Source of the DNA: Amoebophrya sp. A120
Taxonomy: Eukaryota; Protista; Dinoflagellata
DNA length: 64,000 bases
Reading direction: 5' to 3'
Assembly (NCBI GenBank): GCA_905178155.1
Contig: CAJINV010000003.1
Location: 10,855,367-10,919,366 of the forward strand
Shown: positions 1-64,000 of the stretch, one piece after another
Layout: every line of letters starts with the position of its first letter
Position numbering within the stretch: position 1 is the stretch's first letter
Notes under the pieces: model-generated
Told to the model about the DNA's origin: nothing
The model's database searches: none
Seen by the model: only the letters and a program-made list of their open reading frames with translations
Program-made: the position numbers and the translations under genes

Positions 1-242
1 TGCCGCTCAAACTAAATTGCAATGAAGATCAATCTGCTTTGCAGCATGAATATATACAAGATGTTGCCCACTACTTTCGGCCATGCTGAGAAGGACTTTT
101 CATGCAAAAGATGCACGACAGTCAAGGCCTTGCAGAACGTGTTAGGCCGCTAAGCCCTGCGGCGCTCCAGCAGATTTTGAGAGGCCTGAAAAAGCTGCAT
201 GACAACACCATTCCAGACCCAGAGGCATTTTCGCATTTGATA
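1..242. mobile_element. 3' end of an inverted-repeat intron (introner), family TATCAAATG..TCTGGGTCTGGAA
   Basis: ttccagacccagaggcattttcgcatttgATA closely resembles the right end of element 58811-59077. TGCATGACAA at 196-205. Open Tubby frame follows. Confidence 0.7.
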
Positions 243-2355
243 CTGGCTTGGGTTCCACGATTGTGGAAGCGGACATGCGCGTGGTTTCAGAGAGCAGCTC
301 AGAGGAAGACGAAGAGGAGCGGCGGCAGATGGAGCAACACATGCAAAACAGCCCCATCATGCAGGGCCAGCAGGTCAATTTGCAAATGGGCACGAACGGG
401 CAGCTGATGGGGCTTGAGCCGCGCGTGGAGCCCATCGCGGAAGACGGCTCGGTGATCCAAATGGAGCATCAAAGCCCCCAAGAGGTGGTCGTGATCAATC
501 AGGATAACCAGGAAATCAACAGTGCCGAGTATGTGATGCGCACTTCGCAGCCGGCGCCAAACCAGGTAGTGTTTCGAAACGGAAAAAAAGTACCGTCTTT
601 GCACGCCGCCCGGCCCCTCCACTTACCTCCGGAGAGGTTCGGCACCAGCGTGCAGCTTAGAAAAGATTTCGTCACCCAACCTCTACCCTTCGCGGATCGA
701 AGTCACACATTACAGGTAATTTGCTCGTAGTGAGCTTTTTATTTGTGGTTGACGTCAATAATTCAAAAACTCATCAAATGTCTACATCCGTAGTGCTGTC
801 TGCCGGTAAAAAATTCCAAGACCTCTAAAAGATCCTCAGAATGTTCCTTCTCCTCGATCATTCGATGATGACGGAGGAGGAAAAGAGTGGAATTCTTTGC
901 GTTCATGTTTCATCTTTACCATCCGGTGCAATGCGAACAGGCGCGCGTTGTCCGAGTACGCGAGGGATTGAGCGGTAAGCTATTTCCCACTTACCATCTC
1001 TGCATTCGGAATGGTCCCGGGGCCGATGAGACCATCCTTCTGGCCGCCCAGAAGCAAACCGGAAAACGCAGCTTCAGCAGCTACTACCTGATAACTCTGG
1101 ACCCACGCTGTTTTCAAAAGGGAGCGTCCACCTACGTCGCAAAACTGCGCGCAAACTGGGCAGGAACAGAGTACTTTTCATTGTATGCCTGTTTTACACC
1201 TAGTTTCGCAGTTATTTTCCCAGCAAACAGCAACGACAACAGCGTCTTTCGACGCTCTCAGACTTTGGTACAGCTCGGGACCTCAGCTGCGCACGTAGAA
1301 CTAGCGCTCGCACGAAAAAACGACGAAGGTACACTTTATTTTCGGATGGCGATAACCCGAAAAAGACAAAGCGGCTCCGCGGGTCAGACAACGCTCTCTT
1401 CGACCCGAGCGCCGCGGTTCGAGAAGAAATGCTTGCTATCAAGTTTTCGAAGCCCGGCAACGCACCGAGAAGAATGGTGTGCATAATACCAGGTACAGTA
1501 GGCAGCTACATCAAAATGATGTGATCAACGTACCACCTTTTCGAATTTTTTGAATAGGAACAATTTGTCTTGCTCCCTGCTGCTTCGTTTGAAGATGATT
1601 TTTGGAGAAGGTGTAGGGCCCAAGCGATTGAACGACCACCATTAAGAACATTGAGTAAATACGACCGTGATCTGCAACTGACTCAGGGACGATGCCGGGC
1701 AACCCCTATGAGAGGCAAATTTTCCGTTCGAAGCCGTACACTAGTCTGATCAACTACGCAACGGGCAAGGAGGTAGTGACCGAGGGCGAGGGGATTGATT
1801 TTTTGAAGTTTAGCAACAAGATCCCAGTCTGGGACGCACGCAGACAGACTTTCACGATAAATTTCTACGGTCGCGTCCGCTTACCGTCGAGCAAAAACTT
1901 CCAATTGGTGGAAAGCGACGGCGAGGATGCACCGCCAGTTGTGCAATTTGGCCGTTGGTTCGAGGACGTCTTCCACCTGGACGGAATGTGGCCGTTTTCT
2001 GTGGTAAGTTCTGCTAACTACAGTGTATATCATTGATTTACAGTGTTGTCATCTCTCGTCTATCTTGTTTTTATATGATGCTTCTGTGTGTACTACTAGT
2101 TTTTTATTTGAACCTTTGATGATTGTGATTTTCAAATGCTTTCTGCAGTGGTCCGTCGACCATGTCCGTCAAAGTTAAATACTTACAGGGTCGTTTGGAG
2201 GGGCAAAAATTTTAGTACGAAAGAAAAATACTTCGTACTTCAGGTACGGCATGGTATGTTAGATGCGAAAATCAAAATCGTAGGTACAAATGTTCGCCTT
2301 GGCATTATCTACCTTCGACACGCGGCTCCAGGAAACGTTCAAGATGACGTACTGA
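243..2355 (+). CDS. Tubby-domain (TULP-like) protein, 3' part; 5' end lies upstream of the window
   Basis: Exons ~243-715, 941-1170, 1329-1492, 1687-2003, 2284-2355, joined by in-frame GT-AG introns. Spliced product has Tubby motifs: LFPTYHL, KLRANWAGTEYTLFSDGDNP, APRRMVCIIPG, NKIPVWD..FTINFYGRVRLPSSKNFQL, QFGR, QMFALALSTFD. Confidence 0.9.
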
Positions 2356-4200
2356 TGCACCACGCAATCCCAGCGCCCGCAACTAAGGAAGGACTATTTT
2401 TCCAGCGCAACGCAGCCTATCATCAATAGACGAAGTAGAAGTTGAAGAAGCACATAGTGACGCACCACACTTCAACGGAGGCATCCTCTTCATCCACAGT
2501 TGTTCCAACAGTGAATTCATCCTCTTTATTTTACTTGAATCCAATTGCTTGATGTTTTCCACGCGGAGGTCGTGTCGGAGTTGTCGATTATACTGATACA
2601 TAGTGCTGCTGAACGATAACGACTACAACAGCGGCATCTTCGGCATCGGTCCTTTTGCTTCAAAAACAATAGTAAAACGCTCACTGAAATAAAATTGAAA
2701 TTGAGTAGGCCCTACAACAACGACCAGGAGAAGGCTGTATTAAGACCAAGAGCAGTGCACGCAGCGCCAACATGCACCAACAAAGGAGATAAAAATTTTA
2801 TTTGCAGCTTTGGAGCGCTCACGCAGTTTGTACAAAGCAAAGGGTCTTGTGCTTCTCGGACCACGAGAGGGAGGCGCCTCTTTCGAACCCGCACAACATG
2901 TAACGCAAAAAGTAAAACCTCTTCAGTCTCCGACTGTACTTCATAATGTTTTCAGATTTGGATAATCAAATGCAGTGTACAGAGATCATGAGCTACCGCA
3001 TTAGGCCACGCAACCATATACAAAAAGCCTTGAGCGTTTACGAGACGACCATGTACAATGTTGAAATGAAAACCGCGCGAATAGCTTTTGGAAAAAATTG
3101 AATTTAGTCAGCATTTCATTGTTTCGCCCGTTCACAAGTTGAGGTCATGACTCTCAAAACTGATCGTGAAAATCGGAGCTATGCAGCTTCTACTTAACTT
3201 TTCGGAACAAGAAGAGCAGCCCGCTTTGGAGCTACAACTGAACTGAACCATAGTTGCTGAAGTGACCTGGCTTGAGCAGGATATATTTTTTTATGAACGA
3301 CTTGGAAGATGAATTTGAAAAGCTTGTGATGGAGAATTCTGTTGTTGATCCGGCCTGACAATAATACACCTCAAGCCCACAACAGTAGATTTCTGTTCCG
3401 CCCAGCTTGGCCCGATTGGTTCTTGCTCGTTTCCGTATCAACGTCTTTCGCTAGCCATAACCGTGCCGACGAAGCATTTGTTCGAATATCGCAGGCGTTT
3501 GGTGTAGTTTAAATAGAGTGAGGCGGCACTCGCATTTTGGCACTTGTGGTGGTATTTTTTTACCGAGAGTGTTTGTATTATCCTTCGTTTTTCTTTTATT
3601 TTCGTCCTCGTTTCGCCAGAGCGAGGGAATGTCGTAGGTCCAATAGCCAGGACTGGGTTATTGCTCCCGACTGACTAACGCTTTGAAGTAATTATTTTTT
3701 CTTCATCGTCTTCACTCTTCATCAGATTCATGCAGAAACTGAAACACCGTCGAGCTCGAAGTCACATACTGTTTTGCGCATGTTTAATATAAACTCGTCG
3801 TGCTCCTCGTGACTTTCGAATCAATTGCTTCGTAGTTTTCGTCGACTTCGTTGTCGTCGCAGCCAATTATGGTAGTTACGCCACATCGTGGGTTCTCTGA
3901 AATACATACACGCCGCTTGTTTTTGGGCCGCCGCTCGTGTGCTCCATGATAGCGGAAACGTTTTATTTTAGAACGGGAGTAAAACTCTTCAATATAATAT
4001 CTGAAATTCGGGAGGACGATGGGTATTTGTTAGCGCCTTCTTTTCACTTTAGTTTTTGTTGCCGCAGCGACTTTCAGTTTCAGCAACTAAGCTGCGGCAG
4101 TAGCGCCATCCCTCAGTGGTAAGTAGTCTCCTCAAAGCAAGAAGGGGCTCATGTTTTTTGGTGGATCGGGGGCGGCGATCAAAAAACGCGAAGAAACAGA

Positions 4201-7200
4201 ATGACGTCATCCCTTCACGTCAGCCAGGGGTTGTTTGACGTCGCTAGTGGGCCGTTGGGTAGCCCGCATCAGCGCGTTGCCTCTCCGTCACCGTCTCAGC
4301 GCGCCCGAAGCGTTCCCGCCAGGCAATCCGATGTCGGCTGTCTCTCGATGCTCGAATGGAAGCGGCAGAATGGCGTGCTGGGGCACCAAAAGGTGTTCTC
4401 GCTGTCACCATGTAAAGGCCGGAAAAATAAACAAAATCAGCAGCCGGAACCAGCTTCGAATCGCGTGGCCTCGCCGAGCTTTCTGAGCATAAAAAGCCTC
4501 CAGGCCGCGTCAACATCCCCAGCAAAGGGCTCCCCTTCGCCGAAGGGCGGCACAAAGGACAAAGGCGGAGAAAATACAAACGCGGAGGATGGATTGTCAG
4601 TATTTCTAGAAACTGCTTTTCTTAAAGAACTTTTTTTTCGTCAAACAAGGGACTGGTTACTATCATGGTCGTCATCATCATCTACTTCGATAAAAGAATG
4701 TTCATGCTCTTCTTGTTATGTTGTATGTGCTGCTGTCGCCAAAACTACGCATTGGTTTGCCGCATGCGGCCGCAGACGAGTAGAAGTAAAATCGACACTC
4801 TTGTTCCAAAATCTACCAACTCCAACGGAACGAATTCCCAGCCAACTCGCGTGAACAGCAGTTCCTCAGCATCCAGTAGCAGTAGTAGCTCCTCGTGCAC
4901 GGAACAAGGCGCGGACGAAGGAACACCCGCACCCGCCTCGCCCTCCCCCGGAAAGAACAAAAATAAGAAAAATGGGCCGAAGGGCCCACTAGACGCGGTG
5001 CGGCGGCACTTCGTTGAGAAGCTATCAGAGTGCACAATTCCCACCCCTTCCCCTCATTTGAAGAGCAGGAGCAGCAAGAGCGCAATCAATTGCAGAAGCA
5101 TGTCTTCCGGACGGAAAATCTGCACGCCGTTTGCAGCACTTCAGTAGCTGCTTGAGCTTCCGCAAGATGTCGTGCAGACACTCGCCACACGAAACCTGTG
5201 GACTATTTGAGCCTTTGCATTACTATTACATGATTATATAATGATAAATGAGGCGAAGGCGTTAGGGGAGTTGTTGTGCACTCCCATAGAAGCTTGGGTG
5301 GGTAGAAAATCGCGACCCGAATAGCCCCTTCTGTGATTTTATGCATCGCAAATGTTACGTCAACGTCATGCATCTGGGTGCGCAGAAATCATGCAAATTG
5401 CGATTTGTAAGCCACATCACTCTGGAGGGTCGCACACCAATTTGTGTTGCCTGAGCAGCGCAGCAACTTGCACAGTTCTTGCCACGCCATTCGCAGATTT
5501 CATCCCAGGCGGGGCTAGCATCAAGAGTCCTGAGCAAAACTTGTCTAAATGCATTTGTGTCCATCCCAGACCGACATCGATCTGCGTGATCCAAAAGATA
5601 CATAACTATCGGCATGACCCAACGATTTTCAGGGAAGAAGATCGATTCACAGGGCAGACTTTTGCATAATCCCGGAGGATCTCCCAGACAACTCATGTAT
5701 CGTAGATATTCGCGATGCATAAACCTCCGGTACTCGCTCTCCCGACGGGATCTGGGACTCCGGCCGCAGGCGCTGGCAAACAACAAGATTCCCTACGACA
5801 TGTGTATCAATTTTTTCGCCTGTTGTGGCGGTTTGACGACAAAAAGCGGGCTGCTGCGGAACCTGGAAAGATACATGCTATGCACTGCAAAGCAAATCGC
5901 ACTCGTATGACTTGCAGTAATGCTAATGCATGACAAATCTCTTTCGAAACCTGAAACACAATTACAAAGCACGCTTTTGGTCTTGCCGAAATTTGTGATG
6001 CTATCAGTACTAGTGCGATACTTTTGCGATGCATACATGCCCAACGTGAACGAAAGGATTAAGGCGGGGATCGCACCCAGTTTCGACCTGTCCGACATGC
6101 GTTCGGTGATCCACTTCGTCGACGCGTTTCAGAAGCAGCAGTGTCGGTCGCTCTTGTACCACCACTTCAAAGCGAAGTCCAGCAGCATCATCCCCGAGAG
6201 CACACTGCGCCTGGCGTGGAACACCGCGTCGAGTTGCAAGCCGCCGGTCTTGTCGAAAGACCAGTGGAGGCAGCTGACCATCGCCAGTAGCACTGCGCAC
6301 ACTCCGGGGTACAGACACCCTACGGCGGACCTGCAACTTGGTATCGAGCTTACAGAGTCGATAAAGCACTTCGGCTACAACGGACTGGACGGACACGACA
6401 ACATCTGGATTCTCAAGCCGACAAACGCAAATCGAGGCCGAGGCATTCGGGTTGTCAGGGTACATTTTTTTTTGTAAAGAAAACTCGCGGTCATGGCCAC
6501 TCATGAGGATACAAAGCAGAAAAAGCAGCCAAGAACTACCGGGCTGAATTAATCCATTTCAACTTATTGCGTTTGTGGTCTGCGCGTCCACTCAGACAGA
6601 GACCGAGGAGTACTTATGGTCAGCATGCGCTTGTTGATTAGATGTACACGAGACCGACAGGTGCAACGGATGTGCGCGAATAAGTTATAAATAGTTTTTA
6701 CCAGGGTGTTGATCATCATCTTCATCATCATTATTATGGACGAGAAAAGCGAGTGCGCAAACGCAAAGCTCCTCGGGGCAAACATGCTTCGGACCTTTAG
6801 TTATAACGATTAAAGATTCGAATTTCATCCCGTGATGTACTTTTTATGTTAGTGTTAGGCAAGATATGAAATCCACCAGGATCATAAGCCAAGCAAATTC
6901 CCTACGACCTAAATTGAATGTTCATTGAAATCAGGCTCTAAATTTGTCGTTCAAATTTGGATCCGAAGTGAAATCAGCATGTTCATACAAATGAACCAAA
7001 AACGAAGTTCATTCAAATCCCACACTGTAAGCTAGTGATGATCAACGATGGTTGATCGGATTTCTCATAAATTTAGGGTGATTAGAATAAATTTGAACTT
7101 TCATGTTTTACCCCCCTGACTGAGACGTGAAAATTTGTGTGTTGTCTGGAACGCTAAATTTTTCCCCACAGGCTGTGACGATAGTCACCATAGATTGACT

Positions 7201-10200
7201 GCGACTAAGAAACACTGAATCCCACCTAGATTCTGCTTGACATCCAAGATGGCCAGTGTTCACACCGCCCGCGTTTCTTCGTCGTTGATTGTCTTCACAC
7301 CGTAAAAATTCGGTTGACATTCTAACGGCACAGCCTTGAGCGCTGACACCAAGACACGACCAGTGCCAACACGACAACAACTGCCAAGCCTGGTCCCCCC
7401 GCAACACGACAACACCTACCAAGCCAGGACCAGAACCAAACCACCAACCACACCAAGACCCGCAGGAAGGTACTAAAAGCACGAAGAAAAATAAAGAAAA
7501 TTTTGAATTTTTGGTAGTGTTTTTGAATAGAATTTTTGTTTGAATTTGAACCAAAAATTTAGGCAAAATAACCCCCAGCCACCGAGTTCAAATCAACCAA
7601 CAGTGGTGATTTGCTGCCGTGATATCAATTGCTGATACTCGGTCAGAGGCTGTTTGAAAGTAAGAGAGAATTTGCAATCATACACCTACACAGGTGCAAG
7701 AGAGACAAAGCGACCAAAGGCGCGCGCTACGAAGCCCGTAACCTTTGCCGAAGCATCGAGCGAGGAACAAGACAGGTACTAAAATTGTACTTATTTTCGG
7801 TCTGTTTTCTAAATCATTGGAAATTTTGAATGCGAACACGCACGGCAAGAACACAAAAAAAAAAAAAAAAATCGCATGCTAATCCTCCCCAACAAAAACT
7901 ATTACAGTTTTGGGCGGCGGATTTAACGTACCGAGCAGCAGGCCGGTACAAGAGCAAGGACCCGACAGCAGGTCACGAAAAAGGTACTAAATTACATCGG
8001 TTTTGAAAATAGAAGTCTAAGCGTAATTCTGATTTTGTCTGTAATTGCATCGCGAATTCAACAAGATGATCGCATATGAGATGCTGAATACCATCTGAAT
8101 TCGATTGCAAATTTCTTGTACAGGTAGCCGCCTACGCGTGTGCCGAGTACAACAGACGACACAACCGCGACGCGCGTGCTCATCGTGAAAAGATGGGGGC
8201 GCTGGGTGATGACCATCGTCCGAGCACTTCCGGCGCCGTCGGAATGCTGTACGACGCGGAACACGAGGGAGAAACTGGAAAGGACTTCCAGACGTTCAAG
8301 GGTAGCGTGATCGCTCAGGCGTTCTCGTTGAACATCGGTCCCCAGTTCAAAGATGACTTAGAAGGAAAAGTCTGCATGGACAAGTGGGATGAGGTCGATC
8401 AGTTAGCCTGCGACCAGTGGGTTGCTGACGGCAAACACGAAAACGACTTCTGGCCCACCTACACAACCGAAGTGCGCTCAGCTTACGCGAAGTTGTATGG
8501 TACAGTATTCAAATCCTTAACCGGAAAGGCCCGATCCAAAGCTCAGGACATTCAGGAAGAGCCCGGGGCTGACGCGTGTGTAGTCTGGTTGATGCTTCAG
8601 ATCAAGGAAAAGTCTAACCCGCAGACCGCCGGCGCCCGCCGCATGTTGATCAAGGAATATTTCAACAGCAAGCAGGGTGAAGATGAAACCGTGGAAGAAC
8701 ATATTGACAAACTGAAGAACTTCTGGAATTTCAAACTGGGCGCTAAAGTTACGGCTGAAGAGTTACGCTATCACTGTATCTTCGGGAACATGCGCGAGGA
8801 ATTCGATGAGTGCAACAAGCGTGCCTTGGCTAATGGATTCAGTTTCGAAGAAACAAAGAATCACATGGTCGAGGAAGAACGCGCTCTGTCTAGCAACGGA
8901 GAGACCACGAAGCACAGAGCTAATCTGGTCCGCAACAAGAATTCTCGCAACCAGCATGGCCCGCGCCCGGATCACGTTCAGAAGAATCGTGAGAAGCAGA
9001 TGTTTTCCAATATGTTGAAGAAAGAGATGCCGAGTCTGATCCAGCAAGCCGCTGCGAATCTGATCGCGCAAAATCCGAATTTGACCCAGAATCACACTGC
9101 TGGTGGCAATGACGACAGTCATGCGGCCAATTACGCAGGAGATTCCAAGTGGTGTTCGAATTGCAATTCGGAATCACATAACGCCAAGGATTGCTGGTAC
9201 AAAAATGGCAAATCTTCCAACAAATCTTCCAACAAAAGTTCCGGTAAGGGTAACAACACGAATACTGTTCGCAAGGGCAACGACAAGCCGAAGGGTGGAG
9301 GTAAGAAAGGAAAAGGAAAGAAGGGTAGGAAATGCTGAGTCTTAGATGGTGTTTCGAAGAAAAGTAGTTTGTTACACAAACTACAAAAAGTAAGAAAACT
9401 ATTCTTACGGCTGACGAAAACTCGATGTTATAATACAAATTATTCGCGATGTTTTTCAACTAAATTTTTAACAAAAATACCCCCCCAAAAGAACCCCCCA
9501 CAAAAAGAACAACCACCTGGTGATGAACCACCAGTGACTACAAGTCATTTTGAAGAAGATGAATGCGCGTTCGACAGCAAGCTTGACATCTTCAATCCAG
9601 ATCTTTCATCATTAATCGATATGGATGATTTATTCTCGGATCTCGAAAAGAATGAAGATGAAACTTGTACCAATGATGCAGCTGGTCCAACGAGACAGCT
9701 GAAAGGAAAACGAAAAAGAGCAGAGCTGGAGCTTGCTGAGCAATTTGCAACCCCAGAGATGGCAAATATGACACAACAAGTCCAGGCTCTTGAGTCGACC
9801 GATCGCGAAATCCGTAAGATTTTATTTCCTCGATCTCATGTTTCGGATGCGTCCAAAGCCGAACGAGTTGAAAAATGCAATCTGTCACAAGATGCAGTAT
9901 TTTCAATCGTAGCAAAAGAAAGCGAGCAAAATCATTCGCCCGAGTACACAGCAAGAAAGCTAGCACACCTCTACAGCGTTCGCGAATCAGCATTGAGGAA
10001 GGTGCGCGAGGCGAACGATGCTCATCGGAATAAAAAGGACGAGCAGCACCGAAATCATGAAACAGCTTTTAATTGTGTCGATGATGCAATTTGCGACAGT
10101 GGCGCAACAAGTCACATGTCGGGCCGACCAGAGATTTTCGAATCTTGGGACGACAGTAATCCAGTGCGAATAACTGTAGCAGACGGAAAAGAGTTGGATG

Positions 10201-13200
10201 GCCCTGGATATTTTGGCACATTGAAACCAAACGCACTTGGTTGCAAGCGTGCAATATTCCATCCATTCCTTCCACAGACCCTCCTCAGTGTCGAGCAACT
10301 GAAGAAAGAAGGCTATAGAGTTGTTTTCGACGAAGGGGGCAACTACTTGCAAAGTAGGAAGACAGGAAAGAGAATTTTTCTTCACAAAGGGATCGGAACC
10401 AAGCTGCCGGCCGTGGCACTTGGGTTCAACGAAGATCCAGGTGAAAAGGGTTTGTTGTGCGAAGAGATCGAGACAGAGTCCACTATGATGACAAAGGCTG
10501 AGAAAATGCTTCTTGATCATCAGCGTGCTGGACATCGTAGTCTACCAGGAATAGTAGTCCGATGTCCTGCCTGCGATCTCGCGAAAAGCAAAGGCGCGCA
10601 ACATGCAAAAGCGAAGAAAGAATGCTACAAAGTTGAAAAATTCAATGACCAAGTTGATTTTGACTTCACTGGACCGTGGGAACCTGACTACTGGTCGCAA
10701 AGATGGGTGCTAAATGCCATCGATCAAGCAACCAGCTGGCCTCGTTCTTTCATCTGCAAGAGCAAAGCAGAAGCAGGCGCAAAGCTGCAGGTCTGGATAA
10801 ATGAAGAGGGACCACCGAAAAGAGTGAGATCCGACAATGCCAAAGAGTTCAAGGAACCAGGTAGCACTTGGAAAAAGACAGCACAGAAACAGTCCCCGCC
10901 GATTCATACTGACTACTCAGCTCCATACGAACCACAAGAAAATGGAAAAGTTGAAAGATACAATCAAACTCACCAGAACGGAGTGAGGGCAATGATGGTC
11001 GGAGTCGATAAGCGTATGTGGAGTTATGCAGCACGCACTTTCTCCCACATATTCGCCCGAACCCCTACAGCCAAAGGAGGCGAGTCGCCATTTGAAAAAC
11101 GCTTCAAAAGAAAACCTTCCATCAAGTATTTCCGACGTTTCGGATGCTTGGTATACGCGAAGGATCACTCACAGAAGTCGAAGCTTGAAGACCGGTTTAC
11201 CCGTGGAATCTTTCTAGGCTACGCCCAAGAAAATTCTACATACCTGGTAGGCATGTGGTCCGCAGATGGTCGATGTAAGAAAAGCTCCAAAATCCGCTTC
11301 GGAGTCCACGAGGTGAAGTGTTGTAAGTTTGATGAATCAGTGCTGGTCAGCAAGATAGATGATCTGAAGCCGGACGCTGACAAGTTGTTAATTGATTTTC
11401 CGAATCCGGCGCGTCTGGGTGATAGTTCGCAGCTCGTAGAGCCGAATGTGCCCGCTGTAGATCATGATCAAAGCAGTCGTGGTCAGGACGCTCCGAGGAC
11501 CGATCGTTCGAAAGATGAAGAAGATGCGGACAAACGCAGTTCGAAGGAAAAAGAAACCGTCGAAAACGACGAGGGCAAGAGTTTCGAAGGGGGTGAGCAA
11601 CCTGAGGAAGGGGGCGAGGAAAATCAAAACCCTAATCAGGATTGGCTCGATTTGTTTTCAGAGGAGGCGCCTGAAAAATCCCCGAAGCAGAAAAAGAAAG
11701 CTGAGAATGGAAATCGAAAAAGAAAGTCTAATACAGTTGATGCTGATGAAAAAGAGAACGAGACACAAGAAGCGCCTAGGATCCTCGTTGAAGGACCTAC
11801 ACGAAAGAAACTTCGCAAGAAGGGCCGAGGGCATGACAAGAAAAAGCGCAAAGAACGCAACGACAAAGGCCAAAGTCGTGGCCCTCGAGCAAAGAAAAGG
11901 CAGAAAGTCAATCTTGTGTCGTCATCTGACCTTTTGAAAGATCTACCGATGGAATTTGAAAAAGAAGCAGAAGCTATATTCCAGATTCGTCATGAATTAG
12001 AGGAGGACGAAACTCCTTACCTCTTTGGCTTGCAGCACACTTGGGCCAAGTGTCTGGAAAGTCCTGACGCAATCAAATGGATCGAGTCAGATACGAAAGA
12101 ACGCCTAGCGCTAGAAGAAGCAAATACGTGGAGGCATGCAACCGCAGAAGACATCAAAGAGATGGGTGATAAGTTAGAGATTATCCCGACGGTATGCATC
12201 TACACGAAGAAGAGAGACGGACGCTACAAGTGTCGTCTCGTAGCACTAGGAAACAGGCAAAAGCTATCTCTTCAAGGAGAAATATACAGCCCAACTGTGA
12301 GCCATGCCGCTAACAGGTATTTACTTGTTGAAGCAGCAGCACGCGGATGGAAAGTTAGACAGTTCGATATTTCAAATGCGTTTGTGCGTGCAGCTCTAGG
12401 TGACGAGATCGTGTTATGTCGCCTGCCCAAGCACAACAGCTGGAGCAAGAACAAAGAAAAAGGCGATGTTGTCAGGCTGTTAAAGTCGTTATACGGTCTG
12501 AAGATCAGCCCACGCCGCTGGTATGACGAATATTCCGGCAGACTCAAGAAGTTAGGCTGGGTTGTATCCGAACACGAACCAGGTTTGTTCAAGAAGTTTG
12601 CAAAAGACAAACAGGGAAAAGAGCAAGAGCTCTGGCTAGCAGTTTACGTAGATGACAACATTATCTCAGGCGAAGATGATGACCTTGTCGCTGCAGAAAT
12701 GAATGCAATTTTAGCAGAGTTCCCAGGAAAAGAAATTCTCGCAGAATATGACAAGGAAGGCAATGAGATCCGCGACCTTCTCGGCGCAAAGTTGACCTTC
12801 AACGCGAAAAAGAGAGTCATGAAAATCACTTGCGAAGACGCAATTGATAAGCTGCTTGAGAAATTTCACATGAAGGACTGCCGCGCAGTAGTTTCCCCAT
12901 GTTTACCAAATTCCCACGCAGACTTGGACTCGCCGTCGAATTCCACATTTCCGATAAGATCGCTAGTAGGCGGAATGTTGTATATCAGTTGCGTTGCCCG
13001 GCCTGATATCGCATTCGCAGTACAAAGAGTAGCGACGCAGGTAGCTAGTCCAACCGACCAAACGGTAAAAGATGCTAAGCGTATTCTGGCGTATTTGAAA
13101 GGAACCAAATCGCAAGGATTGGAATACAGCAAGCAGCAAGAGAAAAAGTTCAAAGAAATCTACACAAAAGCCGCAGAGCTAGAAAACAAGGAATACAGAG

Positions 13201-16200
13201 ACACTATTGCTTTCTGCGATGCAGATTTTGCAGGATGTTCTGTAAGTTTTCGATCCACGTCAGGAACAATCCTATATCGACGCGGAGTTCCCATCTGTTG
13301 GAAGTCGAAACGTCAATCGATTCGAGCTACGTCAACAATGGAAGCCGAGTATTGCGCGATGTATGACTGTGTAAGGATGACTATGGACCAAGGATATTTG
13401 AACTGGTTTTCAGAACAAGAGTCAGGATCTCTACCGTTGATCTTCAACGACAACAAGTCCGCGCTTGCGTTGAGTCAGACAACCGTAGCCACGAAAAGAT
13501 CCAAGCACATGAGTCTTCGACTACACCTAGTACGAGACTACGTAAAAGACTTGTGCTATGTAAACACGGATATCAATCTAGCGGATGGATTGACCAAACC
13601 ACTTCCAGGAGAGAAGTATATCCAAATCTTCAAAGCTCCCGCACGAAAAGCTAATGAAGTATTTGCGAAAGCCCACTTTGTTGACTTCAATAATCTCTAG
13701 GATTGATTGATGCGAATTTCACACAAAGTCATCTCATCTGATTCATTTCGATGATTTAATGTTCATTCGGAAGGGGGAATGTTAGGCAAGATATGAAATC
13801 CACCAGGATCATAAGCCAAGCAAATTCCCTACGACCTAAATTGAATGCTCATTGAAATCAGGCTCTAAATTTGTCGTTCAAATTTGGATCCAAAGTGAAG
13901 TCAGCATGTTCATACAAATGAACCAAGAATGAAGTTCATTCAAATCCCACACTGTAAGCTAGTGATGATCAACGATGGTTGATCGGATTTCTCATAAATT
14001 TAGGGTGATTAGAATAAATTTGAACTTTCATGTTTTACCCCCCTGACTGAGACGTCAAAATTTGTGTGTTGTCTGGAGCGCTAAATTTTTCCCCACAGGC
14101 TGTGACGATAGTCACCATAGATTGATTGCGACTAAGAAACACTGAATCCCACCTAGATTCTGCTTGACATCCAAGATGGCCAGTGTTCACACCGCCCGCG
14201 TTTCTTCGTCGTTGATTGTCTTCACACCGTGAAAATTCGGTTGACAGTTAGTCGTATACAAGCGGCACAGTGCCTCCACAGTAAAAAAATGCCTTTTCGA
14301 GTTGTCGTATCTGTTTTCAAAAAGATTCAATGCCAAACTTTCATCAGGACCTGACGGAAATTCTGAAATACGCGAAGTGTCCACCTGTGGGCATGCTGGG
14401 CAACACGAGCCCGATTCTTGCGGCGCACTCGGCCGCCATGGAAAGCGCATCGGCATCTATTCTCGGGGGCATGAATAGCCCCAATGCCTCCAACGCGTTG
14501 AAGGGAAACAAGAGGCATGCGTCCCCGGGAAAGGGCGTCGGAGGGGGCGGGGGACACAGCAATCGGATAAGCTACGGACCAGATGGAGACGAGAAGTACA
14601 TGGTGCAGAAGTACATCGAACGACCTTTGATCATCAACAACCGGAAATTCGACATCCGTCAGTGGGTCGTGGTCACTAGTTTTAACCCGAGCTTGCGTGT
14701 CTGGTTCTACCAGGATGCCTACCTTCGATTCGCGTCGCATCCCTACTCCACGAGCTCGATCGACGATAAGTTTGCGCACTTGACAAACAACGCAATCGTG
14801 AAGCACACCCCGGATAGCGGCTTCAATTATCCTGATCGCAAAAGTTGTAATATCGTCCCTGTTGTAGAAGGAGGAGGTGCTTGTACTTCTACCAGGAGGA
14901 CGAGGAGCAGCACAAGCATCACTGCGTGACAACGCAAGCCCAAGCTGCTTTCTGATCACCTGAATCTGTATGGCTGAGTCTGTTTTTTCCAATTAAAAAA
15001 GTATGAATATGCAGTTGCTACTTAAATTTTCTACCACATCTGCAGCGATACTTTTACTTTTGCCTTGCATAGGAAAGTGGATGATACTATGTGGCACTCG
15101 GACAAGTTTGCGAAATACCTGGCTAGCGAGAATATTCGTTGCCCCAGCAACACTTCCAGTTCGAGTTCTTCCTCCTCCTCCAGCGGGAATAATAGCACCA
15201 AGAGCACCAGTGGCACCAAACGACTGAACTGGAGCGACATCCAGCGCCAGATGAAGCGGCTAGTGTGGCTGAGTTTAAATTCAGCGAAGGACCGCGTTGT
15301 AGAGCGATCGCTCTCCTTCGAACTTTTCGGCTATGATTTCATGGTCGACGAGTGCGGTCACGTGTGGATTATCGAGTGCAACAGCAGCCCGGATCTCAGC
15401 TTTTCGACCTCGACCACCCGCGATTTGGTGTCGAAGATGATGCCAGACATGCTCAATGTGGTGCTGGAGGAGGAGAAAGTGGGCTCGGGCGAACCGTCCA
15501 AGAACAACAAAACCTGCGGCCGGTTCGTCCGCCTGGAGCCTGACTACTCGAAGTTGGTCTCGCCCAGATCCAGGTCCAACAGCAGTCCCTACGCGCAGAT
15601 GCAGCTCATTCCGCCCACGACCACCCTGTTCCCATTCTCCCCGCCACTGCAGCAGAACGGTGGCCGCAGCAGCGTTCCTTACGATAGTGCACAAGATGAA
15701 TCGTTCAACTCCCACTTCTTCCCTTGGGGCGTCATGGAAAATGTCTAATGGTGGATGCATGCGCCCTTGAATAAAAGTTGGACCTAGTCGTGCAGGCACT
15801 GCTCTACGTCGCATTACAGCCGTATTGATTTGGAAGCCGAAACATTAGTAGCATGTGTGAAGACCACAACTGTGCGTGGATTTTCATTTATCTTGTCATG
15901 ATTGAGATTGATAAACGGTAAGACCATACTACCATATAAGCATGCCCGTGAAATGCGGGGCACGGTGGAGGAACGGTTCTCTCTGCACTCGAATACTTGT
16001 AGCAGCGCGTTGATGACGATCAACGGCGCGGCTTACAGTCGCGATATTCTGGCAGCGGTGAATGGTAAGGGGCCGAGCAACAATGGCAGCAAGTCTGGCG
16101 GCGGGGGTGGCAGCAAAATGAACAAGACGACTGGATCTTTGTCTGCCGCACTGTTGGGTGGTTATGGTACTTCGGCTGGTATAAGTGGACTGACAAACTC

Positions 16201-17383
16201 GGCTGCTTTCTACACACCGATTTCTGCACACACGATCCACACCAAGACCGACCGAGAGATGATGGACAGCCTCCTGGTACCGCTCCGCGAACGCATGCTG
16301 CAAACGATGGGGCTATCCACAAAAAAAGGATCCATCCCCATCCAATTTCTCATGGCAAAACATCAACATGCATCAAAGTAGTCTGGTTTTGTCATGTAGA
16401 ACCAAAAAATGGATCGGGATGGGTTTTTTTTGTGGATAGGGGCCGATCGACCGAGGTAGCAAGGATGTTGGTGACAAACAAGACGCGGGGACGAACAAGA
16501 AGAAGAAGCGCAGCAGCGTCCTGCGCAGTCGCAGCTTGGTTTTGGAAGGCGAGCAAGGCACTGGCGGACCAGCAGCCACGAGAGTAAGCGGGACAGCAAA
16601 CGCCTCGGAAAACAAGCAACCTGAACAGCAAGCGTCTTCGAAGAAAAAAGGTAGTGCTAGTACTGGTCCTGCACCACCGGTACCCTCTAGTACTGGCGCA
16701 GCAGAGGGCCTCGACGGAAGTGGAGGTCCCTTAATACTGGGGGGTAGCGTATTCTCTGCAAAAATATTGTATTGACTCCTACAATGTGACAAGTCTGGCT
16801 TCCTACCAGATCTAGCATGGCAGCTTACATTTTTGTTCTAGAAAGAAAGCTAAGCATTTGCATGTGCGATTTTTAGGTATGGGATGCGATACAACTTTTG
16901 CAATGCATATAGCAGCGCAGCTGCTGGGGATTCGGCGGCAGTCACCACGGCCGAGGCCTTAGCCGGTGCAGGAAGTACCGTAGGCAACGACTATCGATTG
17001 CGTATTTGTCTCGGTCTGGAACGTTGCAAGACTTGTCGTGACGCTTGTCCGACATGGTTGTAGAGATTATCAAGCATGTTGCAAAAGAGCGCTGCCTTTT
17101 TTTTTATTATGCAAAGATGGACGGCCAAAACAGTAACATGCGGAATGCGCGATATAAAACTTTCCATGCTTAGCGGCCTATTGGAATATCTGTGTCATCC
17201 ACGGGCTGCGTCCAATAGCATGACAGCTTTCCAATAAACCCGGACACATTTACAATCCATAACAACCAGGGAGTAGCAGACTCGGAGCCAAATGCGAAGG
17301 AGGGTAATCCAAATCCTCCATCTGCATCTCTCCGCAGGCAAAGCTCGTCGGGCCTGACCAAAAAGAGCAAGCAAACGTCTTGA
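4201..17383 (+). CDS. Tubulin-tyrosine ligase-like protein, TTLL3/TTLL8 glycylase-like
   Basis: Spliced motifs: KLGWVENRDPNSPFCD, INFF..GGLTTKSGLLRNL, WILKPTNANRGRGI, YMVQKYIERPLIINNRKFDIRQWVVVTS, HLTNNAIVK, FELFGYDFMVD..WIIECNSSP. GT-AG introns 4600-4775 and 6460-14347 (the latter holds the LTR element), plus 8 TAT..ATA introns. Stop TGA at 17381-17383. Confidence 0.88.
5023..5288. mobile_element. Non-canonical inverted-repeat intron, family TATCAGAGTGCACAA
   Basis: Perfect GAAGC direct repeats. Inverted repeat gagtgcacaa..cctcattt / aaatgagg..ttgtgcactc. Removal gives EKLGWVEN. No GT-AG in any register. Confidence 0.85.
5340..5721. mobile_element. Non-canonical inverted-repeat intron, family TATGCATYGCAAA
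   Basis: tatgcatcgc...gcgatgcata termini, degenerate flanks GATTT/AACCT. Removal of element+5 gives PFCDLRYSL. Confidence 0.8.
5879..6035. mobile_element. Non-canonical inverted-repeat intron, family TATGCATYGCAAA
   Basis: Perfect CATGC direct repeats. Inverted repeat tatgcactgcaaagcaaatcgcact / agtgcgatacttttgcgatgcata. Contains an in-frame stop. Removal gives ERYMPNV. Confidence 0.85.
6853..7319 (+). repeat. 5' LTR
   Basis: TGTTAGGCAAG...GGTTGACA. About 9 substitutions against the 3' LTR, counted by eye. Confidence 0.97.
8193..9338 (+). CDS. gag: Retrotransposon Gag
   Basis: 381-aa ORF with copia Gag-like KQGEDETVEEHIDKL and CCHC zinc knuckle CSNCNSESHNAKDC. Confidence 0.9.
   Translation: MGALGDDHRPSTSGAVGMLYDAEHEGETGKDFQTFKGSVIAQAFSLNIGPQFKDDLEGKVCMDKWDEVDQLACDQWVADGKHENDFWPTYTTEVRSAYAKLYGTVFKSLTGKARSKAQDIQEEPGADACVVWLMLQIKEKSNPQTAGARRMLIKEYFNSKQGEDETVEEHIDKLKNFWNFKLGAKVTAEELRYHCIFGNMREEFDECNKRALANGFSFEETKNHMVEEERALSSNGETTKHRANLVRNKNSRNQHGPRPDHVQKNREKQMFSNMLKKEMPSLIQQAAANLIAQNPNLTQNHTAGGNDDSHAANYAGDSKWCSNCNSESHNAKDCWYKNGKSSNKSSNKSSGKGNNTNTVRKGNDKPKGGGKKGKGKKGRKC
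9339..13700 (+). CDS. pol: Retrotransposon Pol (protease, integrase, RT, RNase H)
   Basis: Protease ICDSGATSHM. HHCC HQRAGH..CPAC. Integrase DFTGP/RSDNAKEF/PQENGKVER. RT FDISNAF, LYGLK, YVDD. RNase H CDADFAG, EAEY, NLADGLTKPL. Open from the codon after the gag stop. Confidence 0.97.
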   Translation, partial: VLDGVSKKSSLLHKLQKVRKLFLRLTKTRCYNTNYSRCFSTKFLTKIPPQKNPPQKEQPPGDEPPVTTSHFEEDECAFDSKLDIFNPDLSSLIDMDDLFSDLEKNEDETCTNDAAGPTRQLKGKRKRAELELAEQFATPEMANMTQQVQALESTDREIRKILFPRSHVSDASKAERVEKCNLSQDAVFSIVAKESEQNHSPEYTARKLAHLYSVRESALRKVREANDAHRNKKDEQHRNHETAFNCVDDAICDSGATSHMSGRPEIFESWDDSNPVRITVADGKELDGPGYFGTLKPNALGCKRAIFHPFLPQTLLSVEQLKKEGYRVVFDEGGNYLQSRKTGKRIFLHKGIGTKLPAVALGFNEDPGEKGLLCEEIETESTMMTKAEKMLLDHQRAGHRSLPGIVVRCPACDLAKSKGAQHAKAKKECYKVEKFNDQVDFDFTGPWEPDYWSQRWVLNAIDQATSWPRSFICKSKAEAGAKLQVWINEEGPPKRVRSDNAKEFKEPGSTWKKTAQKQSPPIHTDYSAPYEPQENGKVERYNQTHQNGVRAMMVGVDKRMWSYAARTFSHIFARTPTAKGGESPFEKRFKRKPSIKYFRRFGCLVYAKDHSQKSKLEDRFTRGIFLGYAQENSTYLVGMWSADGRCKKSSKIRFGVHEVKCCKFDESVLVSKIDDLKPDADKLLIDFPNPARLGDSSQLVEPNVPAVDHDQSSRGQDAPRTDRSKDEEDADKRSSKEKETVENDEGKSFEGGEQPEEGGEENQNPNQDWLDLFSEEAPEKSPKQKKKAENGNRKRKSNTVDADEKENETQEAPRILVEGPTRKKLRKKGRGHDKKKRKERNDKGQSRGPRAKKRQKVNLVSSSDLLKDLPMEFEKEAEAIFQIRHELEEDETPYLFGLQHTWAKCLESPDAIKWIESDTKERLALEEANTWRHATAEDIKEMGDKLEIIPTVCIYTKKRDGRYKCRLVALGNRQKLSLQGEIYSPTVSHAANRYLLVEAAARGWKVRQFDISNAFVRAALGDEIVLCRLPKHNSWSKNKEKGDVVRLLKSLYGLKISPRRWYDEYSGRLKKLGWVVSEHEPGLFKKFAKDKQGKEQELWLAVYVDDNIISGEDDDLVAAEMNAILAEFPGKEILAEYDKEGNEIRDLLGAKLTFNAKKRVMKITCEDAIDKLLEKFHMKDCRAVVSPCLPNSHADLDSPSNSTFPIRSLVGGMLYISCVARPDIAFAVQRVATQVASPTDQTVKDAKRILAYLKGTKSQGLEYSKQQEKKFKEIYTKAAELENKEYRDTIAFCDADFAGCSVSFRSTSGTILYRRGVPICWKSKRQSIRATSTMEAEYCAMYDCVRMTMDQGYLNWFSEQESGSLPLIFNDNKSALALSQTTVATKRSKHMSLRLHLVRDYVKDLCYVNTDINLADGLTKPLPGEKYIQIFKAPARKANEVFAKAHFVDFNNL
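13769..13779 (+). other. Polypurine tract
   Basis: GGAAGGGGGAA immediately before the 3' LTR. Confidence 0.9.
13780..14246 (+). repeat. 3' LTR
   Basis: Direct repeat of 6853-7319. Confidence 0.97.
14828..15071. mobile_element. Degenerate inverted-repeat intron
   Basis: tatcctgatcgcaaaagt..atatcg / cgatactttt..ccttgcata. Element+5 joins the two TTL-domain frames. Flanks have diverged. Confidence 0.65.
15747..15936. mobile_element. Degenerate inverted-repeat intron
   Basis: aatggtggatg / catactaccata ends, internal TTGTCATGA. Removal deletes the stop at 15746-15748 and joins frames. Confidence 0.5.
16314..16438. mobile_element. Non-canonical inverted-repeat intron
   Basis: Perfect GGGGC direct repeats. 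~30-bp inverted repeat tatccacaaaaaaa..catcca / tggatcgggatggg..tgtggata. Internal TTTGTCATG. Confidence 0.88.
16750..16909. mobile_element. Non-canonical inverted-repeat intron, family TATGCATYGCAAA
   Basis: TAGCG/TAGCA flanks, ends cttttgcaatgcATA, frame restored. Confidence 0.75.
16992..17261. mobile_element. Non-canonical inverted-repeat intron
   Basis: ACGAC/ACAAC flanks, tatcgattg / caatccata ends, frame restored to the terminal exon. Confidence 0.7.
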
Positions 17384-18364
17384 CGTGGAGGAAGATAGAT
17401 TTGCTGTATCTCATGTTTACCGATCACTGTAAATGAGAAGCAATCGTCGATTTTTATTTTCGTACTATCAGTCGTCTGTTTCGTTTTCGATTAACTGTCG
17501 TATGCAATTATTTCATGGTGCTTCGGCTTTCGTAATATTTCACATCATTTTTTCGCTGATTTGTATATTTTCATCTTTTCAGAAGCAACACCCAGAAAGA
17601 ATACTGATTTTTGTAATTTGCGATGCTTTGGAAATAAATCAATCTTGTCTATAGTGTCAATTAATATCGTATGGCGTTGCAGGAGTGGGTAAAACTGCTC
17701 GGCCTTCAGGTTTCTAAATGCTGTATGGTTGAACAGTAAAAGAGTCTCCCGAATACAACGATTACCAACGCACTGTACACAAATTTTGATTGGACGTGTA
17801 TGATAGCTTGACTGCTCCTGCAGGGCCTGGCGCTTTGCGAAACAACTCACTACATGACGAGACGTGGAAACAGCACGCCGGACATCTGGTCCATCATGTC
17901 CATTGTTACACGCGCACGCCCGGTGTCCTGTAATCGAGATTCTGATTTGGTGTAACATACTGCTCTAGCTGCATCTGAGCCTACCACAGAGGGCATTCGG
18001 ATTTTGGTTGTAGATTAATCTTAGTGGGCAAGCAGCAATGCAGGAATGGAATTAGATTATCCATATCCATCACCATCGCACCAATGGGGACCACTTATCT
18101 ATCAGCGACAGAGAGAGAGAGTGAATACCGGCCGTAGCGCATGAGAAACAAGAGATTGATTGGCATGAGCGATGTTAGTGCAGCAGCACATTGGCAGGTT
18201 TAGAAAGATATTTTTCACTGGAAGCGCCAGGTTAGAACGACACAGACATGGGACCATGAGAGCAGTAGAACACGAGATCGAGCAGAGGTAGCACAAATTC
18301 GTCCTGCCCCCGGACGAGTACTTGGCGCCCCGGACGAGTTTCTCTCTGCAACAACAGGACCGAC

Positions 18365-21300
18365 ATGGCGGAAGAGGAGGATGCCGAGCTTGCTGCGATG
18401 GCGCGACTGCGCGGCGAGATCATTCGGCTCCAGTCCGAGCAGGCGCGCCGACGTGAGACGATCCGGCGCCAGGAGCAGAGGCACCAGGCGCTCCGGGAAG
18501 AACTCTATTCCAGAAAGGACGAGGCCTCGAAGCTTGCGAACATCATCGAATTTGAGGCCTCGAAGCTGGCCAATACGGCACTACAGCAGCAAAACGTCGA
18601 AGCCGCCCAAGCGCTGGAGAAACAGGAGGCGCTGAAGAAGAGCTGCGCCACGCTGCTCGACGAATTCATTCCGGGCGTGTACTCCCAAGCGGGCGAGAAG
18701 CTTGCCGCTCGCGCCGCAAAGCTCGCGAACGCCGGAAGCGCAAACGCCGACGACGACGAGGGCGAAAAGAAGGAAGCCTTCCACGACGTGGTGTGGATAA
18801 CCTACATCCGCCCGCTCACCGAGGATTTCAACTATCAAACCACCATGAAAATTTCCAAGGAGGCCGTGGTCCGCGAGATTCTCGAGGACGCCTGCGAGTA
18901 CTGGGGCTGTTCCGTCCGGGATAACAGCTTCTACAAGGGGGAAAAGGACCCCCGGCCGATCACGCAGCAGCGGATCAACATGACCTCCGCGATCGTGGCA
19001 CAGCGGGACCCGGAGACGAAGCTGACCCAGAAGGAGTCGCTGATGCAGAGCCTGGATCCGCTGGGAAACTGCGTCGCCCCCACGACCTTGGGTCTGGTCG
19101 ACCACATCCAGGTTGGGGACCGGTTTCTCGGCGTCCTGTTTGCCGAGGAGGGGAAGAAAATGCTCACCGACGCGGTGTCGGAGGTGGACGGGAAGCCGCT
19201 GACGGCGGAGCAGCTGATCGCTCGGACCGCGGAGGACGACCAACTGATTTTTCAGTTCGACGACAGCCGCCGGGTCGCGGAGGTATTGCCGCTGACGGAG
19301 ATCGCGCACATCTACCTCGTGCACGACGATGAGGCGCCCTCCTGGATTCAGCGCGTGCTGTCTGGGAAGCGGCGGGCCACGCCGGAGCAACTGCGGAAGC
19401 AGGCGGCCGCGGAGGACGTGAACCCGGCCGCGACCCGCGCGGCGGAGTACCCGACCTGCCTGGAGGCCGTGAAAGCCTGGCCCGGCCTGTTCGTGGAACT
19501 GACCAACGCGGCGCAGGGCACGATGAAAAAAAACTACATGATCAAGACGTTTTTGCGACAAACCAAGTGTAGGGACGTGATAGTGTACGGCTTTCTCTTT
19601 CTCTTCACGCTCCTATCCCTCTTCATGTCGCTGGAGCGCGAAAAGGGGTTTTGGGCGGTCGAAGGTTTGCGTCGGTGCCTCGTGGATTCCAGGGGCGCGT
19701 CCGCGGTGAATGAGCCCCTCTACCCCGTTAGTGCAGCATCCATGCGCCGGCGCCAGCTGGTCGAGATTGGCGAAAGTGGGGGCGAGGAGCAGATCATCTA
19801 CTCTGAGCGCGATGGACAGCGTCATCTTCGTGCAGGACCGGCGGACGAGGAACCACAGTACCAGGAAGGCAGAGCATTATCATCATCATCATCATCATCA
19901 GTCACGGCAGATGGACGCGACGACACTCCTCCAGCAGCGGGGGCGCCGTCTGCGATACCAGGGCCAGCGCCTGGTACTGGAGCTGCGAAAGCAGGGGAGG
20001 TTGACCAAGGAAGGGATCAGGATCTTCGTCACCTGCCGCAACATAGAACTACTCCCCTCCGTCGAGTGAACGAGCTGCAAGAACTCCAGCCGCGCTCAAA
20101 AGATGGCCCTCTGTCACCATACACGACCTCGAGCGGCTCGTATCTTGTGCAAACGTAATGTCGCACACGCACTGGTCATGGTATCTATGTATAAGGATAA
20201 CGGATTGATGCCGCCATGCCTATGTCTGATAGATCTGCCCGTCGAAGTGAATCTGCATGACCTTTCTTGTTCTGTGCTGTCGAAAATGTTTTTTAAGTGC
20301 AGCTATTGTATATGCAATGCACACAGTATCATGGAATTATGGATGGCTAGCTCTAGTGCGTAGCGATACTTTTTTTGCAATGTATAGCAGCAGTACCATC
20401 TCCAGTACAGCAGCGAGCTCCGGAGGAAGGCAGCGGCAGCGGGGTCTGACAGCAGCAGCAAAACCACCGTCGAAACCGCCCCTGGATTTGAGGTTTGTTC
20501 CCGCAACGGAGGTGAAGTCGGTGGAGGAGCTGTACGGGTGGCTCACGGGCACGGTCGCGAACCAGGTGTTTGGGCCGCGGTCGACGCTGTGGCAGGACTA
20601 CCAGCCCGCCTACCAGCTGATCATACGGCAGCACCGCGTTCGCTCCAAGGAGTGCGACCGCCCGGATTTTGTGGCCCTGGCCACGAAAGAGGGCAGCAAC
20701 ATCGTGTGCTACGAGCCCAAAGTGCAAACCGGGTTCACCACCCAGTTTGACATGGGAGCCCAGACAGACAACTTCATCCAGTTTTTCCTGGACCGCCAGA
20801 CCAGCAGCCGCAGCAACACGACCAGTGGCAATTCCGTATACTGGAACGCGGCTCCGGCCTCCTGGTCGTACACGGTCCGAGGGGTACACGACAGTTACGA
20901 CGGCGGAGGGTTCACCACCTACTTTGACCTGAAATCCGCGATGCCGGGTCCGGACTACAATGCCACCAAGTTGCAGCTGGCGAAGCTCGACTTTGTCGAG
21001 GTGATGACGTTCCTGCGACAACGTGACTACTTTGATGTGACCACCCGCGCAATTCTGGTCGAACTCACGGTGTATCACCCAATCCTGAAGATGTACGTGT
21101 CGCTCTCGGCGAACTTCGAGCTGAAGGCCTCGGGGGGCGTCACTGCCACCATTTTCCTGCAGCCCGCGACCCCCCGTGCGGACACGGGACCCAAGTACCC
21201 GACCCACAGCACGCTGCTCACCCTTGACCTGCTGCGCTTTCTGCTTTGCTTCTATATGAGAGTGCCAGGGCTACCGAAATCGACAAAGTTGCAATAAATC

Positions 21301-23190
21301 TGTAAACACACCATAATGCGCAAGACACAGAGCCCCTGTATAGCGAGGATGGTAAGCGGGGCCGATTGAAGTGGGGATAAAGAGAAAGCCGCGAAAAGTA
21401 GCATCCATGACAGTGGCAATCGTCGTCATTTGTGCATGTGCTCAAAAAGCATTACGGGATGGATTTCGATTCTACCAAAATTCGTCGCGCACCGCTGAGG
21501 AGTGATTTGGGGGCCAAATAACTGGTGCCGATGTTTTTATGCGTGGCGATTTTTTTCAACGTTGTCAATTTCGATCCTGACGCTTCAACATTCTACCTAG
21601 GCGGCGTAAAGCCTTATTTGCGGCTGCGCCACAGCATCTTCGACGAAGAGAGAGAGGGTTGGCAAGCCGTAATATTGACGTACGCAAACCTGATCGACTG
21701 CGTCCTCGTTGCCGCGCTGTGTGTGCTCTTCTTCGCACGCGGGAAGCACTCACTTCCCTCGCCCGCCGACGGCACGACGAACAAACTGCTGCCTGGTCAG
21801 TTTCTGCTGTTCGGGTTTTTCTACACCCAGATCGAGATTATGGAGGTCATCATCCTTTTTCTCTCCGGGCTGCAGTGCACACTGCTGCTGTCGCTGTGGA
21901 GCCGGTTTTTCATTTTCTGGAAGGTGATTCAGATGATGTGGAAGACCTATTTCTTCTACTTTCTGGTGATGTCGCCGCTTTTCTTCGGGTGCTGCGCCAT
22001 GGCAAGTGGCATCTACGGTGGCCACCTCGCAGAATTCCGAAGTTACACGGTCTCAGGGATCACTATGGATGTGTCAGAGTTGAAATCGACAAAGTTGAAA
22101 TAATTTGTCATGCATAAAATGGATGCCAGTTCGTTGGAACCCAGTTTCCAAGTGGCGCAAGACAAATTTCGGTGGTCCCTAAATCCACTTTGTCATGCTG
22201 TTTAGGCAAAGAAGGGCGACTTTCTCATGCTACTTTAGCAGCTCGAGCTGTAACCCCAAACAGGCTTACAATCGGACTCACTTGCCTGCTCTGCAACACA
22301 CGTACCGCGGGTCATGCATTTTATGCATTGCAAATTATTTCAACTTTGACGATTTCAAACCTGACGCTTCCATAATCACCATCGCGCTCGCGACGCTCGG
22401 CGACGTGCCGGATCTGCACGCGATGGCGCGCGTCGACTATGGCTGGACGATCATCCTGGTGCTGATCTATGTGTTCGGATTTATCCACGTCGCGATGAAC
22501 GGCTATAGCGCGATCACCACTTTGCTCTTTAGCGGAGCCTACACAAAATACGTCATGAAAAATAACAAACTTCTGAACGCGGCCTCTTCCTCCGAACAGC
22601 AGGCCCTGATGGATCAAGAAACCTACAATATGTGGACATCTTGGCCGTACGACCTGATTTTCCCTTCAGAGGACTACTACGACGATTTTTTGAAATTCGT
22701 CCTGCCAACGCCGTTGTACGTGAAGATCTCAGGGAAGCCACTATCCTGTGAAAAGAACGCTCCCACCCTGTTGTAGAAAGATATTTGTCGCGCAAAGTAT
22801 AATTTGCATCATGTTCATCAAACGAATGAAACGCATATGCATATCACGATTCTAGTCATGCGCAGTTCCACTTCCAGCTCCGCCATGAGAAACATTTTCA
22901 CGACTTTATTCCTATCTTGGGATTTGTCAACATGCTTATGCTCTCATTAGAATGAGGAAGCGGAACTTGAAGACCGCACCAAGTTGCTTGGAATTCTAAG
23001 GAGAGCAGACGAGCACTCGCAACTCGACTGCACTACGTAACCACGCCTAGTGCACTGAAGAGCCGAAGTTACCTCGCGCAACAGCCGAAATTTCTTGGCC
23101 TGTGTACTTGGCACATCTTCCATCTTGTGGACTACGGGCGGGTGGGACCGTTTTCAATCAGGACAGCCGCCAGTGGAGGAGGAAGACTAA
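18365..23190 (+). CDS. Polycystin-2/PKD-like cation channel protein
   Basis: N-terminal coiled coil, TM1 (VIVYGFLFLFTLLSLF), polycystin-domain motifs (ELYGWL, IRQHRV, YDGGGF, YFDVTTRAILVELTVY, FELKASGGV), further TM helices and pore-like YGGHLAEFRSY..LALATLGD. Four TAT..ATA-type introns. Ends KPPVEEED*. Confidence 0.85.
20141..20386. mobile_element. Inverted-repeat intron, family TATGCATYGCAAA
   Basis: GCTCG/GCAGC flanks. Inverted repeat tgcaaa..tcgcacacgcact / agtgcgtagcgata..ttgca. Frame-consistent. Confidence 0.75.
21255..21590. mobile_element. Non-canonical inverted-repeat intron, family ..GAAATCGACAAAGTTG
   Basis: Perfect TTCTA direct repeats, TAT..ACA ends. Removal gives LCFYLGGV. Confidence 0.82.
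22064..22374. mobile_element. Non-canonical inverted-repeat intron, family ..GAAATCGACAAAGTTG
   Basis: Perfect ATCAC direct repeats, ~57-bp inverted repeat with few mismatches. Removal gives SGITIALATLGD. Confidence 0.92.
22742..23165. mobile_element. Non-canonical inverted-repeat intron
   Basis: GCCAC/GCCGC flanks. tatcctgtgaaaagaacgctcccaccc / gggtgggaccgttttcaatcaggaca. Confidence 0.8.
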
Positions 23191-24005
23191 GAGTAGGCGG
23201 ATGCAGCTGTTGGCGTCCTCTTTTCCTGCAGATGTGTCTTCTTCAAGTAAGATCATGAATACCGCCTCGCGTGTTTTCTTTTCCTTGGCAGGCACAGAGT
23301 TGATTGAGACGCGCAAGGCAAAACCTGCTTTAGATAATTACGCCGAGCGTCATTGATGATGATCCACTTTCTTGTTCTATCTACCTCTACCTTCTGTGTC
23401 GTTTTCTTTTCATGAAGAACAAGAAGTAGATCCTGACGCTGAACACAGACCGCCGTGTGAGCGGTTTCTGCTCCAGTTCCAACAAGTTGTGACGTAAGCA
23501 AAAAGAGAAACTAAAAAATACGACCAAGTCTGTCTCGAAGACCACTGTCGCAGGCACCACGCAGCGCTGCGTGGTAATTGTATTAGTATAAGCTGCATGT
23601 GGCTTCCTTGCTCACAGCACACTTGTTGTCCTCCTGGAGTAGGATGATGTGTTTTGTTTTTATCGCTGTTTTTCCTCGCAGCGTGGCAGATATGCTTTGG
23701 ACGGTAGGGGCAGAAGTGTTGTCCTTTTCGATCCTCATCTCACTCTCCATTGCGTTGTTTCTTCATTTTCTTCCTGGCTGGTCTCCTCGGTCTAGATTTA
23801 ACTCCAAACCAATTTTATCGCTGTTTTTGTTCCCATCTCGAAAGGTCCAACTGCAACTGTTTTCATTGTAGTACGTACTAAGGATCATGTAGATATAGCT
23901 GCATTTTTATAAAATATCTTTAGAAACATAGTTCCAAGTGGGTTACGGTGAGTGAGAGAGTCGCTCCTGGGAGACGAGTTTTTCTTTGAGGGCAGGAGCA
24001 AAAAC

Positions 24006-26793
24006 ATGCGTGCCCGTGTCGGCCGGTTCTCCGGCAATGCGCTGCTGCTAGCTGCGTCCGCCGAAGGGCGTTTTTTCGAGCCGCTGCTTACCGGCAGCCG
24101 GTTGGCGAAGACCAATCTGCTAGCAAAGAAGAGCGAGGTGACAGGCTTTTGCGACGGCGCCAAAACGGTTGCGGAATGCGACGCGGAGAAGCAGGTCTGC
24201 AAGGCGAATTGCGACGCTAGCCACGGCGACTGCAAGCGCGACGAAGAGCGGTGTAAGCAGGACATTCATCGCTGCAAGGAGGACCGCAATCACTGTCGAA
24301 ACAGCTGTGGTGGACGCTGGCGGCAGAAACGGCGGTGCAAGCGCAACTGCAACCACCGGCACGCCTGCGGCCGCTCCTGGGACTGCCGCCGGAAGTGCGG
24401 CTGGAAGCGGGGAAAATGCAAGGCCCGCTGTCCGCCGGCGTACAAGTGTAAGATGAAGGCCGCTGCGTGCGGCAGCGTCGTGAAGGCCAAGGAGGTGGTT
24501 GCGAACACCGGGTTCGGCGCGATGCTGGAGATGGCCATGAAAGGGATGGAAATCGAATCCAAGCCCGCGTACTCCCAACTCTTTCCCGAGCCGAACGGGG
24601 TCTACGAAACGGGGTACGACTACAAAGCCAACCCCTGGCTGCTGTCCACCGTCCGCTACCAGCTGGCCGTCACGATGGCGGGCTACGACTTTTCCAGCGC
24701 ACTCGCGGGGGGCGGCGAGGAGTACGGCAGCAACTTCCAACCGGTCACGCCGAGATCGGTGTCCGACCCGGCGAAATACTGTGGCTTGGGTTCCGAAACC
24801 GCGGACGCCCAGTACAAGGCGGTGAAGACGTGGAACCTGAAAAAGGGCACACACGATACCCAGGGCTCCGCGTACGTGTACGAAGACGCGAAGCAGGTGA
24901 TCGTCACGATGAACTTCCGCGGCAGCGAGACCCCGTCCTTCGAGACCCCGAAAGAGAATTTTGTGCAGTCCCTGTCGCAGCTGCGTGACTGGGTGGGCAC
25001 GGACTTCGTCTTCTTTCCCGTCAAGGACAAGATCTGCAGGAAGGACAACGTGCAGATCCACCGCGGCTTCCGGCAAGCCTACCGCCACTTCGTCAAGTAC
25101 GGCAAGGACAACGAGGGGCTCAACTGGATCCAAGCCGTCAAGAAGCTACTGAAGGAAAAAAAGAAAGACGGGAAGGAATTGAAAATGATGATCTCCGGGC
25201 ACTCGCTAGGTGGCGCGCTCGCCGCCTTGGCCACCTACGACTCCTGGTGCAACAAGCATTTTCACAAAGACCTCGGCTACTCCGAGGACGCAAAGGACTT
25301 CCCCAGTGGACCCTTTAGTACGTTTTATTTTTTTGCTTCGTGCTTCTGCTTTCTTCGATTCTTCGCACCAAGTTATTATGTAATCTAGTAGGTCTAGATT
25401 CTATAATCTCTTTCTCTCAAACAGAAAAAAATAGCGGAGAGAAGATCATGTTCGTTGATGAAACTCCACCACCGTCGTGCAACAGCTGCCTCCAAAAATG
25501 CTACTTCTACTTCATTCTTGTATTTACTATATACAGCTGTGACGTACGGTGAGGCGTTTCCGTTTTGGGGGTTGGAGTCCATTGACGAGTACGCTGCGAC
25601 GGTTCCGTTGAAAAACCGAGTCCGGGTGAACACCTGTGGGCAGCGTGGTGAGGTTTTCGGCGGCGATACGGTCGGGTCCGTCACCAATTTCTACGCGGAC
25701 GAGGATGGAGGGTGGCGCCACACCTCTGACGGAGACTTCCAGTGCGCGTGGGTGAGCCGAACTGCTGGGGACTCGTCCTGCGTGGGCCTGTATCCGGGGC
25801 GAATGTGTGATCTCTGTCCGGAACAAAAATGGAGTGACTGCGAAAGTTGGCATGTACTAATTTAGTTTTTTCGTGCCAGCCCGCCTACAAGGTCCGCAAT
25901 GTTGCACTAGGGCGAAGTAGCATCTCCAAGAACCTAGATTTTTGTGCGAAGCAGAATTTTCACAAGCGCACGAGACAGGACGCATGGCAAGCATGCGCGC
26001 TAGTTCTACAACCAGTCCGAGGCTACACGTTCGCAATTCATAGCACCCCCGGCACGTTCCTGTGTCACCTGTTGGATCGGTACCTGGAGGGGACCATGAA
26101 CGCCTGTCCGACGGACACCCTGAGTGACGCCGAGAAGTGCCCCAAGCCGCCGCGCACCGACATGACGGGCTTCTGCCAGGGCGAGGTGCCCGTGGGCCCA
26201 GACTTCAAGGGGGACATGCCCAAGTTTTGGTTCGTGGAGTACTTCAAGACGTTCAAGAAGGTCGGGCAGGAAGTGTGGAAGGCCATCCGCAACCCGGGCG
26301 AATTCGCCAAGTCGCAAATGGGGAAGCTAAAAGGCAAGTTCGGAAAGGGCCTGGTGCAAGTCGACGAGAGCGTTGACTTGGAGGAGGAAGAGACCAAGCA
26401 GGACAAAATCGAACAGCAGCTGGAGTGTGACGAGGGAGACGAGTGGGATCAGGAGCACGGCGCCGTAGGCATTGCAAATATAATGTCTGGCTCTGGATGA
26501 ATGCTGCAACTGGGCATGCTTAGTCTGCATTGTGCAAAAAATCTGTGTTTTGTGTTGAGCGTCACAAGCAGCCCCCGACTTGCTACGCAGGCAGCGCATG
26601 ACGTCCCGTGCAGAATCGGCATGAAGAAGCGCGTGCGCCGCAGTCTGTAATGGTTCTGTGTGCATTTTTCCAGGCAATCGGGGTGGTCGATGAGATGCAT
26701 GACAAACACGCGCGCTCTCCCAGACCACCCAGACACATTTGCATTTGACACAGCGTCGACGAAAATGACGACAGCGCAGAGAGCGAGTTGTAG
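24006..26793 (+). CDS. Class-3 (fungal-type) lipase with N-terminal Cys-rich basic domain
   Basis: NFRGS, DWVGTD, IHRGF, nucleophile elbow ISGHSLGGALA, VTYG, H..DRY. GT-AG intron 25318-25536 plus two inverted-repeat introns. Start codon inferred. Ends ..AESEL*. Confidence 0.85.
25791..26042. mobile_element. Inverted-repeat intron
   Basis: GCCTG/GCACC flanks, gcgaatgtgt / acacgttcgc inverted repeat, frame-consistent. Confidence 0.7.
26466..26750. mobile_element. Degenerate inverted-repeat intron
   Basis: CGCCG/CAGCG flanks, tgcaaat..tgtctgg / ccagacacatttgca, TGCATGACAA at 26696. Confidence 0.7.
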
Positions 26794-27942
26794 GGGCCGC
26801 TACGGCTCAAGGCGGTATTTAAGGCAGGAGAGCTTTTTATTTATATCGAAACATGGTGTATGATGCGCTACGACATCTAGTAGGTGTAGGGCGATTTGAC
26901 TCAACAATTTACAATCAGGACGAAAGAGCGTAGTTCACTAAGTAGGTGTTTCTTTTCTTTTCCTCGCTAAGGTTCTTTTTCTTTTCTAGACGATGTAGTG
27001 ACGGTATGGAAGAAGTGTCAGACCACTTTTTAAAAATTCTGGCCTCTACTGATGATTCACTGATGAAGAAGCCACCTCGCTTCGCTTCCGTGTAAAATAG
27101 TTTGTCGTCGTGTAGTTCCGCCAAGTCGCGTTGTGAGTGCACGCAGCTGAACGAGCAGGAAAAATTACTTACTTACTACACGTGTGACATATACCACAGA
27201 AAGGCAGAGGCAGAACTTTTAAATGCTTCACCCACTCTATCATAAGAATGAGAGAGACGCACACCAAAGCGAACTAAACGGGACGGGACTGCTTTGTTAT
27301 TGTGTTACGACGTCTTGGAAAGATGGAGCGGAGCTCACTCTGCGAACATGTCTATCCACGATAATGCGTCGTGGGCATGTTTAGGAGACAAAACATCGCC
27401 ACTCTCGCACTACTTCGCGTTCACTTGTGGTTTTGTTATACGAGAAGTCACAAGAATTGGACACGCGGTTCGCTCCGCCGTCTGCACGAGACTTTCCCGT
27501 GGTATGTTCGTGTTGAAATGATGTTGTGCGTCCTCTAACAGGGATTTCGCTCAAGCCCCCTTCTGAGTGGGTGGTGGAGATGTCGAATGAGAGTCCGTGC
27601 TGAGCACAAATCAAAATCGGTGAGGCGAAAGTAAAGGTGCTCTGGAGCGAAGTAACGTATTCTCATTCTGGCGTTTTGTTTTGAGGGCAAAAACACGATG
27701 CAGTAGCAAGAATACGATGCTGTATCATGGCAGGAATAAAGCGCGGAGGAAGATGAGGCAAAGAGTGAGCGCTTCGCAAAACGCTTGAGGCGCGAGGAGA
27801 ATACCTGCGGATGCACATGCACGGTCCACTCATAATTATTCATTGTGTCTTAGTCTCTCCTCCAGTGAAGAAGTTAGTAGAGTCATGAAGTGCCTCCACC
27901 CCGAACAAGCGAGGGAGGGTCTCGTGTCGCGGTAGGACGACA

Positions 27943-29856
27943 GTGGTCGAAGACGACCACGCGGCACTGTCCACCTCCACACGCAACAAGCACCAGGTAC
28001 AGAGAAGACCGGAGATGTGGTCCTCCAAGCAGCAAATGCGCGGACGGGCGAGTTCGAAAACCACACGCAATCGGAGACCGCAGCAGTGTGGGTGGTTTTA
28101 TTTGTCGCTTGTCGAGCTGAGTTGCGCAGTCGATCCCCGCTACGCGCCCTACCTCTCCCGTACGCAGCAATACCTGCAGGATGCGAAGGAAGCCAATGAT
28201 GCCGCGAAGCGGTACCAAGAACTGACGGCGCATACCCTGAGCAACAATGTATCCAGCCCAAAATTTTCATCTTGTGTGTACATTTACAGAAGTGTCTCAT
28301 ACTAGTACGCAGTCACATGAGGAGACGCAAAGATATCTGGACTTTCGCCATGGGCGCAGGAGGATGACACCGACGAAGCACAATGTTGATACGGCTATAA
28401 GTAGTCCTAATGCTAAGCAGGACTATGACCCGAGCCAGTTTTGGTCGTGCGTGCGCCCAATGTTTCTTTCTTTATCCTATCGAAACAGGGCAACTTTTCC
28501 ATGGGGATGTTAAATGGCTATGGCCATAGAGGTGCTTTCCCATTTTGACTATGGGTTGGGTATGTTTTTAGTAAGGACTGGGCAAGCAAAGCAGTCCGTT
28601 GCTGCACAAACCGCGATCGCGACAGAAAAGGAACTCGCTCGGCTCCACGTCAAAGAGTGGGCCGCCGCAACAAAGAAGGTGCAAGATCTATTGGACAATC
28701 CTGGGGCGGCTAAGGCAGCATCCGCGGCTGCCACAGCGAGTGCACCCTTCGGAAAAGGTACCTATTAACTTCTTTCTCATTCTTTCTACGCCGGAGCCGG
28801 ACAATTATCAACTTCATAAAAAACTTCGACAACTCTTATTCTTTCTATGGTGTCGCTGGTACAAAATTTTCACGTCATTTCTTTTTTTATCGGTCTGGTT
28901 TTGCTTATAAATGCACTACAGTGCAGCTGTAGCTGCGACTTTTTTAGAAACGCGCACACGCTGTACGACAACGTATCCGTCCGTGTCGCATCAAAACGAA
29001 AACAGTGGCCTCCTCGTACCACGCCAGTATGTTGGGGTATGACACGGCGGCACAGGATTATGCGACCCGGGTTCAGGAAGATGTCGAGCTCGCGCACCAG
29101 TTGCAGGGCTACGCAAATCAGGAAATTCTGGAAGGCCAGCGCCCCGCGGTCGCGGACCAGTACCACGCCCAGGCGGTAAATCTGATGCAGCAGGCACAGG
29201 GCTATGAGAAGCTTGCCAAGCAGTACAATTTCATGGCGCTCAAACTCCAGGCGGTCATTATCTTCAAAAAGCAGAACACCACCGCAATTAGCATTGCATG
29301 TCTGCGCTACAATTGCAGATGAAGTGTCTGTGCATATTAAAAGTGCACTGCAGCCAGGCCTTACACGACGTGTTTTATCCGCAACAGATCACAAAGACGA
29401 AGCTTCGTCGTTAATATTCGGAACACATTTATTCTCAGGCAAAATTTGCCAAGAATGTGATGGTCGTGCTTTTGTGTAGTTTCATATTCATTCCGCAGAT
29501 CGTAACGGAAGGGAACCAGGCAGCTGCGCACGCTGCTTTCGAGGCCGATATGATGGTGGACACGACTTCATCCCTTTCTCACTCTGTCCTTGTATCTTGT
29601 CATGCAAATAATTAAAGCTACTTCAACGAACTTCTCGAACATTGTCCCTGTAGAAGTTTTTGCTGGGGACGACAAAGATACGGCTCAAGATGAAGAAGTT
29701 GTGAGGAGGGCGACGTAGTTTTCCACTGCCATAGCCTACCCAGGCAATTCGCTGCCTGTTGAGGAGGTCGTGAATTGGACGGTGGAACCACCCTACCTCG
29801 ACAAGGATGGAAACCCCGTGATCCCAAGTAACCCTCCTGCGCCCGGTAGCAGCTAG
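27943..29856 (+). CDS. Hypothetical Ala/Gln-rich helical protein (multi-exon)
   Basis: Coherent frames 27943-~28245, ~28585-28757, 29006-29258, 29492-29548, 29739-29856. GT-AG intron 28758-29005. Start and first junction are uncertain. Confidence 0.65.
29259..29486. mobile_element. Non-canonical inverted-repeat intron
   Basis: GTCAT/TTCAT flanks, aaaagca..acca / tggtcgtgctttt. Removal gives AVIPQIV. Confidence 0.7.
29549..29733. mobile_element. Non-canonical inverted-repeat intron
   Basis: GCCGA/GCCTA flanks, internal TTGTCATGCA at 29597, frame restored. Confidence 0.75.
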
Positions 29857-32506
29857 CGTTGTCCGGATTCGTGATTTTTTTCCAGCATGTAGAGAAAAAA
29901 CACTGTAGCTTTTGGGCACGATCTTCACATCGATTCATTCACCACTTTGGTGTATTGATCATCTTCATCCGCTGTTGACCAAGATCCACCAGGAGAAGCC
30001 CCAGGACGGGAGCAGGGATTCTCTGTTTTGCCGTGCGTGTTCCGTCTACGGCCCGCCCGCTGATGTAATCTAGTCCTCCTGCTCCCTTATCGTGTGCATG
30101 ACTCGAGATGAGATCATCTGGATGCTGGCAGATGGAAGATCCTTTCTGCGCTGTTGATATTCGTTCATTCCCGTTCCCGACTTTCGTGGATGTCGAGTTG
30201 ATGTCGGTGTTGGCATTGCTAGCAAGACAGCACACATCTCACTGGCTTCATCATTCAAAGGCTGGGGGAGGCTAGTACACAGTTGCAGAGGTCATCGAAA
30301 ATGCAAGTGTCAGGAGGTTCATGCTTTGATCTTCCGGTAGTTCAGGGCTGATTGTTTGTTTGGCTCTGGCGCGACGTGTCGTGTATTTTTGTGTTGAGGG
30401 CGAGGGCCTGGGGGCTCGTTCGATTTCGGATTTCCAGGCCGAACTAATAAGGTCCGGCTCTCCGTCCTTTTTCTTTTTTTTTTTTGTCGCATCGGCGAGC
30501 CTTCCTTTTTTTTTCGTTACGCGTATCATCTGTCAGCCCTGCAGGTCATAAAGATACGTATATATTTCTACACGGAGTATTCTCGTTTTCGTTTGTGGTC
30601 ATGGGAATTACCTGCTCTCTCTGTGATTTCTTCTTCTTTTGTGAATCGAGTGAAGCAGCGCTTCTATCCCTCCTGTTTGCTTCTACTCTGTGAAAATCAG
30701 GAGCCTTGTTGGTCATGTTCTTGTAATATGATCGATGAAATTTGCATTGGTTTGTTGTGGTGGTTGATGCTGGCGATGTGGTGTCCTAGCTTTCTCAGTC
30801 GCATCGTGGAGAAGAACGTCGCGTATAAGATGGTGGTCCTGCTGGTCCAAATTGATTAATACGCCCAGCAGCAAAATAAAATTGTATCTAACGCATCATC
30901 ACTTCTCGGCGTCATTTGGAAATTTTGATACGATGTCATTATGCATTTTCGGTTGTATAGTTGATGCGTATATGACATGTTGATTTCTCCCACCGACATA
31001 ATTTTTGGTTTTTCATCTCCTGTAGCTGAAGCTGCGCACTGCCACTGGCGGCTAAGCGTATCGAGTGCCCATGTAAATCGAAATCCAGAAGTACTAGTAT
31101 GTCGATCATTAATGGTTCGTTTCTATTGAAGTAAATATAAATTAGAAGGGGAGAGCGACTTCATAGTGCACTTGCCGGTGGACGGAAAACACGATGGTAA
31201 AATAAATACGCGAAAGATGATGTATGACTCATCCGATATGATGGATGAAGGCCGCGCAAGCGTTTGTTCCTAAATGTAGAAAGTCGATCGTACCAGAAAT
31301 TTTTAGTACCAAAGAGACAGGAAGATTCGAAAATGAGCTTGGACGCGTGGTGACAGAATTACACAACTAGGAGCTTACTTTAGTATTCTCACCTACGAAG
31401 CTAGTTTTAGTAGTTGATAGCATTGCCATTCCCGGGCGATTCCGTTCCACTACACCCAAGTTGTCAAAGACTCGGCTCCGCACTACTTGTACATAAAGTT
31501 GAAAATTTCGAGCATCTTTGCTTCTGCAACGTCCCGACGTGAAAGATTGACTGAGAATCTATTACCGAAGCCTCTGTCTCGGCAGAGGCCCTTTGTTTTT
31601 CTCTCTCATCGTGTATCTGTTTGTATGCAACAAGTAAGGAGCAGCTGCACAATCTTCATGGGCCGCGCTGTACTATCGACGTCGATTCTACTAATTTTCT
31701 TTCTCTGATCGCTGAACCTTTCGGGCCACACCTTCGCGAGAAAACAAGTAGTTGCACCGCTATCATTGCTCCCTCTTGATTTGAGTTTCTACTCGAAATT
31801 CAGAAAAATAGCAAGGTGAAGGGCTTCGTTGTTTCGCGTGTCGGCCTGGAACTGGAGGCACGTGTGGTCCTTCGATAAGAGAGAGATAGATGCACTTGGG
31901 GTGCCTCTTCGAGACCGGCGCGATTGCAACAGCAAGTTAGGCGGGACGAGATCAATCAAAAACAGCAAATAAACGCGGCTTTCGTTGCCCCCCATGGAGA
32001 GAGCCGATCTGTTACAGAAGAGCAGCGCCGTAGCGCTGGAAGAGGAGGTACTTGAATTTTATTTATTTGCAATTCCAAGAGTGCGTCGACATCGAGAGCA
32101 TTCTCCTCCTGCTGCAGCTCCAATCGTGGGATTCGCAACCACGGGTTAAAAGGATTTATTTTTTTTAAAAGGTTTCGTTTTAAAAACTTGTTGTAATAAA
32201 TGAGCCACGTTGGACGTGGTGCGGCGCGACGTAGATGTTGCAAATGAAGCCGGAGTTATACAGTCGTGGTAGGCCGCTGCAACGTTGCAAACGCGCACAT
32301 CAAAATTGCAAATATAACTTCCAATAGTAAATTTTTCCTACTCGACGTCATGATATCTACCTCAGCATGAGTAGCGTCATCTGGAATGACAGTGTTTTTG
32401 GTGACGTTTTGCAGGAGGAGCATTTCTAGGTTGACGCACTCAACATTCGGGTTCGGGATTCATCAACCACAAGTCTGTATTAATTAAACTGTATAAAAAT
32501 TAGCAG

Positions 32507-35303
32507 GCGGAGAGCGGTGGGGCGCGTGCCAGACCCGGCGGAAGGCCGAGACCTGGAGCTACTACCGCAAACGGACCAACAGCAGCGGCGGCAGCTACCG
32601 CTTCGGATAATAAGCGAGACGGCGAAGAGGTCACACAACTGGGCGTCAAGAAGCAAAGAACCGAGAATGGCATGGTCATCGGAGTGGACCAAGAGTTGGC
32701 CGACATCGTAATATTTTACTGGATTCTGATTCATTGTCTCAATTAGAAAGAATTTAGTGACTCTCTGGTTGTGTGATAATTTTCAGCCGTCCGCAGCAGT
32801 CCTACAGCGTCAGCGTCTTGTTGCTTTTCGTGGCTGCTCTTGCTCCTTCCTGAATTAGTACCTGAACAAAGGGGAAAGAGTATGGAGTAGGCGCGATTAA
32901 AGATCATTTCTCAACAAATTGTTCAGTTCGCGAGACTAAAGGGAAGCGATGACAGAAAACGGATGCTGAAGTCCTGGGCGCTGACAACCGTTTCAAATTT
33001 TGAGATGAAAGATCTCAACTACTACCTCCAGTCAATAAAGAAAGCGGTAGAGGAAGCAAAACGAACCAAAATGGCGAATCAGCAGAGCAATGCCGCTGGT
33101 ACTTTGGTTTGAAAGTGATAATTCCGAACGTGACACAGATGATGGTGCTCCTCAGTCGAAGATAGTATGCCAAAAAGCAACATAGAAGTCATGTGACTCG
33201 CTCGTCTTCTTGCCTGAATCTCATGCGCCGTCATGTGGCGGATTATAATGATTTCCTTTCATATTCATTGATGATGTTTCTCCCTTGCATGCGCAGCCAG
33301 TGCTGTCCGAGATTTTCGTCTTGGTATTTTTCTTTCAGATCAAGCTCAAGCAGGGGGCGAAGCCGGCCTAGCCGCCGCTCCCGAGGGAGGCGACAAGCCG
33401 GGTCTGACGGGGAGCTTCTACCCGCTCAACAACCTACAGCCAGAAGGTACGGAAAAGAAGGAACAGGACGAAAAGGTGTTCAAGCGAGCAAGAGCAGAAA
33501 AACGTATCGACTGATTATTATCATCCTAGTGATTCTCCAGTACGTTGTATTACCTATGGAGTGTGCTGCTTGTGGCTCGATTTATATTTTCTTGTATTTG
33601 CAGCTAGATTAATTTATCATTCGTGAGCGTGTGCTTCTATACTACCACTACGACTACGAACACTCAAACAATATTCTCGTCGCACGCATTGATTTTGTGC
33701 TATTGCCTGATGTGCAGGCAAGCTTCGGGAAGAGGCGGCGAGGGTCAACATGTAGTCGAGGGTACAGGAGATAACCGGTTTACAATATCAACCCACATTT
33801 CACAGGATCACCGGACGAGGAGCAGCAGTATCAGGATCTGCTTCACAGTCTCTCGGAGGCACCGGTGATAAAAAGCGGCGCCCTTGATGAGATAAGGTTC
33901 GAGGAGGTTCTGAACGAGGCAATGAGATTAGCAAAGAAACTCAAGGACTGGTTCCAAGTGTGGTCACACTGCAACATCAAGACACCGGAAAACTGCGGTA
34001 AGGTGTTGTAGCTTTTTGTGGTGCTTGTCTATGCTCGATTGTGTTGCGGATGGGTTCTTTAGGATTCTCGGCGCCGAAGCCCATCTCGAGCCATGTTTTT
34101 TTAGCTTTTTATAAAACCTAAATTGACATCAAACTAACGACACAAAAGAGTCAGCGCCGCTGTGGAATAATCTCACAGTCTCGTCTTTTGTGAATCCTGA
34201 TGAATAACAAATCTAAATAAACAGTGGAGGCGACGGTGTACCTTGCCAACAAGCTTTGTCTCGAGAAAGAAGAGGAAGAGGTTGCGGATATCCTTGGACA
34301 CCTGATGAAGGAAAAAGAAATAAGTCCCAAGTGCTATCTTCTGCAAAAGTATCGTACTCGTACTACCAATTGCATTTCCAGCTTCAGTCTGGAGGTATCA
34401 TGACCGGTCCTCTCTGCTTACCTGTTTACCTGAATCTGCATGTTGTTGTTGAGCTGGTGAGCTTGTGGTTGCTGCGTCCGAAGCTGCTTGTGGCTAGTAC
34501 GGACACGGAGTCATCATACGGTGGCTACTTCTTTGTAGGAAAAGGTAATTAATAAAAAAACTAAAGTCGCAGGCCGAGGAGCTGCTGTCTGGTAAGAACA
34601 GATGCTCTACTCTGTCGTGACATCAAGTTTCATGATTTTCATTCTTAAAAAGGATGAAAATGAATCATTTGCCATGCAATTGACGCTAGTAGAGCGCAAC
34701 TTTTGCGATGCATACAGGCATGGAGGAGGCAATCGGAAAGTTTCATGAGAAAACGTCCGGCAGGGATATCACACTAATCCTCGCTCACTATGCACTACAA
34801 ATTACCCGTACACGTAGAAAGTGTAGTCACGAACAAAATGGAAATGCACCAAACGAACGTTATTGGGCGCACCACTTGCCATGCTGGATGTCGCTGATGG
34901 ACATGGACTTGAAAAATTGTTGAGTTTTGTCATGCAGATACCATGTTTCTACTTCTACTGCTACGCGTACGGGGAATTTCCTGTGGATAGTTGCCTGCTG
35001 GTGTTCATTTACCCAACGCAAAAGGGTGACTTTGGTTGGTCCCGCGTTGGCTGGGGTTTCGGCCAATGGTGGCCTCAGTGCAAAAAGTACACAAAAATCC
35101 TCCCCGAGCCGCTGGAGGCACTGAAAATCGTGGTAAACAAGTTGCTCGAGTACAAGGCGGACTTCGGGCCCGAAAAACAGGAAAAGATGCTCGTGCGCGC
35201 GGCTGAGCTTGCCGGCGGCCGCGCTGAGGCCTGCGACGCCCTTGGTATAACGGGCGACGATACCGTGAAGCCAAGCCCGTCACCGCTGTCCAACGAAGAC
35301 TAA
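32507..35303 (+). CDS. Possible multi-exon hypothetical gene
   Basis: Phase-compatible AG/GT-bounded open segments 32507-32707, 32927-33098 and 33339-~33446, plus a terminal ORF ending at 35303. No recognisable domain. Confidence 0.35.
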
Positions 35304-36805
35304 CCTAGACTGCGACACTGGCGCCGCAAAAGAAGTTCCGCCGCGCCGAGCCTCTAGGAGAAGTGTTTCACAAGCACCACTGCCACATGGCCACGAATGT
35401 TATGTAAACTTAGCACAGACGAGACGAGGCAGGTCGTGGACGACGAGCAAACGCGCAGCCAAAGCCGTAGCTGCCTTGTTTATTTGCTGGCCTCGATCGT
35501 GTGCTATGCCAGGCTCCAGAGAGTCGTTCTGCTTTGGTGGTCGAAATGTTCTCGCAAAGAATATAAGACGGCCGCTAGACGATCATCTCTGGAGGTGTCG
35601 AATGGGCAAAGGAACCTGCCAGAGACATAGGCGACACGACAGTTTTTACTTTGGAAGTCCTATAAGAAACCGAGAGAGCAGACACGGCAGAAACTGGCGC
35701 CTCCGTGAGTACCAGCTTCCGCCCATCCCATCTGTGGAGGTGTGATGATTTGTTCTCTATATTCCTTGATGGCTGAAGATGAAGATCCTGATGGATGCTA
35801 ATGGGATCCCAATTGCCCCCACGGCAGGCTGCTGCACTGAGACTTGTAGTACAAGGAAGTCGAAGAACACCTGCACGAAGAAATGCGGTAAACGATGACG
35901 CGGTCTATTTTTATAGAGAGGATCGTCAAGTAGATTGCCAGTTGACCAACAAAAAATGGATCAAGGACCAGAGGGAACGGAGCGTGAGTGACTTTGGACT
36001 GTAGGGTAAGTACGTAAAGTGCTGAACGATCTCCTTCTGTCGCTAGATCGCTAACAGGTTTCCGTTGGCTAACTATTCAGTTACATTCTCCGTAATATCT
36101 TAGGATGTACCTTGTGTAAGTAGTAAGTTTGTTTGAAAAGCGATGGCGCTTGGCGTTGATTTGCGCTGGCACCATCGCCGCAAGTTGCGGTTTCGCATTG
36201 TTGTGTGCTCCTAAATGTATTGAGCAGTAATTTTTCATGTACAAATATTTTGGATCGTCGTGTTACGTGAAAGTCTTCCCTAATTCATCTGTGGCACCTT
36301 TGAAAGAGGTCCAGGTTCGTCGACGTCGTCGCTTGCCCCTTCGTTCTTCGTAGTTGCGCTGTTTCGCCACGGGACAGTCCTGTTTTAGTTTGTTGCTGCT
36401 CGCACCGGAACAGGTTTTTCGTAAGACTTGACGTTTGGTGCGGGCTAACGCGGCGAGGTGGACCGACGGCTACGATGTTGTTTTGGTTAAAATCGACGGC
36501 CGCAGAAGAGTGCTTGCCACGTACCTCTTGTTCAGTAGCCGGACCAAGAAGTAGGGGAGGGGTGGCGCTGGCAGATATCGAGCCGGTGTGCTAGCAAAAG
36601 CGAACAAAAGACGGAGACGCGAACGGATACGGAAAAAATGGAGAGGCAAGAGGACAAGCCCAAGCCGGAGGCTGGCTGTTTAGCCTCTCACGACGTTGCT
36701 GCCGTATCTGGAGGTTGGTACCGCAAGAGGAAGCGAAGGTGGAGAAGGACCAGGAGGGACTTGTATGAAGACGCAAACTTCTCGAACTGTTGCTGCTGTT
36801 TTCTG

Positions 36806-39800
36806 ATGAACGCACCTCCGGTTCTCGCATCAAGATGGTATTCCTACGTCTTGCAAAACAAGAAAGGCACGACGACGGCGCGTCAACAGTGGCGCAAATT
36901 TATTTATCTCATCCTTTGCACGGTTCTCGTTCTCGGTCTGTCGATGCAAGAAGTTGCGGCCTCGACAGCGTCTGCATCGAGCACCTCTTCATCTCCAGTG
37001 CAATATCGCCAGCAAATATGTTGTCGGGGTCTCGAAGATTGCGCGAGTTATCATGCCGGTGGTGCATGTGCACGTCCCGCCGCGAGGCCTAAAAAGCATG
37101 GCCTAGTAGCGCCACAGGTTTTGCCGGCAGGGGCACCTTGCACCGCCGATTTTGCAAGCGGAATGTCTCGCCGACCTGTCCCTGGCAAGAGATATGCGGC
37201 TTCTGCTGCTCATGTGCAATGCAGGTTTTTGTCTGTTGGCCACGACTTCTTGCAGGCACGATCACAAATCCGCACTCTTCCAAACCCAGAAATATTTGCA
37301 GTCCATACGCAGGTGCCGCAGCTGATTATGAGCGGCGCGAATTTTCCGACGTTGCCTTGGCAATTTGTGAATGCGCTCGAGAAGGTATGGAAGTGTCTGG
37401 GTTGAAATTAATCTTTCGACAATGCACTATCCCTGTCCGGGTTGAAGCTGATATTATTTCCACAATAGTTTATTTTGACGCACAGAAATAAAATCGGCAC
37501 CCTGGTGTATTGTTCTATTAGATCCCCGCTTCCCGCCGAGTGGCAGATCAGAAATTCTTTCAAATTTTGAATGCAGTCAAATTCCAGTTGTCATGCCGTT
37601 TGGTCGTGCTCGTGCAAACGGAGCTGCTCCTGTCAATGTGCCGCTTAGCAACCACGTTCTTCATCTTGCCCCTTATTTGGCATACAATCGGCAACGGCAT
37701 AGTTTGCTTGCTCTCCAATACAACAAGCACTCTAGTACTGTGCCTAGCATTTCACTCGTCACTGGCCGTTTGAGCTTTGTCGATAATTTCGACCTTTGCG
37801 CTTCCATAGGAGGGCGACCCCTTTGCCTGCGGCAACCCCGTGGCGCAACATTTGCCGCAAAACATAACGCCGGTGCCTTTCGAGTGGATGTTTTCCAAGG
37901 TCATCATGTGCCGACAGTACGTGAATGGTACCACGAACGCCAGCACGGCTTCTGAAGCCAATAGCTCCACAACTTTTAATGCCAGCAATGCAAGTTCAAG
38001 CGGAAGGCGGCTCATGACCGATTCGGGTTTTTTCGTTTTGGAGGACGAAGATGATGTTGGCTCGCCCATGGAACTTGACGCAACTGGAGAAGAATTCGAA
38101 AAGGACGACGCTTACCCCCGAAAAAGAACGAGCAGAGAGCGACAACGGAAGTTGAGCACTTCGTCGGCCGCAACCTCCACCGAAGCGCAGACGGTTGTGG
38201 AGCTGCAGGAATTCGTAATATCGAATGTGTTGATGCCAGACACGCCGCCAATGCTTTTCCCAGACGACAAGGTGACGCTTACACTCTCCTGCGGCGGCCT
38301 CGGGTGCAGCCCCAACTTCTTTGGGTTTTACTCCCGCACGCCAGACTGTGCCCAGCCAGCTACTGAGGTGCAACGGTTCGAGGGCACGGGTGCAACGTAC
38401 TACAACTTGACGGAGGTGTATCCAGAAAAACAAAACAACCCAGCATCTTCGCAAGGCCTTCGTTTACACATGGACATGCACTTTGCGAGAGAACAACAAC
38501 TCAAGGAGTGATGCGTGAAAATAATGTATCGTCTTCGTGGTCAAGCTACTTAAGCGCCACAGTATTTTTTTTTACATTTTCACGTTATTTCTGTATTACT
38601 ATACACACGCGAACACAAGAATATGATTGAATTTGTCACTGTCATTCCGGAGTAATTTCTGATGCAGCCGCAGCGCTTCGCCACCTTCCAACAGTGTGAA
38701 GATAATTGTGCTGGTGTAGATATTTTTTTTCCTGGACAAATTGTATCTGACGCTGGATCTGCGAAAGTTGTACGGCTTTTACTACGTGTGTTTTGCACGG
38801 AGCGAAGCGCCCGATTTGCGGGTGATCAGTTTGAGTACGGGACTACACAACGCAAGCTTCGCTCCCGATTCCTTCGGACCTGCAAGCCGGGTGCCGATGG
38901 TGGAGCACGGTGTGGCTCATCGCCTGGCAGACAGTTCTACCAGCATGTTGGTGGATCACACCGGCGCGGGGCAGGAAACGGAAACCCACGCGCAGTCCTC
39001 CACCGCAACGGCGGAAAGCATGGGGGTGGCGCCGCCGGACGAAACGGCTCACGATTACTTGTTTTCCGGTGAATTCTACGAAGGTCACTTTGTGACCGGG
39101 TTTCCGCGGGACCGGAACCCGAAGTTGCAGTTCGTCAAGCGATATGCGGGGCGGGACCAGATATACTATCTGTCGCACGCCATCTACCCTGGGCACGCCA
39201 CGCTGGACGGCAAATTGACGTGGCACTCGATTCCGGACGTGGTCTGCAGCGGCATCCGCGTGTTTGTCTTCCCCGCGCACTCGTGGGAGTACAACTTTCG
39301 CGGACCCCGGCCGATCTCGCTTCGCAGCCCCGAGCCCGCGGTTTTTCCTCCCGCGAACTACTACAACCCGGGTGGAGGTGCTGGCGCCGTCGACCCGGCG
39401 GACGAGCTGAGAGCGACCTTCCTGGTACTCCGCAGCAACAGTCCAGATCCCGTGGAGTTCTACCTCGCCAATACGACGCGGTCGGAGGAGGATTTCGAGC
39501 CCATCTCGCCCTACCGGCAGACCTCGTTTTGCGGGACGCCGGGGGAGATCGTGGAGTCCACGCGCACCCTCTTTCGCTCCGCGCCGAGCACGGACGCCCG
39601 GGCCACCGAGGGGTACCCACCAAACGAGTACAAGCTGTTCGCGTACGTAAACACCAAGGACCTGAAGCCCCGTCGGTTTTACACGGTCTGCACGAACGGA
39701 CTCGGGCAGTTTCAGTTGCTGAAGGTGTGGACCACGGACCTGTTCGCTACCCCGAGCCACCTGACGCCCTACCCCACGACCTCCCTGGTCACCAGTTTGT

Positions 39801-42800
39801 TCCGCATGCGCCCGGAAGAGGTCTTCTCCACGGACCGCATCTTCCTCGGCGACGAGAACTGCCGGGTGGAGGATTTTTACCTGAAAGCCATCGGGAACTT
39901 CTCGGTCGTGCCAAGTTTGGACTTCGGCCCGCTACCGCCGACCCGCGCGCAGGTGTTGCTGACCAAGTATCTGAACTACGACGTACAGCTGAACCCCGAC
40001 CAGGTGGTCAAGTTTCATTGTCCCAACGCGCGCTCCTCGGGCTGCGTGGAGGGCAAGACGTTCCTTTTCCTCGCGAACGTCACCAATTACACCGTCCCGC
40101 TGGGCGACCGCCGCTACACGGGCAACTGCGAAGAACAGGTCACGCCGTCCGTGCCCGTTTCCCTGGACCGGTCGCAGCTCGTTTTCGGAAACTTGACGGA
40201 GTTCGTCAACTTCACCGCCACTGTGGACGTTCGCACACTGACCCCGATGCAGCGCTACTCCGTCTGCATTGATTACGACGGCAGCAGCACAACCTTCAGC
40301 TCCCAGGGCGGCACAAAGACCACCGCCTACGCGCCGGTCTTTCTGGACATTTTGTTCGTCAACCCGGTGTATGCAACATTGCAAAAGTAAAAATATCTGG
40401 TGCACTCCGTATCAGTCCTGGAAATTGCAATTTTCTTCAGTTGTTGCTCGGAAACAAGCAGATTATTTGTCATGCAAAGCTGCAATTTGTACTTCACTTC
40501 TAGTTAATTTGTGCTTCCTCGCCCACCCCCCGGGGAGGGGATCCTTGGCCTGTGGCGCTGGGTACGGGTGTCCACTACATGATGACGATGATGATGATAG
40601 TAGGCAGGCAGCGATGCTTTTACTTTTGCAGAGCATACGGCACGCCGGTTCGTGCCCAAGGGGTTCGTGCACTTCGGGACGCCGTCGACCTTCAACCTTG
40701 AGGGTTTTCCGCTGTTCCCCACCACGAGTCCGGACTATTTCACGACGGTCACCTTTTCCGACGGGACCGTGCAGACGTCAGTGACAGACTCGCTGGATGT
40801 CAACGCGGTGTTCGCGTCCGGGACCATCCTCGGGGCGCCGCTCACCTCGCGCGAGATGGTTTTGTACTTTGCGATGGAGAAATCTTGTGACGGCCTGACC
40901 GACGACACGCCCTTCTACGCGATTAACCCGGTCGCGAAGGCCGTCACCGTTATCCCCCGCGGGGCGCACCTGTGCATGCGGGTCATCGAACGGTCGAAGG
41001 TGACGAAAACCACGATCGGCATGTGGACCGGGGATACGCGGCTGAAGGTGGAGGACGTGTTAGCGAAACACCCGGAAATCTTCCTGACCAAGTTCCAGAT
41101 CTGCGAGATGCCGGTTTGGAACCCCACTTTAGTGACCCTTCTCGCCACGGGGCGCGAGATCGCGCTCTACGGCGGGTCTCTCGGCGTGGAGGCCATTCTG
41201 AGCGGGTTCCAGGGCGGCTCGGTCACCGGGTTTCAAGCCTCCAAACTTGGGCCGTTCCTGTGCTTCACGCACTGCGCGGACGTGGAGTCCACGACCCGGA
41301 GGCTCTTTCTTTCCTCCTTTCCGCGCGTCGAGCAGCAGCTGCAGATGGACTACGAGAAGAAGCGCGTGGACCCTAATTGCTTCCTGTCCGGGATGTGGTG
41401 TCCCAGCGTGTGCGAAACGAAGCTCGGGTTGTACGACAGGGACGCGTTTGCGCTTCGGTCCGAGCTGGTCACGTCCGAGTACGGCACCGGTGACGAGTTT
41501 TGGCTAAACCTGCCGAACAAAACCGAGATGCGTCCCGGGAAACACTACACGCTCTGCCTCTTCTTCAGCGCGCGCGACACCCGCGCCGCCCAGAATCCGC
41601 GGTTTATGACGCCGCTCGCGTCTCGCCGCGTGTTTCCCCTGCCCTACGTCCAGGGTCCCTACGCGGAGGCAACTTTGCCGAGGAGCAACGAGCTGCCGGA
41701 GCTCAACTATTTTGGCGACTTCAGTAAAACCGGACTGCGGGCGGTGACGTACGATCCGAGGAACGACACGGTGCTTGCTGGCTCGATAACGCCGCCCGCG
41801 GACCGGAATTACACCATCACGGAACAGGATGTATGCATTGCAAATTATGCGTCCTCTGGGTCTGGATGGATGCACATTTGTCATGCTTGGCCGACAAGAC
41901 TGAACACAGGCTGTCATGCTTGTCGCGCTACAGTATCACTTGTTTGTCATGACAAAATGCTATGTGTCATGCGGGAAACGAACGCGAACGCGTGACCTAG
42001 CCGCTCAGAAACTTGTGGTCGTGCGTGGTCCTGTAGTAAAGTTGATAGAGGCCACTTATATACTTCGGACATTAGTATCACAACTTTCCTCCAGACGCAG
42101 ACATATTTGCAAGGCATAGGACGCGCTCGACGACAACTTTACGCAGTTAGTCTCGTCGGGATACGACGTTTACATTTCGCCGGTTCTGCAAACGGAGTAC
42201 CGCATCGTGAAGCCGCTGCCCAACCAGCAGATCCGCGTGTTCTGCCCCATGGTGCACAACGAGGTGATTTGCCGCAACGACACGGCGCAGTTCTTCCTGG
42301 CCGACCACCGGGATTGCCTAGAGCGCAACCGGCGAACGAGCTACAGCACCTGGCGCGAGGTGCAGTCGGACCCGAACTACGAGACGGGGGTGGGCCACGC
42401 CGAGGGCATCCGGTCCAGCACGTCCGAGCTCGCCCCGAACCTGGACGAGATCCACTCGGACGAAGTGTTTCTCTCCAACGGGCGGCACTACGTGTTCCAC
42501 GAGCAGCCGGGCTACTTGCAGCAGAACCGCACGTTTGTCGTCACCATGGACACCTCCCGTCTGCTGTCCGACTACTTCTACTACCTCTGCGTCGACGTGG
42601 ATGGCATCGACCGACGGCAGTGGGACGAGAGTTACTCGGGCTGGAGCGGGGTTTTGGTGTACGTGACCCCGGTGCACCAGCTGAAAGACAACACGATCCG
42701 CCAAAACGCCTCGGAGCGGATCACACTTTTCGCGGAGGAGGGGCTCACGCTGGGGTTTCTGGACAAGGTGGTTCCCCCAGACGCCAATTTGACGTATGAC

Positions 42801-45800
42801 ATGGATAGCAGCGTGGTCACCCAGATGTGCCGGGACAACAGTTCGGAGCGAAATTTTACTCGGACAACGGCTGCGTCCGCACAAGTCGTGGAAGCCGACC
42901 TCGCGTTTGGCACCCTGGATGGCTTTCTCCGCCCGCTGGTGGAGTACAGCCTCGAGGTGAACGCGTCCGCGCTGCAGGAGGGCGTTCACTACGTCTTGTG
43001 CGCCCAGCGCAACCGCAGTCGCGACGTGGCCCTGCAGCAGTCGCTACTACACAACTGGACCGCGTTTGCCTCGCTCGACGCCCCTTCCGGGCGGGACGTC
43101 CTGTACGCGCAGGACGGGCAGAGCCCGATCTACGCGGCGGTCACGGACTTGGCCCGGGTCGAGCACGCCTCGCTGCTCTCCCTTCCCGGCCACCAGGGCG
43201 TCACGCTGGAAAGCCATCAAGTGGTGCCGACGCTCCAGCAGAACAACTGGTATCCCCTGTCGCTGTTCGGGTCCAGTGACCAGCGGGTGTTCGTGTCTGG
43301 GTTCCAGCGCTTCCACAACGTCAGCATGATCCTGGGCCAGAGTAACTACAGTGTCAGCTGCACCGCCTGCGAGCTGGTGGGCCGATACGCCTACATCAAC
43401 TCCGATGCGGAGACCCGGGTGCATCTGGCCCCGACCGTGGACCAGTGCGGGGAGCGCCCGTGGACGTTCTGGACGTACACGGTGAACGCGCCGCCAAAGT
43501 GCATCGAGGTGTCACCCTTCCCGGATCTGATCATCGAGTGCTTTCCCGACGTCACACGGAAGCAGATCTGGACCCCTAATTTCCTGGATTTCGTCAAGTA
43601 CGGGGCCTATTACCAGATCTGCCTGAAGCACCAGCACAGCCAATGGGGCAATGCTGCGGTCGACGATGTGTACGTGTCGCCGGCGACCGCAGAAGTTGAC
43701 GTCACTCTTGTCCGCGGGCGGCGAGACTTCTTTGTCACCTTGAGTTGCTACTACGTGTGCCACTTGCAGGATCCCTCGCGGAACTTCACGACGCACGATC
43801 CGAGTTTGACCACCATGGAAAAGGGAAACATACCCTACCTGAAGTACTATCGTTTCGCCACCTGGGAAAGCATCGCAGACGCCTACAATGTGAGCAGCAG
43901 CGACACTGCGATACTAGTGACAAGGTAAGAAATCATCGAAAACACATTACTTCTTGTAGTTTTGAAGTAAGAAGAGCTGTGGATGTTGAGCTTTTTTTTT
44001 GTGCGCCGGCGTGCAGCGCCAGCACGAGTAGCGGGTCGAAGCAGAAGTTGCAGGAGACCAGGGTCCTGGTAGCAAGGCGCACTGCCGGGTATTGTGCGAG
44101 CGGCATGGCTTGACATTCATACACTCATAAGTCGTGCTTGCTATAGTGCTATAGTAGAAGCCCGGAAAAACTCACGTGAACATCAGATACTGCACGTCGG
44201 AGTGCGATCACGCGAAGGGATTTTTGCGGCCCATCGAGCAAAAGACGTGCGACCGCTCCGCCACCCACGGCATTGCAGTGGATCCCCTGCCGGGCGACAA
44301 TTTCAACAAAACGATCACCACGGTGCTGCAAAAGAGTGGCACTCCCGCAGAATGGAACGAGCCGCTCCTGATCGAACGGAGGATTACGGGGATCTCAGAC
44401 GTTAGATTCTCAAGAACTGTATACATAATTTGCCATGCAAAATTGCCATCAGCGCCCACCCCCCGGGGAGGGGATCCTTGGCCTGTGGCTCTGGGTGCGG
44501 GTTTCCACTACATGATGATGATGATGACACGGCCAAACTACTTCGCACGACAAATCCTCAAAGAGCTAAATAGAATTGCTATCTGCGCCGCACTTGTGAT
44601 GTAACAGTTGGAAGCTCCCGCCCGTTTCCCCTTTCAACTGTTGCCATTCTCGCATCACAAATTCATGTATACAGCTGAGATTATCAGTAACGTTTTAGAA
44701 CGCCATAAGGATGAGGCTGCTCGTCGAGACGGAAGCGTACGCGCCGCGGGCGTACTACGGGGTCTGCCTCAACACGGGCTACGGCCCGGGTCCGGTGCCC
44801 ACCTCGGCTAGCATCTTCGTGCGCGACCAGGGTATCAAGAAGTTCCACACGGTCGGATTTGTGTTGGGAAACGCAGAGTACGTTTGGTTTGATTGCGACG
44901 GATGCGTGCCGGGGGTAACCCGCGCATTCCTCCAGGAGTACAGCATCGATGACAAGTGCTATCCGCAGTTCTACGAGCTGCGTACGGCGAGTGGGAAAGA
45001 CGAGGGGCGGCCTGACCCCACGCTGCGGTCCGACAGTTTGTGGCTTCTGGACTCGCGGCAGTTGACGCCCAACATCCACTACTACCTGTGTCTGGACCTG
45101 GACGGAGCGGACAGCGACATAATGACCTACGAACTGGTTGACGCGACGTTTCTCGGGACCGAGATTCACGCCCTGTTCTACAGCATCATAGCGATGCAGT
45201 ACGACCCGCGCGCTGCGTTCGCGGAGCGGGACCAGCACATCTACGTGGATTTGCCCTACTGGGGCACCAACGGCAACCGCGCCTTCTGGATGCTCGAGCT
45301 GGAGCGGTGCCGGCAAGGGGTGAACATTAACGACATCCAGGACACGTCCCAGTCCGGCGCCAACTGGAATTACGATCCTAACGGACTCGACGACTGGAAG
45401 CACAGCCGAGTCTTGGAAGTGAACCCCACGTCGAGTCTCGCTCCCCAGGTCGGGGAGTATGGCCGTGTCCCGACTCCGCGGGAGGACAGCGACTTGCTGG
45501 TGTGGTACGGCAAAACGCACCTGACCATGTTGCGTTCCGGCTATTACTACCGGATCTGCGGCGCGGACCAGCTGGGCCGGGGCATGGGCGATACGAATCT
45601 GAAGCTCTTTATCTCGCCCGTGCTGGAGTTCGCCACCGAGTCCGCCGAGCCGGAGCGGCGGCAGGAGGTGCGGTTTTCCTGCCCCGAATGTTACGAGAGC
45701 GAGACCCTGGCGTTCCTCGACTACAACTGCTCCCAGGCGCTGCAGCCGTTTCTCAAGTTGGCAGAGATAGAAACCCGCGCGCAAAGTCTGAGTAGCTCCC

Positions 45801-48800
45801 TGCAAGCCGAGTGGACGTCTTTGCTGACGAGCCTCGAAAACACGCCCTCCTACTACGTCGCCACGAACGACGTGAGCGAGCACAAGTACCCGGACCCGAC
45901 CGACCACGGGATACCTGCCCCCGCGATTTCGCCGCTCGTCGACTTTGTCGCGGCGCACCTCTATCCGCAGATGACCACCACGGTGAAGAAAGCGATCCAT
46001 TTGGTGTACGACGCGAACCTCGACACGCCGTTGTTCTTGATCCCCTACAGCACCAACGTGACCGGCACGAGCGCGGTCAGTCCCGCTCCGCTAGAACCGC
46101 CCGGCGAGTTTCGGGCAATCGTCGGACTGGACGAGGCCGCTCAGCTATCCACTGCAAATTAATATCGACGATCTGGGCCCTCGGGGAGAGCTGTGCATTT
46201 GTTTGTGCCAATGGCTGTGCCATGCATCTTGCTTCTGCCATCAGAAGATTACAGATACAGATGAAACTAGGCAAGATTATGCTTTTTGCATCAGCTGCTT
46301 CTAGAGCTGGAGTATTGGTATGGCACGCGAAGCGTTATAGGTTTTGAGAAGCCCGCTCCCAAAACATGGGTACTCCTGTGAGAAATAGGGTATATCCGTT
46401 GCTGGAAAGAGACGTCAGCGCCATTTGGCACGCGTGCAACACCGATTTTTGTCTGCACGAGGTGGAGAATGAGTATCACAAAGGTGCAATGAACTCGTGG
46501 TCGAGACCCAGACATACACAAATTTGCGATGCATAGCAACAGGGGGAGTACTACCGCAAGCAGCTGACGAACACCCTCCCGGTGCACACCAACCTGGAGG
46601 CGTGTTGCGGGTTTCGGTACCAGCTCGTGTACCACGCTCGAAGCCTTCTTCAGCAGCCACGGTACCCGGTGAGTTTGGGAAACGACACGTGGTCCATGAG
46701 CGTGGACTTTAGCTACGCGGAGAAGGGCCGACATTACGAGCTTTGCATACGGAGGAACACCACTCTCCCAAGCGGACCGTCCAACTGGTATGTTTTCGTG
46801 AATCCGATCCCGAAACGGCTAGACATCACGATCAAGATGCTGAACCTGGAGCCGGCAAGGCTGCACTGTCCCGTGTGCGCGAAGCGCGCTAACAATCCCA
46901 ACGTGTACCAATCGCGACTCTATTTGACCGCCGAGCCGGTGTGTAACCCGTCCGGAAAACGCACCGAGGTACAGTACCTGCACACCAGCGCGCAATTGGT
47001 CACAATCGACGACGTGGTGCCCGGGTTCAACGCGCTGACTCGGCAAAATGCCAAGGTCATGCGTGTATCACAGGTGTACTTGTTACACAACTCCCCACGT
47101 TGTGGTTGTCCTTCTCGTTTGTCATGAAAAATGCCATCAAGAGGGAGAGCGGCCACATCCACCTTTGCCTTGTGACACTGTGTACCGCGTGGCAGGGTCG
47201 GAACCCGAAATTCCAGCGCTAGAGACCTTAATTACCAAATCTTTATTCAAAAAAGAGAGGCTCCTTTGCAACGCTTGGTCCCAGTCAACGCCTGCTGGGA
47301 CCACGATCCTATAAACATCGTGCCTGTCCGTTTTCATTCAGGGGTCGGGGGACTGCGGGGAGTTGTGCACTCTGATAGTGCGGCGGCCAGACTTACAAGA
47401 TGTGCATAGACGTTATGGAGCTCTCAAACGTTACATGCTCAACTGTTACATGATTTGTCATGCCAAATTAATGAGCATCAAGATCAACATCCACACGGTG
47501 AACGTGAAGGCACTTCGCGCAACAACTTTTGGAAGGGTTAAGCAGCAGCAGCACCTAGAAAATCTGTGCGGAATTTGCAATGCTACAAGTTATGGCAAAA
47601 ATCAATAGAAGAAAGGTCCTCGCACCTGTAGCATTGCAAATTCATGTGAATAAAGTTGAGAGTGTAACGCTTGAGCGCACCATATACGTAGATGGTCCGG
47701 GGCCGCTCGCGCCGCACACGAACCACTGGCACTTGCCGACCATGCGGTACGGGTACGCCAAACCGCACACGATTTTCGTGTCCCCCATTCTAACAGCGCA
47801 ACGGACCATCTACGATGAGGGCTCGCAAACAATCGACATGGTCTGCCCGGATCTGGTGTCCGCAGTAAATTTCCCGTACACAGCGACGATGTGCAAATGC
47901 GGATTCCGCATCCACGACGAATCTTATGCTTGCCTCCCATGCTAGAAGTCCTCAGTGGGACAAGTCGCGGCGTTACAGCACTCGTCTAAGTTGTTGGCTA
48001 ATAGAAATAATTTGTGATCCATTTTGTGCCACCAGCACGTCGTGTGCGGGAAATTATTTGTGTTGCATATCTGGGTTGCGTGGACGGGCAAAGCATCATC
48101 TTCCTGGAGCAGTTTGAGGCTGGGAAGGACCTGCTTTTGATCTGCAAGAACCAGGGGCTGGACAGGCGGTCGGATCCGTTGCCGCAGGTGGACGTGGCCA
48201 AGTTGACGGCGGTCGCGAACAACTTCCGCGTCACGGTGAACTCGGCCCAACTGGTCCCAGGGTGGTACCGGATCTGCTTCGACTACGACGGAGTGAGCGG
48301 CGCCCTGGTCCCCGGTTGGTCCGAGCACGACGTTTACAACTCGGGGGTGTACAACGCGTTCTCCACGGGCCTCGCCAAAACCACTAGCATGTCGGTCTTC
48401 GTGAACTGCAACGGCTGCTCCGAGGCCACCACCATCGCCTACTTCAGTCGCGATTGCGAAGTCACATACACTATCCAGAAGAAAAACGTTCTTCCAGCAC
48501 CTCAGTCTCAGAGTTGTCATGCAAACGTGCAAGCTTCACAAGTACAAGTTGAAGTTTCTCATGCGCAGCCCCATGGGGTGGTGGAGCATACTGTAATACT
48601 GTCTGGCAGGAGTTTGTCGTGCTAGAATCAGGGTAAGGAGGTAGATTTGTAATGCAGCTACAATTGCCAAACGCGATTAAGTACACTGCGAGCGCCAATA
48701 AAACCTTTTATGCGCGCCAGCCAAAAGTAGGAAAATCCTGATCTTGACTCTGAGGTGAGGACGTTTTTGTTCACAATATACACTGTTTTTGGAAACAACC

Positions 48801-51800
48801 GCACACCAAGGCTGAAGGTGGAAAGGATTACGCAGGTGGGTTTCCCCTACGGGTGGCGGCTCACCGGAGACACCAGTCTGCTCACCTATTCCTGGTCGTA
48901 CCGGCTATGCCTCAGCGTCAGCGGAAACACCACGCAGGAACCTATTGGGACAAGTTTGAAATTTTACGTGTCCCCGCTAGAAAATGTATACAACTTTTAT
49001 TATATTGATTCACAGTCCTCTCGTCTTACACTTCTGATGTGGCGCTTTGAAAATATCTGGTTGCTAATACTTAATTGCTTCGTTGACTATTTCTGCTTCA
49101 AGTTGAAGTTGTTCGCATGGCTACGTACAAAATTGGGATGCTTCGTGCGGTGTTTTTATTTGCCATATAAATAAAACTACAAGATATCCACACAACGGAG
49201 TCGTGAGTTGGGTACCAGTTATTTTTCCAATATAACCAAACACAGGTGAACATGATGACCGTGTTGCCGCTCGAGTTCCTGATGTATCGGTTCACCTGTT
49301 TTGCCTGCGACACAAGCATGATCGCCTACATTAGTTACCAGTGCGACACGCAGGATGGGTTGAATCCGGTGTACCGGAAGGAGGGCTATTTCGATTTGTA
49401 CATATGCTCTGCAAAAGTATCGCACTGGCAGTAATTGCAGTCATGCATAAGAAATTTTTTTCTTAAGGTGTATCAGCATGACATCCGTTTCCCATGCTGG
49501 GCTAATTTGTCATGCGATTCAATATACTAGTAGGCGCGATACTTTTGCAATGCATAGCACACCTCGCAAAGCAACTTTCTGAAGCGAGACAAGGTCCTAT
49601 CAGAGCGCAAAACCACTCGGAGACGTCCCCCTCTGCTAGCATGAACGCCAGGGAAGGCAGAAGCTATACCAGGAGTGCAGAATTACACAAAGTTTGTGTG
49701 TGAAGAAGATAGGTTCTTCATGTTGCACCGACTGCAGATCTGTATGGATGCTCGTTGGTCATGCAAGAAGTGCTTCCAGAAGGCAACACCAGGATACAAC
49801 AGTAAATGTGGGGAGCCGGAACGTCGAGGAGTTGTGCACAGTCATAGGGCCGCGCCGAGCAACCGACCGAGTTCGATTGGGCCCTGGAGATCGATGCCGC
49901 GAACCCGCTTCCCGGCCTGCGTCTATCCTGAGTAATTAATAGCTGTTGTAGCCGCACTCCCAGGACATTGTGACAAATCCACGCTGGTATCATCCTGGTT
50001 AGGGCATGGACGACCCTCTCGCAAGACAGTAGAGAACGCCTCTCAACAACAACATTTGGAGCCGCTTGTATGAGACGCACACACGACATGATAACCCGGG
50101 AATCATGGAAATTTGTATGACGTCAGCATCTGGTGTGAGTACAACTACGTTATTTTTACACAGGATGGCTTCCCGGACGACACTACAGTTTATGTGTGTT
50201 GCAAAACGGTGAATTGGGAAACGCGGTGCCGAACATCTACACCACCCCGATTTTGAAGAAACCTCTGTGGAACTGGCGCCCGTCCAACTTCTCCAGCTCA
50301 ACCTTCACAGCCGCGATCGGAGACAATGTGTGGATCTACAATGAGCCGGAGCCTTTGTACATTCACCCGGGCGGGATGACGGTGTGTGCGTGGTTTCAAA
50401 TGACGCCTTTCGACTATCAGACCAAGACCAAACCCTTCTTCCCGCTGAATCCCATCATCGATGGCGAGCGGTACGGCATCAACATCATGGCCAACACGCT
50501 GGAGATATCTTTTGTAAAGACGACGCACCCGCCATCCCATAGTCAAGACGGGAATTATTCTGCAAGACAAATAAATCCAAAACTTGTATATGGGAGTCAT
50601 GCGTCGGCGACGTGACAAGCTTGGCTATAATGCTGCGTTGCCGTGCCAAGCTAGTCCGGACGCGTCGCAAGTCCGCTCTCTTTTCCTGCACTTCGACTTC
50701 GCCCGACAATTTTACTTACAGACATGACGTAGACTAGAAAAATGCCAGCCGGGTCGCGCGAGATGTTTTGCGCAAGCAGATTTGCATGACAATCCTGAGG
50801 GCGCGGCGGGGACGTCTTTACTCAGGACAGGAAATCAACTTCTTCGTGCGTGACGACATGATATGCGTTTGAAATATGTCTGGGCGGTCTGGAAAGATGC
50901 AGGCAATATGTCTTTTTCGTTTTTACTGATGGAAGCAGCTAGACCAGCGCATGGCAGCATCAAGTGCAGCTGCATTTGTTGATTTACTTCTCCGCCTCTT
51001 GGTTGCGAATTCATTTTCATTGGTGGTAATTCATGTATTTTACAGTTTTAATCGGGCTTGCAGCAGCTCAACCACTGGAAAACTCGCTTTTATTCCTCTG
51101 CATCTGTCAGAGATGTCTATTTTGCCTTCGAAATCTTGCATCTCTGACATTTTTGTAATTGCGGTTGATACCTGACGGAGGGCTACAAGAAGGGTATCAC
51201 GTGCGGCGTGACCACGGGCATCCATCATGTCTGCGGTGTGTGGCAGGCCACGAGGGAGAGCATCGGGCAGGGACGTTTTCTGTACTTCACAAGTTTGAAG
51301 ATTTTCCTCGACGGCCGCATTTGCAACGAGAAGCCGTACGAGGGAACCGGCGTGATAGAAAAGGACTGGGACTACCTGTACACCATGGTGGGCGCGGAAC
51401 GGCGCTACATGACGGAATTCGAAGGCAGCATCTGGGATGCCCGGGTCTACGATGAACCATTCCATGATCGCCTGATTTATTCCCTGAAAATTACTTAACC
51501 ATCCCCGTCCAGTTTGTCACGCTCACGCGAGACATGTTAGTAAGTAGTAAAGTCACGGCTTTGCAGTCATGCAAAAACTGTATGGGAGTGGTAAATTTTG
51601 AGGGAATAGGATTGAGCAGATTTACGAGGAAGGCTACGCCTACCCTGCGCTCTCGCAATCTCTCGTGCGCTCGAATGAAACAGACGTACTAGCTTTCATG
51701 CGGGTTTGTTATCACTGCGATTTCTAAGTTCGTTGCCACAACAGAAAAGGCCTTTCTTTCTCATGTTTCTGTTTCCTGTTGTGTTAGTAAGTAGATTTAT

Positions 51801-54800
51801 GGAATGAAGAATGAAGCGCCATGCTGCACGACTCCTCTAGTTTTGAAACGAACGTCGAAATTCAAAAATACAACAGATCTACTTTTATTGTTACGTACCC
51901 TGCCTGGGCAGCAAGGTGGTTCTTTCGACTGACTGCGATGATCTCGAGGATCCGAGCAAGCGCGGGGAATTCGGGTCGGTAACAACGCAGCGGGCTGGTG
52001 TAATGGACATTCTGCCCACGACACCGGGTGGCGTCTACATATCGCACCAAAAAGTGCTAACATTAGAGGACGGATTTCGTACCCAGTAATACATCAGGAT
52101 TCAGGAAAGGCGGCCAGCTTTGGATGAATTGCATGATATCATGCAAGCATTCTAGGAATTTTTTTGTCAATGCCCTAAAGATTAGTCGAAGCCGTTCTTT
52201 GCGCTAGCATTTTTTTTTGTTTGATACTGGAATTTATGTTTCAAGATTCAAGACCCGCCGATCAATTTTTCGCCGTACAATCCGAAGTACGGTGACACAG
52301 GGGTGCGCGTGTTCGTTCGTCCCAGGATTCATCTTGTGCAAGTTGTGAGTATTCAGGTTTCCAGTGCGCAGGTGATGGTGATTCAGGAGGCAACTTCGTT
52401 GTTTGCGTGCCAGCCCTTGCTGCCGGAAGAGGTAGGGGAGACGTTCCTGGTGTTACCCACCTGGATTCGGGAACGGGGCATCCTCGCGAGTGGTTGGACC
52501 CAACTCCCCGCGGAGAAAGCCCTGTCCGAGTATGGGGTCTCCTCCGACGTGCCGCTCTATCAGGGATTCGTTCCGTTGGACAAACTCACGCCAGACGTGG
52601 GCTACACGGTCTACTGCGCCGCGCACCTAAACGAGGACGAAATCTGGATCCGCCCGTTTCGAACACAGGTGGCTGCGATCTTTACAGCCAAACTGCGCAT
52701 TCACGACGTGCAGCAGGGCCATCTGCAGTATGGAATGCACAAAAACTACTACGTCCCCGCCGTCCCAGCTTCGTCATCGACAAATCTGCATGCCTGAAAT
52801 GTTTCTCATGCGCAGCCTGCCTATGAGGAGTGTTTTCTACCGCTAGCGTCAGGAGTTTTCGTTTTGGTGTCATGGCCTGAGTAGCATAATGTCATCGATT
52901 TCTGATCCAACTGCTTCCGCTTCGCTAAGCACGGCTACACTTCAACTAGGCCTCAAGTTGCAATCTGCAACAGTCAAACCTAAAACTTCTCGGCTTGTGC
53001 AACAGAGTGACACAGCAGCTGTCATCTTGGCTATGGGTGCTGGGGGATGTTTTTACAGACGATATGCAGTCGCCCTACCACAATGGCCTCGTTATTCGTG
53101 CGACGGCACAGGGTTCGACCTTTGTCCAGTGTCGACTCGTCGGGCCCAACCGGATTTACCTCGCGAACTCTCCAAGTGCGCGGGAAGGCGAAGCGCCCGA
53201 CGGCAGCACGCTCAACAGCACAGTACCGGGACAAACCATCTACAAAGGTGTAGTTTATTGCTCTTCTTGTTATTCTTGTGATGTTGTCGGTCGCGACGCT
53301 CTGCTCAACAAAGAAATGGAAAATGGTCAGAAGTAGTTGTCGTGGTTGATAACTCCTCTACTAAAATATGAAAATAATATAGAATTGTTGTTGTCGTGGT
53401 TGCAGTACTTGCACAAGTCCTTATGTATGGTCCTCCTCTGATGTACTAGTTCTAGTTCTCGTAGTTCTGTGATCCACAGCACACCAACAGGGCCATCGTG
53501 TTTCAAGTCGAGCGCCGTACCTCCCTACCAGCTGTCGGATTTCCTGTATCCGACGACGGGTCCCGAGAACGGGACTGCGGCTGGGTGCGGGTACAGCAAC
53601 CTCACCTACTGCCCGGACTACTGCAGCGTCGGGATCGACGGGTTGTACCCGGCCTCGGACTATGAGTTTGAGTGCTGGACCTTGTCCGTGCCCCACGAGC
53701 GCCTGAACGGCACCGGGCGCACCGCGGTGCCCCCGCTCGCGTGCGGCGGGTTTCTGTGCGTGGCCCTGGATTCCCTCACGGGAATGTTGACGGAATGGAA
53801 CGTGTCCGCCACCCGTTACCTGCCGACCGCCAGCAACTTTCCTCTCCGGACGGTGGACACAAACGGGCAGACCTCCTGTGGTGTGCTGGCCGCCGACGTG
53901 CGTGTGGACGTGCAGATGACCAACCACCACGTGGAGTGTGTGGGGGTGCAGGCAAGTTTGTTCCAGGACACCACCCAGCCGTTCTTCTCCGTCTCCCTCG
54001 GCGAGTTCCACAAGTGCAGCGTCAGCCGCGGCCTCATCGCCAGTTTGAAGTGCGCCGGTGATGTATCCAATCGAAAAGAGTAGTAGCCCCAGTGGTTGTA
54101 GTAGTTCCAGAACATCAAAAAACGTTTCTCTCGCGGCGAATTTTTCACATTCAAAGAAGAAGAGCCTCCCTTTGGGGGCTGCTTGCATGAAAGGATTGGG
54201 ACTCGCTCCTGGTGCGGGTCTTTCAGATTGTGGGCGCGCGAGCACATGATCCACGCGTGATTCCGTACATGACAAGCTCGAGTTCATCTTTCTTGGCCTT
54301 TTTGCAATGCAGTTTCTTATTGAAGAACCTCAACCTGCATCGAACTCGAAGGCGCGCACTTGTCCACCTCCTGCGGTGGCAACTGTTTCCAGGAGTAGTT
54401 GGTGGTATTGCAGCTACTACGGAAGTAGTGGTCGTGGTCGGGCCGAGTTCTGGACCGGCAACCAGGGGACTTGTTTTCATGTTGATATGACGACCGGTGG
54501 GGGCAGTTAGTCACGCTCCGTGGCGAGGAGCTGGTGACCAACTACCTAGACGTTTCGTGCGGCTGGACGCACTGCTGCGCACTGTCGACAACCTTTGCGC
54601 TCAAGTGCTGGGGCTACCTGCCCAGCGAGGTAGCCGCCCCCGCGGGGGAGGTGCGGTTTGTGCAGGTGTCCAGCGGCCGCGGCTACAGCTGTGGGGTACG
54701 CGCCGACGACCGGCGGGTGCAGTGCTGGGGCACGAACGAGTTCTATCCCAAGAAAATGAATGCGCTTACATGTTACAGTCATGCGTTAGCGTTCGGTGGA

Positions 54801-55729
54801 AATTCAGCATCGAAAAGTAAGAAAGTAGTTTCGCACCATGTAGTGTTGACAAAGAAAGGTTTTCATTGAGGATACTATCCTGATGATCTCTGAGTCTGAC
54901 TCTGCATGACAACGCATGAGACTTCTGGGCTCGCGTGCTTAATATCCGGCATGACAGACCTTGCCCGTCGTCTTGCCTAGTCTGCGAGAACGCATCAAGG
55001 CCCGGTGTTGTAACTGTAGTTGTCGTACCTTTTTTCTTTGCATTCGTTTGGGCAGTCCATTCCCAGCAACGCCACCCTGCGCGACCTCGCTTTCGAACGG
55101 GTTGCGTGCGGGGTTCACCACACGTGCGGGATTCTGCAAGGCAGCCGGAAGATATCACGGGAAAAAGTGTTAACGTTAACGGAATTTGTGATGCGGCAAC
55201 GCATCACAAAACGTGTCAGAATTTGTCATGCATAGCATGCATATTTATTGGGCTACATTTGTGATGCATGGCTGCCATCTGTGAAAACCGTTAACGTTAA
55301 CACTTTTCCTTGGGATAGAAGATCGCGTGCTGGGGCGCGTTTGAGCTGGGGCAGCTGGATTTGGGTGCGGAAGTGGAGCAGGACGAGTTCATTAATGTGG
55401 CGGTCGGTTCCTACCACGCGTGCGGATTGAACCTGCACGGGTTTGCGCGGTGCTGGGGCCCAGGGATTCGGGAGGACGCCCTGATTCAGAATTTTACGCA
55501 CCAGGCCCTACTGAAACAGGACCCGGACCGGACCTTCGACTACAATCTGACCGCTCTGCAGGAAGATTTCGTCTTCTACATACCGAGGGAGCGAAAGGCT
55601 TTGTCCTACAAAACGATCAACTTTTTGCCTTTGACGAGCAAGTTTGGGTTCGTGTCCGCCGGAAGCGGGGCGTCCGGGATCCCGAACAATTTTTCGATGT
55701 CCGACCCGGTATATCATAGGACCAGGTAG
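36806..55729 (+). CDS. Giant secreted/surface protein: many Cys-containing beta repeats, LamG/ConA-like domain, C-terminal RCC1/BLIP-II-like repeats
   Basis: Hydrophobic N-terminal segment (FIYLILCTVLVLGL). Recurring h-x-x-G-x-x-Y-x-h-C-x-D-x-DG...VYVSP unit and many NxS/T sites. LamG-like HHVCGVW..KIFLDG..FEGSIWDARVYD. Repeats VSCGWTHCCAL..CWG, VSSGRGYSCGV..CWG, VACGVHHTCGI..CWG, VAVGSYHACGL..CWG. More than 20 exons, several junctions unresolved, so it could be more than one gene. Confidence 0.72.
37004..37307. mobile_element. Probable inverted-repeat intron (in frame, no stop)
   Basis: TGCAA/CGCAG flanks, gcaaatat / atatttgc inverted repeat. Element+5 = 309 nt. Confidence 0.55.
37386..37808. 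mobile_element. Inverted-repeat intron related to 22064-22374
   Basis: tatggaagtgtctgggttgaaatt / aatttcgacctttgcgcttccata, GAAGG/GGAGG flanks. Also readable as GT-AG. Confidence 0.8.
38419..38738. mobile_element. Non-canonical inverted-repeat intron
   Basis: tatccagaaaaa..ccagca / tgctgg..tttttcctggaca, AGGTG/AATTG flanks, frame-consistent. Confidence 0.75.
40370..40637. mobile_element. Non-canonical inverted-repeat intron, family TATGCATYGCAAA
   Basis: CGGTG/CGGCA flanks, tgcaaaagtaaaa / ttttacttttgca, TTGTCATGCA at 40467. Confidence 0.82.
40520..40598 (+). repeat. ~75-bp dispersed repeat with (GAT)n tail, copy 1
   Basis: cgcccaccccccggggaggggatccttggcctgtggc..ccactacatgatga, near-identical to 44453-44527. 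Confidence 0.9.
41832..42118. mobile_element. Inverted-repeat intron, family TATGCATYGCAAA
   Basis: GGATG/GGACG flanks, tatgcattgcaaat / atttgcaaggcata, three GTCATG boxes. Also readable as GT-AG. Confidence 0.85.
44385..44707. mobile_element. Non-canonical inverted-repeat intron
   Basis: Perfect AGGAT direct repeats, TAC..ATA ends, acgtta..ctgtatacat / atgtatacag..taacgt. Removal gives ERRMRLLV. Confidence 0.82.
44453..44527 (+). repeat. ~75-bp dispersed repeat with (GAT)n tail, copy 2
   Basis: Near-identical to 40520-40598. Confidence 0.9.
46146..46535. mobile_element. Non-canonical inverted-repeat intron
   Basis: TCAGC/GCAAC flanks, tatccactgcaaatt / aatttgcgatgcata, frame-consistent. 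Confidence 0.75.
47066..47377. mobile_element. Inverted-repeat intron, family TATCAGAGTGCACAA
   Basis: Right end is the near-exact reverse complement of the left end of element 5023. GCGTG/GTGCG flanks. Confidence 0.82.
47414..47684. mobile_element. Non-canonical inverted-repeat intron
   Basis: GACGT/TACGT flanks. tatggagctctcaaacgttaca / tgtaacgcttgagcgcaccata. Removal gives CIDVDG. Confidence 0.88.
47857..48069. mobile_element. Non-canonical inverted-repeat intron
   Basis: Perfect TCTGG direct repeats, aatttcccgtacac / gtgcgggaaatt. Removal gives CPDLGCVDG. Confidence 0.8.
48472..48778. mobile_element. Non-canonical inverted-repeat intron
   Basis: Perfect TACAC direct repeats, aaaaacgt..cacctcag / ctgaggtg..acgttttt, TTGTCATGCA at 48514. 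Confidence 0.85.
49403..49556. mobile_element. Non-canonical inverted-repeat intron, family TATGCATYGCAAA
   Basis: GTACA/GCACA flanks. tatgctctgcaaaagtatcgc / gcgatacttttgcaatgcata. Confidence 0.88.
49598..49846. mobile_element. Non-canonical inverted-repeat intron, family TATCAGAGTGCACAA
   Basis: GGTCC/GGGCC flanks, tatcagagcgcaaaac / gagttgtgcacagtcata. Confidence 0.78.
49924..50167. mobile_element. Non-canonical inverted-repeat intron
   Basis: GCGTC/GCTTC flanks, tatcctgagtaa / ttacacaggatg. Removal gives LRPGRHYSLC. Confidence 0.8.
50506..50829. mobile_element. Non-canonical inverted-repeat intron
   Basis: GGAGA/GGAAA flanks, gtaaagacg / cgtctttac, TGCATGACAA at 50783. Confidence 0.78.
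50862..51170. mobile_element. Non-canonical TAT..ATA intron
   Basis: CATGA/CCTGA flanks, weak inverted repeat, frame restored into the LamG-like exon. Confidence 0.65.
51478..51608. mobile_element. Non-canonical inverted-repeat intron
   Basis: TGATT/GGATT flanks, tattccctgaaaatt / aattttgagggaata. Confidence 0.8.
55153..55317. mobile_element. Non-canonical inverted-repeat intron (near-complete foldback)
   Basis: Perfect GAAGA direct repeats. aaaagtgttaacgttaacgg / ccgttaacgttaacactttt, plus gcatcacaaa / tttgtgatgc. TTGTCATGCA at 55223 in the loop. Removal gives SRKIACWG. Confidence 0.92.
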
Positions 55730-57085
55730 TAGTAGAACGGGCTGGCTGATTTTAGGAGTCGCCGAAGCGGCCACGGAGTTGTCCTCATCTGCGACGGCGG
55801 ACTGCGACTGCGACGAGGGAAATAATTATATGGATACATAGACGTAAGAAATCAAATAATCTTGGAAGGAAACAACGCGAACCACCACTGACGAATTTAT
55901 CTAGAAAATATACAAAGAGGAACAGAGAGGCACAGACAGAAAATGGCTGTGCCAAGAAATCTTCAACTTTGCATAGCCCCTGCAGACACGACAGAAGTAG
56001 CAGCGCGGATCCGTGCTCTTTTCTTTGTAGCGCGAGACCGAAACAGACCTTTTTTGTACACGTCACGTATATTGGAGCAGAAGTCATTTTGATTTGAAAT
56101 TGCTATTTACCGCGAAGAGCCCGTGCACAAGCTGTATCTTGTTTTTTTTTCTTTCTTGCAACAAGCCACCGTAAAAATGAGGTAAAGGTGCACCTTTTTT
56201 CTTTTCCTAAGCTCACAGACGGATTCTCCCCTGGGCCCTAAGAACGGTCTAGTCTAGCATCTTTTTTCGAATCGGTTGTGTACAAGTAGATTTCTAGCGG
56301 AGGTGGACTAAATCACGAATCTCGTGCATCTTGTGCTGGAGTGTTTTCTATACAACTGCGATGAAACTCTTCGACTCTCCCGCCACGAGAGACTTATTGA
56401 TGACTCCAGTACGGGACCGCTAGCGATACTTTGGTATTAGCATCAGGATCAGATCATCGGCGACGATCACGCTCATCATCGCTATTCACGGCAGGTTTCA
56501 CCTTCCATGTTCTCCGAAGAGCAAGCATTTTGTGTGTATTGGTAGCAAGTGTGTTCTTGTGTTTGTGATTCTGGTGTGGCAAGGCATTGGCTATGAGATT
56601 GAAACAAAAGCGAAAGCGTCGGTGTAGTTCTTTTGCACGTCTAGAATCGAGGAGCGCAGCTGCAGAGTGGAGTTCGGATAGGAACATTATAGCGTGCTTT
56701 TCCCCTCCCTGCTGACACTCACCGGGGTGTTCTGGTTTCTGAGAGCATGTCCCTGAGTATGCTTCCCAGATTTATATGCCGCACTGACAAAGAACAAGCG
56801 AAGTACTGGAAGTCCCAATATCAATTCATTCCAAAAAGAAGTAGACATGTAAGAGCAAGAGCCTGTGACATGAGTATTTGTTACCTGACACCCCCGCTCC
56901 AGTTCCTATATGAAGATATTGCCCACGCTCAGGAAGTATTTCATTTATTGTGTATATTCAGCCACTCAAACTCAAAATTATTCAATTTCTTTTTCATATT
57001 TTGATTGTCTGCGCAGAGACAAAAAAACTTTTTTCTGGGCTACAGACCCACAGAACAAAGACTAGAAACAAAAAGGACAACAGGT

Positions 57086-58366
57086 ATGGCTTGCTTTGCG
57101 CCGAAGAAGGCTTGGCGAGACTTCGAGGAGGCTATCTTCGTTACGTGGCCCGGAATCTGCGAAGCCTTCGATACGTACGTTGGCCACGTGACGAATGCGC
57201 AGGAACAGGACGAGAATTACGGTGGGGCGAAGCAAGTATACCTGCGGAAGTGCGCAACGGAAAAAATTGCGGTGCACGAGAAGTTTGTGAATGGGAACAA
57301 AAGCTACGATCAGCTGCGGGTCCAGCTTTTCGAGTATCATGAAAAATTCTCGATTCACCATCACCGCGTTCGGCTGGCCATCGACCGCATGTACCTGGAA
57401 TTAGAGCTGCTCCCTCCGGGCAAGCGCGGCTGCGTCCCGCCGTGGAGCCGGCGGCGCATGGCCAACGTATTCTCCCAGCAGCAGGACTGGATGCAGGCTC
57501 TATATCACGGGTTGACGCTGCTGGAAACCACGCGGGCTGTGATGTGGAAACTGGTGGACCCCAACTGGACCGGCACCCGCGATTCTGCGGCAGAGAAGGA
57601 AAAATTGACTAACCTGTCGGCTTCGTTTCTTTCCTCGCCATCAAGACGCGGTGAACGACCGGGGTCGCCCTTCTCGGAAGCGCTTGCGGCCCTGGATAAC
57701 AACGAAAAAACGTTGCTCACGAGTGACATGCCGGGAATCACACACCCCGCCCTGAACGTGTTCGAGGTGGTATCCGAGCAGCGAATTATCGGTGACAACT
57801 ACACGAAGACGAAGGGGGGCGAATCGGTGCAGTCGGCCACCAAGATGCGTTTTTTTCAAACCACCGCCAGTGCCCGTGCGGGCGAGCTCGTGTTCCCGGT
57901 GCCGATGCTGCGCTGCACCCTGGGCGAGGCGGTGCTGCTGATCGCGGACGTGTTCCGGAAAATGCTGTGCACGTACCTGCAACTTCCCCCCACGGCCGCC
58001 GGGCGCTTGCAGCTTCCCGTCCTGGCCCCGGAAATTCTGAAGCAGAACCGCAGCCGCGGGGTCTTCGCCCAGGAGGAGGTTGTCACGCAGCTGTGTTTGA
58101 CCGCGTTGGCGCTGGCGCTCGTGCGCCTCAGTGTCAGCCAGCTGGCCACCTTGAAACAGCGGAACCCGGACAAGATCCAGCTCTACTACTCCTCCGCGTC
58201 GTCCGCCGTGTCCACCACCGTGCAGGATCTTTTAACGAAAAAGCAGGGACTCGTGAAGAGTGTGCTCGTCCTGGGCCCGGAGTGGGGCGCGGTAGAGGAG
58301 GGCGGAAAGTGGCTACGACAGAGCAACTACGCATTGGAAGCCCGTGCAGCGTCGTACTCGTACTAG
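57086..58366 (+). CDS. Hypothetical protein, apparently single exon
   Basis: Uninterrupted ~426-codon frame with the GC3-rich codon usage of neighbouring exons. No recognised domain. Confidence 0.7.
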   Translation: MACFAPKKAWRDFEEAIFVTWPGICEAFDTYVGHVTNAQEQDENYGGAKQVYLRKCATEKIAVHEKFVNGNKSYDQLRVQLFEYHEKFSIHHHRVRLAIDRMYLELELLPPGKRGCVPPWSRRRMANVFSQQQDWMQALYHGLTLLETTRAVMWKLVDPNWTGTRDSAAEKEKLTNLSASFLSSPSRRGERPGSPFSEALAALDNNEKTLLTSDMPGITHPALNVFEVVSEQRIIGDNYTKTKGGESVQSATKMRFFQTTASARAGELVFPVPMLRCTLGEAVLLIADVFRKMLCTYLQLPPTAAGRLQLPVLAPEILKQNRSRGVFAQEEVVTQLCLTALALALVRLSVSQLATLKQRNPDKIQLYYSSASSAVSTTVQDLLTKKQGLVKSVLVLGPEWGAVEEGGKWLRQSNYALEARAASYSY

Positions 58367-58718
58367 TCCATGATAGAATGAATTGGAGCAGGGTCATTTT
58401 ATATGGGCGACAACTTTTGATCTTGTAATTTTGTTGAACGTCGAGTAAAATAAATCACTGATCTGAAGTCATTCTTAGTGGAAGGAGGGAGTAGCACGCA
58501 GCAGCCTGTCAAAGGGCTCACTGCCAGCATTATCATCGTCATCGCTAAGCTTCGAAGATGGTGGCGGAATTATATCAGATATCTTTTATCTCAATGCATG
58601 AACCTCACATGGTACTCCACGGCATTATCGCCATCGCGCTTTATATATTTTTATTGTCATGACAATACTATGTTGCAATTCGTATGAGTGCGGTAATTTT
58701 GCACAGAATAGCAACAGT

Positions 58719-60883
58719 ATGGAGAATCGGTGCCGGCGCTTGTTGGAGGTGATGCGCACCCTGCAAACTCTGTGGGGCGGCGGCTACCGGGTTCCGGGAA
58801 CGGGGGAGTTTATCAAATGTAAAAATGTCTGGGTCTGGAAGATTCCGAGATTTGTCATGCAGTATTTCCAAGGTCCACCAAGTCTGGAATGCAGGGCATA
58901 GCATCACAGGTTCTGCAGCCCCTTGCTGATGCCCATTATGCATGAGAAATGCCCTCTGAGCATGGCGAGAAATGGGGACCTTTTGCAAGTCATGCAACAC
59001 AGATTTTTGTATCATCCGCAACACGCATCACAAGTTCGTATTCTTCCAGACCCAGACTGACATTTTTACATTTGATGGAGTTGCAGTCGCTGCAATTTCC
59101 GAATTTTTGTGCGGAAAAGACGCAGGTTCTTCAGTTGGATGCAAACCTCGTGAAATTTATGGAAACAAAAGGAAAGCTGAGTGCTGAAACGACAGCCAAA
59201 GTGGCCGCACTGTTTGGAATAAGAATCGAAGATGCAGCAACTGCCATAGGACCAGGATCGGCCGCAACTGCAACTACCTTGAGAGACGTTGACGTGGCCT
59301 CCAAAAGCTCAGAGAATAGACCTGCTGTGGCCCCCAGCAGCACTAACGCGGACATCCACATCGGGGCTGCAACCGGAAGCGCAGCGACTGCAGCTGGTGC
59401 CCCAAACGCTGCGCCAGTATCATCCACCGTACCTGCGAAAGTGAAAAATAAAGGTGGCTCATCCGGTATGTGCTGTTGTGCCCAGGACGGTGACGCACAG
59501 GGTGCGGAGGCCGAAGCGGCGGCCGTGCCTGACGTCAAGGGCCTGGCACGATTTTCGATTGCATCGATCGACGATATTAGGGCTGGCGAGGGTGAGGAGG
59601 GAGATCCGCTGGCCGCTCTAGCACAAGGGCAAGATGATCCTAGAAGTACCAACAAGAATAATACGAATGGTGCTACCAGCGGACTACAGCTAAATGATTC
59701 GCCCGTCGTATCACCGCAAGCGCAAGAGGGAGCTGCCGACGGCCAGACAACGTTCGAGATCCTCTCTGGTGCCCCAGTCAAGGGCACAACCGCGATGGGG
59801 GTCGCTCGCAGTCGGGCGGAGAGCGGTGACAAGCGAGTCGTTGCTTTGAATGCCGCTGCAGCATTCAAGGTGGGCGGGGGTGCCTTGACCGGGGGTCGGC
59901 ATGCGCTCGAGGAGTCGTGGTGTGCGACCACGACGCTGCTCCGCAGTTTGTTGCAGGCACAATTTATGGTAGAGCGTGGATCCATCGGACCGCGCAGCAT
60001 TTCTTCCGGTCTACTCAAAGACAATCGTGCTTCAGTAGCAAGTGCCGCAACCACTCGCAGTCCGCGGATGAGTGCCAACGTCAGGGTGACCACCACCTCG
60101 ACTGCGGCGACTACTCCAGCGCAGTCCAGCACGCATCATGGGGCAGAAAAACGATATTTTCCGAGTTACTCATGCGTGATGTCACCCAAGGTAGAAATTT
60201 TCCGCGGGTCCATCTTCGACAACTACAGATTCTTGCCGAACTATCAAGGCAAAAAAGTTCTTCGTCACGAAAACTCATTGGGTTCGGCTTCGGGGGCGGG
60301 CATGAGCTTTGCAATACAAGCAGCATATTTATTGTCTGCGAAGATGATCCATAAGAAAGCATCACAGGGAGTTGAATTGTCAAGTAGTATGCGATGTGAT
60401 TACGGATGTGATTGCTTTTCTGCAACAAAAGAAAAAGTTGGAATCTTCCTTCGCAGGAGATGAAAGCTTCTGCAAAACCCTCCAAACCTGCCGATGAATA
60501 GTGACTAAAGCGATCTTTTTTCCTTCCACGCCCAACCAGTGGCGCTCGCTGGCGTGGTGTCCATTGCGGCCTTCAACTGTAATCCGAGTGTGCGTGACGC
60601 TCCCATCGACGCTCCGCAGGACCCCAGTGCGTATCGAGACGGGCTCCGCCGAAAGTGGTTTGTGGCACTGTGCGGCGCCGCACTTCTAGAAGGTCAGGTT
60701 CTTGTAGTTCCGGACGTCGGCTGCGGCGTGTTTCGAAACCCGCCCGAGGAAGTGGGCGACGCTTTTGCGTTTGTGTACTCGCAGTTTTTCGCCAACACAT
60801 TTGAGCGCGTTGTTCTCTTAGGGAATCCAGCTTTTTGCGAGCGTGCTGCCGCCGGGGCCGCAGTCGTAGTCCGAGCGCAGTGA
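58719..60883 (+). CDS. Microbial-type poly(ADP-ribose) glycohydrolase-like macrodomain protein (TIGR02452/DUF2263-like)
   Basis: VVALNAAAAFKVGGGALTGGRHALEESWC..TLLRSL, SPKVEIFRG, VVSIAAFN, LVVPDVGCGVFRNPPEEVGDAF. Introns at 58811-59077 and ~60242-60530. Confidence 0.82.
58811..59077. mobile_element. Non-canonical inverted-repeat intron, family TATCAAATG..TCTGGGTCTGGAA
   Basis: Perfect GAGTT direct repeats. atcaaatgtaaaaatgtc..tgggtctggaaga is inverted at the right end. TTGTCATGCA at 58852. Confidence 0.92.
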
Positions 60884-62195
60884 AGTGGACGAGCTCGTCC
60901 TCGCCGCAACTCTGTTTCGGTTTCCTTCTTCTTCTTCTTCACCTTCCTCTTCAGGAAGCAGGAGCATCAGTATATTCGACTCGCGAAAAATTTTGCGGAA
61001 AGGCAGCAGCTCTTGGTGCTACCAGCGGGAGCCTATCGCTTTCCTTGTGTATGATGAATGTCTGCCTAGTACTACTACCGAGGGCTTATTTAACATTGAT
61101 TGCAGGTTTCATTTACATTTTAATATCATACTGTGAGATGTTTATATATTGCGTTTGCGCTTGAATCGACGAGGGCCGCAGAGTTTTCGTAGAGGGCGGC
61201 AAGAACTGATTTCGCGTGCGTATCTTTCTACGAGGCTGCTCTTGATGTGAGTTTCCATTGAGGACAGGAGACTATTGAGGTGGTGGAAAATCAAAGAGGC
61301 GAAGTAGAAGGCTTCTTAGCTGCATCAAAAACCACCTCAAACTTTTGACGCGTCTACGCTTTCGTCGAGAATGACGATGGTAGGATCTTCCGCACGTTAA
61401 CGTCTTCTGTTCTTGTTTCAATACTTTAATATAATACCAAAAGAGCTGCATCAGATTCAGAGTACTCCTTGTCAGTGATGTGCGATTTTGCGAATGAGTA
61501 GATGCTGGCGGAGCAGCTCTGTGAAGGTGAACAAAAAACAAAATAAAGAATAGGACGGAGTGGAGATGATTTTTGGTGCACTCTGTTATTTCCTCTGTGA
61601 GCGAGTGTGTCAGTGTCCAAAGCTGAGAGTCCGCTCTGAAGCGCACTATTTGCAGCGCTTTTTGTTATTTTTTTATTGGTTCAGCATCAGTGTGACTGTT
61701 TATCACGTCTAGCAGACCGGTCGGTGATATGGTGAATCTTCCGGTCGCGGGCAATGGCCGTGTGCCAGCTGCTTAACAAAAAACACGGACTCACGAAGAT
61801 CTAACAAGATGGCCCGCTCGTCGGTGGTGCGCGGTTCCGCCGCGGCCCGCTTGCTTGTTGGTGTTATCCCGCATGAACACGTCCACAACTGCCCATGTTT
61901 GTGATTCAAATCTGCAAGCCTAAGAGTAAGATGTGTATGTTTGTGCTTCTCAGGCACGGCTCCATGAGGATCATTTTCTAAAAATACTAGCAGTTGCACA
62001 GGACGAGGAGTCCTTCTTGCTAGACGCAAGTTGCGCCGGCCCATCTCAATTTATTGTGACGTGGCTTCGCTAGCTACCGACGATCGTCATTATGCGAGCC
62101 CAAAGTTGTAGTCGCGCAGTCTGGTATTTCTACTGCCGGCCCAAACGTGTCATGTGCAGCATCAGGAATCAAAGCTTGTTATTTGTTGATTTGCG

Positions 62196-63780
62196 TTGCG
62201 AAGGCCCCATCTTCAGGACTCTTCTGAGGCGGGGACGTGTTTAGACAGGATAGGCGTCCTAGGAGCAAGCACGCCTTTAATACGGACTGTATATGGTATC
62301 GGGGAAAATCAACCGTGGCCAATCGGAGGTATCCTGGACTACAAGTGCAAGGAATGCCACTGCCCCGATCCTTCCCTGGCGGACCAGATTCTGACGGATT
62401 TGGAAAGTTCCTGCAACATCCCTAAGTCGATGGGGCTCGGCACCGTCGACGATGTTAGCGCAGGGGTTACCGAGTCGCTGATCTACCACTCGAAGTGGAC
62501 GCAGACATCGCAGGTGCACCCGGATTTAATGGATCACCTGTGCATCTCGCCCATTTGCCGATGGCGCATCGAGATGGCGTACGACGCATTCGCTGAGTGC
62601 GATACGCTTGATTTGCCGGAAAAGGCAAAGACCACATCCTGGAGGCATTACAGCGAGCTGTCGCTTACTGTGGTCAAGCACTTTGTCATGGTGCTTAAGT
62701 CCTCGAAGGAAGCTTGCAAGTCGACCACCAGCCCCAAGAATATCCACACAGGGTACTATTATTTGGGACCAGTTAATATGTCCGCAGCGTAATTTGATAA
62801 TTGATAAAATATACTTGCAAAACAAAATCCGCTTTTCTTCTGGTATTTTGATATCTTCCACTTCCTCTGTGTGCGACGTTTGCGCTCGTTCCATGGTGGT
62901 TAGGAGCGCAAAGCGTCAAGAAGCGGATGGCGAACGTGAGTGCGCTATCTGTGAGTGAGCAAATAAACTCGTGCGCTCAGACAGTATGACATTTTCATTC
63001 GATGTCATCGGAAAACTACTTAAGTAGATAGATTTAGGATCTTCAACAGCCATTACTGTCGATGGACAAACAGGGCCCTAATCCACCAGAAGCTGCAGAT
63101 AACGGGCATAGACGTGCGTAGTGACACAACGATGCGGGAGGGTGAGCTCGCTTTCCGAATGGCCCTCGCTTCCCTTCTGGATGTACCGATGCGCCGTCTG
63201 GATGTGCGGCTGGAGATGCAGCCCGAATTATGCAAACCCGATGCTGAAGACAACGCCCGGGGTACCTCGTGTAAAAACGTCCTCTCGCGCGACCCATAAT
63301 AACTCAAAGACGCATCTTTGGCACACACTTGGCCGCTTCGCACTCCAACTCTGGTTCTTCAATGTAGGCTTCGTCAATGTAGTTACATCTGTGCTATCAT
63401 CTTTTGCATTCACAATCACAGCATCGAACACATCGATCACCCTGTAGTGTTGATTTTCAAAGCATGTTGACAAGCTTTCAGAGTCCACTGACATCCAAAA
63501 TTCTTTTCATGATCATGAGGCGGCGCAAACGCACGAGTAAGTAAAGCTCTGTTCGGCACGCCGATTCGCTTGGTAAGTATAATTGGGAGAAAGGGATGCT
63601 TTTACACAGGATGTGGAACCCCCAAGTCACCAAGCCGCACGCTTTTCGTAATCCAGTTTGTGAGCATTCTCAATGCGGTTACGGTCAATGCGTGAGCAAC
63701 GAGGATGGCGACGGTTACACATGCCTCTGCAACGAGTGCTACAAGCTCGGCACTGTGAATGGGTATAAATCGACGTGTGG
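62196..63780 (+). CDS. Cys-rich extracellular protein with EGF-like domain, partial
   Basis: Open segments ~62240-62745, ~63110-63290 and ~63610-63760. EGF-like CEHSQCGYGQCVSNEDGDGYTCLCNECY. Boundaries unresolved, probably continues beyond the window. Confidence 0.55.
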
Positions 63781-64000
63781 TTGTACTTGTAGAAGCCATT
63801 TTGCGACTTTTGTATATGTTCTTAGCACGTGCCTTCATTTCGTGTTTTCCATTCGATGAAGTGCGATTTTTCATCCAGTAGTGAATTGGGGGCCACTTCT
63901 ACTTCTGAAGGTATCAAACTTGTGTTCCCGACGAGATTTGCTTTTTCAAAAATCCCTGCGACACGTACCCGTCGCCCTGCAAATGTGGATCGCAGTGCGA

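What the first reader, a model, noticed from the sequence alone, without database searches (positions are those of the whole stretch)
1..60530. One grammar for ~35 non-GT-AG introns: 5-bp repeat + TAT...ATA foldback + 5-bp repeat
Seen: most coding interruptions begin TAT (rare TAC/TGT/TAG) and end ATA (rare ACA/ATG), have 10-57 bp terminal inverted repeats, and are flanked by a 5-nt direct repeat. Perfect cases: GAAGC 5023, CATGC 5879, GGGGC 16314, TTCTA 21255, ATCAC 22064, AGGAT 44385, TCTGG 47857, TACAC 48472, GAAGA 55153, GAGTT 58811. In every listed case, deleting element+5 nt restores the frame, and usually no register gives GT-AG or GC-AG. Known: non-canonical introners with inverted and direct repeats are reported in Amoebophrya. 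Inference: these are non-autonomous DNA-transposon insertions with a fixed 5-bp target duplication that the host removes exactly, apparently using structure rather than splice dinucleotides. The strict TAT/ATA+5 rule across unrelated families is sharper than I recall being described.
Basis: partly seen in the sequence, partly recalled or inferred. Interest (0 to 1): 0.9.

Follow-up and report, generated by a model that had tools for sequence, protein, structure and literature searches.

The report
Fixed-geometry hairpin transposon introns in Amoebophrya
Genes of the marine parasite Amoebophrya A120 are interrupted by dozens of hairpin-ended inserts, likely remnants of jumping DNA, that sit between five-letter repeats and are missing from its RNA as insert plus five letters, likely cut at one fixed position instead of at the usual GT-AG signals; the inserts were already described, but the exact rule is sharper than the published one.

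Summary
Real, and a known system with a sharper rule. The window is Amoebophrya sp. A120, whose TAT-starting introner elements are published (PMC7789003). I list 42 elements (40 in 1-60530). RNA contigs of one sample lack element+5 at 15 of 15 exact joints and 8 more by summed length; DNA contigs keep them. The direct repeat is perfect in only 12 of 42 here, but in 93 of 104 copies of one family from a metagenome assembly, with no other length supported; other families agree. Decayed repeats reveal the cut: only 'after repeat base 4' fits 15 of 15, so the intron reads N-TAT...ATA-NNNN, with U at +2 and mostly A at +3 as in GTA donors. Two elements ignore a same-length GT-AG option 3 nt away. 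The upper bound of the register rests on two RNA cases plus one orthologue case. No transposase was found; one published supplement row already gives '5-bp TSD, TA/TA termini' for one A120 family. Best guess: integrase-type non-autonomous transposons removed by a relaxed U2-type spliceosome. The scan noted similar introns in other dinoflagellates, not on this DNA.

The parts
5023..5288 (+). element TAT..ATA, repeat GAAGC/GAAGC, in TTLL gene
   Evidence: sequence; A25 orthologue aligns without gap only at +5; no RNA laid
5340..5721 (+). element TAT..ATA, repeat GATTT/AACCT (2/5), TTLL gene
   Evidence: no RNA laid
5879..6035 (+). element TAT..ATA, CATGC/CATGC, TTLL gene
   Evidence: no RNA laid
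14828..15071 (+). element TAT..ATA, TCAAT/GGAAA (2/5), TTLL gene; orthologue residue K favours cut at or before repeat base 4
   Evidence: no RNA laid
16314..16438 (+). element TAT..ATA, GGGGC/GGGGC
   Evidence: predicted
16750..16909 (+). element TAT..ATA, TAGCG/TAGCA
   Evidence: predicted
16992..17261 (+). element TAT..ATA, ACGAC/ACAAC
   Evidence: predicted
20141..20386 (+). weak element TAT..ATA, GCTCG/GCAGC (2/5); register 4 gives GT-AG
   Evidence: (score within shuffle range); predicted
21255..21590 (+). element TAT..ACA, TTCTA/TTCTA, polycystin-domain gene; related to 22064
   Evidence: predicted
22064..22374 (+). element TAT..ATA, ATCAC/ATCAC, 62-bp inverted repeat; family also in metagenome loci
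   Evidence: predicted
22742..23165 (+). element TAT..ACA, GCCAC/GCCGC
   Evidence: predicted
26466..26750 (+). weak element TAG..ACA, CGCCG/CAGCG
   Evidence: (within shuffle range); predicted
28233..28579 (+). weak element TAC..ACT, GCGCA/GGGCA
   Evidence: (within shuffle range); predicted
34335..34714 (+). element TAT..ATA, AGTGC/CAGGC (2/5)
   Evidence: predicted
34789..34989 (+). element TAT..ATA, CTCAC/GTTGC (2/5)
   Evidence: predicted
37004..37307 (+). element TAT..ATA, TGCAA/CGCAG
   Evidence: predicted
37386..37808 (+). element TAT..ATA, GAAGG/GGAGG; register 4 gives GT-AG
   Evidence: predicted
38419..38738 (+). element TAT..ACA, AGGTG/AATTG
   Evidence: predicted
40370..40637 (+). 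element TAT..ATA, CGGTG/CGGCA
   Evidence: homologue P0003 continues at residue 80 on both sides; predicted
41832..42118 (+). element TAT..ATA, GGATG/GGACG; RNA skip 292 = 287+5
   Evidence: exact joint
44385..44707 (+). element TAC..ATA, AGGAT/AGGAT; +5 by summed length
46146..46535 (+). element TAT..ATA, TCAGC/GCAAC; RNA skip 395
   Evidence: exact joint
47066..47377 (+). element TAT..ATA, GCGTG/GTGCG; RNA skip 317
   Evidence: ends placed by hand
47414..47684 (+). element TAT..ATA, GACGT/TACGT; RNA skip 276
47857..48069 (+). element TGT..ATA, TCTGG/TCTGG; RNA skip 218
   Evidence: ends placed by hand
48472..48778 (+). element TAT..ATA, TACAC/TACAC; RNA skip 312
49403..49556 (+). element TAT..ATA, GTACA/GCACA; RNA skip 159
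49598..49846 (+). element TAT..ATA, GGTCC/GGGCC; RNA skip 254; same-length GT-AG option (register 1) not used
49924..50167 (+). element TAT..ATG, GCGTC/GCTTC; RNA skip 249
50506..50829 (+). element TAT..ACA, GGAGA/GGAAA; RNA skip 329
50862..51170 (+). element TAT..ATA, CATGA/CCTGA; RNA skip 314; ends barely pair
   Evidence: ends placed by hand
51478..51608 (+). element TAT..ATA, TGATT/GGATT; RNA skip 136
52040..52226 (+). element TAT..ATA, CTACA/CTGGA; +5 by summed length
52729..53064 (+). element TAT..ATA, TGCAG/TGCAG; +5 by summed length
54064..54487 (+). element TAT..ATA, TGATG/TGACG; +5 by summed length; RNA piece ends at repeat base 4
54744..55044 (+). element TAT..ATT, AGTTC/CGTTT; +5 by summed length
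55153..55317 (+). element TAT..ATA, GAAGA/GAAGA; +5 by summed length
58328..58710 (+). element TAC..ATA, GCAAC/GCAAC; +5 by summed length; ends barely pair
58811..59077 (+). element TAT..ATG, GAGTT/GAGTT; high-copy family used for the metagenome scan; +5 by summed length
60242..60530 (+). element TAT..ACG, CGAAC/CCCAA; RNA skip 294; RNA keeps the right-hand repeat base 5
61865..62252 (+). element TAT..ATA, GGTGT/GGCGT; RNA skip 393; same-length GT-AG option (register 1) not used
63263..63613 (+). element TAC..ATG, CGGGG/TGGAA; RNA skip 356 with one possible cut only (register 4, GT..GA)

Best explanation
These are the introner elements of Amoebophrya A120: short hairpin-ended inserts, likely non-autonomous DNA transposons whose likely integrase-type transposase leaves a fixed 5-bp duplication, that are absent from RNA as element plus five bases and are likely cut one base before TAT and four bases after ATA, likely by a relaxed U2-type spliceosome. 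Shown: the 5-nt repeat with no target preference, removal of exactly element+5, restored reading frames, insertion in both orientations. Inferred from decayed repeats: one fixed register, so the intron is N-TAT...ATA-NNNN and the exon keeps bases 1-4 of the left repeat and base 5 of the right one. Inferred: the terminal TA supplies +2U/+3A in the register of this genome's GTA donors while +1 is free; the fold-back brings the ends together and the 3' cut is set by distance from the right arm, not by AG. Because the ends are symmetric, any insertion in either orientation would become a removable intron. Untested: the transposase and the enzyme that splices.
For: RNA contigs: 15 of 15 exact joints skip element+5, 8 more fit by summed length, and the same contigs lack GT-AG introns; listed DNA contig pieces run through the elements. 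Removing 18 elements at +5 and 4 GT-AG introns gives a 2918-aa open frame against 702-768 aa at +3, +4, +6, +7; the 947-aa model equals database protein P0001. Metagenome copies: 93 of 104 perfect at 5 nt, at most 1 perfect at 3, 4 or 6-10 nt; other families 109 of 202 perfect at 5 nt, 0-4 at 3, 4, 6, 7. Register 4 alone fits 15 of 15 (chance 2.6e-5 if each intron chose at random among six registers); at mismatched repeat bases 1-4 the left copy is kept 17 of 17 times, at base 5 the right copy 2 of 2 times; the A25 orthologue gives a third base-5 case. Two elements leave a same-length GT-AG option unused. The terminal T is never changed at the host 5' end but is at the 3' end: 0 vs 5 among 23 RNA-supported elements. 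All nine top non-canonical types listed for A120 in Table S4 of PMC7789003 have T second. 21 of 23 elements vs 1 of 6 GT-AG introns have 5 or more predicted pairs between their ends. TA..TA ends with a TG..CA minority match GingerRoot (PMC6839031); a 5-bp duplication matches TDD-4/5 (PMC2836005).
Against: No transposase or long coding element found; PMC7789003 reports no transposase in A120 and argues against transposase-driven spread; U1 snRNA was not detected in A120. The upper bound of the register rests on two old elements in RNA and one orthologue residue; register 5 fits 13 of 15. The +2U asymmetry was noticed on the window and is not significant on the independent loci alone (2 vs 7 changes, p=0.18); TAT is also constrained by transposition history. 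A at +3 is not invariant (TGT, TTT, TGG occur). Two removed elements have almost no predicted end pairing, and 7 left arms pair as well or better with a neighbour's right arm, so simple best-helix rules fail. RNA evidence is contigs of one sample (RNA status a guess of the tool), which hide minor isoforms.
Confidence: 0.6

Rival explanations
1. Same elements and same fixed geometry, but removal is by a non-spliceosomal, structure-guided cut-and-join enzyme, as supposed for Euglena nonconventional introns.
For: No sequence constraint at +1, -2 or -1; available GT-AG options are ignored; ends pair in 21 of 23; U1 not detected; the Euglena signature is also a short pairing at fixed distances from the cuts (PMC12501133 abstract).
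Against: U at +2 sits in the register of GTA donors and tends to be spared from change at the host 5' end; two elements with decayed pairing are still removed exactly; U2, U4, U5, U6 and nearly all spliceosomal proteins are present; in Fritillaria changed U2AF and snRNA marks accompany non-GT-AG splicing (PMC13326754 abstract).
Confidence: 0.25
2. The removed length is fixed but the cut position within the 5-nt repeat varies (register 4 or 5, or set case by case), as the 2021 paper supposed.
For: Register 5 fits 13 of 15 joints; both deciding RNA cases are old, decayed elements, one of which starts with GT; Fig. 3 legend of PMC7789003 calls the sites variable.
Against: One register fits all 15; registers 0-3 are excluded by 5-13 joints each; an orthologue residue agrees.
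Confidence: 0.1
3. The gaps are reverse-transcriptase template switches across hairpins with direct repeats, not splicing.
For: Hairpin plus direct repeat is the classic setting for this artefact (own knowledge).
Against: Exact +5 removal occurs with a 2/5 repeat and no shared base at the joint (63263) and without end pairing; unspliced genes would be broken, yet spliced frames match A25 and other homologues across the sites.
Confidence: 0.02
4. The elements are excised from DNA in part of the cells, or the 'RNA' contigs come from an element-free allele.
For: The tool only guesses that X1-X4 are RNA.
Against: The same contigs lack GT-AG introns, are otherwise identical to the window, and listed DNA contig pieces of X5 keep the elements.
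Confidence: 0.02

Closest known systems
Introner elements / non-canonical introns of Amoebophrya sp. A120 (Farhat et al. 2021, PMC7789003; sections 10-12, 16 and supplement passages read; figures not seen)
   Same: Same organism and elements: inverted repeats starting TAT, seven looser bases, then AAA; direct repeats over the exon/intron border; a 5-bp example in Fig. S19; 65% non-canonical introns.
   Different: The paper gives repeats of 3-5 nt that vary in length and position (most often 4 in A120), no clear splice signature and variable sites relative to the hairpin. Here the repeat is always 5 nt (shorter counts look like decay) and one register fits all informative joints, with T second.
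A120 introner family 38 (Gozashti et al. 2025, PMC12130899; section 6 and 40 of 58 A120 rows of supplement file 8 read, plus a term search of that file)
   Same: TIR element with note '5-bp TSD, TA/TA Termini', classed Ginger, with an ORF resembling LTR-element integrase.
   Different: One 5-copy family; automated duplication lengths in the other rows seen run from 2 to 6 or are missing, and the splice-site origin is given case by case. No such ORF-bearing element is in this window.
GingerRoot (PMC6839031) and Ginger2/TDD (PMC2836005) integrase-type DNA transposons (passages read)
   Same: TIRs; TA..TA ends with a TG..CA minority and no target motif (GingerRoot); 5-bp duplication (TDD-4, TDD-5).
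   Different: GingerRoot makes 6-bp duplications, Ginger ends are TGTNR; both are kilobases long and encode a transposase, which was not found here.
Euglena nonconventional introns (PMC12501133, abstract and introduction read)
   Same: No GT-AG; cuts at fixed distances from a terminal pairing.
   Different: Signature N3-CDG...CH'G-N5-6 then a purine; here N1-TAT...ATA-N4, offsets summing to the 5-bp duplication, no purine rule seen.
Introners of Polarella, Symbiodinium, Micromonas, Aureococcus and Fritillaria (10.1101/2020.10.14.339549 and PMC11282704, passages read)
   Same: TIR elements whose duplication supplies part of the intron ends.
   Different: Those need specific duplication sequences to form GH/AG sites (or AG-AC/AT ends in Fritillaria); here no base preference at +1, -2 or -1 is needed.

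Membership tests
Amoebophrya A120 introner elements | In the A120 genome | tested here: met
   Exon 57086-58324 is 100% identical to a 947-aa protein labelled Amoebophrya sp. A120
Amoebophrya A120 introner elements | Non-GT-AG intron supported by RNA | tested here: met
   15 exact joints, none with a GT-AG or GC-AG reading (one AT-AC); 8 more by length
Amoebophrya A120 introner elements | Terminal inverted repeat TAT + 7 nt + AAA | tested here: met
   Terminal profiles from 40 window arms and 454 metagenome arms
Amoebophrya A120 introner elements | Direct repeat over the boundaries; repeated families | tested here: met
   227 metagenome elements fall in 26 clusters
Non-autonomous TIR DNA transposon (MITE-like) | Short, non-coding, TIRs, fixed duplication, many copies, both orientations | tested here: met
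   125-424 bp; 93 of 104 perfect 5-nt repeats; marker of the searched family at host 5' end 6 times and at 3' end 7 times among 44 oriented copies, absent in 31
Non-autonomous TIR DNA transposon (MITE-like) | Empty site with one copy of the repeat in DNA of a relative | tested here: inconclusive
   No metagenome locus overlaps window exons; protein-level continuity with A25 across four sites
Ginger2/TDD or GingerRoot | Autonomous element with integrase-related DDE transposase | tested here: inconclusive
   No hit of the window's Copia pol in 486 kb of loci and no long coding element; genome not held
Ginger2/TDD or GingerRoot | Ginger: TGTNR ends; GingerRoot: 6-bp duplication | tested here: not met
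   Ends are TAT in 36 of 42; duplication 5, none of 104 perfect at 6. Works like them, not filed as a member
U2-type spliceosomal intron | GT/GC...AG ends | tested here: not met
   0 of 15 RNA joints; register 4 gives GT-AG in 2 of 42
U2-type spliceosomal intron | Lariat with 2'-5' branch, dependence on U2/U5/U6 | not testable with these tools
   Raw reads X7 did not cover the exons
Euglena-type nonconventional intron | N3-CDG...CH'G-N5-6 | purine | tested here: not met
   Geometry is N1-TAT...ATA-N4; first exon base after the cut is A, C, G or T

The most novel reading that the evidence does not exclude
All of the tens of thousands of A120 introners follow one splicing code, N-U-A at the 5' end and a cut four bases past the right arm, read by a spliceosome that has dropped G+1 and the whole 3' AG for hairpin-closed introns and passes over GT-AG sites 3 nt away. 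One integrase-type transposase with a 5-bp stagger would then make a perfectly removable intron at any exon position in either orientation. The TT-starting introns of strain A25 (IR starting TTA in the paper) would be the same N-U-A code reached by a different element.
Probability: 0.4. Interest if true: 0.8.

Novelty: already known. Interest (0 to 1): 0.5.

Why it matters
How A120 removes about 65% of its introns without GT-AG, and apparently without U1, is an open question since 2021, and the paper left the splice position unknown. A fixed 5-bp duplication and a single cut position turn it into point tests: mutate +1, +2, +3, change the 4-nt spacer, look for lariats. The rule also gives gene finders exact junctions, names the kind of transposase to look for, and explains how a transposon can flood exons at no coding cost.

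Tried and rejected
No whole genome is held and the metagenome records could not be searched for an integrase domain, so the hunt for an autonomous element covered only the window and 486 kb of loci: no hit, and a 972-bp family copy with perfect repeat has no frame over 86 aa. Four viral-contig matches to the 19-nt end show no element behind it and look like chance. No listed holder is on record as RNA; raw RNA run X7 put 37 reads on one element's ends and none on exons, no evidence either way. Invariant A at -7 as a branch point: 23 of 23 in the window, but changed 7 times at the host 3' end in metagenome loci: rejected. Internal TGTCATG motif as a strand-specific splice signal: 170 sense vs 137 antisense in 189 elements, peaking 40-49 nt from either end: rejected; more likely a transposase-binding repeat (inference). 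Selection for G at +1 or AG at -2/-1: none seen. Annotated A120 proteins for two more genes, wanted as further register tests, were not returned. In the blind diagonal test 3 of 15 joints did not give the element ends and were placed by hand. No Rfam family in the window. One search used a wrong end for the 21255 element (21593), corrected to 21590 afterwards.

Full report
Source. No genome is held for the window. One exon (57086-58324) is 100% identical to a 947-aa protein labelled Amoebophrya sp. A120. Genes lie on the + strand: a Tub-family gene, a tubulin-tyrosine-ligase-like gene, a polycystin-domain gene, a class 3 lipase, a very long gene with laminin-G and RCC1-like domains in its homologue, a PARG-domain gene and others.

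Observation. The ten named cases are as described. TAT..ATA pairs with at least 7 of 9 more paired bases and at least 4 of 5 repeat matches number 9 against 0.15 in shuffles. By profile scan and by eye I list 42 elements of 125-424 bp, 40 inside 1-60530. The repeat is perfect in 12, 4/5 in 15, 3/5 in 8 and 2/5 in 7. Three predicted elements (20141, 26466, 28233) score within the shuffle range (top shuffle score 28.3 in 8 shuffles). Five of 42 have a same-length GT-AG or GC-AG reading. Within the window most elements are unrelated to each other beyond their ends.

RNA. The run search listed four contig sets guessed to be RNA (one sample), two that hold 97% of the words, and three raw RNA runs. 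Laid on 41000-60900 and 46900-64000, X1, X2 and X3 give exon pieces with no other letters, while listed pieces of X5 run through the elements. One search reports 25 joints in 46900-64000 and shows 15; my model has 20 elements and 5 GT-AG introns there. Fifteen element joints are known to the base (12 from the joint table and 1 from pieces, 2 from pieces); all skip element+5 and none reads GT-AG or GC-AG. For 12 of the 15 the best ungapped inverted-repeat diagonal, found without using the repeat, gave 5 by itself; three were placed by hand. Eight more fit by summed exon lengths (195, 912, 350, 95 nt, all exact; the GT-AG intron lengths in these sums were read from the sequence, one of them, 191 nt, found by looking for what the sum required). 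With +5 the long gene has a 2918-aa open frame, with +3, +4, +6 or +7 only 702-768 aa. Four elements of the TTLL gene, not covered by RNA, align best to the A25 orthologue at +5 rather than +2 or +8. X7 covered no exon, so there is no read-level check.

Fixed duplication. A 25-nt end of the 58811 element matched 132 stretches of the metagenome collection (scan stopped at its limit; the 80 rows shown are all from one assembly). Of 104 copies with both ends, 93 have a perfect 5-nt repeat, 7 have 4/5; at 3, 4 and 6-10 nt at most one is perfect; the target has no motif. A repeat-blind search of L001-L080 gave 946 strong arm pairs, 267 with TAT..ATA on the diagonal; leaving out the searched family, 109 of 202 are perfect at 5 nt and 0-4 at 3, 4, 6, 7; 54 have 2/5 or less, probably arms of different copies paired by the search. 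So the duplication is 5 bp across families and shorter published counts probably reflect decay (inference).

Where the cut falls. In decayed repeats the RNA shows which copy is kept. At bases 1-4 it is the left copy 17 of 17 times, at base 5 the right copy 2 of 2 times; only a cut after base 4 fits all 15 joints (register 5 fits 13, register 3 fits 10; chance 2.6e-5 under random choice). The A25 orthologue has K where register 4 gives K and register 5 gives N at 14828. The intron is therefore N-TAT...ATA-NNNN. Its +1, -2 and -1 bases are free, but +2 is T in 23 of 23 and +3 is A in 22 of 23, the register of the GT-AG donors here (GTA in 5 of 6). At 49598 and 61865 a GT-AG intron of identical length is available three bases to the left and the RNA shows it is not used. 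Since both ends are symmetric, unequal decay should reflect the host: the terminal T is changed 0 times at the host 5' end and 5 times at the 3' end among 23 RNA-supported elements (Fisher p=0.049). That idea came from the window; on the independent loci the count is 2 vs 7 (p=0.18), one exception making a G-C donor and the other a weak call (strand calls were right for 19 of 19 window test elements; about 4 false elements per 140 kb). It is suggestive only. End pairing is predicted for 21 of 23 elements and 1 of 6 GT-AG introns, but two removed elements barely pair and seven left arms pair as well or better with a neighbour's right arm.

Mechanism. Shown: elements, 5-nt repeat, exact removal. 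Inferred: cut-and-paste origin with a 5-bp stagger; TA..TA ends and 5 bp point to an integrase-type transposase (GingerRoot has TA..TA ends and 6 bp; TDD-4/5 have 5 bp). No such enzyme was found in the DNA at hand. Inferred: a U2-type spliceosome that reads N-U-A, uses the fold-back to bring the ends together and cuts 4 nt past the right arm; A120 has U2, U4, U5, U6 but no detected U1. I put this at 0.6, a non-spliceosomal structure-guided enzyme at 0.25, a variable register at 0.1, artefacts at 0.04.

What is in print. Farhat et al. 2021 (PMC7789003; sections 10, 11, 12, 16, passages and supplement text read, figures not held) describe these elements in this strain, with TAT starts, 3-5 nt repeats of varying length and position, a 5-bp example, no clear splice signature and variable sites; all nine top A120 types in Table S4 have T second and all nine A25 types start TT. 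Their logos (Fig. 3, S21-S25) may already show part of this. Gozashti et al. 2025 (PMC12130899; section 6, 40 of 58 A120 rows of supplement file 8; files 13 and 14 not searched) note '5-bp TSD, TA/TA Termini' for one family with an integrase-like frame and 2-6 bp or nothing for others. A 2024 review still calls the Amoebophrya repeats 3-5 nt and highly variable (PMC11282704, passages). Searches (listings only beyond the papers named) showed no paper stating one 5-bp rule over families or a fixed register; subscription journals are mostly missing from the library. Earlier notes of this scan report similar hairpin introns in other dinoflagellates, none in this genome; I did not test them.

Verdict. 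The feature is real and is a known system; the fixed duplication over families and the single cut position with U at +2 are refinements that make the open splicing question testable. Interest 0.5.

Noticed in passing
window 6853-14246: Full-length Copia-type LTR element (467-bp LTRs, 458 of 467 identical, GTTAG duplication) inside a GT-AG intron of the TTLL gene; gag (8088-9338) and pol (9339-13700) are in one frame separated by a single TGA, which suggests stop read-through.
   Followed up: partly
window 47382-47409, 49559-49595, 50834-50858: RNA-supported exons of only 28, 37 and 25 nt between neighbouring elements.
   Followed up: no
window 58811-59077; run X7; loci L001-L132: This family's ends occur in a raw RNA run that covers no exon of the window and with an exact 25-nt end in a metagenome assembly, so families may be shared beyond one strain; whether those sources are the same species was not determined.
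   Followed up: partly
element interiors, e.g. window 47455, 48514, 58852: Motif TGTCATG recurs in unrelated families on both strands, peaking 40-49 nt from an end, and resembles the terminal arm; candidate transposase-binding repeat.
   Followed up: partly
L030:4001-4972: 972-bp copy with perfect family ends and perfect 5-nt repeat whose middle 700 bp is unique among the loci and has no long frame.
   Followed up: partly
window 48986-49245: GT-AG intron that starts GTAT, shows an 11/14 internal inverted match and some predicted end pairing (8.6); perhaps an old element turned canonical.
   Followed up: no
window 40370-40637 and 44385-44707: Two elements with different ends share an internal 75-bp stretch at 95% identity, suggesting exchange or nesting between families.
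   Followed up: no

Follow-up and report, generated by a model that had tools for sequence, protein, structure and literature searches.

A shared internal word with helical spacing in introners of different families of Amoebophrya sp. A120, and its candidate role in their mobilization

Transposon-derived introns of the Amoebophrya A120 type, which have TAT..ATA ends and a 5-bp target duplication, contain a short internal sequence box. Judging from sequence, we consider it likely that this box, a word of 10–12 bp that occurs two to eight times per introner in 10.5-bp phase, serves as a candidate array of binding sites on double-stranded DNA for the mobilizing machinery. The introners themselves have already been described (PMC7789003), and what is new here, set against the accessible part of that paper, is the shared internal word and its helical spacing in introners of otherwise largely unrelated families.

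The window, that is, the whole stretch of DNA that we analyzed, is 64,000 nt of Amoebophrya sp. A120 (GCA_905178155.1, CAJINV010000003.1: 10,855,367-10,919,366, forward strand). It was studied together with 410 kb of related loci, which were retrieved by a pattern of terminal inverted repeats (TIRs) only, with the box playing no part in selection. Elements in the window were listed from RNA joints, TIR pairs and family HMMs, the last of which include the box. The RNA joints come from contigs of runs X1 and X2, which represent one sample and whose RNA status is presumed. Among 384 elements there were 14 families of 2–172 copies, to which window copies were matched by HMM; termini and duplications were counted on 351 elements.

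The exact 10-mer box has 12 matches in the window (seven on the plus strand and five on the minus strand) against 0.21 expected, and 31 matches at one mismatch or fewer against 5.77 expected; none of 100 shuffles was as high in either case. An earlier note on this DNA had given 11 of the exact boxes, all with the correct position and strand, and had overlooked the twelfth, at 34927 (+); nine of its ten near-matches lie at the base given, and the one at 51565 is misplaced by roughly a base. Thirty-eight elements, which together make up 10.6 kb of the 64 kb, contain all 12 exact and 28 of the 31 near-exact boxes (for coordinates see Table 1). A weight matrix applied at 8 bits found 31 sites in the 21 non-canonical introns confirmed by RNA, with at least one in 15 of them, and none in nine RNA-confirmed GT-AG introns (2.4 kb); it found seven in 19.6 kb of exon and 0–2 in each of six intergenic stretches. 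Of the introns that the earlier note had read as canonical and without the box, one (1493-1686) has a two-mismatch copy at 1565 (16.1 bits).

Table 1. Introners and non-canonical introns of the window and their box sites (window coordinates)
Position	Strand	Feature	Box sites	Evidence
73..242	-	introner, F0, degenerate, left end not resolved	exact 196-205 (-)	family HMM (E 5e-14), box
5879..6035	+	introner, F1 (about 150 bp)	exact 5927-5936 (-); second site centre 5997 (+)	TIR pair, HMM, matrix
20140-20390, 28230-28581, 29255-29487, 46146-46535, 47851-48068, 49922-50170	.	RNA-confirmed non-canonical introns	none	RNA joints, matrix
22064..22374	+	young introner, F6, 62-bp TIR	six; exact 22105-22114; centres 22109+, 22161-, 22194+, 22226+ (latter two 32 apart), 22329-	HMM, matrix
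26464..26753	-	non-canonical intron, F0 in reverse	exact 26696-26705 (-)	RNA joint in X1 and X2, HMM
29549..29733	.	old introner in RNA-confirmed intron	single, 29597-29606 (+)	RNA joint, matrix
34789..34989	.	introner in RNA-confirmed intron	exact 34927-34936 (+); second site centre 34880	RNA joint, matrix
40370..40637	.	introner in RNA-confirmed intron 40369-40641 (unambiguous joint)	exact 40467-40476	RNA joint, matrix
41832..42118	+	introner, F0	three, including 41878 (1 mismatch)	RNA joint, matrix, HMM
44385..44707	+	introner, F7, exact 5-bp duplication	four, including 44430	RNA joint, matrix
47414..47684	+	introner, F7	three, including 47455	RNA joint, matrix, HMM
48472..48778	-	introner, F3 in reverse, exact duplication	exact 48514-48523; centres 48518, 48560, 48618, 48651 (last two 33 apart)	RNA joint, matrix, HMM
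49403..49556	+	introner, F1	three, including 49507	RNA joint, matrix, HMM
50506..50829	+	introner, F3	exact 50783-50792 (-)	RNA joint, matrix, HMM
54744..55044	.	old introner	exact 54903-54912 (-)	intron inferred from 350-base gap in RNA contig and open frame
55153..55317	-	young introner, F13, exact duplication	four; exact 55223-55232	matrix, HMM
58811..59077	+	young introner, F0	six; exact 58852-58861, beginning 41 bases past first base; centres 58998 and 59029, 31 apart	matrix, HMM

The 10-mer proved to be one spelling of a degenerate motif, (AA)TTTGT[C/A/G]ATGC, of which there are several per element and whose variable position takes A, C or G but hardly ever T. The motif is the top internal word in the 410 kb of related DNA. 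A box at two mismatches or fewer was found, within the stretch scanned, in 155 of 171 ends fetched by their TIRs, and 91 of the 103 boxes with at most one mismatch in such ends begin at offsets 39–42. In the remaining families the motif yields the top 7-, 8- and 10-mers, the leading 10-mers being 12- to 57-fold above flanking DNA. The proposal of a conserved cis-signal common to different families is supported by the 13 family consensuses, every one of which has 2–8 box sites at family-fixed positions; when the boxes are masked, what these consensuses have in common is confined to terminal stretches and four short internal matches. The earlier note had called the host elements otherwise unrelated, but not all of them are: the boxes at 196, 26696, 41878 and 58852 belong to a single family (F0). 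We rejected the idea that the box merely repeats the terminal 13-mer within the element, as only 7% of ends score as box.

A search of the window against Rfam gave no matches. We found no description of the motif or of its phasing in the literature accessible to us: the accessible text of PMC7789003 treats termini and hairpins, with no shared internal motif or spacing rule that we could find, although supplementary material of PMC12130899 or PMC7789003 may show the motif. Among the matches listed for the exact 10-mer, the papers are unrelated by title. Pairs of boxes 30–33 bases apart also occur in viral contigs, in at least 120 stretches, mostly of 39 or 42 bases, as coding repeats would give; these were excluded.

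The ends of the elements are uniform. TAT..ATA termini were present in 325 of 351 elements, as scored by a detector that demanded TAT at one end, and across families the terminal TAT is found at 98–99% and positions 11–15 are A-rich. An exact 5-bp duplication flanks 267 of the 351, other lengths being at background and no element being exact at 6 bp. So far as the accessible text of PMC7789003 goes, the published A120 introners have the same TAT-N7-AAA inverted repeats, short direct repeats, non-canonical splice sites, a length of about 240 bases and many families, although the direct repeats are given there as 3–5 bases as against a sharp 5 here. Likewise, the family lengths given for A120 in the part of PMC12130899 available (148-149, 208, 256-261, 278, 305 and 319-322) match families here.

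Three observations indicate that the boxes are read on double-stranded DNA, and so support the preference of the earlier note for such a reading over a branch point: 10.5-bp phasing, the occurrence of boxes of either orientation in one and the same element, and an agreement between inverted boxes no better than chance. Pairs of boxes in the same orientation peak at 31–33 bp (16 of 59 pairs; null mean 2.0, maximum 8) and pairs in opposite orientation at 15–17 and 46–50 bp. The phase statistic is highest at 10.5 bp (0.44), a value that none of 5000 randomizations reached, and for pairs more than 40 bp apart alone the observed value was reached in none of 3000. The bootstrap range of the period is 10.25–10.6 bp, and there is a second peak at 6.25 bp (0.35). 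Phasing persists without F0 and in seven of seven family subsets; it is weak or absent in five of the 13 families (F3, F6, F10, F11 and F13), is weak in the window copies (p 0.025), and was not detected in eight held-out singleton elements (p 0.25). Boxes that point inward keep phase with the end of the element (Rayleigh p 0.0008, n=31), and those that point outward have no significant phase to the ends (p 0.11).

Phasing across 100 bp would also suit wrapping, and a host chromatin protein (histone, DVNP or an HMG-type bender) might wrap or bend introner DNA and so aid its spread or persistence outside a transposition complex. The best phase offset lands on either of the motif's two TG steps, and the TTTGT half presumably resembles an HMG-box minor-groove site. 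Nucleosomal DNA, however, has a period of about 10.2 bp, where the statistic is 0.26 and which lies below the bootstrap range; moreover, no 10-bp periodicity of AA/TT was clear by eye after the boxes were masked, and boxes are rare outside elements as well as being phased to their ends. We regard a chromatin protein as an unlikely explanation.

Could the boxes instead be functionless relics of shared ancestry or of internal duplication? Some families are indeed related (F7 with F8; F3 with F4 and F10; a 110-base match joins F5 and F8), and duplications could give steps of 31–33 bp. Direct pairs at that distance, however, are alike at only about 7.3 of 10 bases and have the same variable base in 24%, the masked consensuses share little, the phase persists at long range, and a substitution rate in boxes about half that of their neighbors (see below) already largely contradicts this explanation, which we judge improbable. 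A role of the boxes as RNA, in which inverted copies would pair in hairpin stems or a box would be a branch point or an RNA-protein site, is slightly more improbable still. Predicted folds do pair two to six boxes with each other per consensus, but the two boxes of an inverted pair have the same variable base in 30–43%, near the approximately 36% expected from base frequencies, elements are spliced whichever way they point, the phase statistic is 0.04 at a period of 11 bp, and the strongest signal is the spacing of boxes in the same orientation. Nor do the boxes behave as a branch point or RNA splicing element would, as they lie on both strands, recur several times per element and are absent from 6 of 21 spliced introns.

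We consider next the removal of the elements from mRNA, which takes place at non-canonical sites (21 joints in the X1 and X2 contigs) and in both orientations. The splice cuts follow the termini: in 17 of the 18 introns checked, the excised piece is 5 bases longer than the element. Besides a transposition site, which fits our findings, the earlier note had suggested a mark on DNA or chromatin by which these non-canonical introns are singled out for removal during transcription. Such a flag, through a factor that it recruits, might seem apt in a lineage for which the accessible text of PMC7789003 reports no U1 detected in either A25 or A120, and it would accord with the absence of the box from nine of nine canonical introns, with the constraint visible between close copies and with the somewhat better retention of boxes than of other columns in old window copies. 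It is weakened by the six of 21 non-canonical introns without any site at 8 bits, by a box density that falls with age and by the loss of boxes before termini in old copies, in which the terminal bases are best retained. On balance we hold a removal flag to be unlikely, a little more so than a chromatin protein.

Between copies, differences at box positions are about half as frequent as in the rest of the interior. The deficit remains after correction for context (64 box differences observed, 126 expected), and in copy pairs only 3–7% apart the boxes still change at about 0.45 of the background rate, a point against our reading in that a role after insertion would produce it too. As the target duplication ages, box density drops (rho -0.61, p 0.004, n=20), and old copies lose boxes faster than their terminal 14 bases. 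The excess attributable to ageing was 0.017 for box, 0.019 for non-box and 0.004 for the terminal 14 bases, with an interval wide enough (box minus other, -0.023 to 0.016) to be compatible with partial protection of boxes after insertion. In the 21 window copies the mismatch was 19% in box, 27% in other conserved and 11% in terminal columns, boxes being retained better than other columns (p 0.0005). Another form of the ageing test, in which boxes seemed protected (4.9% versus 9.3%), is biased by the choice of columns in small families, and the effect was not seen in the largest family. The earlier note had named decay in step with the remainder of the element as evidence against a signal, and on this the answer is twofold: boxes change more slowly among copies in spreading lineages and decay roughly equally after insertion.

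The pattern of substitution also bears on a possible role of the box as a target of methylation. The core of the box, V-AT-G, with a variable base that is almost never T, fits VATB, the context of AMT1-type adenine methylation and, in the accessible text of PMC12695648, a described context of 6mA. Nevertheless, 17% of sites have T in place of the A, whereas the flanking TTTGT and TGC do not vary, and our literature search found no 6mA data on Amoebophrya; we give this explanation very little credence, the least of those considered.

Since the motif is phased, conserved among copies and eroding with age, and since splicing occurs without it, we favor a binding array used in transposition rather than a splicing flag, and liken it to the subterminal repeats of CACTA and Emigrant elements. 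Repeated subterminal sites bound by transposases include the TnpA motifs of En/Spm, the repeats of Ac/Ds and Hermes, and the multi-site ends of Mu and Tn7. In the Emigrant MITE, too, subterminal motifs are bound, cooperatively, by Lemi1 proteins (PMC1636448, text available in part). As in such systems, where the repeats are needed for the transposition complex, the boxes are short words repeated in both orientations at fixed positions inside the TIRs and conserved among mobile copies. Unlike them, a single word is common to families with different TIRs and is spread over the whole element body, it obeys a helical spacing rule in which inverted sites are half a turn off, and the elements are also excised from RNA.

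The termini and target duplication match none of pogo, CACTA and hAT. IS3EU/GingerRoot elements have TA..TA termini, as here, but a 6-bp duplication, and IS481EU elements have TNT..AYA termini and a duplication of about 4, 15 or 25 bp; both groups use integrase-related DDE enzymes with no strict target sequence, and the term "subterminal" is absent from the text available for the two sources (PMC10045372, PMC6839031). Another parallel is A120 introner family 38, as given in the accessible part of PMC12130899, an 808-bp element with an open reading frame like Copia/Gypsy integrase regions. It is annotated as Ginger, with no homology to known Gingers according to its authors, and like the elements here it has a 5-bp duplication, TA/TA termini and TIRs.

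The accessible text of PMC7789003 argues against general mobilization by a transposase. Our own search revealed no integrase-related DDE transposase in 364 kb of non-redundant loci and the window, and Pfam gave no transposase family for the 70 longest frames of the loci, out of 99 that have 230 or more residues. Among TIR pairs of 400–9000 bases, those flanked by a 5-bp duplication numbered 14, none with a recognizable transposase; L077, the sole candidate with a long frame (415 residues) inside family-type ends, had no Pfam match. The integrase region of the window's Copia element, used as a query for homologues, recovered 10 Copia-like proteins, with no surrounding context.

How might a binding array act in transposition? 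A transposase of the integrase type (Ginger/GingerRoot/IS3EU-like), or else a cofactor that bends DNA, would occupy the boxes on one face of the helix, and binding along the array would bend the 110–320 bp element until both ends meet in the transposition complex. A single shared internal word could let one machine move many families with differing inverted repeats. Once the element had inserted, the boxes would no longer be needed; its excision from RNA would hinge on the two paired ends, the cuts falling 1 base before TAT and 4 bases after ATA. A more far-reaching version, which we offer tentatively and think doubtful, is a two-code system. Here the phased internal word, not the terminal repeats, would mark hundreds of unrelated mini-elements as cargo for a host or borrowed integrase-type machine that loops and moves the whole element, and the TAT..ATA termini alone would direct the U1-less spliceosome to those cuts.

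Finally, we note what the box may mean for the mobility of Amoebophrya introners, of which there are about 30,000 in A120 and yet no transposase reported in the accessible text of the genome paper (PMC7789003). The phased word is a concrete bait for the protein that mobilizes them. It would bring many families under one mechanism, would split the signal for spreading (the boxes) from that for removal (the termini), and gives a simple means to detect and to age these introns in marine alveolate genomes. The two-code system, if true, would explain a mass intron invasion in a genome without an annotated transposase.

The 10-mer TTGTCATGCA (the box) is present in 12 exact copies in the window (seven on the + strand and five on the - strand), against 0.21 expected, and in 31 copies at one mismatch or fewer, against 5.77 expected. 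The 11 exact positions listed in an earlier note were all correct, and one more, at 34927, had been overlooked. The window is intron-rich and eukaryotic, with co-oriented genes. Its inserts begin with TAT, are A-rich at positions 11-15 and carry an inverted copy at the other end; this structure matches that of Amoebophrya sp. A120 introner elements (transposon-derived introns with terminal inverted repeats, TIRs) as described (PMC7789003), and from sequence we infer that they are such elements. The 38 elements, which occupy 10.6 of 64 kb, contain all 12 exact and 28 of the 31 near-exact matches.

RNA contigs skip at least 30 introns in 40 kb of the window, among those listed 21 of element type and nine GT-AG; the contigs, which make 19 further joints, come from two runs of one sample, presumed to be RNA. 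A box weight matrix was trained on introner families F1-F13 (including six window elements, two of them among the 21 introns). At 8 bits it found 31 sites across the 21 element-type introns (5.9 kb), none in the nine RNA-supported GT-AG introns (2.4 kb) and seven in 19.6 kb of exon. A GT-AG intron that the earlier note had named as lacking the box but that lacks RNA support (1493-1686) does contain a strong site with two mismatches.

We scanned metagenome contigs with the TIR of one family only, excluding the box from the query. This yielded at least 144 loci (410 kb, 364 kb non-redundant), about 80 with full flanks; the 79 loci listed all came from a single public assembly. The box occurred at 0, 1 and 2 mismatches in 45, 58 and 52 of 171 query-type ends, and in 91 of the 103 best ends it started at offsets 39-42, after a variable spacer. 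At the ends of family F0 in these loci, distances from terminus to first box centre fell into two groups, 36 bases (47 ends) and 43-45 bases (216 ends), few ends lying in between; the two groups are 8 bases apart, short of a full helical turn. Searching for TIR pairs produced 601 candidates, 419 of which scored 12 or more (background, 1 in 128 kb of resampled sequence); removal of 35 nested ones left 384 elements, forming 14 families of at least two copies and 29 singletons. Lengths in the 13 analysed families (112-322 bp) agree with those tabulated for A120 introner families (PMC12130899 supplement 8). TAT..ATA ends were found in 325 of 351 elements and an exact 5-bp target duplication in 267 of 351, duplications of other lengths being at background. 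The introner-type elements of these loci are non-autonomous DNA transposons.

In families other than that of the query, the most enriched words are all spellings of (AA)TTTGT[C/A/G]ATGC[A/T/G], a motif present in every family at fixed places, in both orientations and at 2-8 sites per consensus. Because masking the boxes leaves the consensuses with nothing in common beyond terminal stretches and four brief internal matches, the earlier statement that the box spans different families holds broadly, although four of the matches cited lie in one family and a few of the families are related to each other.

Spacing was analysed on 13 consensuses (F12, which has F0's ends, was left out; that of F0 came from 60 of 172 copies). 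Among same-orientation pairs up to 110 bp apart, 16 of 59 lay at 31-33 bp (null mean 2.0), and opposite-orientation pairs accumulated at 15-17 and 46-50 bp. A statistic scoring same-orientation pairs at whole turns and opposite pairs at half turns peaked at 10.5 bp (0.44; bootstrap interval 10.25-10.6), a value that none of 5000 randomisations attained at periods between 8 and 20; lesser peaks fell at 6.25, 28.9 and 39.8, with none at 32. The phase persisted with only pairs more than 40 bp apart, without F0 and across seven family subsets. Inward boxes grouped at 35-37, 44-47 and 56-58 bases from the element end (Rayleigh p 0.0008); outward boxes had no significant phase relative to it. Phase was slight in five families, weak in older window copies and absent from eight held-out singletons. 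Free B-DNA has a helical repeat of 10.5 bp. Since the boxes follow this repeat, the statistic falls to 0.04 at 11 bp and agreement between inverted boxes at the variable base is no better than chance, proteins aligned on one face of double-stranded DNA most likely read the word, in support of the earlier proposal of a double-stranded DNA signal. That the phased array is a site for chromatin wrapping seems unlikely.

In the four well-filled divergence classes, the rate of difference between copies at box bases was 0.43-0.51 of that at other interior positions; after correction for CpG and base type, 64 differences were observed against 126 expected. Selection could act when the element is copied or after it settles in a gene. 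Dated roughly by the mismatches in their target duplications, 51 older copies exceeded 253 younger ones in private changes per base by 0.017 in the box, 0.019 at other positions and 0.004 at the termini, with wide intervals compatible with partial box protection. A variant of this ageing test suggested protection; it carries a small-family bias, and the effect did not appear in F0. In 21 family-aligned window copies, mismatch was lowest in terminal columns (11%), intermediate in box columns (19%) and highest in the remaining conserved columns (27%). Measured against the rest of the element, the box changes more slowly among spreading copies but decays at roughly the same rate after insertion. 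Box density drops with duplication mismatches (20 RNA-supported elements; rho -0.61, p 0.004).

Six of the 21 spliced non-canonical introns have no box site, and cuts follow element termini in 17 of 18 examined: these introns equal the element plus exactly five bases and are always compatible with cuts 1 base before TAT and 4 after ATA. Three unambiguous joints fall exactly there, with G preceding TAT. Such cuts take out one full target duplication and set T as the second intron base. Together, the ageing, the density drop, the boxless introns and the terminus-tracking cuts favour selection at transposition, with the termini serving splicing. Of the two roles suggested earlier, a transposition site is therefore favoured; a flag for intron removal, a reading that the boxless introns and falling density weaken, is unlikely. 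We consider the array probably a mobilisation signal, the most likely of the three readings.

Coordinates of features in the window and one related locus
Position	Strand	Feature	Observation
872-1483	+	Tub domain	All four domain strands fit co-oriented gene blocks
1493-1686		GT-AG intron, without RNA confirmation	Strong 2-mismatch box site
6853-14246		Copia LTR retrotransposon, apparently intact	LTRs 98% identical; 5-bp duplication; within intron of tubulin-tyrosine-ligase-family gene
8088-9338, 9339-13700		Copia frames	Same phase, one TGA between; possible read-through
20140-20390		Element plus 5 bases, intron	Duplication drifted into GT..AG pair
20353-21267	+	Polycystin domain	
23952-25385	+	Class 3 lipase domain	
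25790-26046		Element plus 5 bases, intron	
38700-56479		Large many-intron gene	Single 12,274-base RNA contig; RCC1-like repeats toward end (by eye); Pfam scan of one exon frame, no match
40369-40641		Element plus 5 bases, intron	
40520-40594, 44453-44527		75-bp segment ending in GAT repeat, in two different introners	95% identical; deep RNA contig matches with loose ends; suggests small mobile insert with further copies
58946-60460	+	Microbial-type PARG domain	
L077:476-2934		2.46 kb between F0-type ends	Exact 5-bp duplication; 415-residue frame, no Pfam match; probably F0 element broken by insertion

Bringing the ends of a 110-320 bp element together would take a sharp bend; phased sites, occupied by a bending cofactor or by the DNA-binding domain of a transposase, could impose it. 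Through the common word, a single enzyme would be able to act on families whose TIRs differ. Other transposons also carry subterminal repeats bound by proteins. The TA..TA termini and 5-bp duplication point to a putative integrase-type enzyme. A published table (PMC12130899) lists A120 family 38, whose frame resembles an integrase, as a Ginger element with TA/TA termini and a 5-bp duplication. IS3EU/GingerRoot elements have the same termini as those here, but we do not place ours among them because their duplications are 6 bp (PMC10045372, PMC6839031). No integrase-type enzyme was found in the window and related loci, and Farhat et al. likewise report none in A120 (PMC7789003).

Introners were already known (PMC7789003), as were subterminal protein-binding repeats in another transposon (PMC1636448). 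The literature searched (Roy et al. 2023 and two supplementary files, supplementary figures lying outside it) describes neither a shared internal word nor helical phasing in these introns; the component suspected in the earlier note is real and apparently undescribed. The box array makes the question of introner movement directly testable.

Follow-up and report, generated by a model that had tools for sequence, protein, structure and literature searches.

Transposon-like inserts in a 64,000-nt stretch of the Amoebophrya sp. A120 genome (the window) are missing from RNA contigs in a fixed register. The cut retains four nucleotides of the upstream copy of a 5-nt direct repeat and one of the downstream copy, and the intron takes the form N-TAT...ATA-NNNN, in which the first base and the last four vary freely. 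The inserts match the published introners of A120, and the elements themselves are already known (Farhat et al. 2021, PMC7789003). That paper describes non-canonical introns with 8–20 nt inverted repeats, the pattern TAT + seven variable bases + AAA, and 3–5 nt direct repeats at the borders. The window showed the same traits: removal at the RNA level with non-GT-AG ends, an inverted repeat, the TAT/A-run pattern and a direct repeat.

The inserts, 125–424 bp long and of the form TAT...ATA, have inverted repeats at their termini and are flanked by a 5-nt direct repeat. TAT opens 29 of 33 elements; AAA occupies positions 11–13 in 17/33, with at least two A there in 24/33. Pairing between element ends was enriched over roughly the first 14 positions, and weak in a few elements. 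With the element held fixed, flank identity in the 33 elements was 0.78 at a 5-nt repeat versus 0.20–0.35 at 1–4 or 6–9 nt, and 128 of 165 repeat positions were identical between copies. In a scan of the window, TAT..ATR inverted-repeat pairs carrying a 5-nt repeat numbered 18, compared with 0–3 in 20 shuffles; repeats of 3, 4, 6 and 7 nt gave 7, 1, 0 and 0 pairs. The elements are mostly without an alignable interior in common, with partial similarities among some. Short, non-coding, with inverted ends, a fixed-length (5-nt) duplication and mobile ends at TAT/ATA, they have the characters of MITEs. A Rfam search of the window returned 0 matches. One element belongs to a highly repeated family:
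22064..22374, strand unassigned: highly repeated family member, from loose ends and summed depth in X1 and X6.
It has many other flanks in the DNA run X1. The sequence it shares with other copies stops at 22063/22064 and 22374/22375, which makes TAT...ATA the mobile unit and leaves the splice sites beyond its ends. Three candidates were revised: 48943–49232 from the DNA scan was ruled out by RNA, being the plain GT-AG intron 48986–49245; the end of 29259–29501 was wrong, RNA placing it at 29486; and a start at 50556 did not suit the reading frame and gave way to 50506.

Splice joints were read from contigs of runs X3, X4 and X6, one sample that we took, by guess, to be RNA; contigs report the majority form. 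The 28 joints listed from these contigs, sampled from four genes, comprise 24 of element type and four plain GT-AG joints, which were kept out of the offset count; 9/33 elements have no joint among those listed. Removal equalled the element plus 5 nt in 24/24 listed element joints, and none of the 24 showed removal of element plus 2 or plus 8. Offsets of 0, 1, 2, 3, 4 and 5 nt into the repeat fitted 7, 10, 13, 17, 24 and 19 of these joints, only offset 4 fitting all. Where the repeat copies mismatch, the base came from the upstream copy at positions 1–4 (23/23) and from the downstream copy at position 5 (5/5) in the listed joints. Agreement of this kind has a probability of 10^-6.4 under uniform offsets (18 informative joints); with the 15 strict TAT..ATR elements that are informative it is 10^-5.6, and each value is to be multiplied by 6 for the choice of offset. 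Three listed joints fix offset 4 exactly, and four more leave two positions:
20140..20390, + strand: intron GT..AG, element 20141–20386, repeat GCTCG/GCAGC; joint 20139->20391, no slide, exactly offset 4.
25790..26046, + strand: intron GT..AC, element 25791–26042, repeat GCCTG/GCACC; joint 25789->26047, no slide, exactly offset 4.
40369..40641, + strand: intron GT..GC, element 40370–40637, repeat CGGTG/CGGCA; joint 40368->40642, no slide, exactly offset 4.
The first of these lies in another gene than 36638..55729 and the second in a third gene; both are present in X3, X4 and X6 and absent from X1. Three elements with a reversed internal motif, a mere proxy for element orientation, were cut at offsets 4, 3–5 and 3–6, not at the mirror offset 1. 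The cut register follows the direction of transcription. Joints 21586->22064 and 22131->22221, found in X1 only, were excluded as likely repeat artefacts because they fall within the repeated family.

The main host gene carries 26 introns: 20 inverted-repeat elements with other ends, two such elements reading GT-AG and four plain GT-AG introns. Its predicted protein has CxDxDG repeats and C-terminal RCC1 repeats (Pfam RCC1_2 at 54492–54740). The gene model is stop-free, and its exon lengths agree with the contig record coordinates; the contig does not reach the start codon. Looking for the whole protein among longer proteins of 1055–3010 aa, a band that leaves out its own length, gave no match.
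36638..55729, + strand: host gene, 26 introns, predicted protein ~3,927 aa; one 12,274-nt spliced contig in X3.
47065..47381, + strand: intron GT..GC, element 47066–47377 (repeat GCGTG/GTGCG) plus 1 nt upstream and 4 nt downstream; joint 47064->47382, skip 317, offset 4–5.
47382..47412, + strand: 31-nt exon GGQTYKMCID between two elements; RNA contig and gene model.
47413..47688, + strand: intron TT..CG, element 47414–47684, repeat GACGT/TACGT; joint 47409->47686, skip 276, offset 1–5.
47856..48073, + strand: intron, element 47857–48069 (TGT...ATA), perfect repeat TCTGG; joint skip 218, no offset information.
48471..48782, + strand: intron, element 48472–48778, perfect repeat TACAC; joint skip 312.
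48986..49245, + strand: plain GT-AG intron without terminal inverted repeat; joint 48985->49246.
49402..49560, + strand: intron AT..AC, element 49403–49556, repeat GTACA/GCACA; joint skip 159, offset 2–5.
49597..49850, + strand: intron CT..GC, element 49598–49846, repeat GGTCC/GGGCC; joint 49595->49850, offset 3–5.
49923..50171, + strand: predicted intron CT..TT, element 49924–50167, repeat GCGTC/GCTTC; length sum 1995 = 1995, homologue GLRPGRHY.
Within 50505..53490, + strand: predicted element introns 50506–50829, 50862–51170, 51478–51608, 52040–52226 and 52729–53064; frame, length sum and homologue alignment.
Within 50505..53490, + strand: predicted plain GT-AG introns 51686–51876 and 53248–53490; frame, length sum and homologue, a contig piece starting at 53489.
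54063..54491, + strand: intron GT..AC, element 54064–54487, repeat TGATG/TGACG; length sum 905 = 905.
54743..55048, + strand: predicted intron, element 54744–55044 (TAT...ATT), repeat AGTTC/CGTTT; sum 905 = 905, homologue CWGTNE|FGQ.
55152..55321, + strand: intron AT..AG, element 55153–55317, perfect repeat GAAGA/GAAGA, offset unreadable; a contig piece starts at 55318 and the length sum gives +5.
The sum of 1995 contains one fitted term, because intron 51686–51876 came from its remainder; the sum of 905 has no fitted term. A contig piece ends at 54062, and the offset at element 54064 is therefore at least 4.

An earlier note on this DNA had used protein repeats as an internal ruler, arguing that excision is exact and keeps the start of the upstream repeat. 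All 24 listed element joints agree, each being element plus 5 and compatible with offset 4. The elements at 47066, 47414, 49924 and 55153 and their repeats lie where that note had placed them. CIDVDG at 47414 is translated only with +5 and an offset of at least 1, and MRGGQTYKMC at 47066 with +5 and an offset of at least 2; both joints were seen directly in RNA, and the homologue at the 47066 site has Q, not R. LRPGRHYSLC at 49924 arises with +5 and an offset of at least 3, in line with the length sum and the homologue GLRPGRHY, its joint not being among those listed. The motifs used for comparison (CIDYDG, CVDVDG, CLDLDG, CFDYDG, MRPGKHYTLC, LRSGYYYRIC and CGVRADDRRVQCWG) all occur in the same protein. 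At 55153, +5 does give CGILQGSRKIACWG and the length sum agrees, but its equal length to CGVRADDRRVQCWG is a weak argument: the four RCC1-like repeats have 13, 14, 14 and 13 residues and homologue P0001 is one residue shorter at this site, so length does not decide. Placing the junction at least 1–3 nt into the repeat was right but loose, as the cut lies 4 nt in and the last repeat base comes from downstream. The proposed reading of mismatched repeats was carried out on RNA contigs, where 47066, 47414, 29259, 29549, 25791 and 20141 were seen as joints with a constant offset. One-codon insertions were absent from 24/24 listed joints and the offset did not vary at random. The protein ruler thus reached the right answer, its argument being weak for 55153.

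At offset 4 the ends of 22 of the 24 listed element joints are not GT-AG, and 33 introns display 23 kinds of terminal dinucleotides. Only 2/33 elements read GT-AG, so the GT/GC-AG ends of U2-type introns do not define the set. Both read it at offset 4, and the offset-4 register is that of GT-AG. T occupies +2 in 33/33 element introns, a count that is partly circular because sliding joints had the element start hand-set at T; A occupies +3 in 32/33 and -7 in 33/33. The two ends were unequally conserved: exceptions at +2 T and -7 A numbered 0/66 versus 6/66 at the partner positions (Fisher p=0.028, post hoc). Among plain introns, 5/6 start GTA and 4/6 have A at -7. The bases before the -7 A match the usual branch-site consensus poorly, G or C standing two bases upstream in most cases. 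At 49598 the element ends overrode GT-AG, a GT-AG pair of equal length at offset 1 being ignored (n=1). When drift towards GT-AG was examined, G stood at +1 in 4/6 position-5 mismatches, six cases only.

Register-fitting removal of element plus 5 in 24 joints probably reflects transposon-derived introns (A120-type introners) spliced by a relaxed U2-type spliceosome that the element ends position. The 5-nt repeat would be a target-site duplication made by a transposase. The TAT of the element occupies +2..+4, a place taken in ordinary introns by the T-A-x that follows G, and would act as donor signal. Distance from the far element end would define the acceptor, with the A at -7 as a candidate branch point. 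As the two repeat copies are cut at one and the same position, the mRNA regains its pre-insertion length whatever the target sequence. A bolder version, possible but on balance doubtful, is that A120 uses N-TAT...ATA-NNNN as a single code, the spliceosome having lost all but one of the four GT-AG letters and taking an acceptor seven bases from the transposon-end adenosine. If true, a copy would arrive as a perfect intron whichever way it was oriented and whatever 5-mer it had entered, and the invasion by tens of thousands of introners would be explained. In strain A25, a different element (TTA-RR) would then have led to the same T+2/A+3 register.

The same register could instead be produced by separate structure-guided machinery that cuts paired ends with a 1-nt 5' and a 4-nt 3' overhang, as has been suggested for the nonconventional introns of Euglena (Nomura et al. 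2025, PMC12501133), a reading we consider unlikely. Element by element, 130/231 terminal pairs at positions 4–10 were complementary versus 73 +/- 8 after shuffling, but transposon origin alone predicts such complementarity. G-U and A-C mismatches in stems were equal (25 vs 23), hence no sign of selection for RNA pairing, and predicted pairing over the first 13 positions averaged at most 0.01 in 5/33 elements, four of them with RNA joints. The 23 kinds of terminal dinucleotides and the report in PMC7789003 that U1 snRNA was not found in A120 speak for such machinery; the coincidence of the register with GT-AG and its retention of T+2/A+3 speak against it. Euglena introns, whose machinery is given as unknown, share the logic described here: terminal bases that are free to vary, complementary triplets set at a constant distance from each cut, a spacer that is shorter at the 5' end, joints that slide because of direct repeats, and a code derived from non-sliding introns. 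They use CAG/CTG with spacers of 3 and 5–6 and a purine exon start, whereas here we found TAT/ATA, spacers of 1 and 4, and exon-start bases (A10 C9 G9 T5) that follow no purine rule. Lacking the N3-CDG...CH'G-N5-6|R signature, the A120 introns are alike in logic and not members. Euglena is an unrelated lineage in which the code was tested by knock-in; here it is proposed from sequence and RNA contigs.

Cut sites might alternatively vary among molecules or element families, the constant offset reflecting majority contigs from four genes. Rare forms would be lost in contigs, the 24 joints are only those listed, and PMC7789003 describes tens of thousands of introns with 'variable' sites relative to the hairpin (Fig. 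3 legend) and 1–5 nt (Fig. S23 legend). We find this improbable, as one offset fits 24/24 listed joints from elements mostly without a common interior, 13 listed joints were identical across X3, X4 and X6, and slide within repeats would be enough to give mapped sites a variable appearance, a point made for Euglena (PMC12501133). Excision from DNA in some life stage, by transposase or programmed elimination and then copied into RNA, would suit the transposon-like ends and the guessed nature of the RNA runs, but is very improbable given elements kept in X1 and L001, plain GT-AG introns missing from the same contigs, an asymmetric offset that follows transcription, and junctions without footprints. 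The 13 shared RNA joints had depth 0 in X1, whose contigs run unbroken over 16100–22090 and 23700–29900 with elements retained, and L001, a metagenome match, retains elements 25791 and 26466. One RNA contig ends in A8. A metagenome scan with exon 46537–47064 of the main gene gave no match; one with exon 24600–25313 matched only L001, with the same elements and no empty site.

Introns without GT-AG ends make up more than 60% of the total in Amoebophrya A25 and A120, and both the describing paper (PMC7789003) and a 2024 review leave their splicing as an open question. The offset-4 cut likely supplies the splicing rule left open for these introns. The text of PMC7789003 speaks of 'no clear splicing signature', 'variable' sites and an 'unknown' border, whereas in the window every repeat measures 5 nt and every listed element joint is compatible with offset 4. 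In its Table S4 the top nine A120 end pairs are all NT-xx and the top nine A25 pairs all TT-xx, A25 repeats starting TTA-RR. That table, and the paper's remark on four repeat nucleotides upstream, already fit the offset-4 rule, part of which its figures may hold. A fixed register replaces 'variable borders' by a code whose positions can be named: +2 T, -7 A, spacers of 1 and 4. It would correct intron annotation in the A120 genome and, next to Euglena, add a second, independent example of transposon ends serving as reference points for splicing.

Class 12 introner-like elements of Polarella glacialis likewise have a 5-nt target duplication (bioRxiv 10.1101/2020.10.14.339549). In their NNAGG form the donor is the last duplication base plus the first element base and positions 3–4 of the second copy form the acceptor, which is again offset 4. 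There, only targets supplying G and AG become introns, in several frames, whereas here any 5-mer serves in one frame. Fritillaria borealis also has MITE-like introns with inverted repeats and target duplications; its non-canonical introns are removed by an adapted U2 spliceosome, with ends mainly AG-AC or AG-AT after exonic TAC, whereas here only +2 T is fixed (review PMC11282704). Window and published A120 genome (PMC7789003) share co-oriented genes and a G+C content of 51.2%, with mean introns of 277 and 240 nt, respectively.

The same species label covered three raw RNA runs, none of whose reads aligned, and four contig runs presumed to be RNA, whose contigs supplied the RNA data. In one of these, X3, the host gene (36638..55729, forward strand) is present as a single spliced contig of 12,274 nt, in which 15 of 27 joints were read. 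A second stretch (16100-29900) was compared with the DNA contig run X1 and with X3, X4 and X6, which represent one sample. Here 15 of 21 joints were read and 13 were RNA joints, identical across X3, X4 and X6 and absent in X1. The resulting 28 RNA joints comprised 24 of element type and four plain GT-AG introns. All 24 element-type joints skipped exactly the element plus 5 nt. At 18 of these the element ends TAT...ATA lay at precisely that distance; at the other six one end was variant (TAC, TAG, TGT, ACA or ACT) and the element was placed by hand. Element removal was not present in the DNA examined (X1 and the metagenome sequence L001). At contig level, in four genes and one RNA sample, removal is exact in length and occurs at one register.

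The register was read from elements with mismatched repeats, the check proposed in the earlier note. Retention of four bases of the upstream repeat copy (offset 4) fitted 24/24 joints, compared to 7, 10, 13, 17 and 19 for offsets 0, 1, 2, 3 and 5. At mismatched repeat positions 1, 2, 3 and 4 the retained base was that of the upstream copy in all 4, 6, 6 and 7 cases; at position 5 it was that of the downstream copy in 5/5. At 20141, 25791 and 40370, which belong to three genes, the joint cannot slide and offset 4 is the sole solution. These mismatch sources and non-sliding joints define the intron as N-TAT...ATA-NNNN. Were offsets uniform and random, agreement of this kind would have a probability of 10^-6.4 across the 18 informative joints and of 10^-5.6 in the strict set, both to be multiplied by 6 for the choice of offset. 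A single fixed register for the cut is very probable.

Protein repeats had earlier been proposed as a ruler placing the junction inside or at the end of the direct repeat. The four elements named, their 5-nt repeats and quoted translations all matched on rechecking in the window, confirming the observation; the placement of the junction is supported and sharpened. The ruler performs well for 47414, where D is invariant across five CxDxDG motifs and the homologue P0001 reads CIDADG, and for 49924 (GLRPGRHY in the homologue). It is moderate for 47066, where the homologue residue is Q, and weak for 55153, where sister repeats have 13 or 14 residues and the homologue is one residue shorter. Both 49924 and 55153 are supported by length sums, not by individually read joints. 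Total skip for 54064, 54744 and 55153 was 905 in record coordinates, equal to three elements plus 5 nt each with no fitted term. Eight introns from 49924 to 53490 summed to 1995, equal to the gene model, with one plain intron deduced from the remainder. Among elements covered by length sums, only 54064 carries offset information (at least 4). The gene model contains no stop, encodes about 3,927 aa and shares 46-50% identity with P0001; within the conserved part, most joints fall where the alignment has no gap. Short exons separate adjacent elements, the first two being in the contig:

47382-47412, forward strand, exon of 31 nt
49561-49596, forward strand, exon of 36 nt
50834-50860, forward strand, exon of 27 nt

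The host protein belongs to a large repeat-protein family (P0001-P0038, up to 4,138 aa); P0001 has Laminin_G_3 and RCC1 matches.

The 5-nt repeat length is genuine. Identity at each of the five flanking bases was 23-27/33 across 33 elements, against only 5-11/33 at adjacent positions. Scanning the window for inverted-repeat pairs flanked by a 5-nt repeat gave 18, versus 0-3 in 20 shuffles. Contig comparison showed other copies of the 22064 family parting company at TAT and ATA, which places the two splice sites beyond the mobile unit, by 1 base and 4 bases respectively.

A transposase may have generated the 5-nt repeat, with splicing machinery then reading the element ends. Given the register, the U2 spliceosome is the likely agent of removal, because two elements reading GT-AG do so at offset 4, T at +2 (33/33) and A at +3 (32/33) are kept in the elements (a partly circular count), +2 T and -7 A are conserved better than the bases they pair with (post hoc p=0.028), and the top intron ends published in PMC7789003 are all NT-xx in strain A120 and TT-xx in strain A25, where repeats begin TTA-RR. 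The plain introns share this T and A, five of six starting GTA. The context of the -7 A fits the branch-site consensus poorly, which counts against a branch point there. The main rival is a separate, Euglena-like machinery; Euglena follows the same logic, its code N3-CDG...CH'G-N5-6 being derived from non-sliding introns (PMC12501133, in part). Element 49598 offers a GT-AG pair of equal length at offset 1, which was ignored, and elements with a reversed internal motif kept the register (3/3); element ends and transcription direction thus set the cut. A hairpin ruler is disfavoured, as G-U was not favoured over A-C in element stems (25 vs 23) and five elements have almost no predicted end pairing. 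The six plain GT-AG introns (43925-44186, 48986-49245, 51686-51876, 53248-53490, 25318-25536 and 28758-29005) have A-rich ends, with ACAG in five; five lack a pyrimidine-rich end, and two carry ACA at -7..-5, resembling variant element ends.

The elements match A120 introners in end motif, repeat and G+C, for which the accessible text of PMC7789003 describes variable sites, gives the borders as unknown and recognises no clear signature. Available portions of PMC12130899, PMC9860276, PMC12005148, PMC12787238 and PMC11282704 (section 6) give no cut rule for A120, and term look-up found Amoebophrya unmentioned in those of PMC13326754 and PMC12621601. Our search, thin on subscription papers and theses, found no paper devoted to such a rule. 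Polarella class 12 shares this offset, with a target that must supply G and AG (bioRxiv 10.1101/2020.10.14.339549, in part). The elements are already known; the fixed 1/4 register appears unstated in the literature texts examined, and makes their splicing directly testable.

With at most one mismatch allowed and both strands counted, the motif TTGTCATGC has 40 occurrences in the elements (8,987 nt; 33 elements, e.g. 41832-42118, 22064-22374 and 48472-48778), frequently 34-54 nt from one element end, and none in the exons (11,807 nt). It could be a binding site common to families otherwise unalike. Elements 40370 and 44385 have a common internal 75-nt segment (94.7% identity), possibly a nested repeat, and a related piece was found in another X3 contig. 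Four elements end in ACA and one starts with TGT (38419-38738, 21255-21590, 26466-26750, 50506-50829 and 47857-48069). TGT...ACA ends combined with a 4-6 nt duplication are reminiscent of integrase-type (Ginger) transposons. Ginger-like elements are present in A120 but without Ginger ends, according to the accessible part of PMC12130899.

Outside the RNA-covered stretches, the window scan identified further elements of the same type:

5023-5288, element
5879-6035, element
58811-59077, element
61865-62252, element

Identical scan hits, flanks included, recur at about 7010-7290 and 13937-14217, ~6.9 kb apart, marking a duplicated segment. Judged by motifs, 14400-15700 may hold a tubulin-tyrosine-ligase-like gene, 18380-22780 a polycystin-like channel gene and 24000-26500 a lipase-like gene (GHSLGG). 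Contig depth is high at the last of these.
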